Source: Bilabrum cf. latius
Taxonomy: Eukaryota
Direction of reading: 5' to 3'
Assembly (NCBI GenBank): GCA_965178125.1
Contig: OZ237744.1
Span: 930,001 to 994,000, forward strand
DNA length: 64,000 nt
Part shown: one piece after another, positions 1-64,000 of the stretch
Layout: each line of letters begins with the position of its first letter
Numbering within the stretch: position 1 is the stretch's first letter
Program-made: the position numbers and the translations under genes
Notes under the pieces: generated by a model
The model's database searches: none
The model's input: the letters and a program-made list of their open reading frames with translations, nothing else
What the model was told of the DNA's origin: nothing

Positions 1-26
1 AAATTAAAAGGAAAAGATCCTCTCAC

Positions 27-222
27 CCGTACGTGCCCTGACCGATCGACCGGCCCTGCGTGGTGAACTCTGCTACGTCCCTGCAGCCTTTTCGCGGGTA
101 CCCGCCACCATGCCCGTGGCCGGGAGCTTTGCCCTTCCGTCCAGAAGGAGGGCTTAAAACATGCTACGGGAGGCTGGCCCCTGCTCCAGAGCTCGCCGCA
201 GGCGCCCACCCCGATTGATTAC

Positions 223-290
<68 letters not shown>

Positions 291-643
291 GTGGGCACCA
301 TAGGCTGCCCAGGACCCGACGGCGGGTTGGATGCTATAGACTGCTACTTGTCGGTGCCCTTCGAGGCTATGGCACTTGACTTGGCCGCTGTCGGTTCATG
401 CTAGCCGCCTTGCTGCCCGGCCGCTGTCTGCATGGACGATGACGATGACGAAGCCGATGCAGATGAAGAGTTGGTCGACTGTGGCATTACGGGTGCACCA
501 CCAGTGCGTAAGGCACCCGTAGATGCTGCAGATCTGCCTGTTACCCCGCCTTGGACGTTACTGGATGCCGAAGAGGGGCCAAACGTAGCACCAATTGATT
601 GCACTGTTCCAGCCTCAGAATTCGAGCGCTGCGCAGTCGCCAT
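27..643 (-). CDS. Cyclin-dependent (CMGC) protein kinase, first coding exon; gene continues off the left edge
   Basis: ATG at 643 with an in-frame TAA upstream. Reading through TAG at 401, 344 and 164 gives a low-complexity/poly-Ser N-terminus and then GCRDVAEFTTQGRSIGQGTYG, matching the CDK9/10/11/12-type GCRxVxEF...IGxGTYG glycine loop. A GTGAGA donor follows at 26. Confidence 0.8.
224..286. repeat. (GCT)21 trinucleotide microsatellite, poly-Ser in the kinase frame
   Basis: Perfect tandem GCT run, read as AGC codons on the minus strand. Confidence 0.95.
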
Positions 644-1198
644 GCTAGGGATCTGCTCAACACCGTATTAATAGATCAATCAATCAGTACGGATCACTTT
701 AAGTGGGAAAAGACAGGAGCAAGGGGCGGCACCGGCCAGGTTGCCCAGCACCGATGGGGTCCGGCTGCGACGGCGGCACGCAGAAAGGCAGCATGGTGAA
801 GGGCCAGAGTAACATTAAAACAAATATTTATTATTTGCATGGGATCAACATTCACAAAACGTCCCAACCAACCCTAAGCCAGAGAAATACCGAACTGCTC
901 ACAGAAGCGAACACACAGCAAGCGGTGAGTAGTCAGGGGGTGGAGAGCGAGTATCCGATCCGCAACCAGATCAACTAAACCGCGAAATCCTGTAAAGGGT
1001 GCACGGTCGTTTCACTAGGCTGGGAAAGGAATGGCAGGGGTATTTCTTGTCAGATTCTGATTATTACATAGTTGCGTGCATTTATCCCATCGCAATCGAA
1101 CCTGAACCGGAGGCTTGTAGCGCCACAAGATTTGAGTCAAGCTTTCCGAGCTACAGAAATTTCCATTTGTATTCATCGAGTCGTCTTAAAACTTGAGG

Positions 1199-3654
1199 AT
1201 GGATGGGTTCCTCGGGAAAGCCGCGGAGATGATGGAGGCAGCGTGAGCTGGCTACTTGTTGTGTCACCCCTGTCAACCATGGCGACAAGTGGAACGCTCA
1301 ACGCGTTGCCCATCGCCATATTCGTGTCTGAACGCATAACTGGCTCCTGTTGGTATTCCGTGGTACCGTACGAGTCTCACTGGCTTCGATCGCTCCATCG
1401 CAGTAAGAACGCCTTGCAAAACAAGACCGAGACTGAGATCAAGCTAGACAAAGCTCTTAGCAAGGAAAAGTAGGGCAGTGATACTAAGGAGCTTCTCTAG
1501 ATTGCCAGGCTGACACATGACTACGCTGAGCGCAGCGTGATCTTGAACAGCGTCTGGGAGGCAATGAACCATGCTGGCAAGAACTGGCTCCAAATTTTCA
1601 AGGCCCTGAACCTTTTGGAGTTTCTGATCAAGAACGGGGCCGAGAGGGTTATCGATTAGGCGCGCGAGCGAATGTTTCGAATCCGCACCCTTCAGGATTT
1701 CGCGCACAGCGAGGACGGCATCGACAAGGGCGCAGGCAGTGAGTGTATCTGCTTGAGGGGATAGCAAAGATGCGTGCAGCTCCCATATACTGCATCATAG
1801 ACTCTTTCCGCTCTGCCTTTCCGCCCCAATTTTCTCTGCTACTCGCAGTTCGGAAGAAGGCCCGGGAGCTGGTTGAGCTGCTGCAGGACACCAAGAAGAT
1901 CCGCGAGGAGCGCGAAAAGGCCCGAAAGCTGATGCAGCGAATTCTCGGGGGATCGGTAGGGTCTGGTCACGGTAAGTTCCTCTGAAGAAATGCGATACCT
2001 GTGCGCTACACGCTCACCCGGTCGACGCTGACTTGTCGGCAGCATTTGTGAGAAAAAAATGCCTAGTCTAACCCTAACCCTAACCCTAGTCTCTCGCGCA
2101 GCTGGAGGCGTAGGCAGCATTCGTGCTGGTGGCTCCCGTGGGCCACGCTATGGCGGTGCGGGCGGGCACTCCCGCGGCCGGTCCGGGATGGGGTCGGGGT
2201 CCTCTGGTGGTGGGGGCTTCCACGACACCGGCTCGCCAGTGGCGCGGTCCCGTGGCAGTGCGGAGCCAGGCCGCTCGCGACGAGACGTTCGGAGGGAGGC
2301 AGAGGATGACGACGACCTGGAGGCCACCATGCGGGAGCTGGAGGGACGTTCGGGAGGGGGAGGCAGGGGGAGAGGACAGAGGCGCGGAGGTGGCTCTGGC
2401 GGCGGAATTGACATCCAGTTCGGTGCCATCGGCACCAGTGGTGGGGGTGCCGCTCGCAGGGATGCGCCGTCGCCAGTGAGTGGTGGTGAAGGGGGTGCTG
2501 CCAGCGACGACGATGAGGAGGACCTCTTCGGCGGGGATGCACCACAACCCCCTGCGGCTGCCCCCGCGCAGAGCGGCGGCAACGGCGACGATGACGATGA
2601 CTTCAACCCGTTCGAGGAGAGCGGGGCGGGCAATGGGACGAGCTCTGCACCTGCTGGTGGTGCGGATGGCGACGATGGAGACGACTTTAACCCGTTCGAA
2701 GGCGGTGGATCAGGCGACGCAGCAGGCGCGACGGGAACAGGCGCACAGCGTCAGGACGACTCGGCCGACATCGAAGCCCTGCTGATGGGTGTGCCCTCCA
2801 ATGGTGGTGCCGCTTCCGTCCCAGCGGCCCCTGTGCAGCGCCAGGATTCATTCGATCCGTTCGCGCCCGCCGGCGGTGCCCCTGCAGCTGCTGCATCGGA
2901 CCCAACCGACGACTTTGGAGGATTCGAGACGTCTGCCGCGCCGGTGCCCGCTGCGGTGGCTGCTTCGTCTGGCGGGGACATGCTTGCCGCAGAGCCGACT
3001 GGCCCGCAGGATCCTGACGACGACCTGCTCAGCATGGACGTGGGCAGCTTGTCTGCTTCCAATGCTGCGAGCAAGTCTGGCGCTGCTGCTGCCAAGGCGG
3101 CATCAACGCAGAGGCAGCGTGGCCGACCAATGGGCATGATGGAGGCGCACAAGACGAAGCGAAGCACGCCTGTGATGCGGCAGCCGCCGAGCACGACTGG
3201 GGGGGCTGGGGTGCCGCCACTTGGTGGCGGTCCTGGGATGGGCGCACCTGTTGGCGGCATGATGCGACAGGGAGGAGCTGGGGGCATTATGCAGGGTGGT
3301 CCTGGCGGGATGATGCAGGGTGGGGCCGGTGGCATGCCTGGCATGATGCGCGGTGGCATGGCACAAGGGGCCATGATGGGATCTACGGGAGGTATGCCGG
3401 GTGGCATGATGCGGAGTGGAATGCCGATGCAAGGAGGGATGATGCCTGGAATGCAACAGCCAGGAGGCATGCCGGGCGGGGGTATGATGATGGGAGGCCC
3501 TGGCCAGTCTCATATGAGTATGCCAGGGACAATGGGAGGCGGAATGCAGTTTGGATAGAGACCTGGTGGGATGTCGTCAATGGGAGGTCCAGGCTTTCGT
3601 CAGGGTGGCGGAGATATAATGGGTATGGGTCAGCGAAGACCGATGGGGAGCTAA
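1199..3654 (+). CDS. Epsin/EpsinR-like ENTH-domain protein (~684 aa); exons 1199-1242, 1404-1738, 1849-1971, 2102-3654
   Basis: ENTH motifs KNWLQIFKALNLLEFLIKNGAERVI and DKGAGIRKKARELVELL, followed by DLF, NPF and DPF motifs and a Gly/Met-rich tail. Three phase-compatible GT-AG introns. TAG read through at 1471, 1498, 1657 and 3556; ends at TAA 3652-3654. Confidence 0.92.
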
Positions 3655-3765
3655 CTATACCTTCAGTCTTCGCAGCATTCGACACGAAATATCTTTGTTA
3701 AGGAAAGTTTTGTATTTCTGCAACTAAATCAAGCGAATGCTTGGTACTGCTGTACTGCAGCTAAC

Positions 3766-6700
3766 TCATACCTGGTCTTCATCAGACTCAGCTCCTGCAC
3801 CGCCCTCTGCGGCGCCGGCTGCCGAGCCAGCTCCTTGGCCATCGCTAACTGCCACTCCGGCCCCGCGCTGTACCGACTCGTACGCAGACATCCACCGCAA
3901 CCGCGAGGAGAACTCAGCAGTGGCCCCGGGCTCGCTGCCAAAAAGGAGGGGGTCCGCAGGAGATCCGGTGCGAAGCTCGAACTTGAACGACACCCCCCGC
4001 AGGGTGACTGCAGGCCGGACTGCCGAGCAAGCAGCCGGGAGGCTTGACCTGCTGCCAACCCACTCGGTCCTCATGAGGCACATAGACTTCTCTTCGTCAG
4101 TCAGGTCCTCGAAATGCTTGCTACCCCCATCTGCATCGCTCTGAGCTGGGACCACCTGGTAGTAGCACGTGCCCGAGCTAGTGTCAAAGGCGCAGCGGAT
4201 GAGGTCGCCCTTCCCGATCTCCATTGATGGCACCGGACGCACCACATCCCCCCCATGGATGACTGCCCTCCGCCTTACCGACAGCCCGATTGAGTTCATG
4301 TCGTCACCGATGCCGTGATGCCCGGCGGCGAAGCCAAAGAAGCTACCTGCGGCCCAGCCAATGGCAGCCGCCCCTTCTTCCAGCACCCTCAGCTCGTACA
4401 CCACGATACCCCCGCTGGCGCGGTCCCGTGTCGGCAGCGAGACCATGCCAACCAATATGGTTGGGTGCTCCTCATCTCCTGTCGGTTCATCAGCCGTGGC
4501 ATCCTCGTCGCCACCGCCGAAGCGGTGCATGTGCCGGCGCTGGGCTCGTCTGCGGTGTCTAGTGGCCTGTGTCACTCGGCTCTGCAGCGCTTCAGACATT
4601 GCCTGCTCTGGGTTCTCCGCAAGGTCCACGCCGGAACGACTCGCCACGGTGCCCTTGTCCTGGTTGATCTTCACGATCGTGCCGCACTGCGCCCCGGCAA
4701 ATAGAGGCAGCCTCTTGCCACTCTCCACGTGTGCCTGTATTTGTGGTACGCAGCCGGCGTGCGACTCCGCACGCATGAGTTGTGGCGGCGTCGACAGCTC
4801 AATATCGACCGACGAAGCCGAGGCCGGGTCATCGCCGTCGGCACTCGCCTTGGCCGCGGCGGCTGCAGCCAGCTGCTTTTCGTACCCACGCACGAGCGAA
4901 GACCTCGTCCCGAGCTGTCTCTGGTACGCAGCAGATCGCTCCACGATCCACAAGCCGACAGGTTTGTAGCTGTCGCTAGGTGGAGCATGCTTGAATCTCC
5001 GCTGCCCGATGTTGAATCGGACGGCCATTGGAGCGTGGAGAGTAACCGCGGGGGTGAGCCCCATTGGGCCTGGCCGCACGTTGTGGTACGCGAGGCCCCA
5101 CGGGCCGTCCCACTTGCCATTGAGGCCCATGCTGATCGTGCCTGTGCTCATATCGATGCACACTCCGATGGTGTTGCCTGGGGACGCCCAGTCGGCACCG
5201 AACCCCGCAGTCGCACCCACCATCGGGAAGGGTTCCACCTCGTTCGAGATGTCATCCAACTCGAAGTCAGCACCGCCTTCGGCTTCATCATCTTCGTCAT
5301 CGCCATCATTCCCGCCAGCGCTACCACCAGCTGACACGCTCTCGGCCTCCCGCCGTGCCCTCATGCCTTCGTTCACCTGGCGCTGGGCCTCGTCGTACTC
5401 CAGGCCAGCAGCAAGGGCGGCCGCAAGCAGACTCGACCGCTCCTCGTCATCCGCTGCACGGCGGGCAGCCTCCTCCGCGGCCCTAGCAGCGCGCTGCTCT
5501 TCCGTCATCGCCTCGGCTGCAGCTCTGCGGGCGCGCGCCAGCTCTCTGGCCTAGCGTCGCCGCCTCCTGTGCACGTCACGCTACATCTGCGCCATGTCAG
5601 CGTCCGTCGGCGTGTGACCGAAGAATTTCGAGAACGCACGGATGTAGACGTCGGGATGATACGCCTTGAGCATGGGCAGGTGCGCGTGAGTGACAGGCAG
5701 GTCCGTCATCCGGAGCCGCTCACCGTACTCGGCCGGGTGCGAGAGGCCGTAGAGCAGCCTTCCGCGGTTGCCAGTGATGTTGTCATTCACGGGGCCGCTG
5801 TGGTCTCTCGCAGCAAACCCGACCTGGACGAACGATGGAACCATGGCTTTGCAAATGGCCTAGGATTCCTCCGACATGGACACTTTCAAATAGCGCCGGG
5901 CCACTGCTTCGGTAGAACTCACGTGCTGAGCCAGCGTGCCCTCGCATGCCATGGATTCTGCACGAGACATCATGCCGGCACCGACGGGATCCAATACATC
6001 TACCTCGAAGTACCACTTGCCGCGGTGGATGGCAATACCTCGAAGTTCTGCTGCACCCACGAGACCGACTTGCGTGGTGGCCGCGGAAGCATCGATGAAA
6101 ACAGAACCATCGGGCCGTGTCTGCACGCCATAGCTGCCCTGGGCAGCGATCGGCTGACCAGCTGCAAGCCCAACAGCGCGCACCAAACGTACCTCGCGCA
6201 GCCGCTCAATTTGGCGGTACACAGACCCGGCAGTGCGGAACGGCGGGTTGTACCGGAAGGACGCATCGCCGAAGTTGAGCTCGAGGGAAACGGCCGCGTC
6301 CATGCTCACAACTGGCAGTACACCCTCCGTGCCGGACAGCACGAGGCACACACCAGCCAATTCTGCTTGCTCATCGTCTGACCCAACCTATCTGCGTGGG
6401 CACCCTTCTGGAAGATTGCCACACGTGCCTACAACAGAACCGTTCACAGTGAACACGGCAGCACCGTTCGTGCAGTCGAAGGCTGCCCCAATCACATCGC
6501 CAGTCTTCCAGACTATGCCGGCCGTCTGCACGTCCTCCGATGCTGCCACTGGAGCCAACTTGCGACCAGCAACCCACACGCAACCATCGGCACCAAGCGC
6601 AACGCCACTATCCTCCCCTCCCATGCCAGCGCCGATTCCAGTCCTCACGCTTCCCTTGAAGCTCGCCAGCGCGAACCCTACGGTTCCGCAAGGAAACTCG

Positions 6701-9700
6701 CTACGATCCGTTGCTGGGACGGCCGTCGCACCGGCTTGCGGCGGTAGGGCATGACCACCAGCGGAGTTGCACCGGATCACTGTGGCCTCGAAGTAGTGCA
6801 TGCCAGAATCCGGGGCTAGCACAGTGGCACGAGGAGCAATGGTCACGCAAGAACCCCGAAGATTAGGCGAGCTGACCAAGACCCCGCCGCGCACCAGCGC
6901 AGGGCCTCCCGAAGTAACCAGCGGCTCCCCGATGTCCCACTACCGCCTGGCCTGCAGGTGCAGGGCATCCTCACCAGCGTACGTGCCTTGCCGTTCCAAG
7001 GGCGGAGCCACGTCGCCTTCTGACTGAAAAGCACCACCACCAGACGTCAGCTGCATCAGCTCCTTGGGTCCGGCCGCCTTGCCCTGCCTATTGAGCAGGT
7101 CCTCAAGGGCCCTCTGCGCCTCTTCCTCAGCGCGAGCATCCTCCTCACGAGCATCCATCGCCTTATTCACCGCAGCGAGGTACCTCGCAACCCGGCGCGT
7201 GCTCTTGGCAGACTCCGAATCGGTCTGGTTCAGCACGTTGAGCTTCTGCTCCCTCGGATCCGGAGGAATGAGGGTGGCCGTAAACAGGCTCCTCGAGATG
7301 AAGCCAGCACCGTCAGCAGATGCTGTGTGCATCAGCAGCTCTGCCACCTCCTCCGGCTTGATCTCAGCAGCAAGCAGGCCCAAGATTGCCCGCTGCAGGG
7401 CAGAGGGAGGCAGATAGTTGCTCCCGCTACCGAAGCCGAGGCCCTCGAGTGCAGCCGTGACGCCACCGAACTGCCTGGCGAGTCCCATTCTGACTCTGCT
7501 GGCAATAGAGCGCATGCGAGAAAACTGTTCGCCCTCGCGCTTGGACAGAGCAGGGGAGATCGGCGCAACCTCGTACCCGACAGTTTCACGTCGCCTCTTC
7601 GTCTGCATCCTGGAGAAAAATGCAGCGCGATCCTCTGGGCTGCTTTCGGAGAGACCAGCCATGAGATAAGCCAGCTGCACCTCCGTGTAGGCCACCTGAA
7701 GGTCGAAGTACCGAGCGGATTGCGTTGGGAGCTCCCACTTGTCGACCCGAGTCAGCCCGACAACGCGACCCTTCTGCACCGCGAGCACGCGATCATTGTC
7801 CTCTTCAGCGGTGGCACTTGCGCTCCCGGCAGCTGTTGCTGAGGCTGCATCAGGCGTAGCGGGTGGCTCCGCGCCTGCTGCTGCCGGGGCACTAGCCTCA
7901 GCGCTCGTGCCAGATCCAGCAATCAGCGCGAGACCCTCTTCCTTGCTTGAGAGTACTGAAGTCTCCTCCACCTGTTCCTCGAACTCTCCCTGAGGGTGCC
8001 TTGGGTCGTCAGTGCGCTCATCCAGAAGGCGACCATCCGTCGTCCACAGCTGGACTACGGCAGCGTGGAGCGTGGATCCGGTCCTGGTAACGTCTCTCGC
8101 ATCGATTAGGAACGGGTTGCGAAGGTGCATGGCGCGTCGAACAGCCGCCGCCTCTTCCAAGTTGATCGTCGCAAGGCACCAAGGCTTCTCTTGCTCCGGC
8201 TGCTCCGATGCAGGAACTGCACCGGAGCCGTCTGCAGCAGGCTCAGCCCACACGGCGCGGCTCACGCGGGCACCGACGGCAGTCTGGGTGGCTCCACCCG
8301 TCTGCTCGGTATGTCTCTCCTCGTCCTCAGAGTCGCTGTCGTCCTGGTCGCCCCTCAGGTGCTCGGGCAGCACCCGTGCATTGCCGCTAGACCCTGCCGG
8401 CTTCCATCGCATGATTACGACGACGTTCTTGAGTGGCCACATGGGCATCGTGTACACGAAGCTCGTGGGCGGCGTGTGGTTCCAAGTGCTGTACATGGAC
8501 GTGGGCAGGTTCACGTTCTACATGTCCTCCCACAGCCTGATGTCCTTGGTCAGCAGCCACTCGGAGCGTTTGACCACGACGTGCTTGCCCATTGTGCCGC
8601 GGTCGTCCGTCGCCCCTTCGCCGCTCGGCGCGGCCATTGCATACAGCGACCACTGACGAGGGTTCTTGGCGAAGTCACGGTCGGCACCGGCCCTCACAAC
8701 TTCCTTCTCGACCTCCTCCTCCTACTCCTGTTCCTTCTCCTGCTGCTTCTCCTGCTGGAGCTCCTGCTCCTGCACGGTCTCCGTGTCCAACGCAAGCGTG
8801 CGGGCAGCCGCAAGCTCGGCCTCGTCACCCTTCTCGGCCTCGGCGCCCACGGAGGACGGGTCGTCCCCGAGCGCCTCCTTCCCCGCTGCCTCACGCTCTT
8901 TCTTGGCCAGCATGGCCGCCTTGCGAACGTGCTTAACCTCGGCAGACGCAATGATGCCGATGTCGCGTGCCGCAGCGGCCGCCTCCTCCATGGCGTACTT
9001 CACCCGTGCCTCTGCCTCGTGCCCAGTGACCAAATCAGTCCACTTTTGCAGCTCGACCTGCAGCCGCTCCTTGAAGCCGACTGGCGGGTCGATGGTCCCT
9101 GCCACGTCAAACCGCAAGGGGTCAAGGTACGCCTGCACGCAGCGTGAGCCTCTCTTCTCTGGACCAAGCTTCGCCACGATGGCCGAATCGTCCAAGCCAA
9201 TCGAGGTGAGAGTAGATACCACACCGCCGGACATCTTGGCAGCAGCGTCCGGGTCGCTCTGCGCTGCGCGCAGCGCATCCGCAGGAGCAGCTCGTTTCAC
9301 CGTGCGCGCGACCTGCATGCGGCTGTACAGCTCCTCTTGGTCGGGGAGAGACTCCACAGCAGTTGGCCGCTGGAATCGAGTAGTAATTCCCTTCGTGCGG
9401 ACTCCAGCCACAAGTCTTCGGATGTCTAGGCGGGCGATTGGCTCCTTGGAGATGGCAGGGACCCTAAGGGGCACGCTCTGCGTCTGCTGCACGGGCCACA
9501 TGGATGACCTGCGTGCTGGCAGCTTGTACGGTTCAGCCCACGGGGCGACGAAAGCGGCAACCTCTACGCCCTGAGGGGCGCTCATGGCTTGCACGTCACG
9601 GATGGCCGCGCGCCTCCACACGGCAGAGAGGTGCTGCATGGTAAGCTGCATCCTCTGCATGTGCTCCGAACGGATCGAGTTCGTGACAAGCCATGCAAGG

Positions 9701-12700
9701 ATGTCCGAAGTTAAAGAGTCGGTGGAGGCCACCGCCCGGATAAGTCTCCGCACCTCAGGAATAGCGATGATGCTGAGCCTCTATCCGCGCTCCAGCCCAC
9801 GCATGCGCCAGCAGCCCTGCGCATAGTCGCGAAGGGTCATGTCCTTGGACAGGGTCACGGCCGCCCTGGCGTCAAGGTTGAGCTTGATGTCCTGGCCCGT
9901 TGTGTGGTACTAATCGAAGAAGACAGAGTAGCTGACCGGGTCAAGACCGCAATCGGCGAGATCCACGACCCTACCAGTCGACCGCATCACGCACTTATGC
10001 TTGCCCGTTTCGTCGATAAACACGCAGCCCTCCTTGCGCCTTAGACCAGACTTGAGCAGGAATCTGGCCGTCTCTTCGTTGGACATGCCAGTGATCAGAG
10101 CCCCAGTGTCGATTAGCGCGTCAAAATTGGCCTGCGCGACCTGGACCAAAAGCCCACGGACGGACCAGTCGCTCAGATCACCATCGAATGGAGTGGTGAT
10201 CCTGGGGTCTGCGAGGATTCGGAGGATCTTGGCATCGCTGCCGGGCTCGTACTCGCACAGCATCCCCTGCGGCAGGATATTGGATGGCGTTCCGCTGAAT
10301 GCTGCACGCCGCAGGAAGAGCGTGTCGCCGCACACGTCCAGTCCAGTCGCAGTCAGCTTCGTATGCTGGTGCTGCATCACTGCGGGGAATACCATCCGCC
10401 GCAGGTAGTAGAGGATCACGCTAGGGCTGGAGGCAAGCACCGCGTGGATAGCCTGTAGCTGGGTGTTGCTCGCCATGTCAACCAGCGGCAGAGGTAAGAT
10501 TCCCTTGGCGTTCGCATGACCCTCCTCCAGCCAACCCTTGTCAAAGGTGCCAGTCAAGACCTCCATTGCAGTGGCCTTGGATGAGCCCTGGGTCCCTTGC
10601 CGGAGTGCCACCTCCCCTCCTTCCTCTGCCTTGGACTCCGATTCGGTTGGTTGTCCGCCACTGGACCCTCCGATATCCTCGAGAAGGGCCTGGGCGGCCG
10701 CGGGAACCGCGATACCCTCATCATCGAGAGTGGGATCGGCACCCGAGGCCTGCCTCGACAGAGGCGCCACATCGTCGCTGGCCCCGCCCGAGGCCAGGTC
10801 CAATGACATTTCGCGCCTTGTGATTGCGAACGGCAGGCGCCTACCGCCTCCATCTTCATCATCGCTGTCGTCGTCGTCGTCTCCATTCGAGAGACCCAGG
10901 CTGGGCAACCGAATCAGCTCAGCAAGGGCGGTCGGCCCGTCTCCTCGACCAGCGCCAGACGAATCCAGGCCTTCCTGGTCGTCAAGGCTGTTCGTACTGG
11001 ACTGCTTTCGGGCAAGCTGCACGATCTTCATGCCATCGGCGGCGTAATCACGCCTGGCCTCCTCAGCGGAGGCAGCCTCATCCAGCCACTTCTGGAAGAG
11101 TCGCGCGGCCGGCCTCTCCTCTGGCCTGCCCGTTTCTCGAGATAGATCCGACTTGAGGGCCTGTAGCACTGTAAGCATGTCCATGTATCGCATGCCTTCG
11201 TACCGGTATGCCATGACCGCAAGCCCAATCTAAATGTCAGGGTGGGCGAACTCGGAATTCTTGGAGGGTGTCTCACGACCCACAAAGGGAACGGCAAGCA
11301 CCGCGCGCGAGGTGGGTAGCCCTCTGGAGTCCTTCTGCCCAAAACCCGGGTCGCCCTCGTGCAGAAGCCCGTAAGAGACGCGGTCCACCCTCGAGAAGTA
11401 ATGCGGTGCAAACAGGTTGCAATGGTCCCTCGCAAGGTTCAGCAGCTGGATCGTGTAGGCGGAGCAACTGGCGCGGATGTTAGCAGCTTGCTTGCTGCTT
11501 GCCCCTGCCTCGCCGACCATGAAGTCCAGAGCGTTGCTGCAAAGCTCACCGTCAAATGCCCACTTCTTCCTGTAGAAGTCTCTCGTTTCCTCCAAGTCAT
11601 CCGCAGCGCTGTCGTCATCGGCACCTGCACCTGACGCAGCACCGCCTGCCTCCTTGGATTCGGACGCACCAGTTGAAGCCTCGGCGGCCTCTGCAGTCTG
11701 GAAGTCCTGCTGGACACTTTCCTGCTTGAGAAGCCACATCATGGTCCACTTCGCCACAGGCCGCTTCAGCCTAGTGTGCCACAGGATGGGGTCCAGGAGT
11801 GTGATGTGGGGAGTGGTCTGGATGGCAAGCATGGCAATGCCACGACGCAGCTCGTCCCGGAGCTCGATCAGGATGTCTGCCGGCGTGCAGGGACCGCTGC
11901 CCGGACCACACGCGCCAGGTGGCAGTTCTCTCGGCCCGCTTGCCTGAGCGCGACGCCGCTGCTCATCCTCGACCTACTTTCGCTGTTGCTCCGCCTTCCT
12001 GCTCCTCTTCATCTCCTCGGTGACGGTCTTCTTGCCCTTCTAGCCCCGCTTGCGTCGTTTCTTCTTGCCTTGATGCTCGTCCATTCCAGGCGTGGCCGTG
12101 TGGGCCATCTCGTTCGCCTTCTTGATCTCCTCAGTGGGCTCGACGTGCTCGTTGCTTTCGCCCGGCACCTGCGGCGGTGGGCCTCCCGCGGCCAGCGTCT
12201 CGGGTGCACAGCACGCCAGGAACCCGCCGATCATGTGCATCGGGAGGTTCCACCGGTCTGGGCTCATGGCTAGCGGGTCCTTCTGCCCGACGGGGTAGTT
12301 TAACTCGGACTTAAGAGGGTGCATACACACGTCGATCTCGTCGATCAGAGCGCATCCCCGCGACCGCTCGCCCCAAAGCGACATTAAGTCACGAAGAACA
12401 TCGGCAAGTGCATCTAAGGCCCGGACACGAACAGCTTCCTGATCCACTTGCCACCTGAGCTCACCGTCCATGATCGTCTCGGGCGGGATAAATACGTGCG
12501 GAGGGGCTGCGCGCACCTGCTGCAGCAGATCCATGTACTGCAGGAAGGCAGACTTGATGCTCTCTGGAGTGGCAGCCACTACGTTGCCTGTATCTCTCGC
12601 CCAGCGGAGGCGGTCCACCTGCCGCTGCAGGTGCGACACCCAGCAGAGAATCTTGTCAACGGCAGTGGCCGTCGCATTTGCGTTCCACCCGCGCACCGTC

Positions 12701-15700
12701 AGCTTGAAGCTGTCTTCACAGTCCATGAGCGGCACGGCCCCGACAGATCGGCCCGTGAACGACAGCCGGATAGACCTCTCATCATCAGGCCAACCCTTGT
12801 AGCTGTTGATCTGCCGAACCAGCCCTTGGTGGGCATCACCGGCGCCCCCGGCCGCTGATTCAGCCCCTCGCTTCACCGCAGCCTCATGCTCGGCCTCTTG
12901 CTTGGCGATTGCTTCGTCTCTAGCCGTCTTGGCCTCCGTGTACTCCAGGTGGTACTCGACCAGTCCTGCTGCCTGCTCGGGGGTAATGATGCCCGACATT
13001 GCCATCTCCTGCACCGTTTCGAATGGCAGCAGAGTCACATCGTCCGACTGGATGAGCATCTGCAGCGTCTCTGACACTTGTGCCGATGGGGTGGGCAGTG
13101 CTGGCAGCTGCGAAGTCGACCCGGTGGCCCCCAGAGCGACCCAATTCGTTGGGTCGCGCTCCTCATACCCGAAGCCCTCCACTGGATGAGCATCCTGCAA
13201 GCCTCTCAGGCTGCTGTCGATCATGGGATGGCCGCCTGCAGCACCCCGGACTGACTGGGGCCCGAACAGCTTGTCTGGCCTCTCTCTCGCCTGCCGGTCC
13301 ATGGCCAACGCGCGGCCCATGGAGCGCAGCGAAGGCAGCGAGAACCTCTCGAAGTGGAAGGTCAGCACCATGCGGCGGAGGAACGGGGCGGACAGAACCG
13401 CCCTGGTCACGCGCCTGGACATATCGAGAAGAGAGGCTGGCATTACCTGCGTGACCATGGACTGTCCATCGGCCAGCATCACCGATAAGCACGGGCTCAG
13501 CACAGTACTCTTACCTGCTCCCATAAGAAGCTGCTTGCAGGCGTTCGCAACTCGCTCCTTCCTCGCCGGGTCAGTAGGGTCCAACAGGGCTACCTCGACT
13601 GATTCCTTGAACTCCTGGATGGTCTGAACCTGTCGGCCGCGAAGCACGAATCCAGTGGCAAACTCAAAGGCAAGGAACCTGGGGTCGTAGTGGAACCTTC
13701 GGAAATCGTCGTCGCCAGTGGCTGCGCCACTGTCCTCGACAGGGAACATGTACCTTCGGGAGGCAGACATCATGTCGCTCAGTGCCTTACCAGTGGCCTC
13801 CAGCACAGATCCAGCCGCACCGAGCGTGTCAAGCGAGTGACCTGCCGCGGTCAAGACAGCAAAAGGATCCCTGGCACCGGGCTTGGGCGCCCATGTGTGG
13901 CGAGCAATGCGCTTGCCATCCACCACGCAGCCGTCCAGCAGCGAAACCACGGACTCGACGTGTTTCATCGTGGCCGTACTCCCTGCTGCTACAGGCCCGC
14001 TGGCTGCGAGCTCTGCCCAGCGCTCCAAGGCCATCGTGTCCAGAGCAAGGCATGCCTGCTGGGTCGCGGCAGCAACAGCGGCCGGCCCTGAGGCTCCTGC
14101 CATGGCAACATCTGGCGACTGCGCAAGGATGGCATCAGCCAGCTGAATCTACGCGCTGCCCCAAGCTCTTAGCGCCAGCACTGCCGCCTGCGGGTTGAAT
14201 TCGCAGTCCTCGAGCACTCGACGGACGGTCACGCTGCTCGGGGTTCGGGGCGCGGACGAGGCCGAGGCAGGGGATCCTGACCGCATTGCCTCTAGAAGCA
14301 GCGAGGCAGAATATCGCTCCTTGATCGCAGTCGCCAGCGCTCGCTCAATTTCCTTGCGGACGGACCTGGCCTGAGCGATGCTACGCGATGCCTGTGTCGA
14401 CCGCAGTGATCTCATGACGATGGCGCTCACCGCTTCGAGGGCCGACCGGCACGATGGCAAGGACAGCGATGGGTTGAGGCGCTGGAGCGCCCGATCGCCG
14501 CGCACAGACACAACCGCTCCGACTGCATACACGAACTCGGTGCGATCTCTCTCACCCCCGATCCTGTACATGGCATTCACATCGGCAGCAGTCGTAGTGG
14601 GTGCCCTCTTCTCATCGTTGAACATGCAGCACGCGTCGGCGATGGCTGCGCTGATGGCTGCCTGGTCGTCCTCTCGGACGGCAACAATCTCTTTCTCAAG
14701 CTCCACAAGGGCACGCCAAGTCGCAGCAATGGTGTCAGCATGAGCCAGCCAGCCGGCAGCGGGCATGGACTTGGAGTCGAGGAGAGGACCGACAGTGCTT
14801 GCCACGTCTACTGCGCCCAGCGCAAGCTCGATGGCCTCACCCTGAGCACCCTCGTCATCTGCACCAGACGCAGAACCAGCGGGACGCTCTTCAGAAGTAC
14901 CAGCTTTGCGTTTCTTTGCCGCATCCAGTCGAAGCTGGAGCAGCTTCTTCAGAGACTCCTTGCCAAGGGGCTCGGTCGCAGATTTCAGGGCCTCGGTGGG
15001 ACCACCATGCAGCAGCCGCAACAGCTTGCGGGTCGCGCCGTCTGCCGACTTTGAAGACTTCTGCGTGTCCTCCATGAGCCTCGCAAGCATCTCCCTGCCA
15101 ACAGCCGACTCCGCCTCGGCTGCACCGTTGATGTCAAACGGAAGCTTGTCTGACCAGGCTCCGTTCGGGTGTGCCGGGCTGCCCGGAGCAGCAACATTCA
15201 GCATGTAGCCGCCCTCAGGCGCAGACTCGCGGGCATCCATTGCACCCATAAGTACGTTGTTATTATACGTGTCCGCCCCGTTGCCGGACAAGACTCTCCG
15301 GCGCAAGAGCTCAAAGGGCTCTTCCGCATCGCTGCTAATCGCTGAGCTACCCGGCTACGGGAGGCGCGCCTCCCTGGAATCGCAGAGAGTGTCTAGCCTG
15401 GGCTGCGGGGGCCTCGGCTGGTCAGCAATGACGTCAACCATGCGAACGCGCTGGTTCAAAGTCGGCGTGTTCTGCGTCTCGAAATCGGCCGGTGGTCTGT
15501 TCAGGTGGTGCATTCGCAACGCACGGTCGATGGTAATCTGCACCACGCGGTCTAGGGCAGCCCAGTAGGACAGGGACCACTATCCCTCGGTAAATGTGAA
15601 CTGGCTAGTCTGACATCCCGTCCGCAAATGCACGGCCTGCTGCAGCAGAACCTGACACCGAGCCAGCGCGTCCAGCAGCGTGCCAGCCGGAGGGCCAAAT

Positions 15701-18700
15701 TGGTCGCTAAACGATCCGACGTCATCGCGAGGTAGGGCCATAGTTTGTCCCTCGTGCACGTTAGGCTGCAGCGTGAAGCCCTGCACGCCATACCTCGAGA
15801 ATCTCCACTCGTGCATGAGCTCCCGTTTAGGCACGCAGCGACCAGCGGCTACAGCTTCATCTAGGTCTTTGTCTACAAGCCTCATAATGGTTTCGCAAGT
15901 CAGCATCACGTTGGCCATGCTGCCACCAGTGCGCGCTGCAAAGCAGCTGGACTGGATGAAATGCCTCCGGTATGACTTTGGCAGCCAGAATGGCACGTCC
16001 AGCCCATCTGGTTTGCCGCCCGTCGGTTTGCAACCGAGGCCTTTCAGGTGAAGCAATCCCAAAAGATTGAACCACACCGGGATGATCTGACCTGCGTTGA
16101 TGGTAACAGTCTCTGGCGAGGAAGCAATCAAGCCATTCACCATGCCTACACTCTGCTTGCAGGTGTTCTGGAAGAAACTGTTGGTGAATTGGTAGGTTGC
16201 GTGGTGTCTGACCTCAGCCTCGGTGTCGTACGACCTGTGCATCCCAGCCTCTGACGATCTCCGGTTATGGCGATGCCTATCGACTGCACCGTGCCACTGG
16301 AAGTGAGACCCCCGCAAGCTTTGGTCTAGCATCTGCCCACCGTTCTGCCACACATCAGGACTAACCTCGAACTCAACAATTGGCTGCACTCGCCCAGCCG
16401 CCGGCATATCCGGACGGCTGCGCATGGTGTCGCTGGATGACTCATGGCAGTAGGTGCTGTACTGCTCTACCGCAGACGCGTTCTGCAGGAACGTCTGGGC
16501 TACCACTTCGTGAGACACGAGGTCAGACTGCGACTCTGCAAGCGCTTGCCCGCTCCAAGCATTCACCGCGTTGGCCTCTTGCACATTCTTTGCGGACAGT
16601 CTCAGGTGCCGCAGCAAACGGACCGAGCTGCCCGGCGACCACACGTGCTTGTCGGCATGCACAATGTCAGGGTGCTCCCTGAAGCCCTGCACCGTGTATT
16701 TGGCCGGTGCAGCTGCCAGAGCTGCTGCACTAGCACTGCCTCCAGGTCCTGCAGCGGCACCACCTACCGCTGCTTCAGGGCTAGCAGCGCCATCATCAGC
16801 GAGGGAGATTGAGCGGATAGTCCCAGTGGGCGCAGCTTGTAGGCCTTGCTGTGGGACGTCCGTCTCGTATCGTCGCATGCATGCGTGAGCCGGAGCAAAA
16901 CCGCTCATTACCACACTAAAGTTGCAGCTGGCGATGGTCGTCCTCCAGTCCTAATACTGGGCCTTTTTGGTATCGCAGCGAACTACCACATAGAGCCGAT
17001 CGCCGGGCAGCTCGAAGTTGAGGCTGCGATCCATTAGCAAGGTGGGCTTGCCATGCAGAGACCTTGCGTTCACAGATGCAGCCGTGACAGGAAGCCGGAG
17101 GTCTTTGTCGTAGTACATAGCGATGGAAACCTGCTTCTACGACGCGGTATTTGCTCGCACATAGCAACTATCGCAGCCCGGCAGCACCATCTCCACGACC
17201 GTCTCAAAGCGCTCCCCAGGGATAGTCGTGCTGCTTGCGAAGTAGCCAGATGTAAAGGAGCATTGGACAGGGATCAGCGGCGTGATGAATCTTGACGCAC
17301 CAGCTCGGGAGCTGGAAGCACCGGCACCGCTCGCGGCGAACGTGCCTGCGCTCTCGTCGTCTGCACCTGCGGGTGACGCACCGGACACGGCCTGCAAGAC
17401 CTTGGCGTCCTCCATCGACTTGAAGGCAATGAGCTCCTGCCCCAGTACACGTTCGCCGGAACCCGCGTCTGCAGCCTTGGACGCCTTCACGACGGCCGTC
17501 TTTCCGACCTCGGTAGCGTGCATCAGTGCCGCCACCAGCCTGCCCTGGTGCTGCGTCAGGAAAAAGTTCCGATGCATCTCGAGTTCATCTTCATGAGACG
17601 GCAACGCATGGGACTAGATTGCGTCAAAAGTATCATAGAGCGTTTTATGCAACTGCTGGAACCTTTGCTGAGCCACACCACCGTAGCTGTTGGCTGCAGG
17701 TGCGGTGATGAACTTGAACAAGTTGTGCTTCGGGTCGTCACCAGCCGCCACGCCAAACAGAAGCCTGGAAAGGTAAATCCAGATCTTCATCCTTACTGTC
17801 AGTGCGTCCGGATACATGTCAGAAGATACCGCTGCGTTGAACGCAATCTACATGAGCAAGGCCTTCTCCCGAGCCGAGCACACGTCGTCGATAGCACACG
17901 CTGGCAGGATACCGTGCGCTGCCCGTGTGTCCCGGGCGAAGAGGGCTTGTCTTAGTAGGAACAAAGAGGCTTCGGCCGAGGGGGTGAGCGGGAACGCAAG
18001 CGAGTCGTGCATGCCCAGGAGGTGGTACCTCTTGTCGACCTGCGGTGCGCGGGCTAGGGCACCGAGGTCCGGCTACCTTGCAGTCAAGAACGGGCACTCC
18101 ACAACCTGCAGCCAATTGTCAGTTGTGTTAGGCACCAGCACGCTCAACTTGCCTTCCCTGTCCTCCAGCAGCAACGAATTAGGGTTCCATCGGGCCATGG
18201 CGCCCAGCTCGAACGGCCTTCGGTCACTCAGAAACCTGCCTGCCAGCTCTCTGCACTCCGCACGGAACGCACGCCTGGAGTGGTCCCCGCCGCTACCAGC
18301 GAGGATGGCGCCGGGCACGTCAGGCGTAACCGGCACAATATTGAAGCGCAATTCGAGGCCCGGCAGCTCCACGTGCGTTACTGCCACGTCATGGGACGGA
18401 ACGACGGCGTACCCCTCGCCCACCAATCCATCGCTGCCGTCGCAGTCCTGGAAGGCCGGCCTGGCGGAATCACCGTGAGACCAGAACAGCGTGTCACCCG
18501 CGCTCTGCACTCGCACGAACGCATCAAACATGCGCGCGACAGGCGAGCCAGCCCTAGAACGCATGGGGTTGACCAACTGGTCGCACATGATGGGTCGCAT
18601 CCGCTTCGCCGCTTCGTCCGCATCCGATGCGCGAGTCGGGTCAGTCTTGTCAGCGACAGATTCGGCACGCTTCATCATGAGCGTAGAGGAGGAGCCCCCG

Positions 18701-21700
18701 CGGGAACTGCCACCCTTACCGGACATAGCCTGGTCATCAAGCATGATCTTGGCTTTTCGCAGCTCGGCGTTTGCCTTTGCGTCCTGCTCGCGCAGCCAGA
18801 ACTCAACGAAGTCGGGCGCCTCGAAGCGCCGGATCTGAGCTTCCACCTCGGTGATCTGCACGGTCCCGAGCTCGCGCATGGCCGCGCCATCCGGGGGTAG
18901 CACCGCTGTATCGTTGCCTGTCTCCTGGCGCTGCAACTCCGCATCCCCGGCATCTGCGGTCTCGGCATCAGTGGCAGCGACTTCGAAGGCTGGGTCGCTC
19001 TTCAGCACGAGGGGGTCAGTCTCCCTCACACCAGCGTACGTGACTGGCCTGATCTCGATATAAAGCACGGTGGATTTCACAGATTGCGGCGGGGGAGATC
19101 CCGCCGTGGTGGTGTGGCGAGGGTACCCGACGAGCCGCACCCGCTTCGCGCGAGACGTAAAGTTCACGACGCCTCCTTCTTCCTGGAGGTCTCGCATCGC
19201 CGCCTCACCTTCACCGACTCGCGCTTCCTCGGCCTGCTCCATGATGCGCCAGATTGCGTAGTACCTTGTCAGCACAGCCGGGAGCACCCCCTCAAGCTCA
19301 TAGCAGGACACGAACGTCTCGCTCCCGATCAACCTGTGGATCTGCTCGTGCGGGCTCAGGCCTGGCATGAGCGCCGCCTCGCGGCTGGTGGCCAGCGACT
19401 CTCGCCGGATGACCGCATGGGCATAGCCAACCGCTCGATTGCGACCACTCGACACAAACTGGCTGTACATGTGCACACCACTTGTGAGACTGCTCATTTC
19501 TGCATACCTGAACTTGGTCAGGATGTCCCAAACTTTCCGGCGCTGCATCAGCGCCGTGTCCATCTGGTCCTTCACCTCGAGACTGAACCGGCGGTCCGTC
19601 GCAAACATGAGCTTGCGCGACACGCGGCGGCCGCTCTCAGTCAGGATAAACATCTGCAGCTGCGACCTGTACCCTGCACCGCGGCCCCCGAGCACCTGGA
19701 TTTCTATCCAATGGCCCTGCAGCGTGTTGTCAGGAATTGCGTAAGGGAAGCCCCCGGTGTTGTAGGCGTTCACGTTGTAGAAGAGAAGCACTCTTCCCAG
19801 GACTGGCGGTGCTGCGCCCAGGTCCTCGTCGACGAGCTTGCCGCTGCTGACAAAAGCCCTCTCCTCCTCCTCAGCGGCAGCCATCGCCTCAGGAAGGCCG
19901 TCCGACATCCATGACGCCGTCCATAGGGACGGCTTGTACTGCGCATACCCCGGGTTGGCCGGCGGCAAGACAACCTCTGTGTCGATCCACTGCCCGAGAG
20001 GTTTGTCAAGGTTGACGAGCCTGCCCACCCAGCCGCACTGCTCGGGCTCATACCTCTGAGAGAAGCGCTGCCCTTGGAAGAACATCACGCCGCGCCAAGA
20101 GATTGGCGTGCCGTACTTGGTGACCGGCACGACGGCGGCTTCCTCCGCTGTGGATCCAAGGCCAGCGGTGGAGGCGATCTCCAGGCGCTTCTCGAGATCG
20201 TCGGGAAGCACGTCGTCCTGCAGATTCTGCCAGTTGGCCCGGTCTTGCTGGGATACTCCTCCCCGCTGGCGCAGGGATCTGCGGCCCATGGCACCGTCCA
20301 TTCCGGCGTTCACCTCCTCCTTGATGGGAAAGGGAAGCAGGGATGGGGGCTACAGTGCCTCCCGCGGCAGCTTGGTCATCGCAGAGAGCATCGTGTGGGA
20401 TCCGTGCATCGGTGCGGGGCCGTGCCAGCACTCGGCGAGGTACCTAGATCCTCCGAAGCGAACCTCGAACGTTGTCATATTGTCCGTTTCCGCCTTGATA
20501 CCTCCCAGCATAGTTGGCTGGGCCTGCTGAAAGCCGTTCAGAGTCTGAGCCATGTCGACCCACTCCTTCGAACCTGCAACATACGTAGGCACGCGCTGGA
20601 GAACGCTGTCGCCGATCTTCACCTCGGCCGACTGCAGAGAGACCTGGGTGGCTCCGGTCTGGTCCCTGAACAGCCCGGGCGTGCCCTGGGCGATCGCATC
20701 CGCTGCCGCACCAGCGACCGCCAGGGCCTCGTGCGCCCTGTCGGGGTCCTCGCGGATCAGCTTCTCCGCTGCCTCCTCGTCGTTGTTGGTCAGGGACAGG
20801 GCCGCCTCGCATAGAGTGTACGTGATTTCTGGGTCGTCGCCGTCGCTCGTCTTGGACTCTCCGGCACCAGCCCCGGCGCCAGACGCTGCTTCGCCGGCAC
20901 CTGCCACAGTGCTCACGCCCGGCCCCTTGATGGCCTGGAACACGCGGCTTGCGGCATGGGGACTCACCGGCGCCTCCACTACGATACGCACGCCGAAACG
21001 CTCCGAGCCGGTGACCATGGTCGGACTTGCCCTCAGGCGCACCACGCACCTGTCCGTGGGCACCACAAGCGGAGGGTTCGTGCCGACACCGGGGAAGCCC
21101 ATGTCACCCCCGGACCGTTGCTGCTGGTACCTGCCGGTGAGAGCAGAGTCATGGGACCTGTACCCCGTGACAGGTCCCCACACCGACGTGCATGCCTCGT
21201 CACGGAACACGTGGGCCACGTCTCCAGGGTACAGAGAGGTCCGCTCGTCGAAGCGAAGGATGAGGAAGGGCGCCCCTGGGCACCGAAGCACGTAGATGTA
21301 GTCGTCCCCAGGCAGGTACGGGTGCGGTGTCTCCACTACCACTTGGCAACGGAGCGCGGCGGTGTTGTCTGCGAGCCAAAGCGCCCCCGGCGTGGGCTGC
21401 TGGGCCAACACCGAAGCAGCGAGGCTCTCGCACAGCTGGGACCTCGCTGCCACCCCCGCGGTTCCGACGACCTGGCAGATGCGGTGTCTCAGCCGAGCCA
21501 AGGCCGCAAACGGAGCCGTGCCGCCGAGCCCTCGAAACCCGTAGTCGTATATGAGCATCATGGCAGCCGCGGGCTGGCCATCCGCGTCGCGACCGAACTC
21601 GATCTCAGAGCTCGCGTCGTATCCGCGCTGGCCCTGCTAGATGTTCCCGGTGATCCCCGACCTCTAGCCGCGTCCGTCACGGTTGCGCCTGCCCCTGGTG

Positions 21701-24700
21701 ACGGCGTTCTGGGCGCGCTGCGCGATCTGCTGCACCGCCTGGATCCTGGTGTTGTCGCCCACATAGGCGCCGAACCGGCTCCGAATGGATCCCACCGCGG
21801 TGACCACGGCTTGTGACACGCCCATGTTGACTCCAGGGTCGTCAAGGTGTTGCACCAGCATGGCGCCGTGCGCCCTTATCTCGGCAAGTTTGTCGGCATC
21901 TGCCGGAAGCAGCCCACCGCGAGTTGAGCTGCTGGCCATCTCTGCGTACATGGCGGCGTTGGCCCGCTCTTGGTGCTTCTGCAGGTCGAACTCGTCTTCA
22001 ATCTGCTGCAGAAGGTCCAGGTCGTTGGTGGTGCCATCGATGTCCCCGGCAGCGAGCTTGGCTTCGAGCGACAGCAGTGCCTCGCTGGGGTCGGCCGCGT
22101 CGTCTTCTCCTTCGAACTTTGACTCGCTCGACCCAGCACCAGAAGTGGCAGTCACCGCATTGCTTCCAGACTTGGCACCAACCCCGGCACTGGTAGACCG
22201 CTGGGATGCCTTGCGGAGCAGCTGCGTCTCGAGCAGCATCATCTTGCGGCGGGCCGCGCCCAGGGTCCACAACCGCAGCCTGGCCAGCTGCGCCCTGGCC
22301 TCATGCGTGTTGGTCCCGTCAGGATCCTCCGCGAGCCTCCAACCGAAGCGGCTCCTGGCACTGGCCTCCTTGGCAATCAGCACGAGGAAGCCCTCCACCC
22401 TAGAAAGCAGCTGCACGAAGAAGAGCAGGTTCTCCGTCATGGCATCGGCGGTCTCTGGCGTGGTCAGGCCCTCGACCTCATGGGCCAGCTCGAGCAGCGG
22501 CCCCACGATGCCAGCAGGAGCACGCCTCAGTTCGTTCATCAGCAGACCCTCCTTGGTTCCGAGGCACGAGCGCTCCTCCGAAGTAAGAAGTGGGGCGCGA
22601 CGGACCTCGTCCGAGCCACGCCCAACACCCGCCACGTCGGGTCCGCTCGGCGCACCGTCAGCGGCACGGCGGGCCAGCTCGTCGTACGCGTCGTCCTCGA
22701 TGGCCTCCACTTCGGCGTCGTTCTCATCCTCTGCGTTGCCGTAGATCTCGGCGTCGGGTCCAGTGAGCGCAACGCGGGCGTCGGCCACACGCTACCGCGC
22801 CTGGGCCTGCCGGCGCCTACGGACGGCAGGCGGCTCCGACAGGTTGGAGTCGAAGAACTCCCTTGGCTCGAAGAGGACCCTCTCAAGTAGGGCGCGGATC
22901 CCAGGCGAAGAGCACAGGGAGGAGGCGCCTCTACGGGCCATGAAGCGCAGCACCAGCGGGATGCGAAGGTAGGGTACGCACAGCGCCTGCAGCAGGTGCT
23001 CGCCGTCCTCGGGCGACAGCGCGCCTTCGAAGGACGGCATGTCCTACGAGCGAACCACGACGTCCTCGCTCTCTGTCCAGCGCCACGGGCCGACTGCTTC
23101 GTACCCACCAGGTCTCGCGCCGGCCATGGGGCCGCCGAATTCGCCGCCATCGCGAGCAGAGCCGCCCCTCCCGGCAAAATCCCGAGCAAGCTGGTCCATC
23201 TCCGCGTCCACCCAAGGACCTTCATTGCGGCGGTTCGCGGCCGACCGAGCCTCGGCCAGCAATGGGATCGGCGAGCGGAAGAGCCCCCAGCGGTATCCAA
23301 CGGAGCGGTCGGGAGTCACGCTGAGGTTGCCCGGCGTGGTGGCCATCCAGAGGACCATGCGATCGCTGATTCGAATGCGGGACGGGTCCCCGAAGTTCAT
23401 CAGCGGCATTACCTTGGACGTGGAGCTTGACCCCGCATCCCTGGCTCCGCCCAATGCAAACTGCAGCTGAGGAGTCGGCACAGTGCATCCCTGCAGCATG
23501 GTCATGAGCATTGGAATGTCTCGGAACTGACCTACCTCGGGGCTGGAGGTACGTGTCCAGTCACGGATGTTGCCGGCGATGACGCGCTCCATTGGCATGC
23601 AAGCGTCCAGGGGTCGCCCACTAGAGTTGCCCCGCAGTTCGATGCCACAGCGCGTCGGACGACCAGATCGTGGCTGCCGCAGCTTGCCTTCACCGGTAAC
23701 TGCCGGCATCTCCGCCTCAGGAATTGGGATGCCGGCACCCCCAGCCGTTCTCGGACGCAGGAACCAGTCCATGATGACAAACTCCGGGTCTGTGTTGTTG
23801 AGGATCCACCGCCCAGCCATGGGATGCCACCGGGGATGCGAGAACCACCTGCTGAGCGGCTCGGCACCGCCAGACATGAGAGCCGTATAGTACGCCTGCA
23901 CGCAAGGCCTGGCAGAGGCGGCACCTGGGTGCGTCAACAGGGTGCCGGCAGTGATGGACGCGACGCTCTCGAATCCAGGGCACGTCGACCGCAGGTCAAA
24001 GAAGAAGGCAGGTCCCTGCTCCTCCGGCCGCAGTGGGCCAGACATGATGTCTCCGCGCAGGGCCCTAGTCACCGCCAGTGTGCCCTCGGGGCCCTCCGCT
24101 CTGGTCATCGCGACGGCGTTCCAGCACGCCAGGCACACGGATGCCGCCGTGTACACCTGCGCGACCTCGGCAGGCCGGCTGCCCACCATGTACCGAGCCG
24201 TGACGTACATCTGCAGCAGCTCGAAAAGAGCGCCGAGCACCGCGCGCTGATCCGTGAGGCTCATCCGCTGCGGCTGCCAGGGGTCCAGGCGCGCGGCCCG
24301 GAGCGTGTACTCTGTTAGCTCCTTGTGCACACCACCAGATAGGCGCTGCCGCACGGCCTGCTCTCCCCCCCTGTGCCTCGCCCTCGAGTCCACGACCTCG
24401 TGCCAAGGGAACGGGCACGGCAGCCGCTCCAGGAAGAGCTCCTCGAACAGGGCCACCACATCTACGCCGACCGCCTCCTTTGCGACGCTGTTCCCTCGGG
24501 AAAAGATGCCCCGGCAGTGGGTTACCGCGCGCTCCAGGACGCCCCGCGCGTCATGAAAGTTGCCGGGAAACGCAGGTCGCCCATCGGGCATGCGAGCGGG
24601 CTGCGGCCCCTCCAGCAGGTTGGGGAAAGGCTCTGCGCCCGTGGAGGTGTCGTGTCCCTGGAAGATCGTGGTGTCTCGCAAGTCAGCAAGGTGGTCGAAG

Positions 24701-26941
24701 CCGTGGTACCCTAGGGGCTTGCTCTTCACAGGACCGGTGAGGTGGAGCTCCGGCTGCATCAGCCGCTTGGGCCGGTCCTTCCACCACTCCTCCGACTCGA
24801 ACTCGCGCGCCTCGTCCACTGTCAGATGCAGCGCGTCCTCTGCGTCCATGCGGCACGCGAAGCTCTTGACGACGTGCGTGAGCTCCCGCACGTTGGCGAG
24901 CGAGTGGTCGTCCAGCTAGCCCTTCTCCCTGAGCTTCATTGCGGCCCTGGCGGTACCGCGCACCGCGATCTCCAGGAGGCGCGCCTCGAACTCGGCAAGC
25001 CCCTTGGGCTTGGGCTTGGGTGCAGTCACCATGGCAGTGGGCCCGCTCTCCTCCTCGTCCTCCGAGTCCTCGAGAAAGCCGCGCGTGCCGACCTGGATGC
25101 GGCTCTTCGCCACCTTCGCCATCGCCTTCCTCTTCTGCATCGCCTTCTTCTGTACCTTCTTCGATGTCTTGGCAAACCGTTTGGCCGCCTTGGCGGCCTC
25201 CTTCTTTGCCAGTTTCTTGGCAGCTTTTGCGCCTAGTTTGCGCCCCGCCACGGCATCTGCCCCTCCCACAGCTCCGCCAGTCGCGTTGCCGGTGGCAGCA
25301 GCGGCTTCATCGGAGGCACCTGCAGCCGACCAGTCGCCTGTGACAGCGCCCGATTCCGAGCTCTCCTCACCAGAAGCCGCAGCCTCTTTCCCTGACTTGG
25401 ACGCAGTCATTTTGACGCCAGCAGCGGCAGCCGAGACTTCGTCACCTGCACCTGCACCTGCACCCGCAGCAGCCGCCTTGCCTCCGTGGCCTCCAGCCTT
25501 GCCTCCCGCAGCGGCTTCCTTCCCGCCCTCGCTGCTCTGCATCGCTTCGAGGGCCGCCGCGCCCTTACTCCCGAGCGACGTGCTAGAGCCCCCTTCGGCT
25601 GCGTCGACTGCTGCCTGCATGGCCGCCGCGTCGGCATCCGAGGGCTCCCCCTCGCCGTCCTACTTTGGGGCTGCCAGGGCGCCTTCCAGCCTACCTTGGA
25701 TGGCATCGTCCTCGCCGCCCGCGCCGCTGCCTCCGCCCCCGCCCCCACCCGACCCCGTGGCAGGCTGGTCGGCGGTATGCTGGATGGTAGTCCCGCGCTG
25801 CGCTACCTGCGTAAGGTCCGGGACAGGGGCCGGCTTCCCGTCGATGTCGTTCCAGAGCCACTCCAGCTGGCCCCTGGCCACCAGCAGGTACTGCGCACGA
25901 ATGCCCAGCATGAGTTTCTTGCGCTGCTCTGCGTTAAGGCCTCGGCGCTCTGCCACGTACCGAATGCCGTTCAGAACCGAGCGGTGGTTGTCTGAGCCGC
26001 TCCTCCTCGGCTTGCAGAACGCCGGCTGCTTATCTTTGTGCTTCTCGATGATGTCGTGAAGCCTACCCCCGGCGAGCTCCGGAACCTGCACATCAAAATA
26101 ATGCTTAGTTGAAGTTTGAAGCTGCTGCACTCTCGGGCTGAGCAGCAGGTTGATGAGTGTGCCGGGGTCGATCAGCCTTTCCCGAGGGACGGGGAAGACC
26201 ACGCCAAGCCTATACCGGTTCGTGAGCCTAGCACCACCCAGGGCCGGCTCCATGTACTGCAATGCGTCCTACGATGATGAGCAGAACGCGACTTCGAATT
26301 GGTCTTCTGACACCCTCTCGGCGAACATCACGTGGGTCGAAGATTGGCTGCGAGGAAGCTTGAGAACGGGCAGTATCTGGGGTATCACGGGCGCCAGGTG
26401 GCATCTCCAGCGAAACAACAAGAAGTGCTGCATCGTAAACAATCGATTGGTCCATAGTTCTCCTGCTCACGTCGCTACAGGCAGCATTAGGCATCCCCCG
26501 ACCGCGACCGCTTCGAACGCTTCTGAGATCCTGATGTTCGTTCTACCGATAGAGCCAGGACCACGCCACAGCTTGTGCATTAGTGTCTCGAGTGCGAGAC
26601 CGCTGTCCAACAGGTCAGCACATTCCTTCGCTACGGCACGAATGGGGTCCGTCAGCCAAGGCAACGTAGTTGCATCTGAATCGGCTACCTGCCGCACAAT
26701 TGGAGCGAGTGACTGGTACGTTTGAAGAGGAAACCCAAACTAAAGGCTGGTAGCTGCAAGGGAGGGGATAAATGCCTGTTGTGGGTGGAGGCAAATAGGT
26801 ATGGTGCTCGAATGGATCCTGATGGTGAGCCCCTAGCACTTGAGCCTTACCTACAACGCTAGCGTCTGCAAACTCCCCAACAAAAGGAGCTGTAACCCAG
26901 CATCTCTCATTTTCATCCAGTTGGATTTTCTTTCGATCCAT
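3766..26941 (-). CDS. Giant (~7,650 aa) DUF3638/DUF3645 P-loop/helicase-like protein with CUB-like, UBA-like, EF-hand-like and C-terminal SPRY domains; exons 26941-26851, 26753-26471, 26347-3766
   Basis: All minus-strand fragments from 3766 to 26262 share one frame and are separated only by TAG (29 TAGs in total). Motifs: QLLMGAGKSTV, LIDEID, LAVPFVGRETPSKNSEFAHPD, FDALIDTGA, FFD(Q)YHTTGQDIK, DYAQGCWRMRGLERG(Q), VETPHPY, and SPRY-like GKWYFEV and GDVIGAAFD. Stop is TGA. The 5' exon structure is less certain. Confidence 0.88.
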
Positions 26942-27092
26942 GACAAAAGCGGACCAAGGCAATAACTGTATCGCGGGAACCGCATCGGCGCTAAAGCAAA
27001 CTCTCCTACTCTTGACACATGCTGTTCTTGGCAACCAAGACCAGGTCCTCCGAGCGGCTGATCGAATCCATGCGATTCATATAATGATATAC

Positions 27093-28901
27093 TCATCTCC
27101 TTTTGCCCCGGCTACTTCTATCCCTCGGACTATCGCTGCGTCTAGCCCCACCTCTTCCGCCGCCGAACTGCACCCTCGCTCGCTTCTCGCGTGGTGGTCC
27201 GTCCTGCCCCCTGGAGCCCCCACCTCGTCCGCCGCCGCGAGAGTCTCTGCCCCTGCCCCTGCCCCTAGCTGTGCCGTGCTTGCCCCTGCCCCGGCCACCC
27301 CCCTCGCGGCCCTCGTCTTGTTCCCTGCCGCGCTTGCGACCAGCCCCACCGCGTGCCTCGCCCCTATCATCATCTCCGCCACGACCACCGCCACGACCAC
27401 CGCCCCGGCCCCTGCCCCTGCCTCCCCTGTGCCCTCCGCGGCCGCGACCCTCATCACCAGCCCCGGCTCCGCCCTCGCGCCTCGCATCCCTGGCCTTGGC
27501 CCGCGCTTGCCCCTTCTTCGAGAGAACAACGCGACCCTCGTCCACCTTGAGGGCCGCGGGAGCGTCGCGCTGCATGCGAAATGCCACCATGGCAGTAATG
27601 CGACCGCCCTTGGCGGCTGAGAGCACTGCCATCGGCTTCTCCCACACTGCGGCCGGCTCTGAAACTACATCGTCGTCAACCTCCTCGTCCTCATTGTCGC
27701 TGCCTTCATCCTCGCCCTCGCTCTCATTGTCGCTGCCTTTATCCTCGCCCTCGCTCTCATTGTCGCTGCCTTTATCCTCGCCCTCGCCCTCATTCTCGCT
27801 GCCTTCATCCTCGCTACCTGAAGAGGCGCCTTCGCCCTCGCCCCCTGCTGTTGGGCCCAATATGGCAGCCATTACCGTTGGCCCAAGGACAGCAGCAGCA
27901 CTCGTCACACGCACAACGCCCTCCGAGTCAGCGGTTGCAACCACGGCGCCGTCCAGCCCGAGCGGTAGGCCACCAGTGGCCCCAGCCCCAGCCGCAGCGC
28001 CGGCCCCAGAGGAGGGTCCTTCCGATGCATCCGTCTGTGCAGCAGCAGCTGCAGCAGGAACCGCTTGAATGCTTCTGATTCTCTTCTTGTGTCCCAGATC
28101 CACCACTCGCAGCAACCCGCAACCTGCGCCGTCGAACACCCTGACCTTGCCGTCTTCCCCTCCCGTGAGCACGATCAGCGCGCCCCCCTTCGCGTGCGGT
28201 TTCCCGAGAAGCTGTTCCTCGGTGATGACTGCCATGGATCTGCACGCGCTTCCCTGCTCCATCTCACCCGTGGGCTCGCCAGAGCTGCCGTCGAAGCGAG
28301 CCACTCCAGACTCGAAGCACACAAAAAAGGAGGAACCGTCCCGGGGATGCCAGGCAATTGCAATTGGTTCTTCTGGCATTGGAATAGTGGCAGTCGGTCT
28401 AGCACGGGTGAGGTCCCAAAGGCGAAGCTTAGAATCTTGTCCAGCTGACAGAGCGGCCCTGCCCGACGGGTGCACCGCCAACGCCACCACTGCGCCCTTG
28501 TGAGCCGATGCCCGGTGCACGCACTGCCATCGACCAGGTCTCCACAACTGCAACTAGCCGAGTTTATCTCCAGTGAGCAGGCAGCTGCCTCCAGCAAATG
28601 CAGACGCGAATATTTCGTCTGTTTCACCCTCCAGAGCTCCAGATTCTTTCTACTATCTGACATCATATATTGCGACGGTCTCGTCCTAACCACACGAAAC
28701 GACAATTGCATCATCACCTCCAATCGTACCAATAGCAGGCGATCCACCTGAGGACGCCATGCTCCTCACAGCGCCTCTGTGCGAAGTGTATGCGTATACG
28801 AGCTCGAAAGAAGCCATGTCATCCTCGTCTCTCGCAATGGAAGTAGACCACCCGGCAATGTTTCCCTCGTATGTACCAATCGAGACATGCAGATGGGACA
28901 T
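27093..28901 (-). CDS. PAK1IP1: PAK1IP1/MAK11-like WD40 ribosome-biogenesis protein (~602 aa) with acidic tract and RGG-rich tail
   Basis: N-terminal IGTYEG, then AYTSHRGAV, CG(Q)DETVAIYD and AHKGAVVALAVHPSGRAALSAGQDSKLRLWDL. One frame with TAG at 28686, 28653, 28650 and 28554; stop TGA. Confidence 0.85.
27690..27814. repeat. 33-bp coding minisatellite, ~3.8 copies (GEDKGSDNESE)
   Basis: Units ctcattgtcgctgcctt(c/t)atcctcgccctcgct start at 27690, 27723, 27756 and 27789 (partial). Confidence 0.9.
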
Positions 28902-29144
28902 TGTTGGCACAGTAGCAGATAAAATTGCTCGAGTTTCTGTTCGAACCAACAAGCTGTCTAACAGTTCCGGTTATTAGGCATGATGTGATGATTGCCGCGC
29001 GCTCAGCTCGTGGTCGCGCTGGCAGGCGAACGGAACTATCCCCTATCCTCAGCATTGTGGCTTCGACAGGCATTCGGTACTCCTTTTGTCAAGGTTCGAC
29101 CAATCGACGCAACTTGTACACGAATAAAGCAGTAAATTGTGAGT

Positions 29145-30860
29145 ATGGCCGACGCTAACTTGCTGCCGCTGCCTCCTGGATGGGAAGAGGGGCAAGACGA
29201 CGACGGTGACTCTTACTTCGTCTCGCCCGACGGGGAATCGTAGTGGGAGCGGCCAAGACCGCCAATAGAATACGTACAGGTAAGAAATGTCGCCACTATA
29301 ATGTTGTGCTTGTTGTGACCTCCCTCTGAGACTCCAACGGCTGGACTTCACGACGAAGCTTGGCTCGACCAAACGGATGCACCCGCACCGCAGTCGCTTT
29401 TGCCGGGAGGCTGGGAGTGCGGAGAAGACGAAGATGGTGACGTGTACTTCGTATCACCCGAGGGAGAATCCCAGTGGGAACCGCCTGTGGATTTTGCCGG
29501 GTTGGCAGCCGCAGAGGATGTGGAAGAGCCCACCGAGGATGAGGACGGTGCTGCTGCTGCGGAGCCTTCGGAAAGTGCAGATGTCACTAAAGAAACTGAA
29601 GAAGCAGCCGCTCATGCAGCCGATGCCGATCCTGCCGCTGGCGACGAGAAGCCGACAGAGGTAGCTGAAACGAAGAAACCAGCTCGGGCTGCCACTGCCA
29701 AGGTTTCCAGGGGTAAGAAGGCCAAGGCATTCACCAAGGCGGCCGCCGCAGGTGCTGGAAAGAAAGCATCTGTGGACGTTTCTGGCGACCTAAAGAAAAG
29801 GGCTGCGCCCATGAGCAGTATTCGCAGCAAGTTTGAGAAGGGCGGCGGCGGCGGCGGCGGTGGCGGCGGCAAGGCCACTGTCTCGAAAAAGGTCAAGGTG
29901 GTCAAGAAAAAGAAACCGTCATAGAAAGCTCTGGCAGCTAAAGAAAAAATGCTGAAGGAGAAGAAGGAGCGAGCCAAAGAGTTCCAGAAGGCCGTCGGTG
30001 GCGCAGAGGCGCTGCGCATCGACTCTGCAGCCCCAGCTCCGGCGCCAAAGGCGGCAGCCTCGAGCGAGGCACCCGCGGAGAGCGCGGCAGAAGATGCACC
30101 AGAGGCACCGTCTATGTCACCTCCAGTTGCACCACCGGAAGGAGAAGAAGGTGCTGGCGGTGATGGTGACGACGAGGTAGGCGATGAGGCCGGCGTGGAG
30201 GCAGCTGCTGCAAATCCCGATGCAGTCGATGGCGAGGCAGAGAGTCCGGCTGCAGAGGCACCGGTAGAAGGCCCGTCAGATGAGGGCGCTGGCGCATAGG
30301 ATACTGCGAGCAAGCCCGTCAAGAAGCCACTCAAGCCCACGAAGCCCTCGAAGCCAGCCCCAGCCTCAGCCCAGGCAGAGGCAGCTACAGGGGCAGAGAC
30401 TGCTACAGACGCCCCTGCCCCCGAGGCACCCCCGGCAAAGCTCGCCATCACAAGACCATCCCCCATCCGCCTGAGCGGCTGGATCACAAAGGGCAACACC
30501 AAGGGCGTATCGTGGAAGCGACGCTTCTTCGTCCTGGACGTGGAGAAGAAGTCGCTGAACTACTACGCGGACGACATGGGCGGAGTACTCAAGGGAGGCT
30601 GCCCGCTGCAAGGGGCCGTCATCGTGGGGCTCCCGCCCGCCGTTAAAACCCCGACTCCGCATGCCATGGGGTTGCAGCCCGCCAACGAGAACCGCATCTA
30701 CTTCCTGTGCTTCGGGGAAGCAGACCACAAGGCCGCGTGGGAAAGGTACATTCGAACCAACATTTTGGCATTCGCGGACGAATCCAAGCTGAGCATGACC
30801 AACTCGGAGGGCAAGCTGCTGGATCCGTGCTACGCGCCCATCCGCGAGTACGTGCCCTGA
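29145..30860 (+). CDS. Tandem WW-domain plus C-terminal PH-domain protein (~533 aa); exons 29145-29279, 29394-30860
   Basis: LPPGWEE..YF..ES(Q)WERP and LPGGWEC..YF..ESQWEPP; PH signature LSGWITK...WKRRFFVL. Intron GTAAGA...CCGCAG. TAG at 29241, 29922 and 30297; stop TGA. Confidence 0.88.
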
Positions 30861-31052
30861 TGTCGATCAAATTGCTCAATTCAAAGGTCTGTGTGGTCAT
30901 TTACGTGCGTGTAATGAAGCGAAACCGAAAACAGTGATACGTTGCGATGAGTGCTCCACACGCAATCCAATGCAACGCAGCCGCAGGGAGCCCACTCGCT
31001 GCGACTACTACTAGTATCCTTCTTATTGCCTTGGCTGCTGGTGCTCGCGTGC

Positions 31053-32120
31053 TTACTTGCCCCCTTTGCCTCCTGCAGACCCCCTCCGCATGCCGTCCAT
31101 CATGAACACGGCCCCGAGAGCCACCGCTGCGCCCGCCACGAAGAAGTACAGGGCCTCCCTCCCGCTGGGCCACGATCCTCCCGACCCGGATCCGGAGCCA
31201 TAAGTTGCTCCGCTGGCGGCCGCGCCGCCCGCGGCGGCTTCCTTCCCCTCGAACGCCTCCACGGCCTTGGGCGCGGGCATGCCCTCCGTGTCGGCCCTGC
31301 GCACGACCTCCTTGACGAGAGCGAGCATGGGACCCCCGGCCTCCTTGACGGCCGCCACCACGTCCTCGTGCTTGGGGGCAGGGAGCTCGTCGTCGGGTCC
31401 CACGCACACGTTGGTCACCAGCGACAGGCCAAGCACCTGCATGCCGGCATGGGTGGCCACCACGACCTCCGGCACGGTCGACATGCCCACCGTGGAACCC
31501 CTGGCGTTGCGGAGCATCTGCACCTCGTGCCTCGTCTCGTAGGTGGGGCCGCTCACGCAGCAATACGTGCCGGAACGCACACGGTCCTGGATTCCTTGCT
31601 CCTTGGCCACCGTTGACGCAAGGTTCTGCAGGTCTTTGCTGTAGGGCTCGGTCATGGGGGGGAACCTAGGTCCGAACCGCTCATCGTTGGATCCAACCAG
31701 GGCGTGGTTCCCAGCCATCCCCGGAAAGTATATGTGATCAGAGATCACCATGATGTCGCCGATTTTCCAATCGATCTTCAAGCAGCCAGCTGCGTTCGTC
31801 ACGACGAGCATCCTGCAGCCAAGCGCTGCAAACACCTGCACCGCCTCCGAAACTTTCTTTGGGCTGTGGCCCTCATAAAAGTGAAAACGACCGCGCATAG
31901 CTAGAATTGATTTGCCTTCAAGCGTACCATAGACAAGCTCGGACTTGTGGCCCACCACTGTGGGCTGGGGGAAGCCAGGAATAGATGTATACGGGATCTC
32001 GACGGGGTCTTCAATCAACGAAGACAGCTCCGACAGGCCGCTGCCGCAGATGATCGCGACATCCGGGCGCTTACCACCCAACTTTTCTTTCAAGAACTCA
32101 ATAGCACTGATCAAAGACAT
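31053..32120 (-). CDS. PNP: Purine nucleoside phosphorylase (trimeric PNP-I type) with a C-terminal hydrophobic extension
   Basis: IICGSGL, GRFHFYEG, TNAAG, GPTYET, VGMSTVPE, SLVTN. Intact 355-aa ORF with no TAG; stop TAA. Confidence 0.95.
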   Translation of the reverse strand: MSLISAIEFLKEKLGGKRPDVAIICGSGLSELSSLIEDPVEIPYTSIPGFPQPTVVGHKSELVYGTLEGKSILAMRGRFHFYEGHSPKKVSEAVQVFAALGCRMLVVTNAAGCLKIDWKIGDIMVISDHIYFPGMAGNHALVGSNDERFGPRFPPMTEPYSKDLQNLASTVAKEQGIQDRVRSGTYCCVSGPTYETRHEVQMLRNARGSTVGMSTVPEVVVATHAGMQVLGLSLVTNVCVGPDDELPAPKHEDVVAAVKEAGGPMLALVKEVVRRADTEGMPAPKAVEAFEGKEAAAGGAAASGATYGSGSGSGGSWPSGREALYFFVAGAAVALGAVFMMDGMRRGSAGGKGGK

Positions 32121-32268
32121 GGTTAGGAAAAAGAATAGAGGCCTGATTCTGGATCAGCTCTATTCTGCGCGGTTTCCCGGGTTCGCTTATGCCATCAGTG
32201 AACGTTCGTGTAGCCTTGGATTCCAAAATTCACTCCAAAATTCACCGCAAGTGCGAGCATCGCGCGTC

Positions 32269-34422
32269 TCACTGACCCAGTACGCGCACCCCATGCCCAG
32301 GCACCCCAATCCGCTTGGGCTTGCTTCGGCTCTTGCTCTTGCCGATCCGCTTCTTCCAGCCGCCCTCCTCTTCATCGCCCAAAATTTCATCGATCCACGG
32401 CGCATTGTACACTCCTTCCGCAGGGGCATTGGATCCGCCCAGCTCCTTGCTAAAGGCCTTGCCCTTCACCACGGCGTTGCGACCAATTCGTTCCGCACGC
32501 GCCCCTGAAATCTCGACACTGCCCGCACCGCCGCTTGCTGCGCCGCCCGCAGCAGCCCCCGCTGCGGCACCACCGCTCTTCTTGGTCCCGTACATCTCCC
32601 GCAGCACATCCACCAGCACGGACGCGTCCGCCATGCTGTCCTCGTCGTACAGCGTGTAGGCCTGGATCTCCAGGCCGCTCCGCTGCATCGCGTGCTGCAG
32701 GTCGCGCACCCGGGAGAAGATCTTGGGGTCCGCGAAATACTCCGCGAAAACGCGCCCGTGGTGCGTGGGGTTGACCCACCGCTGGAGGTTCTCGACGAGG
32801 TCGAGCAAGATGGACATCGTGGCACGGAACCTTCGCTGGTCCAGGGAACCTTCCTTCAGGAAGTAGGAATAGCTGAACGCCCAGCAGATGGCTCTTCGCG
32901 CCTCCTTGATGTCTGCAAGGCACTCGTTGATGTAGTCCACCTACGCTACCGTCGTCTTCGCCTTGATCGCCTAGGCCATCGTCTCTCTGTCGAGCTTGCT
33001 GGGTGCTTCCTCGAAGACATCCCTGTGCTTCTTGAATCTCTTGTAGTACCAGCCGAACCGGTCCAAGTCCATCATGAGACGCCTGGGATCGTTGATGGCC
33101 TCCCACTTTGGGTCTGGTTTGTTGTCGCAGTGGAACACGTGATGGACTTTGTCCGCCTGCTTGTTGTGCTGCCCGCACTGCCAGCACCAGAAGAAGCCGC
33201 ACGCCGCGCATTGCATGAACATGCACCCAGAGACCTTATTCGTTAGCGCGCGGCACGCCATGTTGGGGCAGCGCTTGTGGTCCTTTGTGCTGTACGAGGG
33301 GCCGAGCCCCTCCGCGCCCTCACCCGGGTGCTCTGCCGACGATGCCACCGCGCTGGACATGTGCCCCGTGCGCGCCATCACCCTGTCTGCAACCTTGACG
33401 CGCTTTCTCCAGGCACTCATGTGATCGCATCCCAGCGGTGCGTGATACACCCTGCCGCAACCAAAGCAATACTCCCTGCCGCAGTCGCAACGCACCCCGA
33501 CGTTCTCGGCGTCCTCGGGCTCCCAGAAGAAGCTGTACAGGTCGCAGCCTTTCTATCGGCACTTTGTAATGCATGGGTTGCCACGTATGAAGGCCCCGCG
33601 AGATATCGTTTTGAAGAGCTCCAGCTTCTCGGGAGGCAGGAACTCGCGGTACTCGGCCTCGGTCAGCATGGCCTCGCAGCCGTGCTGTGGGCACGTTGGC
33701 TTTGTCTTAGAGGTCGCTAGGAGGCCAATCGCCTCCTATACGTGAGCCCCGTAGCAATCTCTGCAGAACCAGTGCCCGCATGCCATGGCATATGCAGCTG
33801 CCTCGGTCTCAAGCATGTTGAAACAGATCTCGCACATGAGCTCGCCCCGGGCAGCCGCATCTGCAGGGAAGACTGAGCCAGGCGGCAAGCTTGGGTGCTT
33901 GAGAGAAGAGCCATCTTCTGCGCTTGCTTCAGCGGGCGCGCCCCCAACAGCAGCAAGCGTGTCTGCGTCCATGGCATCTGCGGCGGGCGCCTCTGCTGAT
34001 GCCTCTCGCTGCAGAGACACCTTAAGAAGGGATTCCAGAGACTCCGACTCATCTGTTGTACTCAAAGTAGTAACGGCATCATCCAGCTGCCAATTGCAGT
34101 ATTGAAGCACGGTATCCGCCGCTACTTTAGAAATGGAGTGAACCGCCCGGACTGACCGCACCAGCTTCGCACGAATCTCGTCCAAATCTTGCTCCGACAC
34201 GCAAACTGGGTCATCACACTTGCCCGAAAAGAGCAGGTCAACCTTTGATTGTGCGTTAGAGGCCGTCCGATCAGTATCGTCGCCGCTTCCAACAGCTACC
34301 GGGTCTTCAAGTGCTGCCAGGCCTGCAGCTTCCATGTCGGCTGCGATATCAATCTCATCTTCGTCCTCAAAGTCCCAGTCCTCGTCCTCTTCGACAAGCG
34401 CATCGCCACCGGCCGCTGCCAT
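32269..34422 (-). CDS. Ariadne-like RBR E3 ubiquitin ligase, paralog 1 (~717 aa)
   Basis: Acidic N-terminus, UBA-like region, RING1 CEIC..CGHWFCRDC..CPQHGC, IBR CDCGREYCFGC..HAPLGC, RING2 CPNMAC..SGCMFMQC..C..CWQC, Ariadne helices. TAG at 33736, 33553, 32971 and 32941; stop TGA. Confidence 0.9.
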
Positions 34423-34735
34423 GGCCTGGAATCACGCTATGTTCTTGTCATCTGCGGTTCTCGCCATGGCAAACCCGGAACTGCCAGTGGGCGAACCCAA
34501 CCCAACCGCACTGCTGGCAGCCACGGCCCTCGCACTGGCAGGCAGCCTGGCGCGGCGGAAAGGACCCCTGGGCATGGACTATGACACCATTTAATGCTAG
34601 CACAATTTGTGGCTTTTGTGTTCCGCGCAGTATGATGGCAGTTCAATCTCTATTTTCATTCGGACCGGCAACCACAAGACGCTCCGGCTCCTCAGGCTAC
34701 CGCCCATCTACCTCGGCCGCCCACGCCAACGGCAC

Positions 34736-37207
34736 TCACCCCGCGGCCCCACCTCCGATGGGAGCATACGCAGCATCGCTGCCTGTCTGCTATGGCTTGG
34801 TCCTCACAAAGTAGAGGGCAAGCGCCGCCAGGCTGGCCCCCCCGACGCACGCGGCAGCCACGACCCCCCCCTTCTCGGCCTTGCTGAGCGCCTCCCACCC
34901 GCTGTGCTTGCCCGGCGGGGGCGCGCCCGACCTGACGATCGTGCCCACCTCGAGCACCTGCCCCGTGCGGCTGTACACCCACTGGTACCGCAGCACGTCG
35001 GGCGAGGGGGCGGTCAGGTGGAGGAAACCGTGCAGGTAGAAGAAGCGCTCGTTGTACTCTGGCCCGCCCTCCGATACCGGCTTGGCGTTGTTCGTGTAGC
35101 CCGCCCCTGCCGTCCCGATGACCATATGCACGGCGTCCTGTGCCCCCAGATACACCCTCTCCTGGAGCACCTCGCCCTTGGCCGCGTCGATCACGTCGTC
35201 GTCGTTGCGGTCCCACCACCCGTTAGCGTCCGACTCGACTCCGTTGGCGCGCAAGCTCTGCTGCTCGGACTGCGACAGGGGCGAGCGGGGGCTTCCATCC
35301 AGCGCGGAATCTAGCCAGTTCAGCTCCGATCGCGTCAGGTCCTCGAGGGCTTTGGAGCGCACGGTGCAGTTGCCGGCGAATGCGGCGCAGTGCCTCTGCA
35401 CCGAGTGGTTGTGACCGTACAGAGCCAGAGAAACGTTCTGCGGGGGAGATTAAGGATGCATGCTAGAGAGAGAGGAAATGCAGTTGAGATTGTGAAGGAA
35501 GCATCGCTCGCATGCTCTGGCCATAAAACGAGCTTGACCTGCGCAGCCGAGGCAGCGAGAGCCGCCCAAGCCGACAAGATGACAGGTGCATCAAAATGAT
35601 CTCACGTACTTGCGGAAGAGAGGCTCGACGAATTCGCGGAGCATCGAAGCCACGCGCTGGTCACCGGACCACTTCGTGTCGCCCGGGTACTCGGAGTTGA
35701 TGTACGCGGGCCTGTGGTTGAGGAACACAATGTGGTGCTTGGGCCCGCGCTTGTCCCGGATGCTCTGCAGGAGATCGTCCAGCTCCTTGAGCTGCTTGCT
35801 GCCGGGCAAGTAGTTGTGCTCGCTCGACATCATCACCACAGAGATGCGGGGGTGCACCTCGGCAGCATACCAGGTCTCGTCCAGGTTCTTCCAAGGCATC
35901 GGCAGGTGGAAGTTGGTGGGCACGCCGCACTCCCCGCCGCTGTCGGTCCAGTTGTAGAGGTAAGGCACCCTGCCCGGGGGCATCCGGTCCTCGGGCACGC
36001 AGTTCTCGTGGTTGCCCAGCCCCACGTAGTTGGGGATCCGAGACGCGTATGGCTCGATCATGCGAAGGTATTCGTTCCACACGGGCTGAAACCCCGTGGC
36101 GTACGACACGTCGCCCACCAGCACCGTCGAGCTCGTGTTCCCTGACTAGGCGTACTTGGCTAGCGTGCGAGCCGTGTACAGGGACGTGTACCCGTACTCG
36201 CTGTATGACTCGGAGCTGTCCACGGCGGGGTCGTTGCCCCTGCCCATGTCGGCGATGAAGATGACGCCCACAGAGTCGGCGTAGGCCCTCTCGTCTTCGG
36301 TCGCGTTCGTCTCACCATCCACGGGCTCCACCATGGGCACCGTGAGCGTGTACTCCTCCGAAGTGACGTTCGCCATCAGAGGGTGCACGGCGGTGGCGGG
36401 GAGTGCCGTGTCGCCCACGCGGTAGTAGACCGTGCTGCCTGGGGTGAGTCCGGGGAGCGAGGCTCGGTTGACCACCAGCGGGTCCTGCCAGCCGAATGTG
36501 GCAGCGGGCGCCCCGCACAGGTCTGCTTTGTTCATACGAGACGGGCTGGCGGACACCGTCCTCGTGTACGGTCCTCCCTGCTTCGTGCCAAACTCGACAA
36601 ACGGGCTGCCGGCTGCGTCGGCGGACCACGCGACGTCCAGAGTCCTCGGGTATGCCTCGCGCTCGCTCGGGGGCAGCACGCGCACACGGAACGGCTTGCC
36701 GAAATCGGAAAAGGTAACGTTGTGGGTTGAGCGTCCCAGTTCCACGCATGTCGGCTGCTGGTCCCTGTACCTTGGCTTGTTGCAGCTGAACACGTGAAAG
36801 CTGTACTCGCTGTGCACGTTGGTCAGCTCAAACTGCAGGACAGCCTTCCCGGTTGACTCAAAACTAGAATCTACATTGCAAGGGGCCAGACGAGCCGGAA
36901 CAAACTGGGACACATCGCTTCCCGCGGGAGCATACGCCCCAATCAGGCAGGAGGAATTACGAGGCACTGCGGGATCGTTGCTGGCATCCATGGTCACAGT
37001 GACAACGCCTCCATCCGTAATAGTGGTGGGAGTGGCTTCAATCGAAGCTTCAGCACCTAACCGCTGCTACATGGGGAGCATGACGTGATTTCGCAAGCGC
37101 GACAAAGGGTTTTCCATGCCCACCTCCAAGGGGTCCTCAAAGACGGTGCCGCATACACCCTTCATGAGGAAAACGGCTGACGCAGCGGCAACTAGCGGAC
37201 CACACAT
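34736..37207 (-). CDS. Purple acid phosphatase/metallophosphoesterase, membrane-anchored (~767 aa); exons 37207-35606, 35437-34736
   Basis: All five PAP motifs (ADMG, GDVSYA, GNHE, NHRP, GHNH), with a signal-peptide-like start and a C-terminal TM helix. Intron GTGAGA...CCGCAG. TAG at 37067, 36146 and 34790; stop TGA. Confidence 0.9.
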
Positions 37208-37349
37208 AGTTGGTAATATGATCGACCCGACTTTGAAGCCCGCGCGTCAAACGTGAGCCGAGATGTCAAAGCTGGAAACCTTGCGAAACCTTGTCAAAAT
37301 CTTCACGCTACAACCAGTAGAATTCTTATTTAAGCAGTTGCGACCAGGC

Positions 37350-40300
37350 ATGCGACCCAAAGCGTAGATCCACCTCAACGTATTGGACGAAGCGATGCCA
37401 GGTAGGCGTCATCGCAAGCGCAGAGCACCCAGTGGCGATGAAGAGGTCGTAGCGGTCACGGAATCGCACCCTGATCTCCTTCGGCTGAACACGCCGGCTG
37501 CGATCAGGCTGCAACGAATGTCGAAAGGAAAAGATGGATCGACAGCTAAAACGTTCCAACGATGGGAAGAAGCGACCCGCCAAGACACTCGAGGCGGTAC
37601 TAACAAGCCTGTCACTGGGCGGGGCAAGCCCATCTCGAAGTCGCGCATGCCGCCGTCCTTGGCACAAATGCCTCAGGCTCGCTAGCAACCGGCAGCTGCC
37701 AGCCCAGGTCCAGCGGCCAGATCGCGAACCAGGCCAATGCGAAAGATGCACCCCCCGCCACTGCCTGCGGACGCGCAAGCTGGAGCGGTATCTTCCGGTG
37801 CTGTTGGGCCATCGAGAAGGTCCGCGAGGTCCCCACCCTCTCTGCGAGGAAGGGCGGGAGGAAACAGAACCCCTCCGCAAGCAACAAGAAGCCGTAGTAA
37901 ACCGAAATCGAAGGCGACTGGTGCTAGCGGTAAATCCGCCGAGTACTATCAGAAGCTTGCCGAAGACGCAAAGGCCGCGCGGCAAGCTCTTGCAGCGCAG
38001 AAGCAATCACCAAGGAAGACGGAGTTTGTGAAAGCGAATGGGTCAGGCCGTCAACCACAGCCGCTTGTCTCTACCAGTGCAGCGTAGTCCAACGGTAGGA
38101 GCAGCCGAGTGCCGGCGGCGCTCGCCCTGCCGCTGGCTGCGTCGCCGGAGCAAGTGAGCAAGGGCGAGCAAGACTCGCGACTGGCACTGGCGCCTGAACC
38201 TGGAATCTCGCACGCCTCCAAAGCAGACTCGCCCTCGCTGGAGGACCTGGCAGTAAGCGGTGCTCCGCCGAGCCCCGTGCCATCAGCCTCTACCTCAGCC
38301 GACGACTTGTCGATGCAGCCGCAGCCTGTGGTGGCGCAGCCTGCTGCCACAGGTCGCGCCGGCGGCGCCAGGGGTGGCACCAGGCTTCCCCCCAGCATGC
38401 GGTCGCCTCTGACCACTGGCCAAGGTCGGATCATGCGCAGCATTGCTAGCGGACGGTCCGTGGGCGCCAAGGAGGGGGGTCTCAAGGGCCTCAAGCGGGG
38501 CGCCTCCAGGCACGATGTGGCCAAGGCCATGGCGGAGGACGAGAGGGCCTCGAGGAGACAGGCGTGGGAGCAGATCATCGGGCCCCTCCCCGCGCCTGCA
38601 GCCGCCGCGCAGGCCGAGGAGCGGGTCCGCCGCGCCACCGAGATGCCCTCATGGCACAAGGCGCGGGAGGGCAGCGATTTCTTCGAGCAAAGGGCAAGAC
38701 ACGACGTGGAGGAGAGGGAACAGAGGGCCATGCAGAGGACCGCGAGCGGAAGGGAGACGCTGCGCAGGCGCCGGATGGAGGCGGCGGCAGCGAGGGCCAA
38801 GTCGACGCCCAGAGCAGCGAGACAGTCCGGAGGCAACGGCGATGGTGAGAAAGGTCAGGGCGCGGGCGCGGGCCAGGGGCCGGCGAGCGGCGGCAACCGT
38901 TCCTCATCCACATCTCGCGCCCAGCCCACCCTGCGGAGGGGAGGGAGCCGCAGGAGCCGCAGGGGAGAGCTGGACGTCCCCGAGCGGAGGCTGAGGGACA
39001 GCCCTTCAAACAGGAGATTCGGCGCGGGCGGGGGTGTGCCTCGGGCGGGCGACGCCGCCCCTCGGCAGCCTGCGCTGCGAGCCTCGGAGTCGTTCCGCAC
39101 GGCCCAGCACTGGGCCTCGCTGTACGGCGAGGAAGTGACACTGCAGACCAAGCAGGCCGTTAAGGAGGCGCAGGAAGCTGCAGAGCGCGCGGATGAGGAG
39201 GCCAGGCAGGCCCAGCTGGCAGACGAGCAGCAGTAGCAAGAGGGGTCAGGGGAGGAGACAAGGCCAAGCACCACCAGCTCTCGTCCCAGGCAAGCGTAGC
39301 AGAAGCAGGAGGTCCGTTCCACGGGGGCACCCAGCACCTAGACGAGCAGGCAGCGCCGCAGCCCCAATGACGGGATGAGTCACTAGCCCCAGCACCAGCA
39401 CCAGCACCAGCACCAGCACTAGCCCCAGCAGCGCTCTGCGCCTGAGACCGACGAGAAGGAGGAACAGACACAATCAGACCCTGTGGCAGCTCCCTCCAAG
39501 CCCATGTCGCTGGGCCCGTACCGCAAGCTCGCCAGGGACCTTGAGCGTGCGACGGAGCTGGTGAAGCAGGAGCATGCCTCTGCTCTTGGGCAGGAATAGA
39601 CGCTCAAGTAGGAGAGAGAGGGTGTGGAGAAGGAGACGAAGGCTGTGAGGGAGAGAACGGAGCAGCTGGAGCAGGCCGCTGCTGATCTTATGCACCAGGC
39701 CGATTCGAACGAGGCCTCGCTGCTGCCCGGCGGCAGCGTGTACATGCGCAAGGAGGCTGCCACAAAGGAGAAGAGGCGGCTGGAAGAGGAAGTGCAGGCC
39801 GCGAGAAAGGCGATCGAGGACGTGAGAGAGGGAGGCAAGCGCACTGTATCGGAGATCGAGGCGGAGATCGGCATGGAGGGTCTCAAGGCGGACCAGAGGG
39901 AGCACCGGCTGCTGCAGATTGAGGGGGAGCTGACCGACCACCTGGAGAGGGCGAGGCAGCAGGTGTCGATCGCGCACGAGGAGGCGGGGCTGATTTAGGA
40001 CCAGAGAGACGAGGTGGAGCTCATGCAGAAGAGCCTGCAGCTGGCAGACAGGAACATCGGGGACCTGCGCCGGGTGGTGCAGCGGTCCAAGGTGCTGGCA
40101 GATGCCAACGAGAGAACGGCTAGCGGTCAGCTGGCAGCCGAGCAGTCGCGGATGGAGACTACCCTGAAATCGCTTCGAAGCGTCCAGGGCAAGTGTGCTA
40201 TGCTGCTAAAAGAGCTGGCGCAGGTGCATGAGGAGACCGCAGAGCTTACCTCCCAGCTTAGCAAGGAGCGCAGGCAACTGCTTCAGCTGCAAGAGCAAGC

Positions 40301-40439
40301 CACTGCCGCGGTGCTGAGGGACGCAGCGGCCATTTCAGAAGCAGCCAAGCAATCAGCTCGCTTAAAGCGAGTCGAGGCGGTTAGAAAAGCGGCTCGGGGC
40401 GAGACGGCAGGGGTAGGGGGGACACCTAGTGGCAAGTGA
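37350..40439 (+). CDS. Hypothetical protein (~1,029 aa), disordered N-terminal part and C-terminal coiled coil
   Basis: ORF fragments at 37383, 37737, 38109, 39624 and 40014 share one frame and are joined by 11 TAGs; stop TGA. The C-terminal third is E/K/R/Q-rich. Confidence 0.75.
39381..39428 (+). repeat. (CAGCAC)5 Gln-His repeat flanked by CAC-TAG-CCC-CAG
   Basis: cac tag ccc (cag cac)5 tag ccc cag. Confidence 0.85.
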
Positions 40440-40687
40440 ATGCGTTGTGGGTGGTCGGCAGCCCAGCATTACCTGACGATTGTGAACAAACCCGATTAAT
40501 CTTCTCGGCTGCAGATGCGTGGTTGTGCAGAGTGCACGTTTGCGTATTTTTGTTGCTTGCAGCAGCTTGCAGCAAGCAAGCAACGGCGTGTTTGGTCGTG
40601 GATCTTGCTTCGCCGGAAGTGCACGCTACCCGAGATCTACATCGGGGATCTGATTTTCAGGCCCACAGCTCTACCCTCCCACACTCA

Positions 40688-40768
40688 CAAGCAAGCACAG
40701 ACACACACAACAAGCAACACAGCAAACAAACCAGCAAGCAAACAAGCAAGCAAACAAGCAAACAAACA
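40688..40768 (+). repeat. Degenerate CAAG/CAAA simple repeat in the polyubiquitin 5' leader
   Basis: Repeated gcaagcaaacaa/gcaaacaa units with no T. Confidence 0.75.
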
Positions 40769-40867
40769 GTGAGTGCTGGTGCAAGCAGGATACAACGTGT
40801 CGCCATTCCACGCGGGCCACCACACAGACCACGGCAATCGCATTCTCGACCAGCCCCCACCCCGCAG
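40769..40867 (+). other. Probable 5'-UTR intron of the polyubiquitin gene
   Basis: GTGAGT donor and CCCGCAG acceptor, 99 nt, matching the other introns here. A 5'-UTR intron is common in polyubiquitin genes. Confidence 0.5.
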
Positions 40868-40952
40868 AACGACAGCTACAAACCGACAGTCACAGAACGA
40901 CAGCCACAGAGTGACTGAAACAGAGAAACAGACACAGAACGACAAGACTACA

Positions 40953-42098
40953 ATGCAGATCTTCGTCAGGACGCTCACGGGCAGGACCATCACCATCGAT
41001 GTGGACTCCGCCGACACCATCGAGGCCGTCAAGCTCAAGGTGCAGGACAAGGAGGGCATCCCGCCAGACCAGCAGCGCCTCATCTTCGCCGGCAAGGAGC
41101 TGCAGGACTCCCGCACCCTGGCTGACTACAACGTGTGCAAGGAGAGCACGCTGCATCTCGTGCTGCGCCTCAGGGGCGGCATGCAGATCTTCGTCAGGAC
41201 GCTCACGGGCAGGACCATCACCATCGATGTGGACCCCGCCGACACCATCGAGGCCGTCAAGCTCAAGGTGCAGGACAAGGAAGGCATCCCGCCAGGCCAG
41301 CAGCGCCTCATCTTCGCCGGCAAGGAGCTGCAGGACGCCCGCACCCTGGCTGACTACAACGTGTGCAAGGAGAGCACGCTGCATCTCGTGCTGCGCCTCA
41401 GGGGCGGCATGCAGATCTTCGTCAGGACGCTCACGGGCAGGACCATCACCATCGATGTGGACCCCGCCGACACCATCGAGGCCGTCAAGCTCAAGGTGCA
41501 GGACAAGGAAGGCATCCCGCCAGACCAGCAGCGCCTCATCTTCGCCGGCAAGGAGCTGCAGGACTCCCGCACCCTGGCTGACTACAACGTGTGCAAGGAG
41601 AGCACGCTGCATCTCGTGCTGCGCCTCAGGGGCGGCATGCAGATCTTCGTCAGGACGCTCACGGGCAGGACCATCACCATCGATGTGGACTCCGCCGACA
41701 CCATCGAGGCCGTCAAGCTCAAGGTGCAGGACAAGGAGGGCATCCCGCCAGACCAGCAGCGCCTCATCTTCGCCGGCAAGGAGCTGCAGGACGCCCGCAC
41801 CCTGGCTGACTACAACGTGTGCAAGGAGAGCACGCTGCATCTCGTGCTGCGCCTCAGGGGCGGCATGCAGATCTTCGTCAGGACGCTCACGGGCAGGACC
41901 ATCACCATCGATGTGGACCCCGCCGACACCATCGAGGCCGTCAAGCTCAAGGTGCAGGACAAGGAGGGCATCCCGCCAGACCAGCAGCGCCTCATCTTCG
42001 CCGGCAAGGAGCTGCAGGACGCCCGCACCCTGGCTGACTACAACGTGTGCAAGGAGAGCACGCTGCATCTCGTGCTGCGCCTCAGGGGCGGCCGATGA
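40953..42098 (+). CDS. Divergent polyubiquitin: five head-to-tail 228-bp units plus a terminal Arg
   Basis: Units start at 40953, 41181, 41409, 41637 and 41865, each MQIFV...LRLRGG; stop TGA; no TAG codons. Confidence 0.97.
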
Positions 42099-42375
42099 CG
42101 GTTTGGTCAGGCTGGTGATTGGTGTTGGCATGTTGTGCAGCAAGACGGGGATGACAGCAGTTTTATTGGTATGCATAGATTGATATCATCTCAAACTTAT
42201 TGTTTTCATGCGCTGTCGCACTGTTGGCTGGCGACCTCGTCCTGTCGCGGACCACAACAAGTGCACGTCACTGGTCGTCCATGAGCTAGAGGGCTAAGCT
42301 GAGGTAGGTTAGTACGCTCACCTTGAATACACCATGCATTCATGTACAATAAGCCGTCCGAGAAGTGCCAGGTTT

Positions 42376-45300
42376 TCAAATGGGGAGCAGGACCAGCTCC
42401 CTGATTCCTACAGCCTTGTCCGACATGAGCCTTGCAAGAGTCGAGTCCGAGCGGTACGCCAATGTTTCGAGAGAGTTGCCAGATGTGCTTGACCTAGCTT
42501 GGTGCTCTAGCTTGCCAAATATACGGTCCACGAGCTGGCGCGGATCAGGATCGTAGCCCAGCAGGTTCTTCAGCATGCCCTTGGGGTCCTCGCCCCCGCC
42601 TTTCTCAAGCAGCAGCGACCGGTACCGTCGTCCGGCTTCAGAGCTGAGTGGGTCAGCTTCAAACACCTCGCTCCACACTGCTTGCGCGAACACCCTAGCA
42701 TACAGGTACGAGTAATATCCGGCACCATAATTCACAACGTGGCCAAAGCCCGCCTGCCACCTGGTTTGCGGCTTGTACGGGACAATGCTGTGCCTCCTGG
42801 AAACCTCCTGCAGCAACGACTGGCTGTCGATACCTCCGGGTCGCATTCCATAGTCTAATCTTCGCGTCCCAGGCGTAAAGAACTACGCGCTACGGATGTC
42901 CTGCACGTCCTCGGAGGACTCTGCAGCGGGATCATCAAGCGCAGATTGGGGCAGCACAACGTCCCTAGAGCTCTTGGCTTCGCTGGAGCCATCCGACAGG
43001 AAAGCGCACGCCGTCTGCATGGGTCTTTCAGCAAACAATGCCTGGTCGAACATGCAGTGCACCACCAGTGCCTGCAGCTCGAGGGCCCCAAACGACCGCC
43101 GCGCCAGCACGTGCGCTTCGAAGACGTCCTTGGGCACGGAGACATTCGTCTCGGGGCATCGCAGGAACATGGATGCGACGCGGTAGTCGCTCAAAAACTT
43201 CTCAAACAAATGTGAAGGCAGCTCGATGAAGTCGAGAGCTCCTCGCGTGCCCCATACGTGCTGGAACGTGGTCCTGCTCAGGATCGAGTGCAGAGCGTGG
43301 CCGTACTCATGGAACAAAGTCTCGGCCTGGGAGAAGGATAGTCCGACTTCATCCAAGGATGGGCTAGCCGTCGATCGAGTGGACAGTCCGAAGGAGCTGC
43401 GGGATTGTTCAGCAGGATCGTGCAGGTCCGCGGGCCTGTTGTACGATGTCACCAGCGCAACGATCGGGAGCTGGTACCCACCGCTCGTCTGCGAGTCTCC
43501 TGCCCCATCGTGGCCGGCACCGTCCCCCAATCCAGCCTACCGCATGATGCTCTCTGCCTTGGGCAGGACTGTATCAACCGGAGACTCCCCCGGGGCGAGC
43601 TCCCTGCCACACCGCACGACGTAGTGAGCCGCGCCTGCCGCTCGCTTGCCCTGCCTGTGGAAGAGGTCTAAATACATCACCCCCAGTTCCTTGCCAGAAT
43701 CCACGTCCTTCATTACAAACCGCATGATGTCTTTGACGTCCCCCTGCACTGGATCGGCAGGGTCTGCCCCATCGGCAGCAGGGCGGGAGCCCTGTGCCTC
43801 ATCGCCGGCACCCCGACGCTTGAGCTCGTGGCCTCCCGCCCCCGACCAGTCTTCGCTGGGCTTGAGATCCTGACGCTCTAGCCGCACCCCGAGCGTCTTC
43901 TCAGTGATGATGGACAGTCCTCGCATGACGTTCCCCAGTGTGAGATACCTCGACAGACTCTGCGTGGCGTCTTCGGTGCCGTCGCTGCCGGTGCTAGGCC
44001 GAACGCTATCTCGGATGGCGCCTCGTAGCTGCGATGTGTAGAATGTATAGTCCCATGGCTCCAGCACATCCATGGATGGGCGATAATGCACTTGTTCGTC
44101 CTCACCGCCAGGCGTCGCTGCAGTGCCCTGTACTCCTTTCGTGCGGCGCTTCGCTGCCACGTCGAGGCACGGGCGCTCCACATAGGGGGCCTCCAATACC
44201 CTCTTCCGTCCAAGCAGCACCTGTGCTTCCGCCTCTGCCAGCGGCTTGATCCTCTCTGACAGCTCCAGGAGGAACCGCAGCACGTTACGCTGGGAACCGC
44301 TCATCCGGTCAGAGCACATCATGTCGGCGTACGAGGCGAAGCCCACCGTGCGAGCGAGCTGTTCCCTGAGAGCGACCATGCGGCTGAGCACGTACACGTT
44401 GGACTCCTTCCCGTGCACGTCCTCCAAGTGGAACCGCCGCCGGATGCACGGGTGGGGAACTCGGCTCGCGACTGCCTGCACGAGCACGTGGTGGTTGGTT
44501 GCCACCACGGTGTCGTCGCGGTGGTGGGGGCCGCCCACCGTGGTGCCGATCCCGGCGTCTTCGCCGCGCAGCGTGTGGCCAGTGGCAGACTCTGACCTGA
44601 TGGTGGGCACAGTGGCGAGCAGCAGCTTGCGTGGCAGGTGCTCCTCGAGGGCCTTGCGCGGGGCCACCTCGAACGACGACAGCTCGTTTCTGAGGCCTTC
44701 CTGGAACATCGTGGCGTGCGCGATGATCTCTGAGTTGAGCTGCTGCAGCCTGCCCCTCTCTTCATCCGAGCAATGAATGCCTTCTCGCTCGAATTCCACA
44801 AGGAGCTGCGTCGCAGTGTGAAGCGCTTCTTCCGAGATCGTGTCCCCACCAGCCTCAATCTCGTCCTTGAAAGACTAGTAGAGATCCCGATTTACATTCA
44901 GCGCAAAAATGAATGCGTTGGCCTCCTCATAAACTCCCTCGGCGGCTCGACGCCAGCTTGGGTCTACATGGGTTTGTCTGCATAGCTCTGCTGAATCGCA
45001 CACCCTGCACACTAGATCGCTAAGCATGTCGATACTACGGACGGTTTCGACAGGGTGTGCACTTCTCTTCTGAACAATTGAGTCTACTAAGAAGGTAGCA
45101 AGCCGAATTGCTTCTTTTGTGGCCTTTAAGAAGTCTCCTGGCTGTCGCAAATCACGGAATCCGAAGAGCCCGTCGCAGTGCGGGGCTTTCGTCGGGTCTG
45201 CACCCCCAACATGCTCCAACCCCTCTTCATTCTGGCCAAATTGCCTCATAACTGCACTGAATATGTTTCGACGCCCTGAAAATAGCGTGCTCGAAAGGAT

Positions 45301-45444
45301 TTGCGGGCCAAATCGTCTTCTCTGCACTGTTCGTGCGAAGGACGTGGATGAACACACCATCCTTGCAGCAGCTGCCCACTGCCTCCCACCAGCTCGAATA
45401 ACATCACGACAATTGCGACCAGCACATCGCACTGATGCTCTCAT
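42376..45444 (-). CDS. MIPEP: Mitochondrial intermediate peptidase (peptidase M3A, ~1,022 aa)
   Basis: Arg-rich presequence-like start, DMLSDLVCRVCDSAE, YLDLFHRQGK, zinc motif FHEYGHALH, DFIELPSHLFE, FGHVVNYGAGYYSYLY. TAG at 44875, 43537 and 42883; stop TGA. Confidence 0.93.
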
Positions 45445-45554
45445 GGGTTCGATACTAGACAATTTGACGGAATCAGAGTTGTTCGATTCGGAGCCGGCGA
45501 TCACGGTGGACCAGTAATTTCAGATTGGCGCTTGCATTGCTTGGATTCGCATCG

Positions 45555-48500
45555 ATGGTGGACCCGGGGTCCCAAATAGACCAGGATGCCAATCCAGATG
45601 AAAAGCTGATGCGGTCGCACTACACAAGAGCTATGAGAGCACTGCCAGCGTCACTGTGGGAGAGCCTTTCCGGAACCCCGTCGCTGGACCCATGTGTGCC
45701 GAGTAACGAGAGAACGCAGCCATTCAATATTGATGATATGCCACACGATGCTGGCCTGCGATTTCCGAGGTCTAGTGTCAGAGATGCAGTCTCGAGCGTC
45801 CGCAGTCGTCTGAGTCTATTGAGGACATGCGAGGATATCGGGGTTGCCCGTGTGTTGATCCAGCAAACCTCGAGAAAGATTGGACTGGCTTTGCAAGGGT
45901 TCAAAGAATTCAGTGGGCTTGCCAGCGAAGTGCTCCTTCCTATCCTTCGGGCTGGCTTGGTCCTTCCTTTCCTGGACGTAGGAAAGTTGGGCAGCAGTTA
46001 GTCCGAGATTCGGCCGCGAGGTCGCGAATCAACCGCAAAAACTCAGTCTGAATCCTCTCAGCCAGCTAGTGTGGAGTCATGCAGTGATAGTATGGATCAA
46101 GCACCGAGTTCTGTGGATTGGGCTTGGCGAAGCCGAGCCAAAGAAGCGGGCGGCCATAAACCGAGCACGACCAAAAGCGGCGAAGTGTCCGGCTCAAATG
46201 CCCTGCGAGTCAGTCAAGTTCCATTCATTGCCCACGCACTAGCCAGCTCGATCAACGAGTCGGCGAGGGTGGTCGCCACCACGACCTCGGAGCCCCACTG
46301 TAAGCGCCTCGCTGCCGCCTTCCTAAAGATGGCCAGCAAGGTCGTTCCCGAGAAGGACATATCCTCTGGTGCGTTCGATCGAGCCATGGCCATCTAGGGG
46401 TCTGCTCCACGCCACAGAACCGGCTCGCTGGACAAGGGGGAGGGGAGCAGAGGCGGGCGAGGACGAGGTGCAGGTGGTGGCGAAGGGCAACGGGAAGCTA
46501 GTAGTGCTGCTCTCGTGTCACGGGCTGGCGGGGAGGACGCTGGAGACGTGGGATCCCCTGGCCGCAGCCCAAGGACGCGCATTGATCGCACTGACGAGGT
46601 GGTAGAATTGGACCCGGAATCGAAATCAGACTCTCCGCTGGCGGGGAGCATGAGCGAGTCCGAGGCCCAGATGCTCCCTGCCCACGCGAGCATGTCCAGG
46701 CAGTACCGCGAGCTGAGGCTGGAGCTATTGGGCATGCAGCGCGACTGCCTAGACTGCCTCATCGAGATACTGCGCACGCCGGAGGTGCCGCTCAAAATGA
46801 TTATTCCCAAGGAGATCGTCCGCCTCATGCCGTACCTGCTGGCTGTGCCGGACCTGGACAGCACGGACAGGGCAGCTCGAGTGGTCGGGCTACTGGCCAG
46901 CAATGACGTGCACTGCGAAGTGCTGCGAGAGTGTGGTATCGTGCCGGTGCTAAGTGTGGTGATCGATCGAATGATCAAGGTGTCCGAGGATGCACGTTCC
47001 ACGATGCGATAGGCGGGCGGATCGATCATAACTGCGTTCCAGAGCGCGTTCGAGATGGCCCATCATACCGATGACAGCGGTGATAATGGTGTGAAAGAAG
47101 GTGCTGCGCATTCAACCTCTTCTGGAGCGGGGGAAGATCACCCGGTTCCTAGCAGCGCTCGTCCATCCGAGCACCGTGACAGCCAAGCTCGCGCAATGAC
47201 CCACGAAGAGGATCCAGGAGTCCCCCCGGAAAGAACGACCGGAGCCTCCGCAGCGACTGTCCCGGCGGACTCGTCCAATGTTCACGGCGGTAGCACGCAG
47301 CTCCTCGCCCGCCTGGCCAAGCAGCTGGACCGGTCCTGCAGCAGCGATATCCATGATGACGTGAGTCAGGAGGGTTTTCCCACGGAGCTCATGTGGCTGT
47401 GTGCCATGCCAGGCGAGTGCAGCATCATCGACGATGCCCATCGATTCCTGATGCAGGCCCTCAAGGTGCTCAAGCCAGATGGAGACAGAGAGGTGCTAGA
47501 AGAGGCCGAGGAAGCGAAGGAAGACGGCACTTCAAATCATCAGAATTCCGCAGAGGCGCCAGAACCCAAGCACTCGTCTCCACCGTCCAAGAGTGGCGGA
47601 GTCGACGGTGCAGACGATGCTGCGCAAGACTCTAAGGCAATGCAAGCGGCAAGAGCAAGTTTAAGGGAAATGATCGACAAAGTGGCGCCAACGGCCGGAG
47701 AGTCGCATACATCTGCGGCCCTTCAGTCGCTGGGGCTGAACCTGGAAGGGTAGAGGCTCCCAGCTGGAGACTCTGACGGGCTAGTCGAGGCAGAGAGCAT
47801 GGCAATTAGCCTGCTTCGGAGCAGCGGCGGCCTGCGAGACAGCGAGCAGATGGGTGAACGGTGGACGTTCACGTTTGCCCGTCGCACCAAGATGCGAGCG
47901 CTGCTGACGCTCAGGAACTTGGCCTAGGCGCAGGCCGAGCTGTGCAGCGACCGGTGCTTTGGCACGCAGAACGGTCTGGACGCCATCTTGCTCTCAATGC
48001 GACAGATCTTTTCGTACTGCCAAGACGAGGAGGTGCTAGAGAGCACGCTGCACGGCCTGAGTTTGCTCTGCGAAGGAGACAAGGAGACCCTGCGGCGGGT
48101 GATGCAGCACAGACTGGCCTCATCAATGGCCAAGTATCTGAAAGCCTCGCCCGAGCTGTGCAAGCCGGCTCTACGGTGTGTCGGCAACGTTGTCTGCGCA
48201 GAGACTGGTGTGGACTACACCCAGACCGTCGTCAATGAAGGAGTGGTTCCCCAGCTCTTTGCACTATCGAGGTCGATCGACAAGGAGATCGTCAAGGAGG
48301 CGTGCTGGACCCTGAGTAACATCGCGGCTGGCACTGAGCTGCAGGTCGAGCAGGTCGTCTCCTAGCTGGACTCTGGCAACGTGCTGCAGATAGCGATGGG
48401 GGAGCACGACCAAGCCGTCAGAAACGAAGCGTGCTGGGTTGTGCTCAACGCGGCATCCTGCGGCACTGACGCTCAGGTGGTGCAGCTGGTACGGGCAGGT

Positions 48501-51348
48501 GGTCTGGCTGTGCTGGCCCATTTAATTGGGCACAAGTCGACTGGAACCATGGCCAAGGAGGGCCTTGGGCGCATCCTGCAGGTCATGCAAAGAGTAGCGA
48601 CTCTAGAGCGGCTGCTCGCTGCGATCCAGGGGCAGACAACGAGTGATCTGGTGGTGTCCACCTCTGCACTGAGAGCCCTGCAGCAGGCCGGTGGACCCGC
48701 ATTTGCCCACGTGCTGCACAATACGCAAGAAGTCGACGAGCAACTGCGAACGGCAGCAGAAAGCAGGGCTATCAGCGGGCCGCGCGCAGTTAAGACCAGG
48801 GATGTTCCCGACTTTGAGGAAGCTGCGCGGCTGCGGAATGAAATCAACATGATGTTTGACGGGATCGACTCTCCGCAGTACTTCAGCTGGACCTTTGCGG
48901 AGACAGGGGCGGGACGCCGCAGCCTGGGTACTTCCAGCCAAGAGGTCGCCACGCAGGCCCTTCGACTCCAGACAGAGCTGGAGCGAAATGCCAGGGAACT
49001 CAAGCGGGTGAGGTAGGCAATTTAGGACAGCAAGGCAGGCGGCGGTGGGCATGGAAGCAGCCAGGAGGGCAGCGCAAGCGGCGCCAGCGCGGATCCGGCC
49101 GCGACTTCGGAGCAGCTGCAGACTGCAGCGATCGGAAAGGCGCTCGGCCTCGACCCGAAGGACGCGGCCTCACCCAGTGCCATCCGTTCCAGAGGACGGT
49201 GCGCCCGCGGCATGCTTGTGGAGCGAATCCTTGGAGTGCCGCAGCAGGTCTTCGAGGCGCTCGTGCTCAGGCCCCTGGTACGGTCTCGGGGTGGTGGATA
49301 GCTGAGAGACACCACTGAGGATGGCTGTGCCCCGCCGCTGCATGAGACCTCATTCCTTTAGCAGCGCTTTGAGCACTCCTTTCCGAGGGGGCTGCCGGAC
49401 GCTTGCATCGCGGCTGCAGACCGCATGGACGACACGCTCAAGAAAGGCCGGGCTGCAGATGGATCGGAGCTCCCAGCCGTCGCATCCGGTGCTGGCGGTG
49501 GAAGCCAATCTACCGGAAAGCGCGGGAGCGTAGAAGGGGAGGGAGCCGGAGCTGCAGCCAGCAGCAAGAAGAGAAAGAGGCGCGGCAGGGGTGGGGATGG
49601 GGGCCGCCGGGGAGGCAAGACGCAGGCAGCCGGCCAGCGGCTAGAGTCGAAAGATGAGGACGAGCTGGACTCTGCCTCGACACCCTCGCCCCCACTGGAC
49701 CTCATCATGGTGGCTGCAGAGTACGGCGCAGGCGAGGGTATGCACATCCATGACTGGCGAGTCGGGCCCGTGCTCCGTGCCGGCAAGGCCATCAAAGACC
49801 TGCAGTACGTGGAGGCAGCCCCATCTCGGTCGACGAGTCGAAGCACCGGTACCAGCTCCGGCAGGCAGAGTCGGTCGTCCGGGCAGCAGAGCTTTCGAAA
49901 TGACTCCAGCACCAGACTGCTTGGGAGTGGCGGAGATTCGTCAAGCGCGGGTGCTGACGCCGACCCCGGCTCTGGCGTGTCTGAGTCTCGGCGCGGCTTG
50001 GGCGGGGCCACCACGGGGGACGATAGCGACGATGAAGTGGACGGAGGGAGCGAAGGAGGCAGGGATGACGTCGAAGGTAGTCAGCCGGACGAGTTGTCGA
50101 AACGAGAGAAGGCAGAGATGCCTCTTGGGATTGTTCCGAAGCCGCCGCTACCGCTGCTGTCCTACTCCCAAAAGGATGCATCTCACGGTGGGCGCCGCAT
50201 GGAGGACTACCGCGTGCGCCTAATCACTGGGACAGAAATGAGGGCGAGAGCCAGACAGCTGGTAAGCCAGGCGAAGTCAGACGTGTTCAAGACCGAGGCG
50301 CAGGCGGCCGGATCCGCCCTTGGGGCAGCCAGGTCGGCCATTCTGCAGCGCGAATGGAGCAAGCATTTCGTGGAGTGCAAGCTATGCGAGCGTTTGTATC
50401 CAACGTCCACCGAGGCGCTGGAAATGCGTTACTGCTCGGAGTGCAGATGCAGCGTGTGCTTCAAGTGCGACTGCAGCGTGTACCACTTGGAGTATCGCCT
50501 GAGCCTGCTGGACCAGCTGGAGGCTACCTAGGAAGAACAGGACAGAAGCAAGGCGGATGCGAAGCGCAGCAAGCGAGCCAAGAAGAAACAAAAGGCCAAA
50601 GAGAAGAGGCAGCAAGCCAAGGAAGAAGCTGAGCGCAAGCAAGCAGGGGCCAAGGCAGCCAGGAAGAAGCGAGCAGCCGAAAGCCAAAGCAAGCTAGCAG
50701 CCAAGCCGGCAAGTGGGCGCGGCGATGAAGCAGCTACAACGGGTCCCTTGGCAGAGTCTTTGTCGTCCAAGTCTGGCGGGCGACCTTTGAAATCGGTGGT
50801 CAGCGGCAAACACGGCGATAGCAAGTCAAAGAGGGTACCCCGGGCGGACGCGGGCGCATCTACTGCATTGGGTATTGGCGGTAGCATGGAGAAGGCCTCT
50901 CGATGCAAGCGGTCCAATCCAGGGTCTGGACAGGGCTCGAGGGACGCATCGAGGTCAGCCTCCCCAAAGATTGAGATCGACGTGCCCTTGATCGTGCGGC
51001 CAACTCATAAGCCGCCGGCCGACAAACCTAGCGCAGCACCAGGGGGCAAGCAGACCCAGCGCAGCTCGAAGCGCCGCGGGAAGCGCAGCAAGCACAAGAA
51101 GACCGGCTCGCAGGGCCAGGCAGAGGTGCGGCCGCCTGAGTTGGATGCCAGGCAGAAGAAAGTGCTTCTGCCAGCCACACAGGCAGCCGCCGCAGCGGAG
51201 AAGGCATAGCCGAAGCAAGGACACCGCAGCTCCGGCCGACCTACCAGTGGTCCCCATTAGTCGTCGCGCTCCAACTCGAAGCAGCCGGCCCTCGTGCCCA
51301 GCATCGGATGGGGCGCCGTGACCGGTGCTGGCTCAGGCTCAGGCTCAG

Positions 51349-51409
<61 letters not shown>

Positions 51410-52367
51410 AGCTGACTCTGGAGCAGTGGGCGTTTCCCAAGCACCGGCTCTGCCCGTGCTCGGCGGAGGTGCTCCGAGCCGTGGGTCTGGTGCACCAGGG
51501 CTGCCCCTTGCCCTGGGCCTGCCCGCGCGACAGAACAGCGCGGGTACGATCGGCTCTAACCTGACCCGGGCCGAGTCCGATCCTCCCATGGGAGTTGGGG
51601 TCGGTGGTCCTGGGATTTGGGAACCTACGCTGCCCCTTCCGCTCCCGGGCCAGCATGCACCTCCTCTCCCGGGCCCGAGCACTGCTGCAGCAGCAGCACA
51701 GTTCCCTGCCGCCAGCGCTGTGATGTCCGCGGGGCCAGGTGCCGGACACGTGCACACAGGGGGGCTCTGGAGCAGCCAGGCTGGACCAGTGGACGCCATC
51801 GGGACCCTCGCACCACCTGGGACGGAGAGCGGCGGCCTCGCTGCTGGCATGCAGGCGCAAGGCCCCCACGCCCACGGCGGGCTGCATGCCTCCCTCCCAC
51901 TTGCCACACCGCTGCAGGGGCAGGGCGCAGGGCTCGGCATGGGAGCACAGAGCCCGCTAGCCGGAGCAGGTATGACAGGAGTCGGCAGCGGTGGAGGCCC
52001 CAGCATGCTGCCCCTGCCTCTGTAGGGGCAGAGCACCGCAGGGGGGTTGCCGCCAAGCACACTGGCTGGCACGCTAGGAGCATCGACTGCCATCGCCACC
52101 GGGGCGGATGTGGCCGTGAGCAGCGGGATCGGGCCCCCTGAGGACGCCGGTCCAATGCTAGGATCGCCCTTCTTGGGAGGGGTGGGCCTGAGCGAGTCAT
52201 TGCAAGGCATGCTCGGTGGGGCCGAGACTGCTAGTGGGCAGGAAAAGACGAGCGCTCGCAGCGCAGGTGATTCATCAGCCGGGCAGATCGAGACGAAGGT
52301 GCCGAGCCTTGGCGTGGAACAGGAGGATTCCAGCCTGGGGCTCTTCAGTTTTGATTCGCTGCAGTAA
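45555..52367 (+). CDS. Large (~2,270 aa) armadillo-repeat protein with importin-alpha-like repeats, a Cys-rich putative Zn finger and low-complexity regions
   Basis: One frame with 14 TAGs; stop TAA. Motifs PALRCVGNVV, KEACWTLSNIAAG, NEACWVVLNA and CKLC..CSECRCSVCFKCDC. Confidence 0.8.
51330..51407 (+). repeat. (GGCTCW)13 hexamer microsatellite encoding poly(Gly-Ser)
   Basis: 3x GGCTCA followed by 10x GGCTCT. Confidence 0.95.
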
Positions 52368-52443
52368 ATCGCGTTCATGAATCGTCTTGGTGTGCATGCC
52401 CTGCCTGGTACACTGAGGTTAGTTTCGATTCTAGATCAATCAG

Positions 52444-52842
52444 TCACTTTCGCATCCTGTCATCGTTCCTAGGGAAACCATCACTATCATCGAGTCCATC
52501 TGTCCTCTCTGGCCTCAAAATCTTGGAAAATACCGTCTTCTGGATGTTCTTGGGCGAGGTCTGCGACGAGGTAGGAGGCAAGCATGGACTTCACGAGGGG
52601 GTTCAGCGAGCAGCAATCGACCATGCACATACCTACGACACAAAAAATTATCATACCTCTGCGTTCACGCTGACTGTGAAAATCGCCATCGCCGCCAAGC
52701 CATACGCTGCGTACCAATACATGATGTTGTTGCCATTGTCTGTGGCCGGCTTCTTGTTCCACCAGCCACCAGTCGGCGTCCATACATACCTAGGGTAATA
52801 AAATCTTCTACCTCCGCCCTAGAGCACCCTCGAGACGCGCAT
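52444..52842 (-). CDS. Small single-TM protein (~100 aa), complex I accessory subunit NUUM/NDUFB6-like; exons 52842-52657, 52560-52444
   Basis: MRVSRVL(Q)GGGRRFYYPRYVWTPTGGWWNK followed by a hydrophobic helix matches the GGG..YP..VW.P.GGWW family. TAG at 52819; intron GTATGA...TCGCAG; stop TGA. Not shown correctly in the ORF track. Confidence 0.75.
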
Positions 52843-52962
52843 ATCAAGCTTCAACTGGCCACTCCCCCGCAGCAAAACAAGAACTGATTTATAAAATATA
52901 CACATTACATTAAATATTATTCGGAGTCGAAATTGTGCAGCGTCACGAGTTGCACCTTCGCA

Positions 52963-55229
52963 ATGGCCTCCGCGTCTGGATCGCGAGTGTCTGCCGGCAA
53001 GTGCCCCGTTCTGTTTATTGGTAAATCTCATTCATTGCCACTGGTGACACCAGAGTTCCCTGTAGCTCTGCAACCTCAGGGAAAGTCGGGGCAAAGATGC
53101 ATGGACTCGATCTTTGAAGAAGTCTCCAAAGCAGGGGTTACAAAGGAGCAATGCTACGTTCTTACTGACGCTCTTCATTACAAGAATTTTGAGCGGTGGG
53201 CAGTTTCGCATGGGCTAGGTGTTGATCACGTAATCAATAGCGGCCGTACCCTCGCCGACAGCAGGTGAGGCACTGGCGACGTCGTACGCAACCCAATAAC
53301 GACCCTGGTGCATCCGGCATCGCACCTTGCGACTGGACGCTCATGCGTTTACGTTTTATTCGCAGCTGCAGCAAAGCTGATTTGCAGGATGCCCTCGCAA
53401 GGGGTGATGTGTTTGGCTCAGGGGTTACGGTGGTTGCAGCCGACGCGCTGCCGGCCGAAGCTGGATCTCTGACATTTGCCATCGGCACCCTTCGTTCCGA
53501 TTTGACGAGAACAGCCGTGCTATCTTGTCCCACCGGACGCAAGCCGGGTGCTCCAGAGAAAGAAGAGGGGACAGCCCCCCGCTGCTTCGCGTGCTCGGCG
53601 CCCGGCCAGCCCGGGCTGCTGTCCGCCCTCTCCGCGGAGAGTCCATCCGGCGCAACTTCCGAGGCAAGAAGCTGCCCCGTCGTGTTTCATTTGAACTCGG
53701 GTGCCTGCGCTGCGCTGGCCGCGGCCAGTCGGGCGGGTGGGCGTGCTGCTCCCACGGGTGCAGCAGGGTCTGCATGCGACGACGGTGCCGATGGACCGGC
53801 GACAGGGGCCGGTGGTGGTGCTGCATTCGAGAGCGCTGCAGGTCGCGTCCCAGGGCCCCTCTCAGCGATCGCTGAGCTGCTGAACGCCAAGGAATGCCCT
53901 GTGTCTCTCCTCGAGACGGAGGCCCCCGTCCTGTCGCTGGGCGCCATGGACGGCACTGTACCCACCCTGGACCCAAGCCCAGCGGGCACTGGGCTCATGG
54001 TGCAGACCCCGCCACCAGGGAGCGTGCACGCCCGAGCGCAGGCACGGGTGGGTCTCATGGGGAACCCTTCGGACGGATACAACGGGAAGAGCGTTTCGCT
54101 CACGCTGGAGAATTTCTGGGTGGACGTGTGGGCCTGGCCCTCTGCCACGACCCGCATCCTGCTGCACCCCCTGTACGACCCCATCGAGTTCAGGTCGCCC
54201 GAGGAACTGGTGGCCATTTCGAAGAGAGAGGGCTACAGCGGGGGCACCAGGCTTCTCATGGCTGCCATCTACAGGTTCTACCGCCAGTGCCAGGAGCACG
54301 GCGTCAAGCTAAGGGGAGACGCGGGTGTCACACTCAAGTATCACACCAATGTGCCGAGGCAAGTTGGACTCGCGGGGTCCAGTGCCATCATCACCGCGAT
54401 CCTGCGCGCACTCGCTGCCTTCCATCGGATCGACACGGACGAGCGGCTGGCGTCCGCTGGCCTGTCCAAGCCAAAGATGCCTGGGTTCGTGCTGGCCATC
54501 GAGAACGAGGAGCTCGGCATCAGCGCTGGCCTGCAGGACAGGGTCGTGCAGTGGTACGAGGGTCTCGTGCACATGGATTTCAACAAGGATGCCATCGATA
54601 GCCTGGGTCACGGGACGTACACGAACCTGAGCACCGGCGTGCTGCCGCAGCTGTTCCTGGCGTACGCCCCCGATCCCTCGGACAGCGGGCGCATCCACAT
54701 GCCGATCCGCAAGCGTTGGCTAGAAGGAGACAAGGAAGTTGTGGCTGCGATGCAAGACATCGCTTCGAACTGCGACGCAACCCGGGAGCTGCTGGCAGAG
54801 GCTGAAGCTAAGAGCACGCCCAAATCAGTGGTGGCCCGCAAGCTGGGAGCGCTTGTCCGGCGCAACTTCAAGGGAAGGCTAGACCTGTTCACGGCCCCTG
54901 CTCTCGGGGACGTCAACCTGCAGATGATCGGCATTGGGGAAGGCCTTGGGGCGGCTGCCAAGTTCCCCGGGTCGGGTGGGGCTGTGGTAGGAGTTGTTGA
55001 TGCGATCGGAATGGCGGCCAAGGGCTCCATCGACTGGGCCGAGGGCGCGGCGATTGCGGACACCGACCTTGCCTCGGTGGCCAAGGAGGTTGTTGGGTAT
55101 GCTGAAGCCTCCGAGCGGGCGCTGGACGCACTGAGAGTGGCGTATTAGGCCAAGGGTTTCGTTTTCGTACCGATTGTACCTCATGGCCCGACGGCCGGTG
55201 GCGGAATGGGTCCCGTGGAGATCGTGTGA
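52963..55229 (+). CDS. Glucuronokinase (GHMP family) fused to an N-terminal nucleotidyltransferase-like region (~721 aa); exons 52963-53264, 53366-55229
   Basis: ARVGLMGNPSDGYNGK, TNVPRQVGLAGSSAI, AGLQDRVVQ, SDSGRIH, AKFPGSGGAVVG; N-terminal HYKNFERWA...VINSG. TAG at 55146 is followed by the expected GFVFVP; stop TGA. Confidence 0.9.
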
Positions 55230-55271
55230 GGTTGCTTGAGATAGGTGGGTTACTCAAAGAATGCAAAGAAA

Positions 55272-57371
55272 TCATCCGGGCCTCCCATGCAACTTGCGTC
55301 CAGCAGGCTGCCCGCCCGCAGCGCCCTAATAACCTGACCCAGCGATCGCACCACCACCCGCACCCGCGATCCACGGCTCCAAGTAAGATTCCCTACCCGC
55401 CGCACCGATGGCCCCGACCATGCTGTCTGCGTATCCGGTGGCCATCGAGACCTCCGCGGCTCCAGCCTTCGCGGCTCCCCGCCCGATCGCTTGCGAACTA
55501 GATGCCCTCGGCAGCGTGCGTGACTCAAGCTTGGCTATCACCTCGGACACCACCTTCGCATCCGCTAGGCTGTCCTCATCCTCGTTCTCGTACGCCTGCA
55601 GCTGCTCGTAGCTTCGCAATAGCGCCCCGTGCAGGTCCTGGATCTTGCGCGACTGGTCCGGGTCCCCGAATCGCGCTGCCAGGCTCTCTGGGGTCTGCTG
55701 CAAGTGCACCTGTACCTGCAGCCGCTGGATCATTTCAAGCGTCACGGACATTGTGGCTCTAAACCGGAGCTGGTCCACGGAGCCCTCCGCAAGGAAGTAC
55801 GAGTGCGCGAATGACCAGCACATGGCCCTCCGAGCTGCCTTGATGGTCGCCAGCATCGAGTTGATCTGGTCCGACACGCGGGGTCCGAGCAGCTTGGCCA
55901 CGGCCGCCTTGTACTGCTTCGGCATGGCTCGCACGGATTCATCGAAGTTGTCTCGGTGGATTGCGAACCGCTTGCCGTACCATCGGATCCTCTCTTCGCT
56001 CTCCACCATGTCGGTCGGACTCGACAGCTCGGCGAACGCATCGGGGGCCTTATCGTCCGTGTTGAAACCTCGGTCCGTACCATCACCGTAAATATCTAGG
56101 GTGGACCAGTCAAATGATGTCCCGCACATTGCGCAAGTGACAAAGTCGCAGCCGCTAATCTTGGTGCAGATGGCACCGCAACCCCTCCATGGGCACTTTT
56201 TCGTGTTGTGCATGGACAAAACCGTTCTATCTGCCTGCGAGTCGCGCCACTTGAATTCGCCAGTTGTCAGCATTTTGGCCGCGTCCCCGATGCTGGTATC
56301 GTACCCCACCGATGTCTCGTATACTTTCACTCGTAGCTTCCACAGCTGAAAGTGCGCGCACCGCATCGGGGCGTGGAACACCTTGTGGCACCCAAAGCAA
56401 TACTCCCTGCCGCAGGTACAGCGCACCCCGACGTTTCTTCGCGTTCCCGCTGCTGGCCAGTAGCTGCGCAGCTCGCACTCCCTGTTCGGACACTCCGTCA
56501 CTAATTGATTTCCCCTCTCGAATCGCCTTGCCAGGATGCTTCTGCACACCTGCAAGTCCTTGGGGGTCAGGAAGTCGGAGTATTGCTAGTAGGCGAGCGG
56601 TTCCGTGCACCCGTGCTGAGGGCATGTGGGGGTAGTAGTCATCGAGGCGGCCAGCACACCCAGGCAGGTCTGCACGTGAGCCCCGTAGCAGTCTCTGCAG
56701 AACCAGTGCCCGCATGCCATGGCATACGCAGCTGCCTCGGTCTCAAGCATGTTGAAACATATCTCGCACATGAGCTCGCCCCGGGCAGCCGCATCTGCAG
56801 GGAAGGAGGACCGGTGCCTAGCTCCAGCGGAATCTGTCCGGGTCAGCTCCCCGGAGAGTGGCACGCCGCTGGCGCTGGTAGTGCCAGCAGCAGTGCCAGC
56901 AGCTGCTTCAGTGCCCTACTCGTTGAACACTGGTTCTATGAACGTCATGTGGAGCTTCCGTTGCAACTACTCTTGCCCCTCGACCGTGCCGAGCGTGCTG
57001 GTCGCCATGTCAGCATCCCAGCCCACTTCCTGCAGAACCCGATCTGCCGCCCCTCTCGTTACGCTGCATTGACTACTTAGCTCTGATACCATTGATAGCC
57101 TTATGTTTGCGAGCTCATCGAGCGAAACGGGCGTGGGTATGGCATCGTTGGCGTCCAGCTTAGACGCCAGCGATGAACTTCCTGCACCACTTGACGCGCC
57201 CGAACCTGTCGCAGCCCCGTAGCTTATTCCCGGTATAGACTCATGATGGGCTGCCAGCGCCAATCCGCCAGCTGCAGCAACACCCGCCTTCTCCATGTCG
57301 GCTTCAAGATCTATGCTATCATCCTCATCGTCCTCAAAGTCCCAATCGTCGTCCTGTCCAGAGTCTGACAT
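55272..57371 (-). CDS. Ariadne-like RBR E3 ubiquitin ligase, paralog 2 (~699 aa)
   Basis: Same architecture as 32269-34422. TAG at 56967, 56916, 56586 and 55326; first TGA at 55272. Confidence 0.88.
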
Positions 57372-57532
57372 GCTGATTTCTTGACAGCGCTAGTACTACC
57401 CTAATCCACGCTACTCAGTATCCTTCGTTGGTACGAAACCAAGTGTACACCGCAGTTTGTGAGCGTTCTCTCTGCTTGGTCGTCACATTTCGAGGCAGCT
57501 CAAATGCGGCCTAAAAAGGCATAAAACTAAGT

Positions 57533-58652
57533 ATGGAATACACGGATGAAATGTTTGACTTCTCACTGTTTGATAAGCCATCAGTTAGGGCTGAGGTCCC
57601 GGGTACGGATCATCTAGAGATCGAAGTAAGTGCTCAGCCGCAAGCAGTTGCGGTAGTTCGTATGCAGTGGGCATACTGTTGAGTCGGCTCTCATTGCACT
57701 AGTCTTGCAGGACTTCAAAGATGTGTACGAGCCCGCCGAAGACACATGGTTGCTTCTAGATTCGCTAGCATCAGAGCTGTCGTCCGATGAGTTGAACGAT
57801 ACCAGGCTTGCCCTTGAAGTTGGTCCAGGATCAGGTGCAATTTCCGCATACGTAGCTCGGGAGTTTGCCTAGAGCCACAAAGCCGCGACTAGGGTGCCTG
57901 TTGCAGTCCTGTGCTGCGATCTGAAGCTGGATGCATGCCAAGCAACTCTGCAGACATCAACGGGAGCTTTGCGGCGACTTGAGCACGCTGCAGTCGCGTC
58001 TACATCCACCGTTGAAGCCACTGAAGCAAGTTGTGAATGCAAATCGCTTTCTTCTCATGCTGAGTTTGATGTCATCCTGCCATCGTTGCCGGAGCCCTCT
58101 ACAGCGGCAACTGGCGGTGCTGCTGCTGGAGCGGGCAGCGCATCGTTACCGTCAGCGGTGTCGCCCTGCTGGCGAGCACCCCTCGAGGTTGTGTAGGGTG
58201 ATCTAGCGTCATGCTTGCTGCCTCGCCTGGCTGGTGCGGTCGACCTGCTGCTGTTTAATCCCCCGTATGTGCCCTCCCCTGAGCACGAGATAGGAGCTGA
58301 CAAGGCCGCGGCTGCATGGGCAGGGGGCCTCCACGGCCGCCAGGTAATCGACCGGTTCCTTCCCATCATGGCAAAGCTTCTATCTGCTCGCGGCAGGGCG
58401 TACGTGGTGCTAGTGCGGGAGAACAAGGTGGGAGAGGTGGCGAGGGCGGGGCTCGCGCTGGGCCTCAGCTGCGGCCGAGTGGCAGGCACCAGGGCAATGA
58501 ACGAGAGACTCATGGTAGTCAAGTTTCAGAGAATCGAAGGGGGAGAGAAGACGATGGGAGGTGCGGGCGCAGGTCCTGGCCCGCACGAAGGTGCAGGTGC
58601 AGAACGTGGTGCAAGTTGTGCAAGTGAGGCAGCAGCTGGTGGCGCTTCCTAA
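57533..58652 (+). CDS. N6AMT1: HemK2/N6AMT1 (Mtq2) eRF1 glutamine methyltransferase (~344 aa); exons 57533-57625, 57711-58652
   Basis: VYEPAEDTWLLLD, LEVGPGSG, DLLLFNPPYVPS, AWAGGLHGRQVIDRFL. Intron GTAAGT...TTGCAG. TAG at 57870 and 58194; stop TAA. Confidence 0.93.
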
Positions 58653-58732
58653 CGATCGCATTGTGACAGCGTTAGACTTGCAACGAACCCTCTTGGCTTG
58701 AAGGAAGGATTTTCATGCACATCATGTTCCTG

Positions 58733-61700
58733 TCAGTTTCCCTGCCGGTTCGCCAGATACAGCGGTAGTTCCAGCACTGCTGTTGGCCCGGAAGAATCAG
58801 CCCCAGCCTCCACTCGGATATCGTATCCACCAAGAGGGCACAGCACCTCGAGGGCAAGCTGCACCCAGGCCCTCCCCTGTTCCCCATGCTAGCCTTCTCC
58901 GCCTGGATGCTGCCCATTAATGGATCGAGCCACGCGGGATGTCTCCTCGACCGATGCTGCGAAGCTCATCTGCCCAGCCGATTTCAGGGCACGTTTCGCG
59001 CTCAGACGCCACCTCTCGTCCTCTTTTCTCTGGGTAATGTCTGCTTGCACTTTTGCTACCCCCGTCAGAGCCGAGCTGCCGGTTGCTCCGCCGGGGCCGT
59101 CTTGACCATCCTCTGCTGCGGCACTCGAGGTTCTGTCGCCGTGGATGGCGCGTAAGTCCACCTCACCACGCACCGATTCTTGAGTCACCTGCCATATCTT
59201 GCAAACCACGGCCTCGGGTGCAGCAGCTGCCGATGGAGGCGCCGCGTCTCCGGTCACTAGCCGCGTCGCAGCGCTGTCCAGCGAGCCGGCATACCGCCTC
59301 TGGTCCAGCGCGAGGGGCTGCAGCAGAGACGCGACGGGCTCGGTCATCATGCCAGTAGAGTGGGCAGCGGTGAGGGCTGAGGCGTCAGGCACGGGACAGT
59401 CCTCCCGCGCAGCAGAGCCGAGAAGGAGGGCGGCCTGCACGCCCAGGCAAGCAGGCAGCTCGGGTTCGATTGGCCGTACTCTACCGTGCTAGTGGGCGCG
59501 GAGGCGCTAGCTCACAGGCAGCACATCCACTAGCACGATCCCACGATCCTGACCGATAGGCTTGGTTGTTACTAGCACCTGCAGCTCTACGGCTCGCACT
59601 TCAACTTCGCCGACTGGTCGAACGAACACCTTGAGGTTCTTGAACCCGGACAGCTAGGGCATTTTCCGAGGTCTGCAGGCTTCCACTAGCTTCCTATGCT
59701 GTTCAGCTGCCTCCACTGCATGCCAAGGCAACACACGAACTGTCGGCACAGCAAGCCCGGACTGGTCGACTCGCAGGGTCTGGCTCCAGCCAACGCCGAC
59801 TACTTCCACCGCGATTGCCCGGAGCTTGCTCCACTGTGACGCAGCATCTTGAAGGACCCACCTGCAGGCTGCTCGAAGCGTCTCCTCGCTCAGCTGACCG
59901 CCCGATGCGATTGCAGCAGCTGCAGCCCGAAGCCTGGCGCTGTCCTCACTGCGGTCCTGTGACTCCATGCGCGACCGCTGCTACCGCTGGCGGGCGAACC
60001 ACGGGTCCAGGCTTTGCTTTCGAATCGTGACATCAATTGATAGCTCTGTATAAGGTGTGGTGTTGCTGCCGGATGCAGACCCTGCGGGCGATGGTTCGTC
60101 CCAGTCGGACCACACGGCTCCAACGCACTCGCGTCCATCGAGGCATGCCTCGAGCTCCTCGGCACGTAGATCGGGCTGCACGAGCAGCACCCGCGCGTGA
60201 CACTTTCCCTCAATGTGCGGAGGAATGTGCAAGTCAACTTGCACCGTGTGCTCCTTGCCAGCCTGCCACATGCACACGTCGTCCTCTGCTAGCGATCCTC
60301 GCCGGCGGCTGGGCTGGCCTGCCCGTTGCTCCGTTGATTTCGCGTGCCGATACGCCGCTTGGGCAGCGTCATCATCCCCCCAGTGGAGTCCAGTGATTTG
60401 TGGGCCTACCCCAGGCGTGCACTCGGCATCCGCGCTTTCGAACGTGCAGACGGGTGCATGTGGCGTGCCATCGCCGTCCAGTTCAGGAGCATCGCTCAGG
60501 CCAATACTCGGGTGCTCTAGTGCTGCACGTCCCATATGGGCCACTCCGCATCGAAATTCTCGCTCTGCCGCGACGCATGCCGCCAGCAGTCCCGCCGTCT
60601 GTACGGCGGTCTGCAGCAGGTTGGAGTCATCGCTGAGAGGTGGTAGAGCACGTTGTGCTGCACCAGCCACAGTACCATGACCACTCAGTCCTAAGGATGA
60701 CCTAGCTCCCGACTCGGCCCCTTCACTAGCTCGAACCTCCCGACCAGCCGCCGCGCTATCCTGTGACGCCCCGCCCACCACTTTCGCTGCAGGCAACACA
60801 ACACCGAGAGATGCCAGATCGAGGCATGTCGAGGCCTCCAGCGAGGCTCCTAGCTGCCTGCCAAGGTCTTCGGCCTCTTGGATGCTCACTGTCGCGCGCC
60901 CCCAGTGAGAGAGAGCGGCGCTGCGCCGCAACTGCGCTGCCCACTTGCCCGGACTCGCGCCAGACAGAGCTCGTTCGAAGGTGTGCAGCGTGTCTCTGCG
61001 TACTGGCGAAGCCTCTGCAAGCAGCTGCGGTCTCGAAATCGTACTGGACATCGCGTCGAGCCGATCCAGAGGCTGCTGCAAGGACCGCACCGTGTCGTGA
61101 AAACGAAGGGCCCCCAGTTCTACTTGAGCGCGCACACGCGCAGTCCGCCTGCCCTTCCTCCACTTGACCGCTTGAGAGCCCTCAACCTCACTAGAGCTTG
61201 ATACAGAGCTCGATTCGGGTACATCTAGACCCGATTCACCCAGCGAAGGGAAGCCATGAAGAAGCTGCATCGTCGCCTGTAACCCAGCAAGAGCCAGGGC
61301 AGGCTCGCCGCAAAGCCAGGCCAGCAGCACAAGCTGTCGCAGCGCGAGGCTGGCTTGCGCTGCCTAAGCGCTGTTTACCTGGCCGGTGCACGGGCAGTGC
61401 GGGGCGAAACATCGCCTGATTGACACGTCGATACCAAGCAGACGCACAACAAGCAGAGAGAGCGGCACTAGCACCGCTAAATCCTCGTTCGCGTCTGCCT
61501 CTTCCCAGGGTGACGACAGGCCGGGGCTTGCATCGTCTGCGCAAGACGCTGCTGCCTTTGGAGACCCGACCTTCGCGGCGTCTGATCCACTGGATCCGGC
61601 TGCCTCTTTCGCGTCTTCCTTTGAACCGCCAGCGCTGCCAGAGTCCACGCGGGCTCCCACACCGGCCCCCAGACCGAGGCTGGTGAAGAGGTCACGCACG

Positions 61701-63655
61701 CTGTCAGGGGCAGCTGCTGCTTCTTTGGACGCGGCATGTGACGCGCGCCCAGCGACCGCTTGTGCTGCGCTACCTGCGGCAGATGACTCGTGCAATCCGG
61801 AGGGCACCACTTGGCTGCCAGACGCCTGGCTACCCATCCACTCGGACAGGGCCCCGTGGAGCAGGACCGCCCTGTCGTGGGACAGCCTGAGCAACCCATC
61901 AAAGTCAAATACGGTGTTTCCCGAGGAAGCTAAGCCTGCTGTGATGGTCGACATGAGCACTTCGGCCGCAGACGCGTCCAGACCAGCCGATAGGAACGCC
62001 CGGGCGGTGCGGCAGGCCACAGAGGCCATCTCCTCCACTGTCGTGAAGGTGACTGCCGACAAGTTTCGGGCACATCGGGCCGCTCGACCCACCCTGGCGC
62101 ATTGGGTGCTCTCTGCAGCGCGCTCTTCGGCATCATCTTTCGTCTCTGGCCTCGGTTCAGTGGATCGGATGCTCTTGAGGCCGCTCTTGTCCTCCCATAC
62201 CTGCAGTGCCCTCCCGCCCACCTCGACTGCCCTGACACGGGCGAGGCACGCGCACCCCGCTGCATGCGCGGCAGGCGGTACGGTGTCTCTGCCGCGATGC
62301 TCGCTGCGGAACAGAGCCCACCAGCTGGGCTCAATGGTGGCGAGCGTCGCGTCTGCCAGGGTGAGCGCCAGAGTCTGCATGCCAAGGAGGGGCACGTGCT
62401 CTGAAGACTCCACCAGCTCGATGCACTCGAGGCACGAGGGACCCGGCAGGTCTAGGCGGTCCACCCACAGCGCCGACACGCCTTCCTGCCCTGCCTCGAC
62501 GATGGCCTGCGCCCGCCACCCGTTGATCCTGGCCGCGGCAAGGTAGCCCGGCGACATGCCAAGCGCGTCAAGCTCGAGAGCCTGCCTGTACATCCGGAGG
62601 GCGTCCTCGCCGGCACCCATCAGTAGCGCGTTGTCTGCCTGCTGCACCAACCCGCGAGCCGCGAACCCAGCCTTCACGTCTCGGCGCCTGCGGAACCTAT
62701 CCGACGTCAGCGGACAGACGTCGTACCCTCCGTGCACCACAGCGGCGCAATCCGTCGGGTCCGTCCCCAGGGCCCTGATCCGCTCCACCCTCAGCTCCAG
62801 GATGCTCTGCACGAAGCCTGCCAGGACCAGGTGCAGCACCTCGGCGTCTCGCTGCAGGGTCTGTTCCCCAGGGAACTACTGCTGCAGCGCGGCACTGCTA
62901 GTGGAGGCACTCCCTGCGCCGGGTGCCCCGCCATCGAGGCCGAATGCGGCGTCCTCCTCCTCAGCGGTCTGCAGCCTGGCTGCCTGGCCGGCGGTCGACT
63001 TGGTGTACTGTGCATATGATATGTAGTCGCTCGTGGGCGGCTGTGCACTGGCTTGCTCCGGGGTTGTGTCCACAACCAGGCAGTGCGGGCGGATGCCAGC
63101 GAGTGCTGCTGGACCTCGGAGCTGCGCGAGGCCGTTCGGACCGGATGGCTCGGAACCATCGGTGTCAAATAGGCGATTTGCGAAGTCGCACGCCCAAGGC
63201 GAAGCGAAAAAGCTGTCAATGGCTGCGTTGAGATCTTTGACGCGGGGAGCATAGCACACGCCAAGCACCCCAATAAAATTGTCCTCCTCTGGCCAAGGAG
63301 CATCCTGAAAAGATGCCGATATAGGGCCAGCAGAAACTGCAGACTTGCCTGCTGATTGTCCGTCTTTCCATTTGTGCAGGAACTTGCATTGCGACTGAAT
63401 CTGTTGCGCAAATCGAGCCGCCATTGTGTGAGTCAACGGGACGAAATCAATCTCCGTGTTCCCCTCAAACCCATTATATTCTGACAGTGCAGGCACTTTA
63501 TCTGGACTCAGCCCTATGTTCTCGTTCGGAAACGTGCCAACTGCATCCAAAAGACGCAAGCACCTGACTGGAATGTCCGACCCAACTGGTACCACCAATA
63601 CTCGGTTTCGAGGGACCCACGAGCGATTCGGCGATTCAGATAACGAGGACTTCAT
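58733..63655 (-). CDS. TRAPP II subunit TRAPPC9/Trs120-like protein (~1,640 aa), divergent
   Basis: One frame with 7 TAGs; stop TGA. RVLVVPVG, FIGVLGVC and ARGLVQQADNALLMGAGEDALRMYRQALEL resemble the Trs120 N-terminal and TPR-like segments. Confidence 0.65.
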
Positions 63656-64000
63656 CAATTGCACTGAACCATTTGCACAGCGGCAGTATGACTGATTTTC
63701 TACGAACGTTTCGTACTTGCCAATTTTGAAGACGAAGCATGAATTATTTCATGATATGACACGTCGGCAAATTTCTCAGTAGCTGTGTGTGGGTTCGTGG
63801 AACAGATTGCCTTTCGTAAGCTGTAGCAGGCTTGCAATCCCTTGAATCCAAGGCTCCGCTGCGGTTCTTCGGGACGCCTGAGGGGGTCAGTTAGACCGGT
63901 GCTGCGGCCTGTTCCATGTCACATGACGAGTCGCAAGAGCTATTATTGGGCGATAAGCTGAGCAAATCAAATGACGATAGTCATTCGGCTCAAACTCCTA

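Follow-up and report, generated by a model that had tools for sequence, protein, structure and literature searches.

Nuclear translation in the organism studied here very probably reads UAG as glutamine and ends proteins only at UGA, in most genes, and at UAA (probability about 0.9, judged from sequence comparison). The window, a 64-kb stretch of genomic DNA with a GC content of 61%, comes from a GC-rich, gene-dense, intron-poor eukaryote. Under the standard code its longest stop-to-stop frame is 758 codons. With TAG as a sense codon, frames of 7566, 2299, 1671, 1060 and 1047 codons appear, and these carry Pfam domains and have long homologs. Treating only TAA as sense leaves the maximum at 758 codons.

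Fifteen genes were delineated in the window (Table 1). They contain 89 in-frame TAG codons in about 19,000 codons, distributed over 13 of the 15 genes. The two genes lacking TAG, for purine nucleoside phosphorylase (PNP) and polyubiquitin, are those of strongest codon bias or depth. The total derives from a count of 86 TAG over 18,697 codons, from which two TAGs inside the inferred ENTH intron (1739-1848) were removed and to which one in WW/PH exon 1, one in exon 2 of the purple acid phosphatase (PAP) gene and three in the methyltransferase-like gene were added. Over the same 18,697 codons no TAA or TGA was found in frame. The frames were initially found as ORFs bounded by TAA or TGA, and this absence is meaningful only because the gene ends have independent anchors in ATG starts, in the coverage by Pfam matches and homologs, and in RNA contigs. 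Out of frame, the same coding sequences contain 5.8 TAG, 2.9 TAA and 17.9 TGA per 1000 codons, and the in-frame TAG rate is 4.6. All genes end in TGA (11 of 15) or TAA (4 of 15). Pfam matches enclose at least 13 of the TAGs (ENTH, 3; WD40, 4; RING and IBR of RBR1, 2; DUF3645, Metallophos, Peptidase_M3 and WW, 1 each). UAG accounts for about 10% of the Gln-type codons of the window.

Table 1. Genes delineated in the 64-kb window, with their in-frame TAG codons and terminal stop codons
Gene	Position	Strand	In-frame TAG	Stop	Remarks
Epsin-like ENTH	1279..3654	+	4 (1471, 1498, 1657, 3556)	TAA	Pfam ENTH, PDB alignment, frames; exon structure, with putative intron 1739-1848 (2 more TAGs), inferred from frames, not RNA
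Giant gene, DUF3638/DUF3645/SPRY	3766..26433	-	28	TGA	7,555 codons; homologs of 2,827-6,215 aa
WD40-repeat	27093..28901	-	4	TGA	All TAGs in WD40 region
WW-WW-PH	29145..30860	+	3 (29241, 29922, 30297)	TGA	Pfam WW, PH; intron 29277-29390 (GT..AG)
PNP	31053..32120	-	0	TAA	Pfam PNP_UDP_1
Ariadne-type RBR E3 ligase 1 (RBR1)	32269..34422	-	4 (33736, 33553, 32971, 32941)	TGA	
PAP	34736..37207	-	3 (37067, 36146, 34790)	TGA	Pfam; intron 35438-35605; frame open after splicing
Coiled-coil, low-complexity	37263..40439	+	11	TGA	
Polyubiquitin	40953..42098	+	0	TGA	Five 76-codon units; identity is our reading of the repeat, without a Pfam match; ATG spacing 76 codons; GC3 0.90; antisense repeat seen
M3 metallopeptidase	42376..45444	-	3	TGA	Pfam Peptidase_M3, PDB, homologs
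Armadillo-repeat	45555..52367	+	14	TAA	
GHMP-kinase-like	53343..55229	+	1	TGA	Frame runs 27 codons past the TAG
Ariadne-type RBR E3 ligase 2 (RBR2)	55272..57371	-	4	TGA	
Methyltransferase-like	57630..58652	+	3	TAA	NPPY motif; no Pfam match at E<=0.01; protein 50% identical to an ORF of metagenome contig L002
Unknown family	58733..63655	-	7	TGA	1,640 codons; similar C-terminus readable on metagenome contig L003

The original prediction held that UAG is a sense codon, that UAA and UGA remain stops and occur in frame in no exon, and that TAGs fall within conserved domains. The giant open frames, the gene ends and the Pfam matches bear out each of these points. Its counts were close to ours without being identical. 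It listed 17 genes, 15 of them with TAG, about 93 TAGs in all and terminal codons of TGA (12) and TAA (4).

The same signature is present in other genomes. Metagenome contigs L001-L003 have a GC content of 54% and come from relatives at about 50% protein identity. Their longest frame grows from 391 to 1,856 codons with TAG as sense and gains nothing with TAA or TGA, and their genes were confirmed by Pfam. UAG makes up 18% of the Gln-type codons in these relatives. Closer to the window, the protein fragments P0048, P0049 and P0054, found in a representative search, end exactly at a TAG or Gln of the window genome, and P0049 belongs to a relative of about 90% identity. Because the signature recurs at about 50% and about 90% protein identity, the UAG=Gln code seems to be common to a clade.

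The amino acid was assessed with a Codetta-like column-likelihood test on the window and its relatives, in which 57 of the 61 control codons (each with at least 8 columns) were decoded correctly. TAG, with 13 columns, scored +3.4 for Gln and -2.3 for the next residue, Ala; the control codon CAA scored +4.1 for Gln over 15 columns. Addition of hand-read PDB and paralogue columns, each of the PDB type resting on 1-5 chains, gave a set of 28 columns with Gln at +14.0 nats, followed by Lys (-7.5), Ser (-9.9), Leu (-21.7) and Trp (-32.5). Gln remained the top residue when the four strongest Gln columns were left out (+3.2 vs -5.4). It also led in the window alone (15 columns, +8.9; next Asp, -2.9) and in the relatives alone (13 columns, +5.1; next Lys, -3.0).

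Individual positions agree with this assignment. Two TAG residues of the giant protein (5508 and 5551) are each opposite Gln in 9 of 10 homologs, the TAG of the beta-carbonic anhydrase 'GQ.P' motif is opposite Gln in all five chains shown, and that of the P4-ATPase 'LFEQF' motif in two of two. RBR1 TAG 33736 aligns to a CAG of RBR2 at the border of a tract in which the two paralogues are nearly identical. The TAG of the first WW domain in the WW-WW-PH gene aligns to a Gln of the second. Residue 189 of the methyltransferase-like protein, a TAG, is Gln in the L002 orthologue; residue 81, also a TAG, is Ser there. Other TAGs are opposite a strongly conserved Trp in the epsin 'WG' motif, conserved Thr and Ser of ATP8A1 and ATP8B1, and a conserved Arg in G-alpha-s. 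The TAG columns are mostly variable, and Gln is the plurality residue in only 6 of 28 (0.21), close to the 0.26 of CAG control columns. Where homologs are conserved, UAG positions are usually Gln. The predicted residue is therefore upheld by column likelihoods with controls, by invariant Gln columns and by paralogue and orthologue pairs in which TAG faces CAG or Gln.

By analogy with known codes (Panek et al. 2017, PMC5304391; McGowan et al. 2024, PMC11687900, as far as their accounts of decoding extend), a tRNA-Gln with the anticodon CUA would decode UAG and not UAA. Such a tRNA would probably go back to a duplication of tRNA-Gln(CUG) followed by a single change in the anticodon. The release factor eRF1 would no longer act at UAG and would still do so at UAA and UGA. 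Neither the window nor contigs L001-L003 yielded any tRNA at all. It is conceivable, though unlikely, that no dedicated tRNA exists, and that eRF1 ignores UAG while tRNA-Gln(CUG) or other near-cognates decode it, in which case the residue would be mostly, not solely, Gln. The absence of a suppressor tRNA from these sequences fits such decoding, as do the few TAGs where Trp, Thr or Ser is conserved and the Ser, Tyr and Glu that P0049 has at three RBR2 TAG sites. According to one report (PMC13192750), UAG can be read by near-cognate tRNA-Gln in organisms that use the standard code. However, UAG is uncomfortably frequent for inefficient decoding, both here and in the relatives, and the UAG- or UAR-to-Gln lineages with genomes that are treated in PMC5304391 have tRNA-Gln(CUA).

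A dual meaning of UAG, as Gln within genes and by context as a stop at some gene ends, would resemble the codes of Condylostoma or the Blastocrithidia type. In the RBR2, PAP and GHMP-kinase genes a TAG precedes the TGA by 19-28 codons, so the proteins could end there. None of the 15 genes needs TAG as a stop, however, and the last 30 codons of the 15 genes hold 3 TAGs against about 2 expected. We consider this arrangement improbable.

The common UAR=Gln code, in which UAA and UAG both encode Gln and TAA is merely rare, would draw on the GC content of 61%, because of which A-ending codons are disfavoured. The CAA/CAG ratio in the window is 0.243, which together with the 86 TAGs predicts about 21 in-frame TAA codons. 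None was seen (Poisson P about 8e-10), the outcome anticipated by the original prediction and established here within the window. Furthermore, TAA as sense extends no major frame, and four genes end in TAA. Even in the relatives, with their lower GC and a CAA/CAG ratio of 0.75, the 1,856-codon P4-ATPase frame has 14 TAG and 0 TAA, in a frame that is itself defined by TAA/TGA. This reading is very hard to maintain.

The TAGs are also present in independent data. Four public runs from three studies were compared over 16.5 kb of the window: X3, a DNA run, and X5, X6 and X7, from two further studies. The status of the latter three as RNA is a program guess supported by splice joints, and X5, with long contigs, is flagged 'probably DNA'. 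Over these 16.5 kb all four runs have the letters of the window at every TAG; the listed differences are limited to three positions (25422, 25432 and 25435), all outside TAG codons. Of 26 TAGs counted in this part, 21 fall within listed X5-X7 pieces, with no other letters. This includes all four TAGs of the WD40 gene, covered by X6 and X7 contigs, and 7 of the 11 of the coiled-coil gene, within X5, X6 or X7 contigs, in both cases with zero differences. The WW-WW-PH joint 29276>29391 at a GT..AG intron is found in X5 and X6, and the PAP joint 35437>35606, likewise at a GT..AG intron, in X5, X6 and X7. Both are absent from X3, the contigs of which run unspliced across the two sites. The spliced contigs are colinear across the TAGs and retain those at 37067, 36146, 34790 and 29241. 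That the TAGs are assembly or sequencing errors, are changed by U-to-C RNA editing or are removed as introns can be dismissed almost entirely, because runs from three studies agree and contigs spliced at genuine introns still carry TAG, both as the original prediction required; pseudogene decay is ruled out by the single 22.7-kb frame of the giant gene, with its 28 TAGs and zero TAA or TGA.

A literature search returned UAG-only Gln codes in Iotanema and some ciliates only, and none for an organism of this kind. The code of the window is a rare change. Iotanema spirale (Fornicata) translates nuclear UAG as Gln and retains UAA and UGA for termination, as described in Panek et al. 2017 (PMC5304391). 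In that description, as here, UAG is a Gln sense codon never seen terminating, and the tRNA-Gln(CUA) is predicted yet unseen. The predominant stop given for Iotanema is UAA, whereas TGA prevails here. Iotanema is described as an anaerobic endobiotic flagellate known from its transcriptome; the present data are GC-rich genomic DNA. The window also differs in an M3 peptidase with a homolog that one source names mitochondrial intermediate peptidase, and in its best named hits, Aphanomyces (for the M3 peptidase), Bigelowiella (for the giant protein) and Thecamonas. The best match of PNP is a diatom-rich cluster. A 'stramenopile-like' affinity, as originally proposed, is suggested only by a few such best hits.

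The UAG-only Gln ciliates named in McGowan et al. 2024 (PMC11687900) are Protocruzia tuzeti and two phyllopharyngean lineages. There too UAG is a widely used Gln codon and UAA is still a stop, but by that account termination is almost everywhere at UAA, unlike the main stop here. The GC content quoted for the class is 27-54%, compared with 61% here. The introns of the window (110-170 nt) and a 22.7-kb gene within 64 kb are further differences. An independent, undescribed origin may be envisaged, on the grounds that no report was found and that these features are unlike ciliates, and not on phylogeny.

UAR=Gln codes (NCBI table 6) are listed in PMC11687900 for many ciliates, some ulvophycean green algae, Hexamita, Streblomastix and Amoeboaphelidium. 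They likewise captured a stop codon for Gln, probably via a tRNA-Gln anticodon mutation. In the codes so listed UAA is also sense, whereas here it is never in frame and ends genes. UAG without UAA is assigned to Leu in the rhizarian exLh and some ciliates, and to Ser in Scotinosphaera, according to the surveys in PMC11687900 and PMC5304391. These codes share the uncoupling of UAG from UAA and differ in the residue (Leu -21.7 and Ser -9.9 here, vs Gln +14.0).

No stop-to-stop frame in the window exceeds 758 codons when the standard code is applied. Taking TAG alone as sense extends the top frames to 7566, 2299, 1671, 1060 and 1047 codons. Reading TAA alone as sense leaves the top frames unchanged, and reading TGA as sense produces merely the diffuse lengthening that GC-rich sequence would give. 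The GC content is 59-66% throughout (61% overall) and eukaryotic genes are closely packed on both strands. The long frames are real genes, and the features identified in the window and in the relatives are listed in the table. The giant gene is the clearest example: its frame extends from ATG to TGA over 7,555 codons and carries 28 in-frame TAG codons. The homologs of its product are 2,827-6,215 aa in length and include Bigelowiella, Thecamonas and Aphanomyces proteins, some of which are labelled 'ubiquitinyl hydrolase 1' by the source.

Features of the window and of metagenome contigs from relatives (L002, L003)
Feature	Sequence	Position	Strand	Evidence
ENTH protein, epsin-like	window			Pfam
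Giant DUF3638/DUF3645/SPRY protein, 7,555 residues	window	3766-26433	-	Pfam; single uninterrupted frame
WD40 protein	window			Pfam
WW-WW-PH protein (WW/PH)	window			Pfam
Purine nucleoside phosphorylase (PNP)	window	31053-32120		Pfam
Ariadne-type RBR ligase, RBR1	window	32269-34422	-	Pfam
Ariadne-type RBR ligase, RBR2	window	55272-57371	-	Pfam
Purple acid phosphatase (PAP)	window			Pfam
M3 peptidase	window			Pfam
Armadillo-repeat protein	window			domain/frame evidence
GHMP-type kinase	window			domain/frame evidence
Polyubiquitin	window	40953-42098		inferred from 76-codon repeat
Methyltransferase-like gene	window	57630-58652	+	orthologue on L002, 50% identical
P4-ATPase	L002	2206-7773	-	Pfam
Methyltransferase-like gene piece	L002	8349-9404	+	
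RBR C-terminus piece	L002	9238-10242	+	
C-terminus like the window's unknown 1,640-codon gene	L003	3-956	+	

The methyltransferase-like gene has no Pfam match at E<=0.01. It encodes an NPPY motif and, close to the N-terminus, the sequence 'VYEPAEDTW', and presumably resembles the HemK2/Mtq2 class, glutamine methyltransferases that modify eRF1. Overall identity between the two RBR ligases is 41%, but one tract of about 130 nt across the RING1 region has just 3 differences (approximately 33740-33871 and 56674-56805, both on the - strand). This tract ends at a TAG/CAG pair and suggests a recent gene conversion.

Fifteen coding segments (18,697 codons) contain 86 TAG codons in frame and neither TAA nor TGA. 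The two remaining frames of these segments contain TAG, TAA and TGA at 5.8, 2.9 and 17.9 per 1000 codons. From the 86 TAGs two were removed as part of an inferred ENTH intron, one each was added from WW/PH exon 1 and PAP exon 2, and the methyltransferase-like gene contributed three more. The final total is 89 in-frame TAG codons across 13 of the 15 genes (about 19,000 codons), at least 13 of them within Pfam-matched stretches, which bears out the claim that UAG occurs in frame in bona fide genes. TGA ends 11 of the 15 genes and is the main terminator; TAA ends four. The original prediction had counted about 93 TAG codons in 15 of 17 genes, with 12 TGA and 4 TAA ends. These figures were close without being exact, and two of the 17 genes were not delineated here.

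The frames were initially found as ORFs bounded by TAA or TGA. The absence of both codons in frame is informative only because the gene limits were set independently by start codons, by domain and homolog coverage and by RNA contigs. On that basis UGA and UAA are both terminators in the window, as had been proposed. None of the 15 genes, a small sample, needs TAG as a terminator. A rival reading is a context-dependent code of the Condylostoma or Blastocrithidia type, in which UAG would also end some genes, and occasional use of this kind is possible. The window is explained without any TAG-terminated gene, and TAGs fall in the last 30 codons before a stop in three cases, close to what chance predicts for 15 genes. 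The UAR=Gln code (NCBI table 6) can be rejected for the window. The CAA/CAG ratio is 0.243, and GAA, AAA and TTA stand in similar ratios to their G-ending partners, so about 21 in-frame TAA codons would be expected were UAA sense like UAG. None was observed, four genes end in TAA, and no major frame grows longer with TAA as sense.

The prediction had named assembly error, editing and splicing as outcomes that would undo it. A run search matched the stretch in public sequencing runs from three studies, and one DNA run (X3) and three runs guessed by the tool to be RNA (X5, X6 and X7) were compared over 24001-40500. The evidence from X5-X7 consists of contigs rather than raw reads, their RNA nature is inferred from splice joints, and X5 carries a 'probably DNA' flag. 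Base differences were confined to 25422, 25432 and 25435, in a repeat contig, and none falls at a TAG in X3 or X5-X7. A joint at 29276>29391 is present in X5 and X6 contigs, and one at 35437>35606 in X5, X6 and X7 contigs. Both correspond to GT..AG introns, both are colinear in X3, and the frame stays open over each; the splice at 35437>35606 drops a TGA that closes the unspliced frame. The listed X5-X7 pieces cover 21 of 26 TAGs counted on 24001-40500 with no differences, and the TAGs at 37067, 36146, 34790 and 29241 are present within the spliced contigs themselves. At the contig level, the TAG codons are neither artefacts nor edited nor spliced out.

As a separate observation, identical DNA (24001-40500, no differences) is found in runs X1-X7 under three organism names in three studies. 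The window organism may be co-cultured or contaminating in some of them.

To determine the residue encoded by TAG, each TAG was translated as X, the window proteins were aligned to homologs, and column-profile log-odds were summed for each codon in the manner of Codetta. The homologs comprised 11 for the giant protein, 144 of 150 for RBR (six close-relative fragments were omitted) and three for M3. As a control, 57 of the 61 sense codons represented by 8 or more columns were decoded correctly, and the four misses (ATG, ATC, ATA and AAA) went to similar residues. The 13 TAG columns gave Gln +3.4 nats, with Ala next at -2.3. This is about as strong as the signal of a true Gln codon, CAA, which scored +4.1 nats over 15 columns. 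The M3 search returned only the 3 homologs, at 21-26% identity, and no TAG column passed the filter; the WD40 search returned generic WD40 proteins only and the gene was left out of the residue test; the PDB search with the GHMP-kinase gene gave no match.

A set of 28 columns was assembled from the homolog columns, hand-read PDB alignment columns and paralogue or orthologue columns. In this set Gln scores +14.0, followed by Lys (-7.5), Ser (-9.9), Leu (-21.7) and Trp (-32.5). Gln remains first when its four best columns are removed, and it is first in the window alone and in the relatives alone. The decisive columns are residues 5508 and 5551 of the giant protein, each Gln in 9 of 10 homologs. 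The RBR1 TAG at 33736, at the edge of the near-identical tract, stands opposite a CAG of RBR2, and the TAG of the first WW domain stands opposite a Gln of the second. In the methyltransferase-like protein, the TAG at residue 189 is Gln in the L002 orthologue. Reading UAG as Gln, as predicted, is supported by these columns. Recoding of the pyrrolysine or selenocysteine type was rejected because the conserved TAG columns are Gln.

The TAG columns are mostly variable and some fall on conserved residues other than Gln. The ENTH TAG at 1471-1473 lies opposite the strongly conserved Trp of the epsin 'WG' motif. Two P4-ATPase TAGs of the relative on L002 lie opposite a conserved Thr and a conserved Ser of ATP8A1 and ATP8B1, and one RBR TAG in a relative corresponds to Trp in RBR1 and Gln in RBR2. 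The GH99 TAG columns in PDB alignments are variable (N, R/R, L/Q). The PDB search for the G-alpha subunit of a relative showed only Gs chains, in which Arg occupies the TAG column. The Gi, Gq and Gt types have Gln at this position, and these were left out of the count. The TAGs at conserved non-Gln residues may be ordinary substitutions, but they leave room for some mixed decoding of UAG.

The same pattern extends to relatives. A representative search with RBR gave short proteins, each a fragment of an RBR orthologue. One (P0048) matches RBR1 at 92% identity and stops exactly before the TAG at residue 229. Another (P0049) is 90% identical to RBR2, ends at a position where RBR2 has Gln and carries S, Y and E where the window has three of its TAGs. 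TAG sites turn over fast among close relatives. Four further RBR fragments (P0051, P0053, P0054 and P0056) show identities of 42-60%. A metagenome scan with P0051 alone gave no match, and a scan with a small alignment of fragments (A3) recovered three contigs, L001-L003, with 54% GC. L002 and L003 are 99.99% identical across 9.7 kb.

Reading TAG as sense lifts the longest frame of these contigs from 391 to 1,856 codons, and TAA or TGA as sense has no such effect. Pfam confirmed a P4-ATPase (14 and 4 TAG codons), a beta-carbonic anhydrase, a GH99 endomannosidase, a G-alpha subunit, an amidase and an RBR orthologue. A TAG of the relative's RBR lies opposite the Gln of window RBR1 in 'CWQCG', the beta-carbonic anhydrase TAG opposite the 'GQ.P' Gln (5 of the 5 chains shown), and a P4-ATPase TAG opposite the 'LFEQF' Gln of two P4-ATPases. 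UAG makes up 18% of the Gln-type codons in L001-L003. From this pattern, the trait seems to be common to a lineage that spans about 50% protein identity. Three neighbouring window genes have orthologue-like pieces on L002 and L003, which hints at a conserved gene neighbourhood.

Two sources describe UAG-only reassignment to Gln in Iotanema spirale, in Protocruzia tuzeti and in two lineages of phyllopharyngean ciliates, reassignment to Leu in a rhizarian and some ciliates, and reassignment to Ser in Scotinosphaera; Iotanema and the phyllopharyngean ciliates use UAA as their dominant stop (PMC11687900, PMC5304391). The code table of the window is the same as that of Iotanema (NCBI table 15 pattern), and the case is a further example of a code change that is known but rare. 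Unlike Iotanema, the window has 61% GC, TGA as main stop, introns of 110-170 nt and a 22.7-kb gene. Full-text searches, which covered few subscription journals, gave no report of a UAG-only Gln code in stramenopiles or in other non-ciliate protists with GC-rich genomes.

The best named matches are Aphanomyces for the M3 peptidase and Bigelowiella, Thecamonas and Aphanomyces for the giant protein, and the PNP falls in a diatom-rich cluster (Atlas). Cercozoa and Foraminifera have an insertion at the polyubiquitin junction. This insertion is absent here, because the polyubiquitin units are exactly 76 codons apart. The code of this lineage probably arose independently. We put at slightly better than even odds (about 0.55) the fuller reading that an unrecognised GC-rich, gene-dense protist clade, possibly stramenopile, captured UAG as Gln independently and kept UAA and UGA as stops. 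The clade would comprise the window genome, a relative at about 90% and environmental relatives at about 50% protein identity.

Were this reading true, UAG-only reassignment to Gln would be seen here for the first time beyond ciliates and fornicates, and also for the first time in a high-GC genome with UGA, not UAA, as the main terminator. Neither AT pressure nor UAA-dominated stops would then be required for uncoupling UAG from UAA, and the change would be possible where UGA is the main stop. Nuclear codes that split the meaning of UAG and UAA are rare and test ideas on their usual coupling, as two studies set out (PMC11687900, PMC5304391). A further origin would provide a compact high-GC genome with existing genomic and RNA-type data, and a tractable place to study the tRNA-Gln(CUA) and the eRF1 changes through which recognition of UAG is uncoupled from that of UAA. 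Standard-code gene callers cut the proteins of this organism at each TAG, and such fragments are already in the database (P0048, P0051, P0053 and P0054). The genome and related metagenome bins therefore need re-annotation with table 15.

CUA is the sole anticodon that reads UAG but not UAA. By analogy with Iotanema, the rhizarian exLh and ciliates, a tRNA-Gln(CUA) would decode UAG and eRF1 would have lost recognition of it. This argument has been made for Iotanema and exLh (PMC5304391) and for ciliates (PMC11687900). The main mechanistic rival is that ordinary tRNA-Gln(CUG) decodes UAG following a change in eRF1. ARAGORN found no tRNAs in the 64-kb window or in L001-L003, and the eRF1 gene is absent from the window; the prediction had likewise seen neither a tRNA-Gln(CUA) nor an eRF1 there. 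The polyubiquitin gene has 25 CAG, no CAA and no TAG codons (GC3 0.90), and the PNP gene is also without any TAG. Such avoidance would be expected if the tRNA that decodes UAG were scarce and the codon were shunned in highly expressed genes.

Two divergent gene pairs are separated by ATG-to-ATG spacers of only 55 bp (PAP and a coiled-coil gene, 37208-37262) and 110 bp (M3 and armadillo-repeat genes, 45445-45554), and convergent genes lie 43-280 bp apart. A telomere-like (CCCTAA)2 with a further partial unit is located at 2072-2083, in the apparent second ENTH intron. At 224-286 there are 21 GCT/TGC triplets, which would encode poly-Cys or poly-Ser; the coding status of the frames at the window start is uncertain.

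Follow-up and report, generated by a model that had tools for sequence, protein, structure and literature searches.

The window, a 64-kb stretch of DNA, very probably is nuclear DNA of a microbial eukaryote with a GC-rich (62%) and gene-dense genome, in whose cytoplasmic code UAG stands for glutamine, whereas UGA (mostly) and UAA are stop codons. In a giant gene on the minus strand, 28 TAGs would be ordinary rare glutamine codons within one uninterrupted 22.7-kb coding sequence of 7,555 residues.

The scan of the whole window places this frame between an upstream TGA at 26469-26467 and a terminal TGA at 3768-3766. The 7,566 codons between them contain 28 TAGs, no TAA and no internal TGA (the translation yields 7,567 codons, stop included). 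The sequence-only reading had claimed 28 TAGs and neither TAA nor TGA in about 7,500 consecutive codons at positions 3766-26347. The counts agree with this; a search across the frame for TAA or TGA codons that might have been missed found none, and the only TGA in that span is the terminal stop. The stop end at 3766 is correct as well, but the open frame reaches 26466 and not 26347. In the same DNA, the other two frames of the strand contain 150 and 167 TGA, 19 and 21 TAA, and 35 and 44 TAG. Therefore TGA and TAA are purged from the giant frame and TAG is tolerated, far beyond chance.

With codons numbered from 26466, the frame has its first ATG at codon 12 (26433) and its second at codon 47 (26328). 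All 28 TAGs are downstream of both. The coding sequence from the first ATG to the terminal TGA occupies 3766..26433 (minus strand), and the second ATG at 26328 is an alternative start. The first bases p of the TAGs in plus coordinates, each codon spanning p-2..p on the minus strand, are 26271, 25662, 24918, 23046, 22794, 21666, 21639, 20352, 18075, 17850, 17616, 17139, 16953, 15582, 15357, 14151, 12042, 11976, 11232, 9912, 9783, 8724, 8520, 6942, 6390, 5862, 5583 and 5553. TAG makes up about 8% of the glutamine codons of this gene, which also has 45 CAA codons. The codon periodicity is the same in every full 500-codon block (GC1 approximately 0.65, GC2 0.50, GC3 0.72), and the in-frame sequence beyond the terminal TGA (3766..3768, minus strand) looks non-coding and soon contains TAGs. 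Public contigs from four runs in three studies match 3700-23699, that is, 20 kb of the gene, without a differing letter, an indel or a splice joint (the contigs of runs X1 and X5 cover this region with 0 differences); the matching contigs reach up to 212 kb. We infer that the giant gene is probably one exon and one transcript.

Fourteen ORFs of the window, counted from the first ATG, contain 81 in-frame TAGs in 18,359 codons, and TAG constitutes approximately 10% of all glutamine codons. The sequence-only reading had overlooked this genome-wide character of the trait and its occurrence in a relative. The Pfam scan of 13 ORFs besides the giant gene gave families above the curated cut-offs for 10, and the giant gene itself matches three. 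In-frame TAGs occur in 11 ORFs besides the giant gene, nine of them with Pfam families. On the minus strand, there are four TAGs in a WD40-repeat gene (27093..28970), four in the RBR/IBR E3 ligase gene RBR1 (32269..34431), two in a purple acid phosphatase-like gene (35591..37246), three in a peptidase M3 gene (42376..45519; PF01432, E 8.4e-68) homologous to thimet oligopeptidase and neurolysin, four after the first ATG and three upstream of it in the paralogous RBR/IBR E3 ligase gene RBR2 (55272..57482), and seven in an ORF of about 1,640 codons with no Pfam family (58733..63748); all these genes end in TGA. On the plus strand, a coiled-coil or low-complexity ORF with no Pfam family (37257..40439) has 11 TAGs and ends in TGA, an Armadillo-repeat gene of about 2,270 codons (45468..52367) has 14 and ends in TAA, and a GHMP-kinase gene (53226..55229) has one after the first ATG, one more upstream, and a TGA stop. 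Thus TAG is a sense codon genome-wide, seen in many real genes of the window. The purine nucleoside phosphorylase (PNP) gene (31053..32153, minus strand) contains no TAG and ends in TAA. The five-unit polyubiquitin gene (40773..42098, plus strand), which ends in TGA, also has none. It is the most biased gene of the window (GC3 0.90), with 25 CAG, 0 CAA and 0 TAG codons after the first ATG. If this bias reflects high expression, the absence of TAG would fit a rare codon.

One possibility is that TAG is ambiguous, that is, it encodes glutamine inside genes and yet terminates some of them, depending on position or context. Such dual use of UAR and UGA as sense and stop codons occurs in Condylostoma, karyorelicts and Blastocrithidia. 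By construction, each of the 14 ORFs stops at TAA or TGA, so that none could end at TAG; in RBR2 a TAG is situated just 17 codons ahead of the TGA. However, the 28 TAGs are distributed evenly along 22.7 kb of the giant gene, and all of them would need efficient reading. Nor does the context of TAG differ from that of CAG: the base at +4 (A.20, C.28, G.35, T.17) has frequencies similar to those after CAG. Finally, in Iotanema, the closest analogue, none of the transcripts ended in UAG (PMC5304391). We consider ambiguous use of TAG improbable.

TAA and TGA are kept out of coding frames, and both end genes: 11 ORFs end in TGA and three in TAA. Past these stops, in-frame reading loses its coding appearance, also after all three TAA ends. 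In the PNP gene, a second TAA follows 10 codons past the TAA stop, and then three TAGs in a row. It is highly improbable that both TAG and TAA encode glutamine, as in table 6, with TAA rare through high GC and TGA as the sole stop. Indeed, third-position A is disfavoured, as the share of CAA among CAR codons is 15-19%, TAA ends just three of 14 ORFs, which were cut at TAA by construction, and table-6 codes are much commoner than UAG-only codes (PMC5304391; PMC11687900). On the other hand, given 81 TAGs and a CAA share of 19%, approximately 20 in-frame TAAs are expected, and none is observed in the 18,359 codons of the 14 ORFs (P ~2.6e-8), although this window-wide comparison is partly circular because TAA or TGA served to set the ORF limits. 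The giant gene, with TGA at both ends, is the sole exception to this circularity, and taken alone it gives 0 TAA against 28 TAG (P ~0.012). The non-coding appearance past the TAA ends and the second TAA of the PNP gene also argue against TAA as a sense codon, as do 914 spliced codons of a related metagenome contig, L001, with eight TAGs and neither TAA nor TGA.

The identity of the amino acid was derived from homologues. A search with TAG read as X produced 4,009 hits, and the best 150 were used for the column counts. Among these, residue 5519 (FFD-TAG-YHTTG; 9910..9912, minus strand) corresponds to Q in 134 of 148 aligned sequences and to H in 12, and residue 5562 (RMRGLERG-TAG-RLS; 9781..9783, minus strand) to Q in 139 of 144. 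Both columns have Q in 10 of 10 sequences of an independent MAFFT alignment, and the fragment P0270 has Q at residue 5562. The earlier reading had placed glutamine in this family at exactly these two motifs (9912-9910 and 9783-9781) and had noted a third TAG in a Q/E run (QQEKEQE-TAG-EEEV, 8724-8722); all three motifs are present as quoted, and glutamine is confirmed at the first two. It had also proposed alignment of homologues at all 28 TAGs; the majority of the sites fall in variable or unalignable stretches, and in the MAFFT alignment several columns hold hydrophobic residues instead of Q (residue 2798 is mostly V, 2873 is L/M/Q, 6509 is L/V).

The spliced model of L001 aligns with the window over 904 codons (79% identity); its introns are of the GT-AG type and 106-177 nt long. 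All five alignable window TAGs are opposite glutamine codons of L001, although such codons constitute only 4.5% of codons in this comparison. These are CAG at residue 5079 (HPDI-TAG-IGL, inside DUF3645; 11230..11232, minus strand), CA|G interrupted by a phase-2 GT-AG intron at residue 5519, CAG at residue 5562, CAA within a mini-exon at residue 5915 (KEQE-TAG-EEE, the TAG of the Q/E run; 8722..8724, minus strand), and CAA at residue 5983 (WEDM-TAG-NVNLP; 8518..8520, minus strand). Of the eight TAGs of L001 itself, four are opposite CAG codons of the window and three are opposite AAG, GCC and GGG; the eighth is unaligned. The reading of TAG as glutamine is common to the window organism and a related species.

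It is extremely unlikely that TAG is a sense codon for another amino acid (for example leucine, its meaning in the rhizarian exLh, or else Glu, Lys, Tyr or Ser). In favour of it, the giant protein has its closest named homologues among Rhizaria, and UAG encodes leucine in a rhizarian (PMC5304391). Further, one L001 TAG is opposite AAG, the columns of residues 2798, 2873 and 6509 are mostly hydrophobic, and at residue 5079 the distant homologues (143 aligned, from the best 150 of 4,009) have L in 61 cases, V in 34, I in 17, T in 9, A in 8, Q in 7 and others in 7. However, at the same residue 5079 not only L001 but also the close fragment P0222 has glutamine. The near-invariant columns are Q, and none of the aligned L001 TAGs is opposite a window Leu, Glu, Tyr or Ser codon. 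On the DNA level, GTA-TAG in RBR1 corresponds to GTG-CAG in RBR2 at the edge of a near-identical tract. In these comparisons TAG stands where glutamine stands, which indicates that it encodes glutamine.

It is scarcely conceivable that the TAGs are not translated as such, being C-to-U lesions of a decaying or RIP-affected pseudogene, targets of RNA editing or sites of programmed read-through: CAG is one transition away from TAG, and RIP-like processes turn CAG and TGG into TAG, but decay or RIP would also have turned CAA codons, of which there are 45, into TAA and produced TGA and frameshifts, whereas none of these is found in 7,566 codons (decay had been rejected already in the sequence-only reading); the same pattern is seen in the 11 further ORFs, L001 carries its own TAGs at different glutamine sites, contigs of runs guessed to be RNA keep the TAGs unchanged (a weak point, as the RNA status is a guess), and the TAGs share no context of the sort that marks read-through signals.

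If UAG is a glutamine codon, it would be decoded by a tRNA-Gln with anticodon CUA, unable to pair with UAA, and eRF1 would no longer recognize UAG efficiently, by analogy with known codes of this kind (Panek et al. 2017, PMC5304391). No tRNA of any kind was found in the 64-kb window (ARAGORN; Rfam), and no release-factor family among the scanned window ORFs of at least 250 codons (Pfam).

The giant protein belongs to the DUF3638/DUF3645 family, as both Pfam models score above the gathering scores. DUF3638 matches residues 4304-4375 (13342..13557, minus strand; PF12340, E 1.6e-14, 54.2 bits against a cut-off of 31), and DUF3645 matches residues 5052-5082 (11221..11313, minus strand; PF12359, E 5.9e-10, 38.8 bits against 25). 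SPRY (PF00622) is matched in two stretches, the best at residues 7094-7156 (4999..5187, minus strand; E 3.8e-14, 53.3 bits against 26.3). Within the first 3,800 residues, no Pfam family reaches an E of 0.01. By eye, there are GAGKST within the DUF3638 match and DEID further on, near residue 4735, which we take to be Walker-A-like and Walker-B-like motifs, respectively.

The most conserved core, residues 5320-5640 (9547..10509, minus strand), has a predicted RecA-like alpha/beta fold (AlphaFold2 with a 32-row alignment, pLDDT 79.9, pTM 0.69). All 50 rows listed by VIA-align for this model are second RecA lobes of SF2 helicases or translocases, with Z of 6.0-7.7, a range rated middling by the tool, and the best Foldseek E is 0.019. 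No relative was found in PDB by sequence. The predicted fold of the core thus resembles a second RecA lobe from SF2 ATPases, and DUF3638 may form the lobe with Walker A and B. For the giant protein, an SF2-like NTPase that also carries SPRY interaction domains is the most likely reading.

The nearest named homologues in this analysis come from chlorarachniophytes and stramenopiles, and the best ones of the giant protein are from Rhizaria. The giant proteins of Chlorarachnion reptans and Bigelowiella natans (P0002, P0003; more than 5,500 residues) also have DUF3638, DUF3645 and SPRY, and their cores are 48% identical to that of the window protein. The latter exceeds them by about 2,000 residues, has none of the EF-hand families given for P0002 and P0003 and, unlike them, is encoded with 28 TAG codons.

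Among known codes, those of the table-6 type, with both UAA and UAG read as glutamine, occur in many ciliates, hexamitin diplomonads, some ulvophytes, Streblomastix and Amoeboaphelidium protococcarum. The likeness is that a stop codon is read as glutamine, presumably via a mutated tRNA-Gln, and the difference is that TAA in the window is not a sense codon and ends three ORFs. Ciliate macronuclear genomes are AT-rich, and phyllopharyngean ones are gene-sized. Set against these traits are the 62% GC of the window, the contigs of up to 212 kb and the L001 introns of 106-177 nt. An inserted residue at polyubiquitin unit junctions is a cercozoan and foraminiferan marker, and none was found at the junctions of the window gene. 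Amoeboaphelidium genomes have about 40% GC (PMC10608142), against 62% in the window. UAG alone encodes glutamine, with UAA not reassigned, in two phyllopharyngean lineages and in Protocruzia tuzeti (McGowan et al. 2024, PMC11687900), which is the same table as in the window. In the rhizarian exLh (Sainouroidea), UAG encodes leucine, and UAA and UGA are stops (PMC5304391). As in the window, UAG is decoupled from UAA there, and it is among Rhizaria that the giant protein has its best named homologues; however, the amino acid in the window is glutamine.

A literature search found no report of the code of this lineage (UAG as glutamine, 62% GC, TGA-dominant stops). The closest analogue is the nuclear code of Iotanema spirale (Fornicata), where UAG alone is reassigned to glutamine and both UAA and UGA still act as stops, the layout of NCBI table 15; there, too, the identity of the codon was inferred from glutamine at conserved columns (Panek et al. 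2017, PMC5304391). In-frame UAG is sparse in both, with 204 in 126 genes of Iotanema and 81 in 14 ORFs of the window. However, Iotanema stops mainly at UAA (104 against 15 UGA), whereas the window has 11 TGA and 3 TAA. Iotanema is an anaerobe of the gecko gut known through a transcriptome, whereas the window comes from a 62% GC genome with long contigs and, unlike Iotanema, has its nearest named homologues in chlorarachniophytes and stramenopiles. The type of code is already known from Iotanema and some ciliates, and the lineage looks different. The decoupling of UAG from UAA is a rare split, known from few protists only.

The giant gene on the minus strand occupies a single open frame that starts after a TGA at 26469-26467 and runs through 7,566 codons to the terminal TGA at 3768-3766. 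The sequence-only reading had described the span 3766-26347 as one exon with 28 TAG and no TAA or TGA. Over that span the frame does contain 28 TAG, with one TGA; TAG is the only nominal stop to occur between the bounding TGAs, no in-frame TAA or TGA had been missed, and the three TAG-containing motifs quoted in that reading lie exactly where it placed them. In the two alternative frames of this strand there are 150 and 167 TGA, 19 and 21 TAA, and 35 and 44 TAG, respectively. Thus, judging by these off-frame counts, selection excludes TGA and TAA from the gene and tolerates TAG. The GC content of the three codon positions (approximately 0.65, 0.50 and 0.72) is even across every full block of 500 codons, and by this measure all 22.7 kb look coding. 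Every TAG lies downstream of the first two ATGs of the frame, located at 26433 and 26328.

A relative of this gene was found on a metagenome contig, L001 (3,141 bp, 57% GC), in the second of two scans; the first produced no relative. Removal of three introns with canonical GT...AG boundaries (1308-1484, 2641-2746 and 2781-2895; 177, 106 and 115 nt) yields a model of 914 codons with eight TAG, no TAA and no TGA, of which 904 codons can be aligned with the window protein at 79% identity. All five window TAGs in the aligned region face glutamine codons, and glutamine accounts for 4.5% of codons there. The L001 codon is CAG at residues 5079, 5519 and 5562, the one at 5519 being split by the first intron between A and G, and CAA at residues 5915 and 5983. 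Residue 5915 is the TAG within the Q/E run that had been proposed to encode glutamine. In the reverse direction, four of the eight L001 TAGs are opposite window CAG codons (residues 5338, 5525, 5660 and 5899). Of the other four, one faces AAG, two fall where conservation is poor (opposite GCC and GGG) and one has no aligned counterpart.

L001 contains a mini-exon of 34 nt, and the opposite window stretch, 8700-9915, is intron-free. This points to recent gain or loss of introns between the window gene and its relative. In protein collections the L001-type gene is represented only by fragments of 133-189 residues, one of which starts just past a TAG, and the matches for the giant protein include no full-length close relative.

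The exchange of TAG and CAG is also seen within the window, in two genes encoding paralogous RBR/IBR E3 ligases, RBR1 (32269-34431, minus strand) and RBR2 (55272-57482, minus strand). The two genes differ at only three positions along a common tract of about 107 nt, and immediately after it RBR1 has GTA-TAG and RBR2 has GTG-CAG. The tract (33738-33845 and 56620-56727) lies over the RING finger, and the two proteins are 41% identical. From the sequences, it is likely to be a patch of gene conversion between genes 22 kb apart, ending at the TAG/CAG pair.

The giant protein has ten full-length homologues, the closest being those of Chlorarachnion reptans and Bigelowiella natans (48% identity). 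In the MAFFT alignment all ten have glutamine at residues 5519 and 5562, the sites in the motifs FFD-TAG-YHTTG and RMRGLERG-TAG for which glutamine had been given as the family residue. At residue 5079 glutamine occurs in the two chlorarachniophytes, and the other full-length homologues have leucine, isoleucine, threonine or valine. The remaining TAGs fall mostly into gapped or variable columns of this alignment, some of them hydrophobic. A search with the core of the protein, in which TAG was set to X, against 1.84 billion representatives returned 4,009 matches, and columns were read in the best 150 of these. Glutamine was observed in 134 of 148 aligned sequences at residue 5519 (histidine in 12) and in 139 of 144 at residue 5562. 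At residue 5079, the 143 aligned sequences have L (61), V (34), I (17), T (9), A (8), Q (7) and other residues (7); two short matches from close relatives, 82% and 89% identical, have glutamine both here and at 5562. The TAG sites of RBR1 and of a WD40 protein correspond to variable columns in comparison with solved homologues and thus are uninformative. The TAG site of a peptidase M3 gene faces glutamine in thimet oligopeptidase, but within a non-significant segment, and the homologue search with this peptidase produced one weak match. Taken together, the homologue columns, the exchange with L001 and the RBR paralogue pair fix TAG as glutamine.

TAG codons are not confined to the giant gene. 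Open reading frames were delimited by TAA and TGA alone, and 13 further ones were scanned against Pfam with TAG as X. Ten of the 13 have families above the curated cut-offs: the two RBR/IBR ligases, a purple acid phosphatase, the peptidase M3, an armadillo-repeat protein, a GHMP kinase, the WD40 protein, a PH/WW protein, PNP and polyubiquitin. Counted from the first ATG, the 14 ORFs of the window comprise 18,359 codons, including 81 TAG, 599 CAG and 144 CAA. The bases at positions +4 and -1 of TAG have frequencies resembling those around CAG, and there is no special neighbourhood. TAG is absent from the polyubiquitin gene (GC3 of 0.90, with 25 CAG) and from the PNP gene. If the bias reflects high expression, its absence from the former fits avoidance of a rare codon in a strongly biased gene.

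Several local features of these ORFs deserve mention. Ahead of the first ATG, the open frame contains one TAG in the GHMP kinase gene (53226-53345) and three in RBR2 (57370-57482); these probably belong to non-coding 5' leaders. In the PH/WW ORF (29319-30860, plus strand) the WW domain, at ORF residues 28-56, precedes the first ATG (codon 165), and an in-frame TGA stands immediately before the ORF. Hence this gene probably begins in an upstream exon, which would mean that this genome has some introns. The five polyubiquitin units (40953-42098, plus strand) look unusually divergent from the canonical ubiquitin sequence, e.g. with arginine at positions 6 and 11.

One alternative is that TAA, too, is read as glutamine. 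Given the A/G preference of the CAR codons, about 20 in-frame TAA would then be expected beside the 81 TAG, and none is observed (P~2.6e-8, a value that is partly circular, as the ORFs were delimited by TAA). For the giant gene alone, bounded by TGA on both sides, the absence of TAA has P~0.012, and the 914 codons of L001 are likewise free of TAA. The ORFs, as delimited, end with TGA in 11 of 14 cases and with TAA in three, and the in-frame sequence past these ends has a non-coding look. Hence the data argue for UAG as the sole reassigned codon.

Another possibility is that TAGs are removed at the RNA level, by editing or splicing. When words were sampled from a 10-kb piece of the giant gene, seven sequencing runs, none recorded as RNA, had at least half of them. 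Contigs of four runs from three studies (X1, X5, X6 and X7) were compared over 3700-23699, which includes 25 of the 28 TAGs, and no differing letters, indels or joints were found. Single contigs of X1 and of X5 span this whole region, and the X1 contigs include one of 212 kb. The identification of X6 and X7 as RNA is a guess; their pieces include many of the TAGs, unchanged. Contig depth falls from 3' to 5' in X6 and X7 (from 12.8 and 8.5 to 2.6 and 0.9) and is flat in X1 and X5, but contig depth is unfit for ranking parts of a gene and no reading is drawn from the slope. Over the region compared, nothing points to editing or splicing. Near-identical copies of the gene (0.81-1.00 of sampled words) occur in runs of three studies under three organism labels, and runs labelled as algae or as protist metagenome have small shares of its words. 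It is possible that the organism accompanies other species in culture, either living with them or as a contaminant.

The giant protein contains the Pfam families DUF3638, DUF3645 and SPRY; its first 3,800 residues match no Pfam family at E <=0.01. A GAGKST segment within DUF3638 and a DEID near residue 4735 resemble, by eye, the Walker A and Walker B motifs in their usual definitions. A model of the most conserved core (residues 5320-5640) built from 32 sequences (pLDDT 79.9, pTM 0.69) has no Foldseek match at E <=0.001, and a sequence search of the core against PDB gave no matches. In a wider structural aligner, all 50 rows listed are second RecA lobes of SF2 helicases and translocases, with Z of 6.0-7.7, rated as middling. 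From this predicted structure, the protein may be read as an SF2-like NTPase with SPRY domains. Membership in the VTD deubiquitinase family, considered for this domain architecture, finds no support in passages of PMC9741609, and the label 'ubiquitinyl hydrolase 1' is only the UniRef name of one homologue.

Of 80 homologue-encoding loci from metagenomes, L001 alone has real in-frame TAGs. In the other 79 no convincing case was found: TAG bounds standard ORFs, and the TAG of one locus, L005, is in an unaligned insert. Seven other loci aligned to the window protein have glutamine or histidine at both conserved columns, 5519 and 5562. The metagenome of L001 also contains a DUF3638/SPRY homologue (L068, positions 1-5700; 62% GC) whose identity with the window protein is 55% across the aligned core. 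No TAG is in frame among its 1,788 codons, and the stretch is free of introns. Thus some lineage in this metagenome has a similar gene and reads it by the standard code.

As for the affinity of the organism, a PNP relative with 96% identity is encoded on a Logan contig; the named neighbours of PNP, mostly from stramenopiles and vertebrates, are 45-50% identical. The single-gene tree places the window PNP in a clade of 13 rows (100/98), including one MMETSP transcript from a Euplotes focardii culture. The fork at which this clade meets two stramenopile groups is unresolved. The polyubiquitin unit junctions have no inserted residue; such an insertion is typical of Cercozoa and Foraminifera. A protein atlas search with polyubiquitin returned generic ubiquitin clusters only. 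At best, the placement is SAR-like. An aphelid is excluded: Amoeboaphelidium genomes have about 40% GC (PMC10608142, Table 1) and a code reported as UAR=Gln, and Amoeboaphelidium proteins are absent from the named homologue matches. Giant-virus or other viral origin finds no support: no virus-specific Pfam family was noticed among the 10 ORFs with families, a scan of viral contigs found no relative and the L001 introns are of the spliceosomal type.

Reading UAG but not UAA would call for a tRNA with a CUA anticodon, most simply a mutated tRNA-Gln(CUG), and eRF1 would have lost efficient recognition of UAG, if the scheme in passages of PMC5304391 applies. In Iotanema, eRF1 carries T32G, a substitution where the protein touches the third base of the stop codon. 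No tRNA genes were found in the 64-kb window by ARAGORN and Rfam. Tentatively, and with slightly less than even confidence, we suggest that an undescribed GC-rich clade of at least two species, neither ciliate nor fornicate, has independently uncoupled UAG from UAA, with UAG=Gln and UGA as the main stop. On this reading, free exchange between TAG and CAG/CAA continues among close relatives of the clade, whose genes also differ in their introns. Gene callers that assume the standard code will shatter the genes of this genome. TAG has to be set to Gln when this organism is annotated or used in homology searches.

It is rare for UAG to change meaning without UAA, and the exceptions bear on codon discrimination by eRF1 and suppressor tRNAs. 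Another such lineage, rich in GC, known from long genomic contigs and accompanied by a sister species that has the same trait, would count as an additional independent origin. If the suggestion is true, it would provide a genome-level non-ciliate system where the changes in tRNA-Gln(CUA) and eRF1 are directly readable, the assembly evidently existing. The literature covered, mostly outside subscription journals, contained no account of UAG read as glutamine in any GC-rich lineage other than ciliates and fornicates, and it is about equally probable that the code of this lineage has or has not been reported. According to passages of PMC5304391 and PMC11687900, nuclear reassignment of UAG alone is rare, being described in Iotanema, a rhizarian, Scotinosphaera and some ciliates. 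The layout in the window, with UAG=Gln and both UAA and UGA as stops, is the same as that of Iotanema spirale (passages of PMC5304391) and of two phyllopharyngean lineages and Protocruzia (passages of PMC11687900). However, transcripts of Iotanema end with UAA in 104 cases and UGA in 15 (same passages of PMC5304391), whereas the window ORFs favour TGA over TAA (11 to 3), and the window also differs from Iotanema in base composition and apparent affinity.

Follow-up and report, generated by a model that had tools for sequence, protein, structure and literature searches.

TAG is an ordinary glutamine codon in the nuclear DNA of a GC-rich eukaryote, whose genes end at TGA for the most part and otherwise probably at TAA, a reading that we hold with high confidence. 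The evidence comes from a 64-kb stretch of DNA (hereafter the window) with a GC content of 62%. Read with the standard code, the window has stop-to-stop frames of 758 codons at most and none of 1000, whereas reading through TAG yields five frames with 1000 codons or more, up to a maximum of 7566. This giant frame is the clearest sign of TAG as a sense codon, and 7566 codons free of both TGA and TAA cannot arise by chance. Across 13 coding stretches, we counted 85 in-frame TAGs in 17,837 codons (a mean of about 4.8 per 1000) and no in-frame TAA or TGA, zeros that are partly by construction, as the frames were defined by TAA/TGA stops. In the two off-frames of the same stretches, TAG occurred 109 and 107 times, TGA 286 and 351 times and TAA 43 and 63 times, TGA thus being about three times commoner than TAG. 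The in-frame number of TAGs is close to the off-frame numbers, which indicates that TAG is not avoided in frame, while TAA and TGA are absent there. TAGs were found in every long gene, spread over whole gene lengths including conserved cores, and are spanned by Pfam domains, namely WW, ENTH, RBR/IBR (in two ligases), WD40 and peptidase M3. A same-frame adjacency test for TAA and TGA was uninformative, with GC-rich antisense and off-frames being open by chance.

We examined one gene at the level of its domains. Positions 29145-30860 (+) form a single gene with two WW domains, and its 533-residue product is ordered as WW1, WW2, an Ala/Glu/Lys-rich low-complexity linker of about 320 residues containing two further TAGs, and a PH domain (coordinates in the table). 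Exon 1 translates as MADANLLPLPPGWEEGQDDDGDSYFVSPDGES-TAG-WERPRPPIEYVQ, and WW2 reads LPGGWECGEDEDGDVYFVSPEGES-CAG-WEPP. The two domains, of 29 residues each, are identical at 21 of the 28 positions other than the TAG and at 48 of 61 aligned bases, and both retain the two signature Trp residues and the C-terminal Pro (GW...W-E-x-P). Because WW1 has its second signature Trp and its Pro 3' of the TAG, this domain is whole only if TAG is read through. Against the Pfam WW model (PF00397, gathering cutoff 26.9 bits), WW1 scored 33.8 bits with Q at the TAG and 28.8 bits with X, and WW2 scored 30.4 bits, all above the cutoff; when each of the 20 residues was placed at the TAG, Q ranked first, followed by T (32.5), S (32.1) and C (31.8), with W, F and P falling below E = 1e-5. 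In our reading, TAG is translated as Gln inside WW1, its tandem paralogue WW2 retaining the synonymous CAG.

Table. Positions in the window of the features discussed in the text.
Feature	Position	Strand	Evidence or remark
Giant frame, 7566 codons, intron-free	3766..26466	-	28 in-frame TAG, no TAA/TGA
TAG-5562, giant gene, LERG-x-RLSI	9781..9783	-	near-invariant Gln column; CAG in relative locus L004
TAG-5519, giant gene, VFFD-x-YHTTGQD	9910..9912	-	near-invariant Gln column
TAG-5079, giant gene, HPDI-x-IGLAV	11230..11232	-	CAG/Gln in L001, L004 and P0118, flanks fully identical
Exon 1, WW-WW-PH gene	29145..29279	+	45 codons, ATG at 29145; end set by spliced joint (runs X5, X6)
WW1	~29169-29255	+	Pfam WW, residues 9-37
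In-frame TAG in WW1, taken as Gln	29241..29243	+	Q top of 20 residues on Pfam WW model
Intron, 114 nt, GT..AG, WW-WW-PH gene	29280..29393	+	in-frame TGA at 29316-18; spliced joint in X5, X6
Exon 2, WW-WW-PH gene, 488 codons + TGA	29394..30860	+	translation, Pfam domains, contig cover
WW2	~29400-29486	+	Pfam WW; exon 2
CAG (Gln) in WW2, counterpart of WW1 TAG	29472..29474	+	domain alignment
Second in-frame TAG of WW-WW-PH gene, in linker	29922..29924	+	X5 contig cover, 0 other letters
Third in-frame TAG of WW-WW-PH gene, linker, upstream of PH	30297..30299	+	translation; runs
PH domain of WW-WW-PH gene	~30459-30743	+	31.6 bits (Pfam)
TGA terminating WW-WW-PH frame	30858..30860	+	translation
TAG codon 232 of RBR1, opposite RBR2 CAG	33736..33738	-	paralogue alignment
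RBR1/RBR2 near-identical blocks	~33740-33880, ~56660-56800	both -	paralogue alignment
Second intron, 168 nt, GT..AG, purple-acid-phosphatase-like gene	35438-35605	-	absent from X5, X6, X7 contigs

A sequence-only reading of the window had aligned the TAG at 29241 in WW1 with the CAG at 29472 in WW2 and had placed the end of exon 1 at 29279; both codons are present there, the exon end coincides with that in the spliced contigs of two runs, and alignment to the Pfam model bore the comparison out, with both domains above the cutoff and Q best at the TAG. Its further claim, that the WW pair assigns TAG to Gln without any external database, held in part: the Gln reading itself stands and is backed by independent evidence, but the pair alone is only suggestive, since it is a single site in domains that are 75% identical. 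Paralogue comparison is a valid quick check that is weak alone, as an alignment of two RBR ligases, with Gln opposite 1 of 7 TAGs, illustrates. As to domain order, the animal proteins PLEKHA5/6/7 begin with a pair of WW domains and have a PH domain after them, and the window gene shares this WW-WW-PH arrangement. The best PDB matches of its PH domain are PLEKHA6 (25.2 bits, E = 1.3e-4) and PLEKHA7, both weak, and the gene differs from PLEKHA5/6/7 in this weak similarity and in its long low-complexity linker between the domains.

Four public sequencing runs from three studies were compared with the window over 27000-37300. The kinds of these runs are guesses, none being on record as RNA and X5 being flagged as 'probably DNA'; from two missing introns, gene-wise patchy cover and very uneven depth, we infer that the X5-X7 contigs are RNA-derived. 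Contigs of X5 (depth 150.7, shorter side 212 letters) and X6 (depth 41.8, shorter side 99 letters) join 29276 to 29391, annotated as 'GT..AG (cut +3)', which sets the intron at 29280-29393 and the start of exon 2 at 29394; an acceptor at 29330, considered for the same intron, was ruled out by this observed joint. In run X1, one contig covers 27758-33787 unbroken and is unspliced across the intron. The spliced X5 contig (29065-29276 plus 29391-29832) and a second X5 contig (29878-32021) contain 0 other letters, and at 29241-43, 29922-24 and 30297-99 no other letter is listed in any of the four runs, so that contigs from which introns have been removed still carry TAG. The sequence-only reading had named two contrary observations, the loss of exon 1 from transcripts and another base at 29241-43; the spliced contigs keep exon 1 and have no other letter at that codon. 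With the second intron in the table spliced out, the TGA at 35591-93 that ends the long frame of the phosphatase-like gene is intronic, and the real 3' exon lies below 35438. The sequence of run X7 is identical to the window, which ruled out X7 as the sequence of a relative, and contigs replacing 33504-33740 probably reflect cross-mapping between the RBR paralogues.

These data bear on the conventional reading, in which TAG is a stop and the interrupted regions are untranslated, being pseudogenes, products of mis-assembly, subject to gene-specific read-through or restored by U-to-C editing to CAG. Nothing speaks positively for it, except that the statement that TAG is unedited in RNA leans on the inferred kinds of the runs. 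It conflicts with the 85 in-frame TAGs beside zero TAA or TGA in sequence where off-frame TGA is about threefold more frequent than TAG, with a giant frame open beyond chance, with the persistence of TAG in intron-less contigs and the uniform letters at covered TAGs in all four runs, and with a relative, 61-77% identical, that keeps its frames open and has TAGs of its own at other Gln sites. We consider this reading to have a negligible probability.

Having taken TAG as a sense codon, we turned to the residue that it specifies. Codons 4500-5699 of the giant protein served as the query of a full HMMER search, which returned 4611 homologues (E <= 1e-3); the best 150 of these were realigned to this query, in which X stood for every TAG. 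Among these best 150 of 4611, the column of TAG-5519 contained Q in 128 of 141 aligned stretches (H 11, D 1, N 1) and that of TAG-5562 contained Q in 132 of 136 (H 2, R 1, G 1), while K, W, L, E, S and Y occurred in neither. The column of TAG-5079 varied in the same best 150 (L 66, V 34, I 16, T 10, A 9, Q 7, and others), and the closest relative there, P0118 (84% identical), has Q opposite this TAG. Two giant-gene TAGs in low-complexity sequence were uninformative, with just 3 stretches aligned at either of them, and a word-indexed homologue search for the M3 peptidase returned 8 distant matches of at most 28% identity, which were of no help on its TAG sites.

A metagenome scan identified four loci (L001-L004) of the relative mentioned above, and its comparison with the window comprised 2257 unique aligned columns at a local identity of at least 0.4, of which 1746 were identical. 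Opposite the window TAGs, the relative has Gln at 6 of 8 sites (five CAG and one CAA), Arg at one and Gly at one; at a ninth site, TAG-5519, it has a CAG that is split by an intron between CA and G, as read by hand. Conversely, the 26 in-frame TAGs of the relative lie opposite window Q 17 times, K 4, S 2, E 1, R 1 and A 1. Where the relative has an ordinary Gln codon, the window has Gln at 49 of 71 sites, a proportion to which 17 of 26 compares closely enough to indicate that TAG behaves as a Gln codon. Taking both directions together, Gln was opposite TAG at 23 of 34 orthologous sites, and the log-likelihood over these 34 sites, calculated from observed substitution tables, was -66.8 bits with TAG as Q, compared with -145.8 (K), -170.7 (S), -314.7 (W) and -350.2 (L). 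Gln therefore leads Lys, the next residue, by 79 bits, Ser by 104, Trp by 248 and Leu by 283. As a structural difference, locus L004 of the relative has an intron at about 1305-1480 where the giant gene has none.

A second pair of paralogues is provided by RBR1 and RBR2, Ariadne-like E3 ligases that are identical at 268 of 694 positions overall and share a near-identical tract of about 141 nt (47 residues), in which the few differences are at third positions. The end of this tract reads GTA-TAG in RBR1 versus GTG-CAG in RBR2, and the near-identical block looks like a gene-conversion tract. Sequence comparisons of three kinds, namely the homologue columns, the codons of the relative and this second paralogue pair, support TAG = Gln independently of the WW pair. 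In the immediate context of the codon, TAGs lie inside Q-rich runs (SH-x-PQHQHQHQHQH-x-PQQ and EQQ-x-QE), and Q is the residue most enriched as a TAG neighbour (2.24-fold). A neighbour-profile likelihood at the TAGs did not separate the residues, with R, M, L and I placed above Q. The first of these Q-rich runs is a His-Gln dipeptide repeat of a coiled-coil protein at 39384-39422 (+), with TAG at two of the expected Gln positions.

Several sites do not fit Gln. The ENTH-domain TAG at 1471-73 (+) stands opposite the conserved Trp of the epsin motif 'DPWGP' in five of the five PDB alignments shown, and the three ENTH TAGs jointly score best with W (100.7 bits) versus 96.2 bits for Q. Both prolines beside this TAG are replaced, which indicates that the loop has diverged, and the site still misfits Gln; a change from TGG to TAG would amount to a one-step Trp-to-Gln substitution. 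The ENTH homologue search returned one match, relative P0160 (cluster member P0164; 67% identity), which has Asp at the site of TAG-1657 and whose alignment stops short of the Trp-aligned TAG. The ENTH exon (~1420-1734, +) is itself unusual in that 3 of its 107 codons are TAG, a density that greatly exceeds the window mean, and the gene seemingly continues past an intron into a Gly/Met/Pro-rich, NPF-containing frame at 2032-3654. In the RBR alignment, six of the seven TAG sites lie opposite residues other than Gln (S, A, A, N, A, S), in poorly conserved stretches, and Lys is found opposite the relative's TAGs at 4 of 26 sites versus 3 of 71 for ordinary Gln codons.

Such sites are what could be cited for TAG encoding another residue (Lys, Trp, Glu, Leu, Ser or Tyr) or being decoded ambiguously by a near-cognate tRNA: the Trp-aligned ENTH codon with W as the top score for that domain and the slight Lys excess, together with the existence elsewhere of codes in which UAG means Leu, Ser or Glu, as described in PMC11687900. 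They are outweighed by the likelihoods over the 34 sites, by the two near-invariant columns that contain none of these six residues in 141 and 136 stretches, and by the failure of W, F and P in WW1. None of the misfits in ENTH, RBR or the Lys counts approaches the 79-bit margin of Gln, and we regard a residue other than Gln, or ambiguous decoding, as very improbable.

We also asked how TAA and TGA are used. Among 14 long frames, with ends assigned simply as the first TAA or TGA, ten close at TGA and four at TAA; the TAA-closed frames are those of the epsin-like gene, the armadillo-repeat gene, the purine nucleoside phosphorylase and the N6AMT1-type gene, and TGA closes the WW-PH gene and polyubiquitin, in the latter directly after ...LRLRGGR. 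Judged by a CAA:CAG ratio of 145:562, about 22 in-frame TAAs would be expected and 0 were found, in frames that are TAA/TGA-defined and at a GC content (62%) at which TAA is rare; in the giant frame, itself TAA/TGA-defined, 0 TAAs were found versus about 5 expected at CAA:CAG 45:264, alongside its 28 TAGs. The relative has TGA in frame solely within intron-like stretches that do not align, and no in-frame TAA is listed for it. As TAA and TGA close frames, the code looks like NCBI table 15, in which only TAG is Gln. A code of the type of table 6 (UAR = Gln) was considered and rejected, given the missing in-frame TAAs and the four TAA ends, both in TAA/TGA-defined frames.

The same frame ends bear on whether TAG could have a dual role, being Gln for the most part and truly ending translation at certain places, as happens in the context-dependent codes of some ciliates. 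TAG lies near the assigned stop in several frames, such as codon 719 of 736 in RBR2 and 641 of 667 in a GHMP kinase, and the simple rule by which ends were assigned leaves room for such a role; on the other hand, no gene needs a TAG end, all 14 frames closing at TGA or TAA, and the TAGs run along whole genes, conserved cores included. We therefore consider a dual TAG unlikely and retain Gln as its ordinary meaning.

For decoding, UAG would be read by a tRNA-Gln(CUA), which would pair with UAG and not with UAA and would have arisen from tRNA-Gln(CUG) through a single change in the anticodon, and eRF1 would be predicted to have weakened recognition of UAG. This combination of tRNA-Gln(CUA) with an altered eRF1 is a model drawn from published cases, as presented in PMC5304391; in the eRF1 of Iotanema, the residue in contact with the G at the third codon position is changed (T32G). 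Within the 64-kb window, ARAGORN found 0 tRNA genes and Rfam gave 0 matches at gathering scores, and the eRF1 gene lies outside it. The window also includes, at 57630-58652 (+), a gene for an N6AMT1/HemK2-type methyltransferase (134.9 bits to human N6AMT1, NPPY motif), in which some 70 residues are inserted and TAG occurs in frame 3 times. The N6AMT1/HemK2 family methylates the Gln of the GGQ motif of eRF1; the presence of such a gene is ordinary, and it is of interest for studies of termination in this organism.

Other genes in the window were characterized as well. The giant frame (3766-26466, -) has DUF3638, DUF3645 and SPRY domains, and its homologues come from diverse protists, some with 4000-7400 residues. 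A purine nucleoside phosphorylase at 31053-32153 (-) has a C-terminal extension of about 80 residues with a hydrophobic, membrane-anchor-like end and a TAA stop; the gene is convergent with the WW-PH gene, and one contig covers both 3' ends. At 40953-42098 (+) lies a polyubiquitin gene of five divergent repeats with no TAG and with Lys replaced by Arg at positions 6 and 11, its monomers being joined directly with no insertion at the junctions. A junction insertion in polyubiquitin is typical of Cercozoa and Foraminifera, and its absence here would speak against an origin within the core Cercozoa. Among named homologues, the best matches to the giant protein come from the chlorarachniophytes Chlorarachnion reptans, Amorphochlora amoebiformis and Bigelowiella natans (42-44% identity), followed by an oomycete, euglenozoans and Paulinella. 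These protein matches are only a hint of affinity and do not place the organism, and the window contains no marker gene.

It is possible, and we propose it tentatively, that the window represents an undescribed lineage, perhaps allied to Rhizaria and comprising at least two species (one known from metagenomes only), and thereby a further independent origin of table 15 outside ciliates and metamonads. A full-text literature search over part of the journals found no paper on such a lineage, and that a lineage with TAG = Gln of this kind has gone unreported so far seems to us somewhat less than probable. Since the standard code breaks nearly all of the long genes (758 vs 7566 codons), annotation, orthology assignment and proteomics need TAG = Gln, and the annotation of metagenomic relatives needs it too. 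Two species that differ at many TAG/CAG sites should be useful for studying release-factor specificity and its co-evolution with tRNA-Gln(CUA).

The code variant has precedents in several groups: Iotanema spirale is a fornicate, Protocruzia tuzeti is a ciliate, and Hartmannula sinica and Trochilia petrani are phyllopharyngean ciliates. In all four, UAG alone means Gln and UAA is a stop, according to PMC5304391 and PMC11687900, so that TAG = Gln is itself already known as a variant (ciliates, Iotanema). The window resembles the Iotanema, Protocruzia and phyllopharyngean cases in UAG = Gln, in UAA as a stop and in in-frame UAGs on conserved Gln columns, and differs from them in its 62% GC, its cis-spliced GT..AG introns and TGA as the main stop (10 of 14 frames); in I. 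spirale, the prevailing stop is stated to be UAA (PMC5304391). The same sources state that UAG and UAA nearly always shift meaning jointly, with a handful of lineages splitting them (PMC5304391, PMC11687900). Where both are Gln (code 6), as PMC11687900 reports for many ciliates, ulvophycean green algae, Hexamita, Streblomastix and Amoeboaphelidium, the likeness to the window is the change from stop codon to Gln, presumably via mutated tRNA-Gln genes, whereas in the window TAA was not seen as a sense codon and four frames end with it. Finally, UAG means Leu in the uncultured rhizarian exLh and Ser in Scotinosphaera, as given in PMC5304391 and PMC11687900; the window shares with these two the uncoupling of UAG from UAA in a non-ciliate nuclear genome and differs from both in the residue, which is Gln, with Leu and Ser fitting worse by the 283 and 104 bits noted above.
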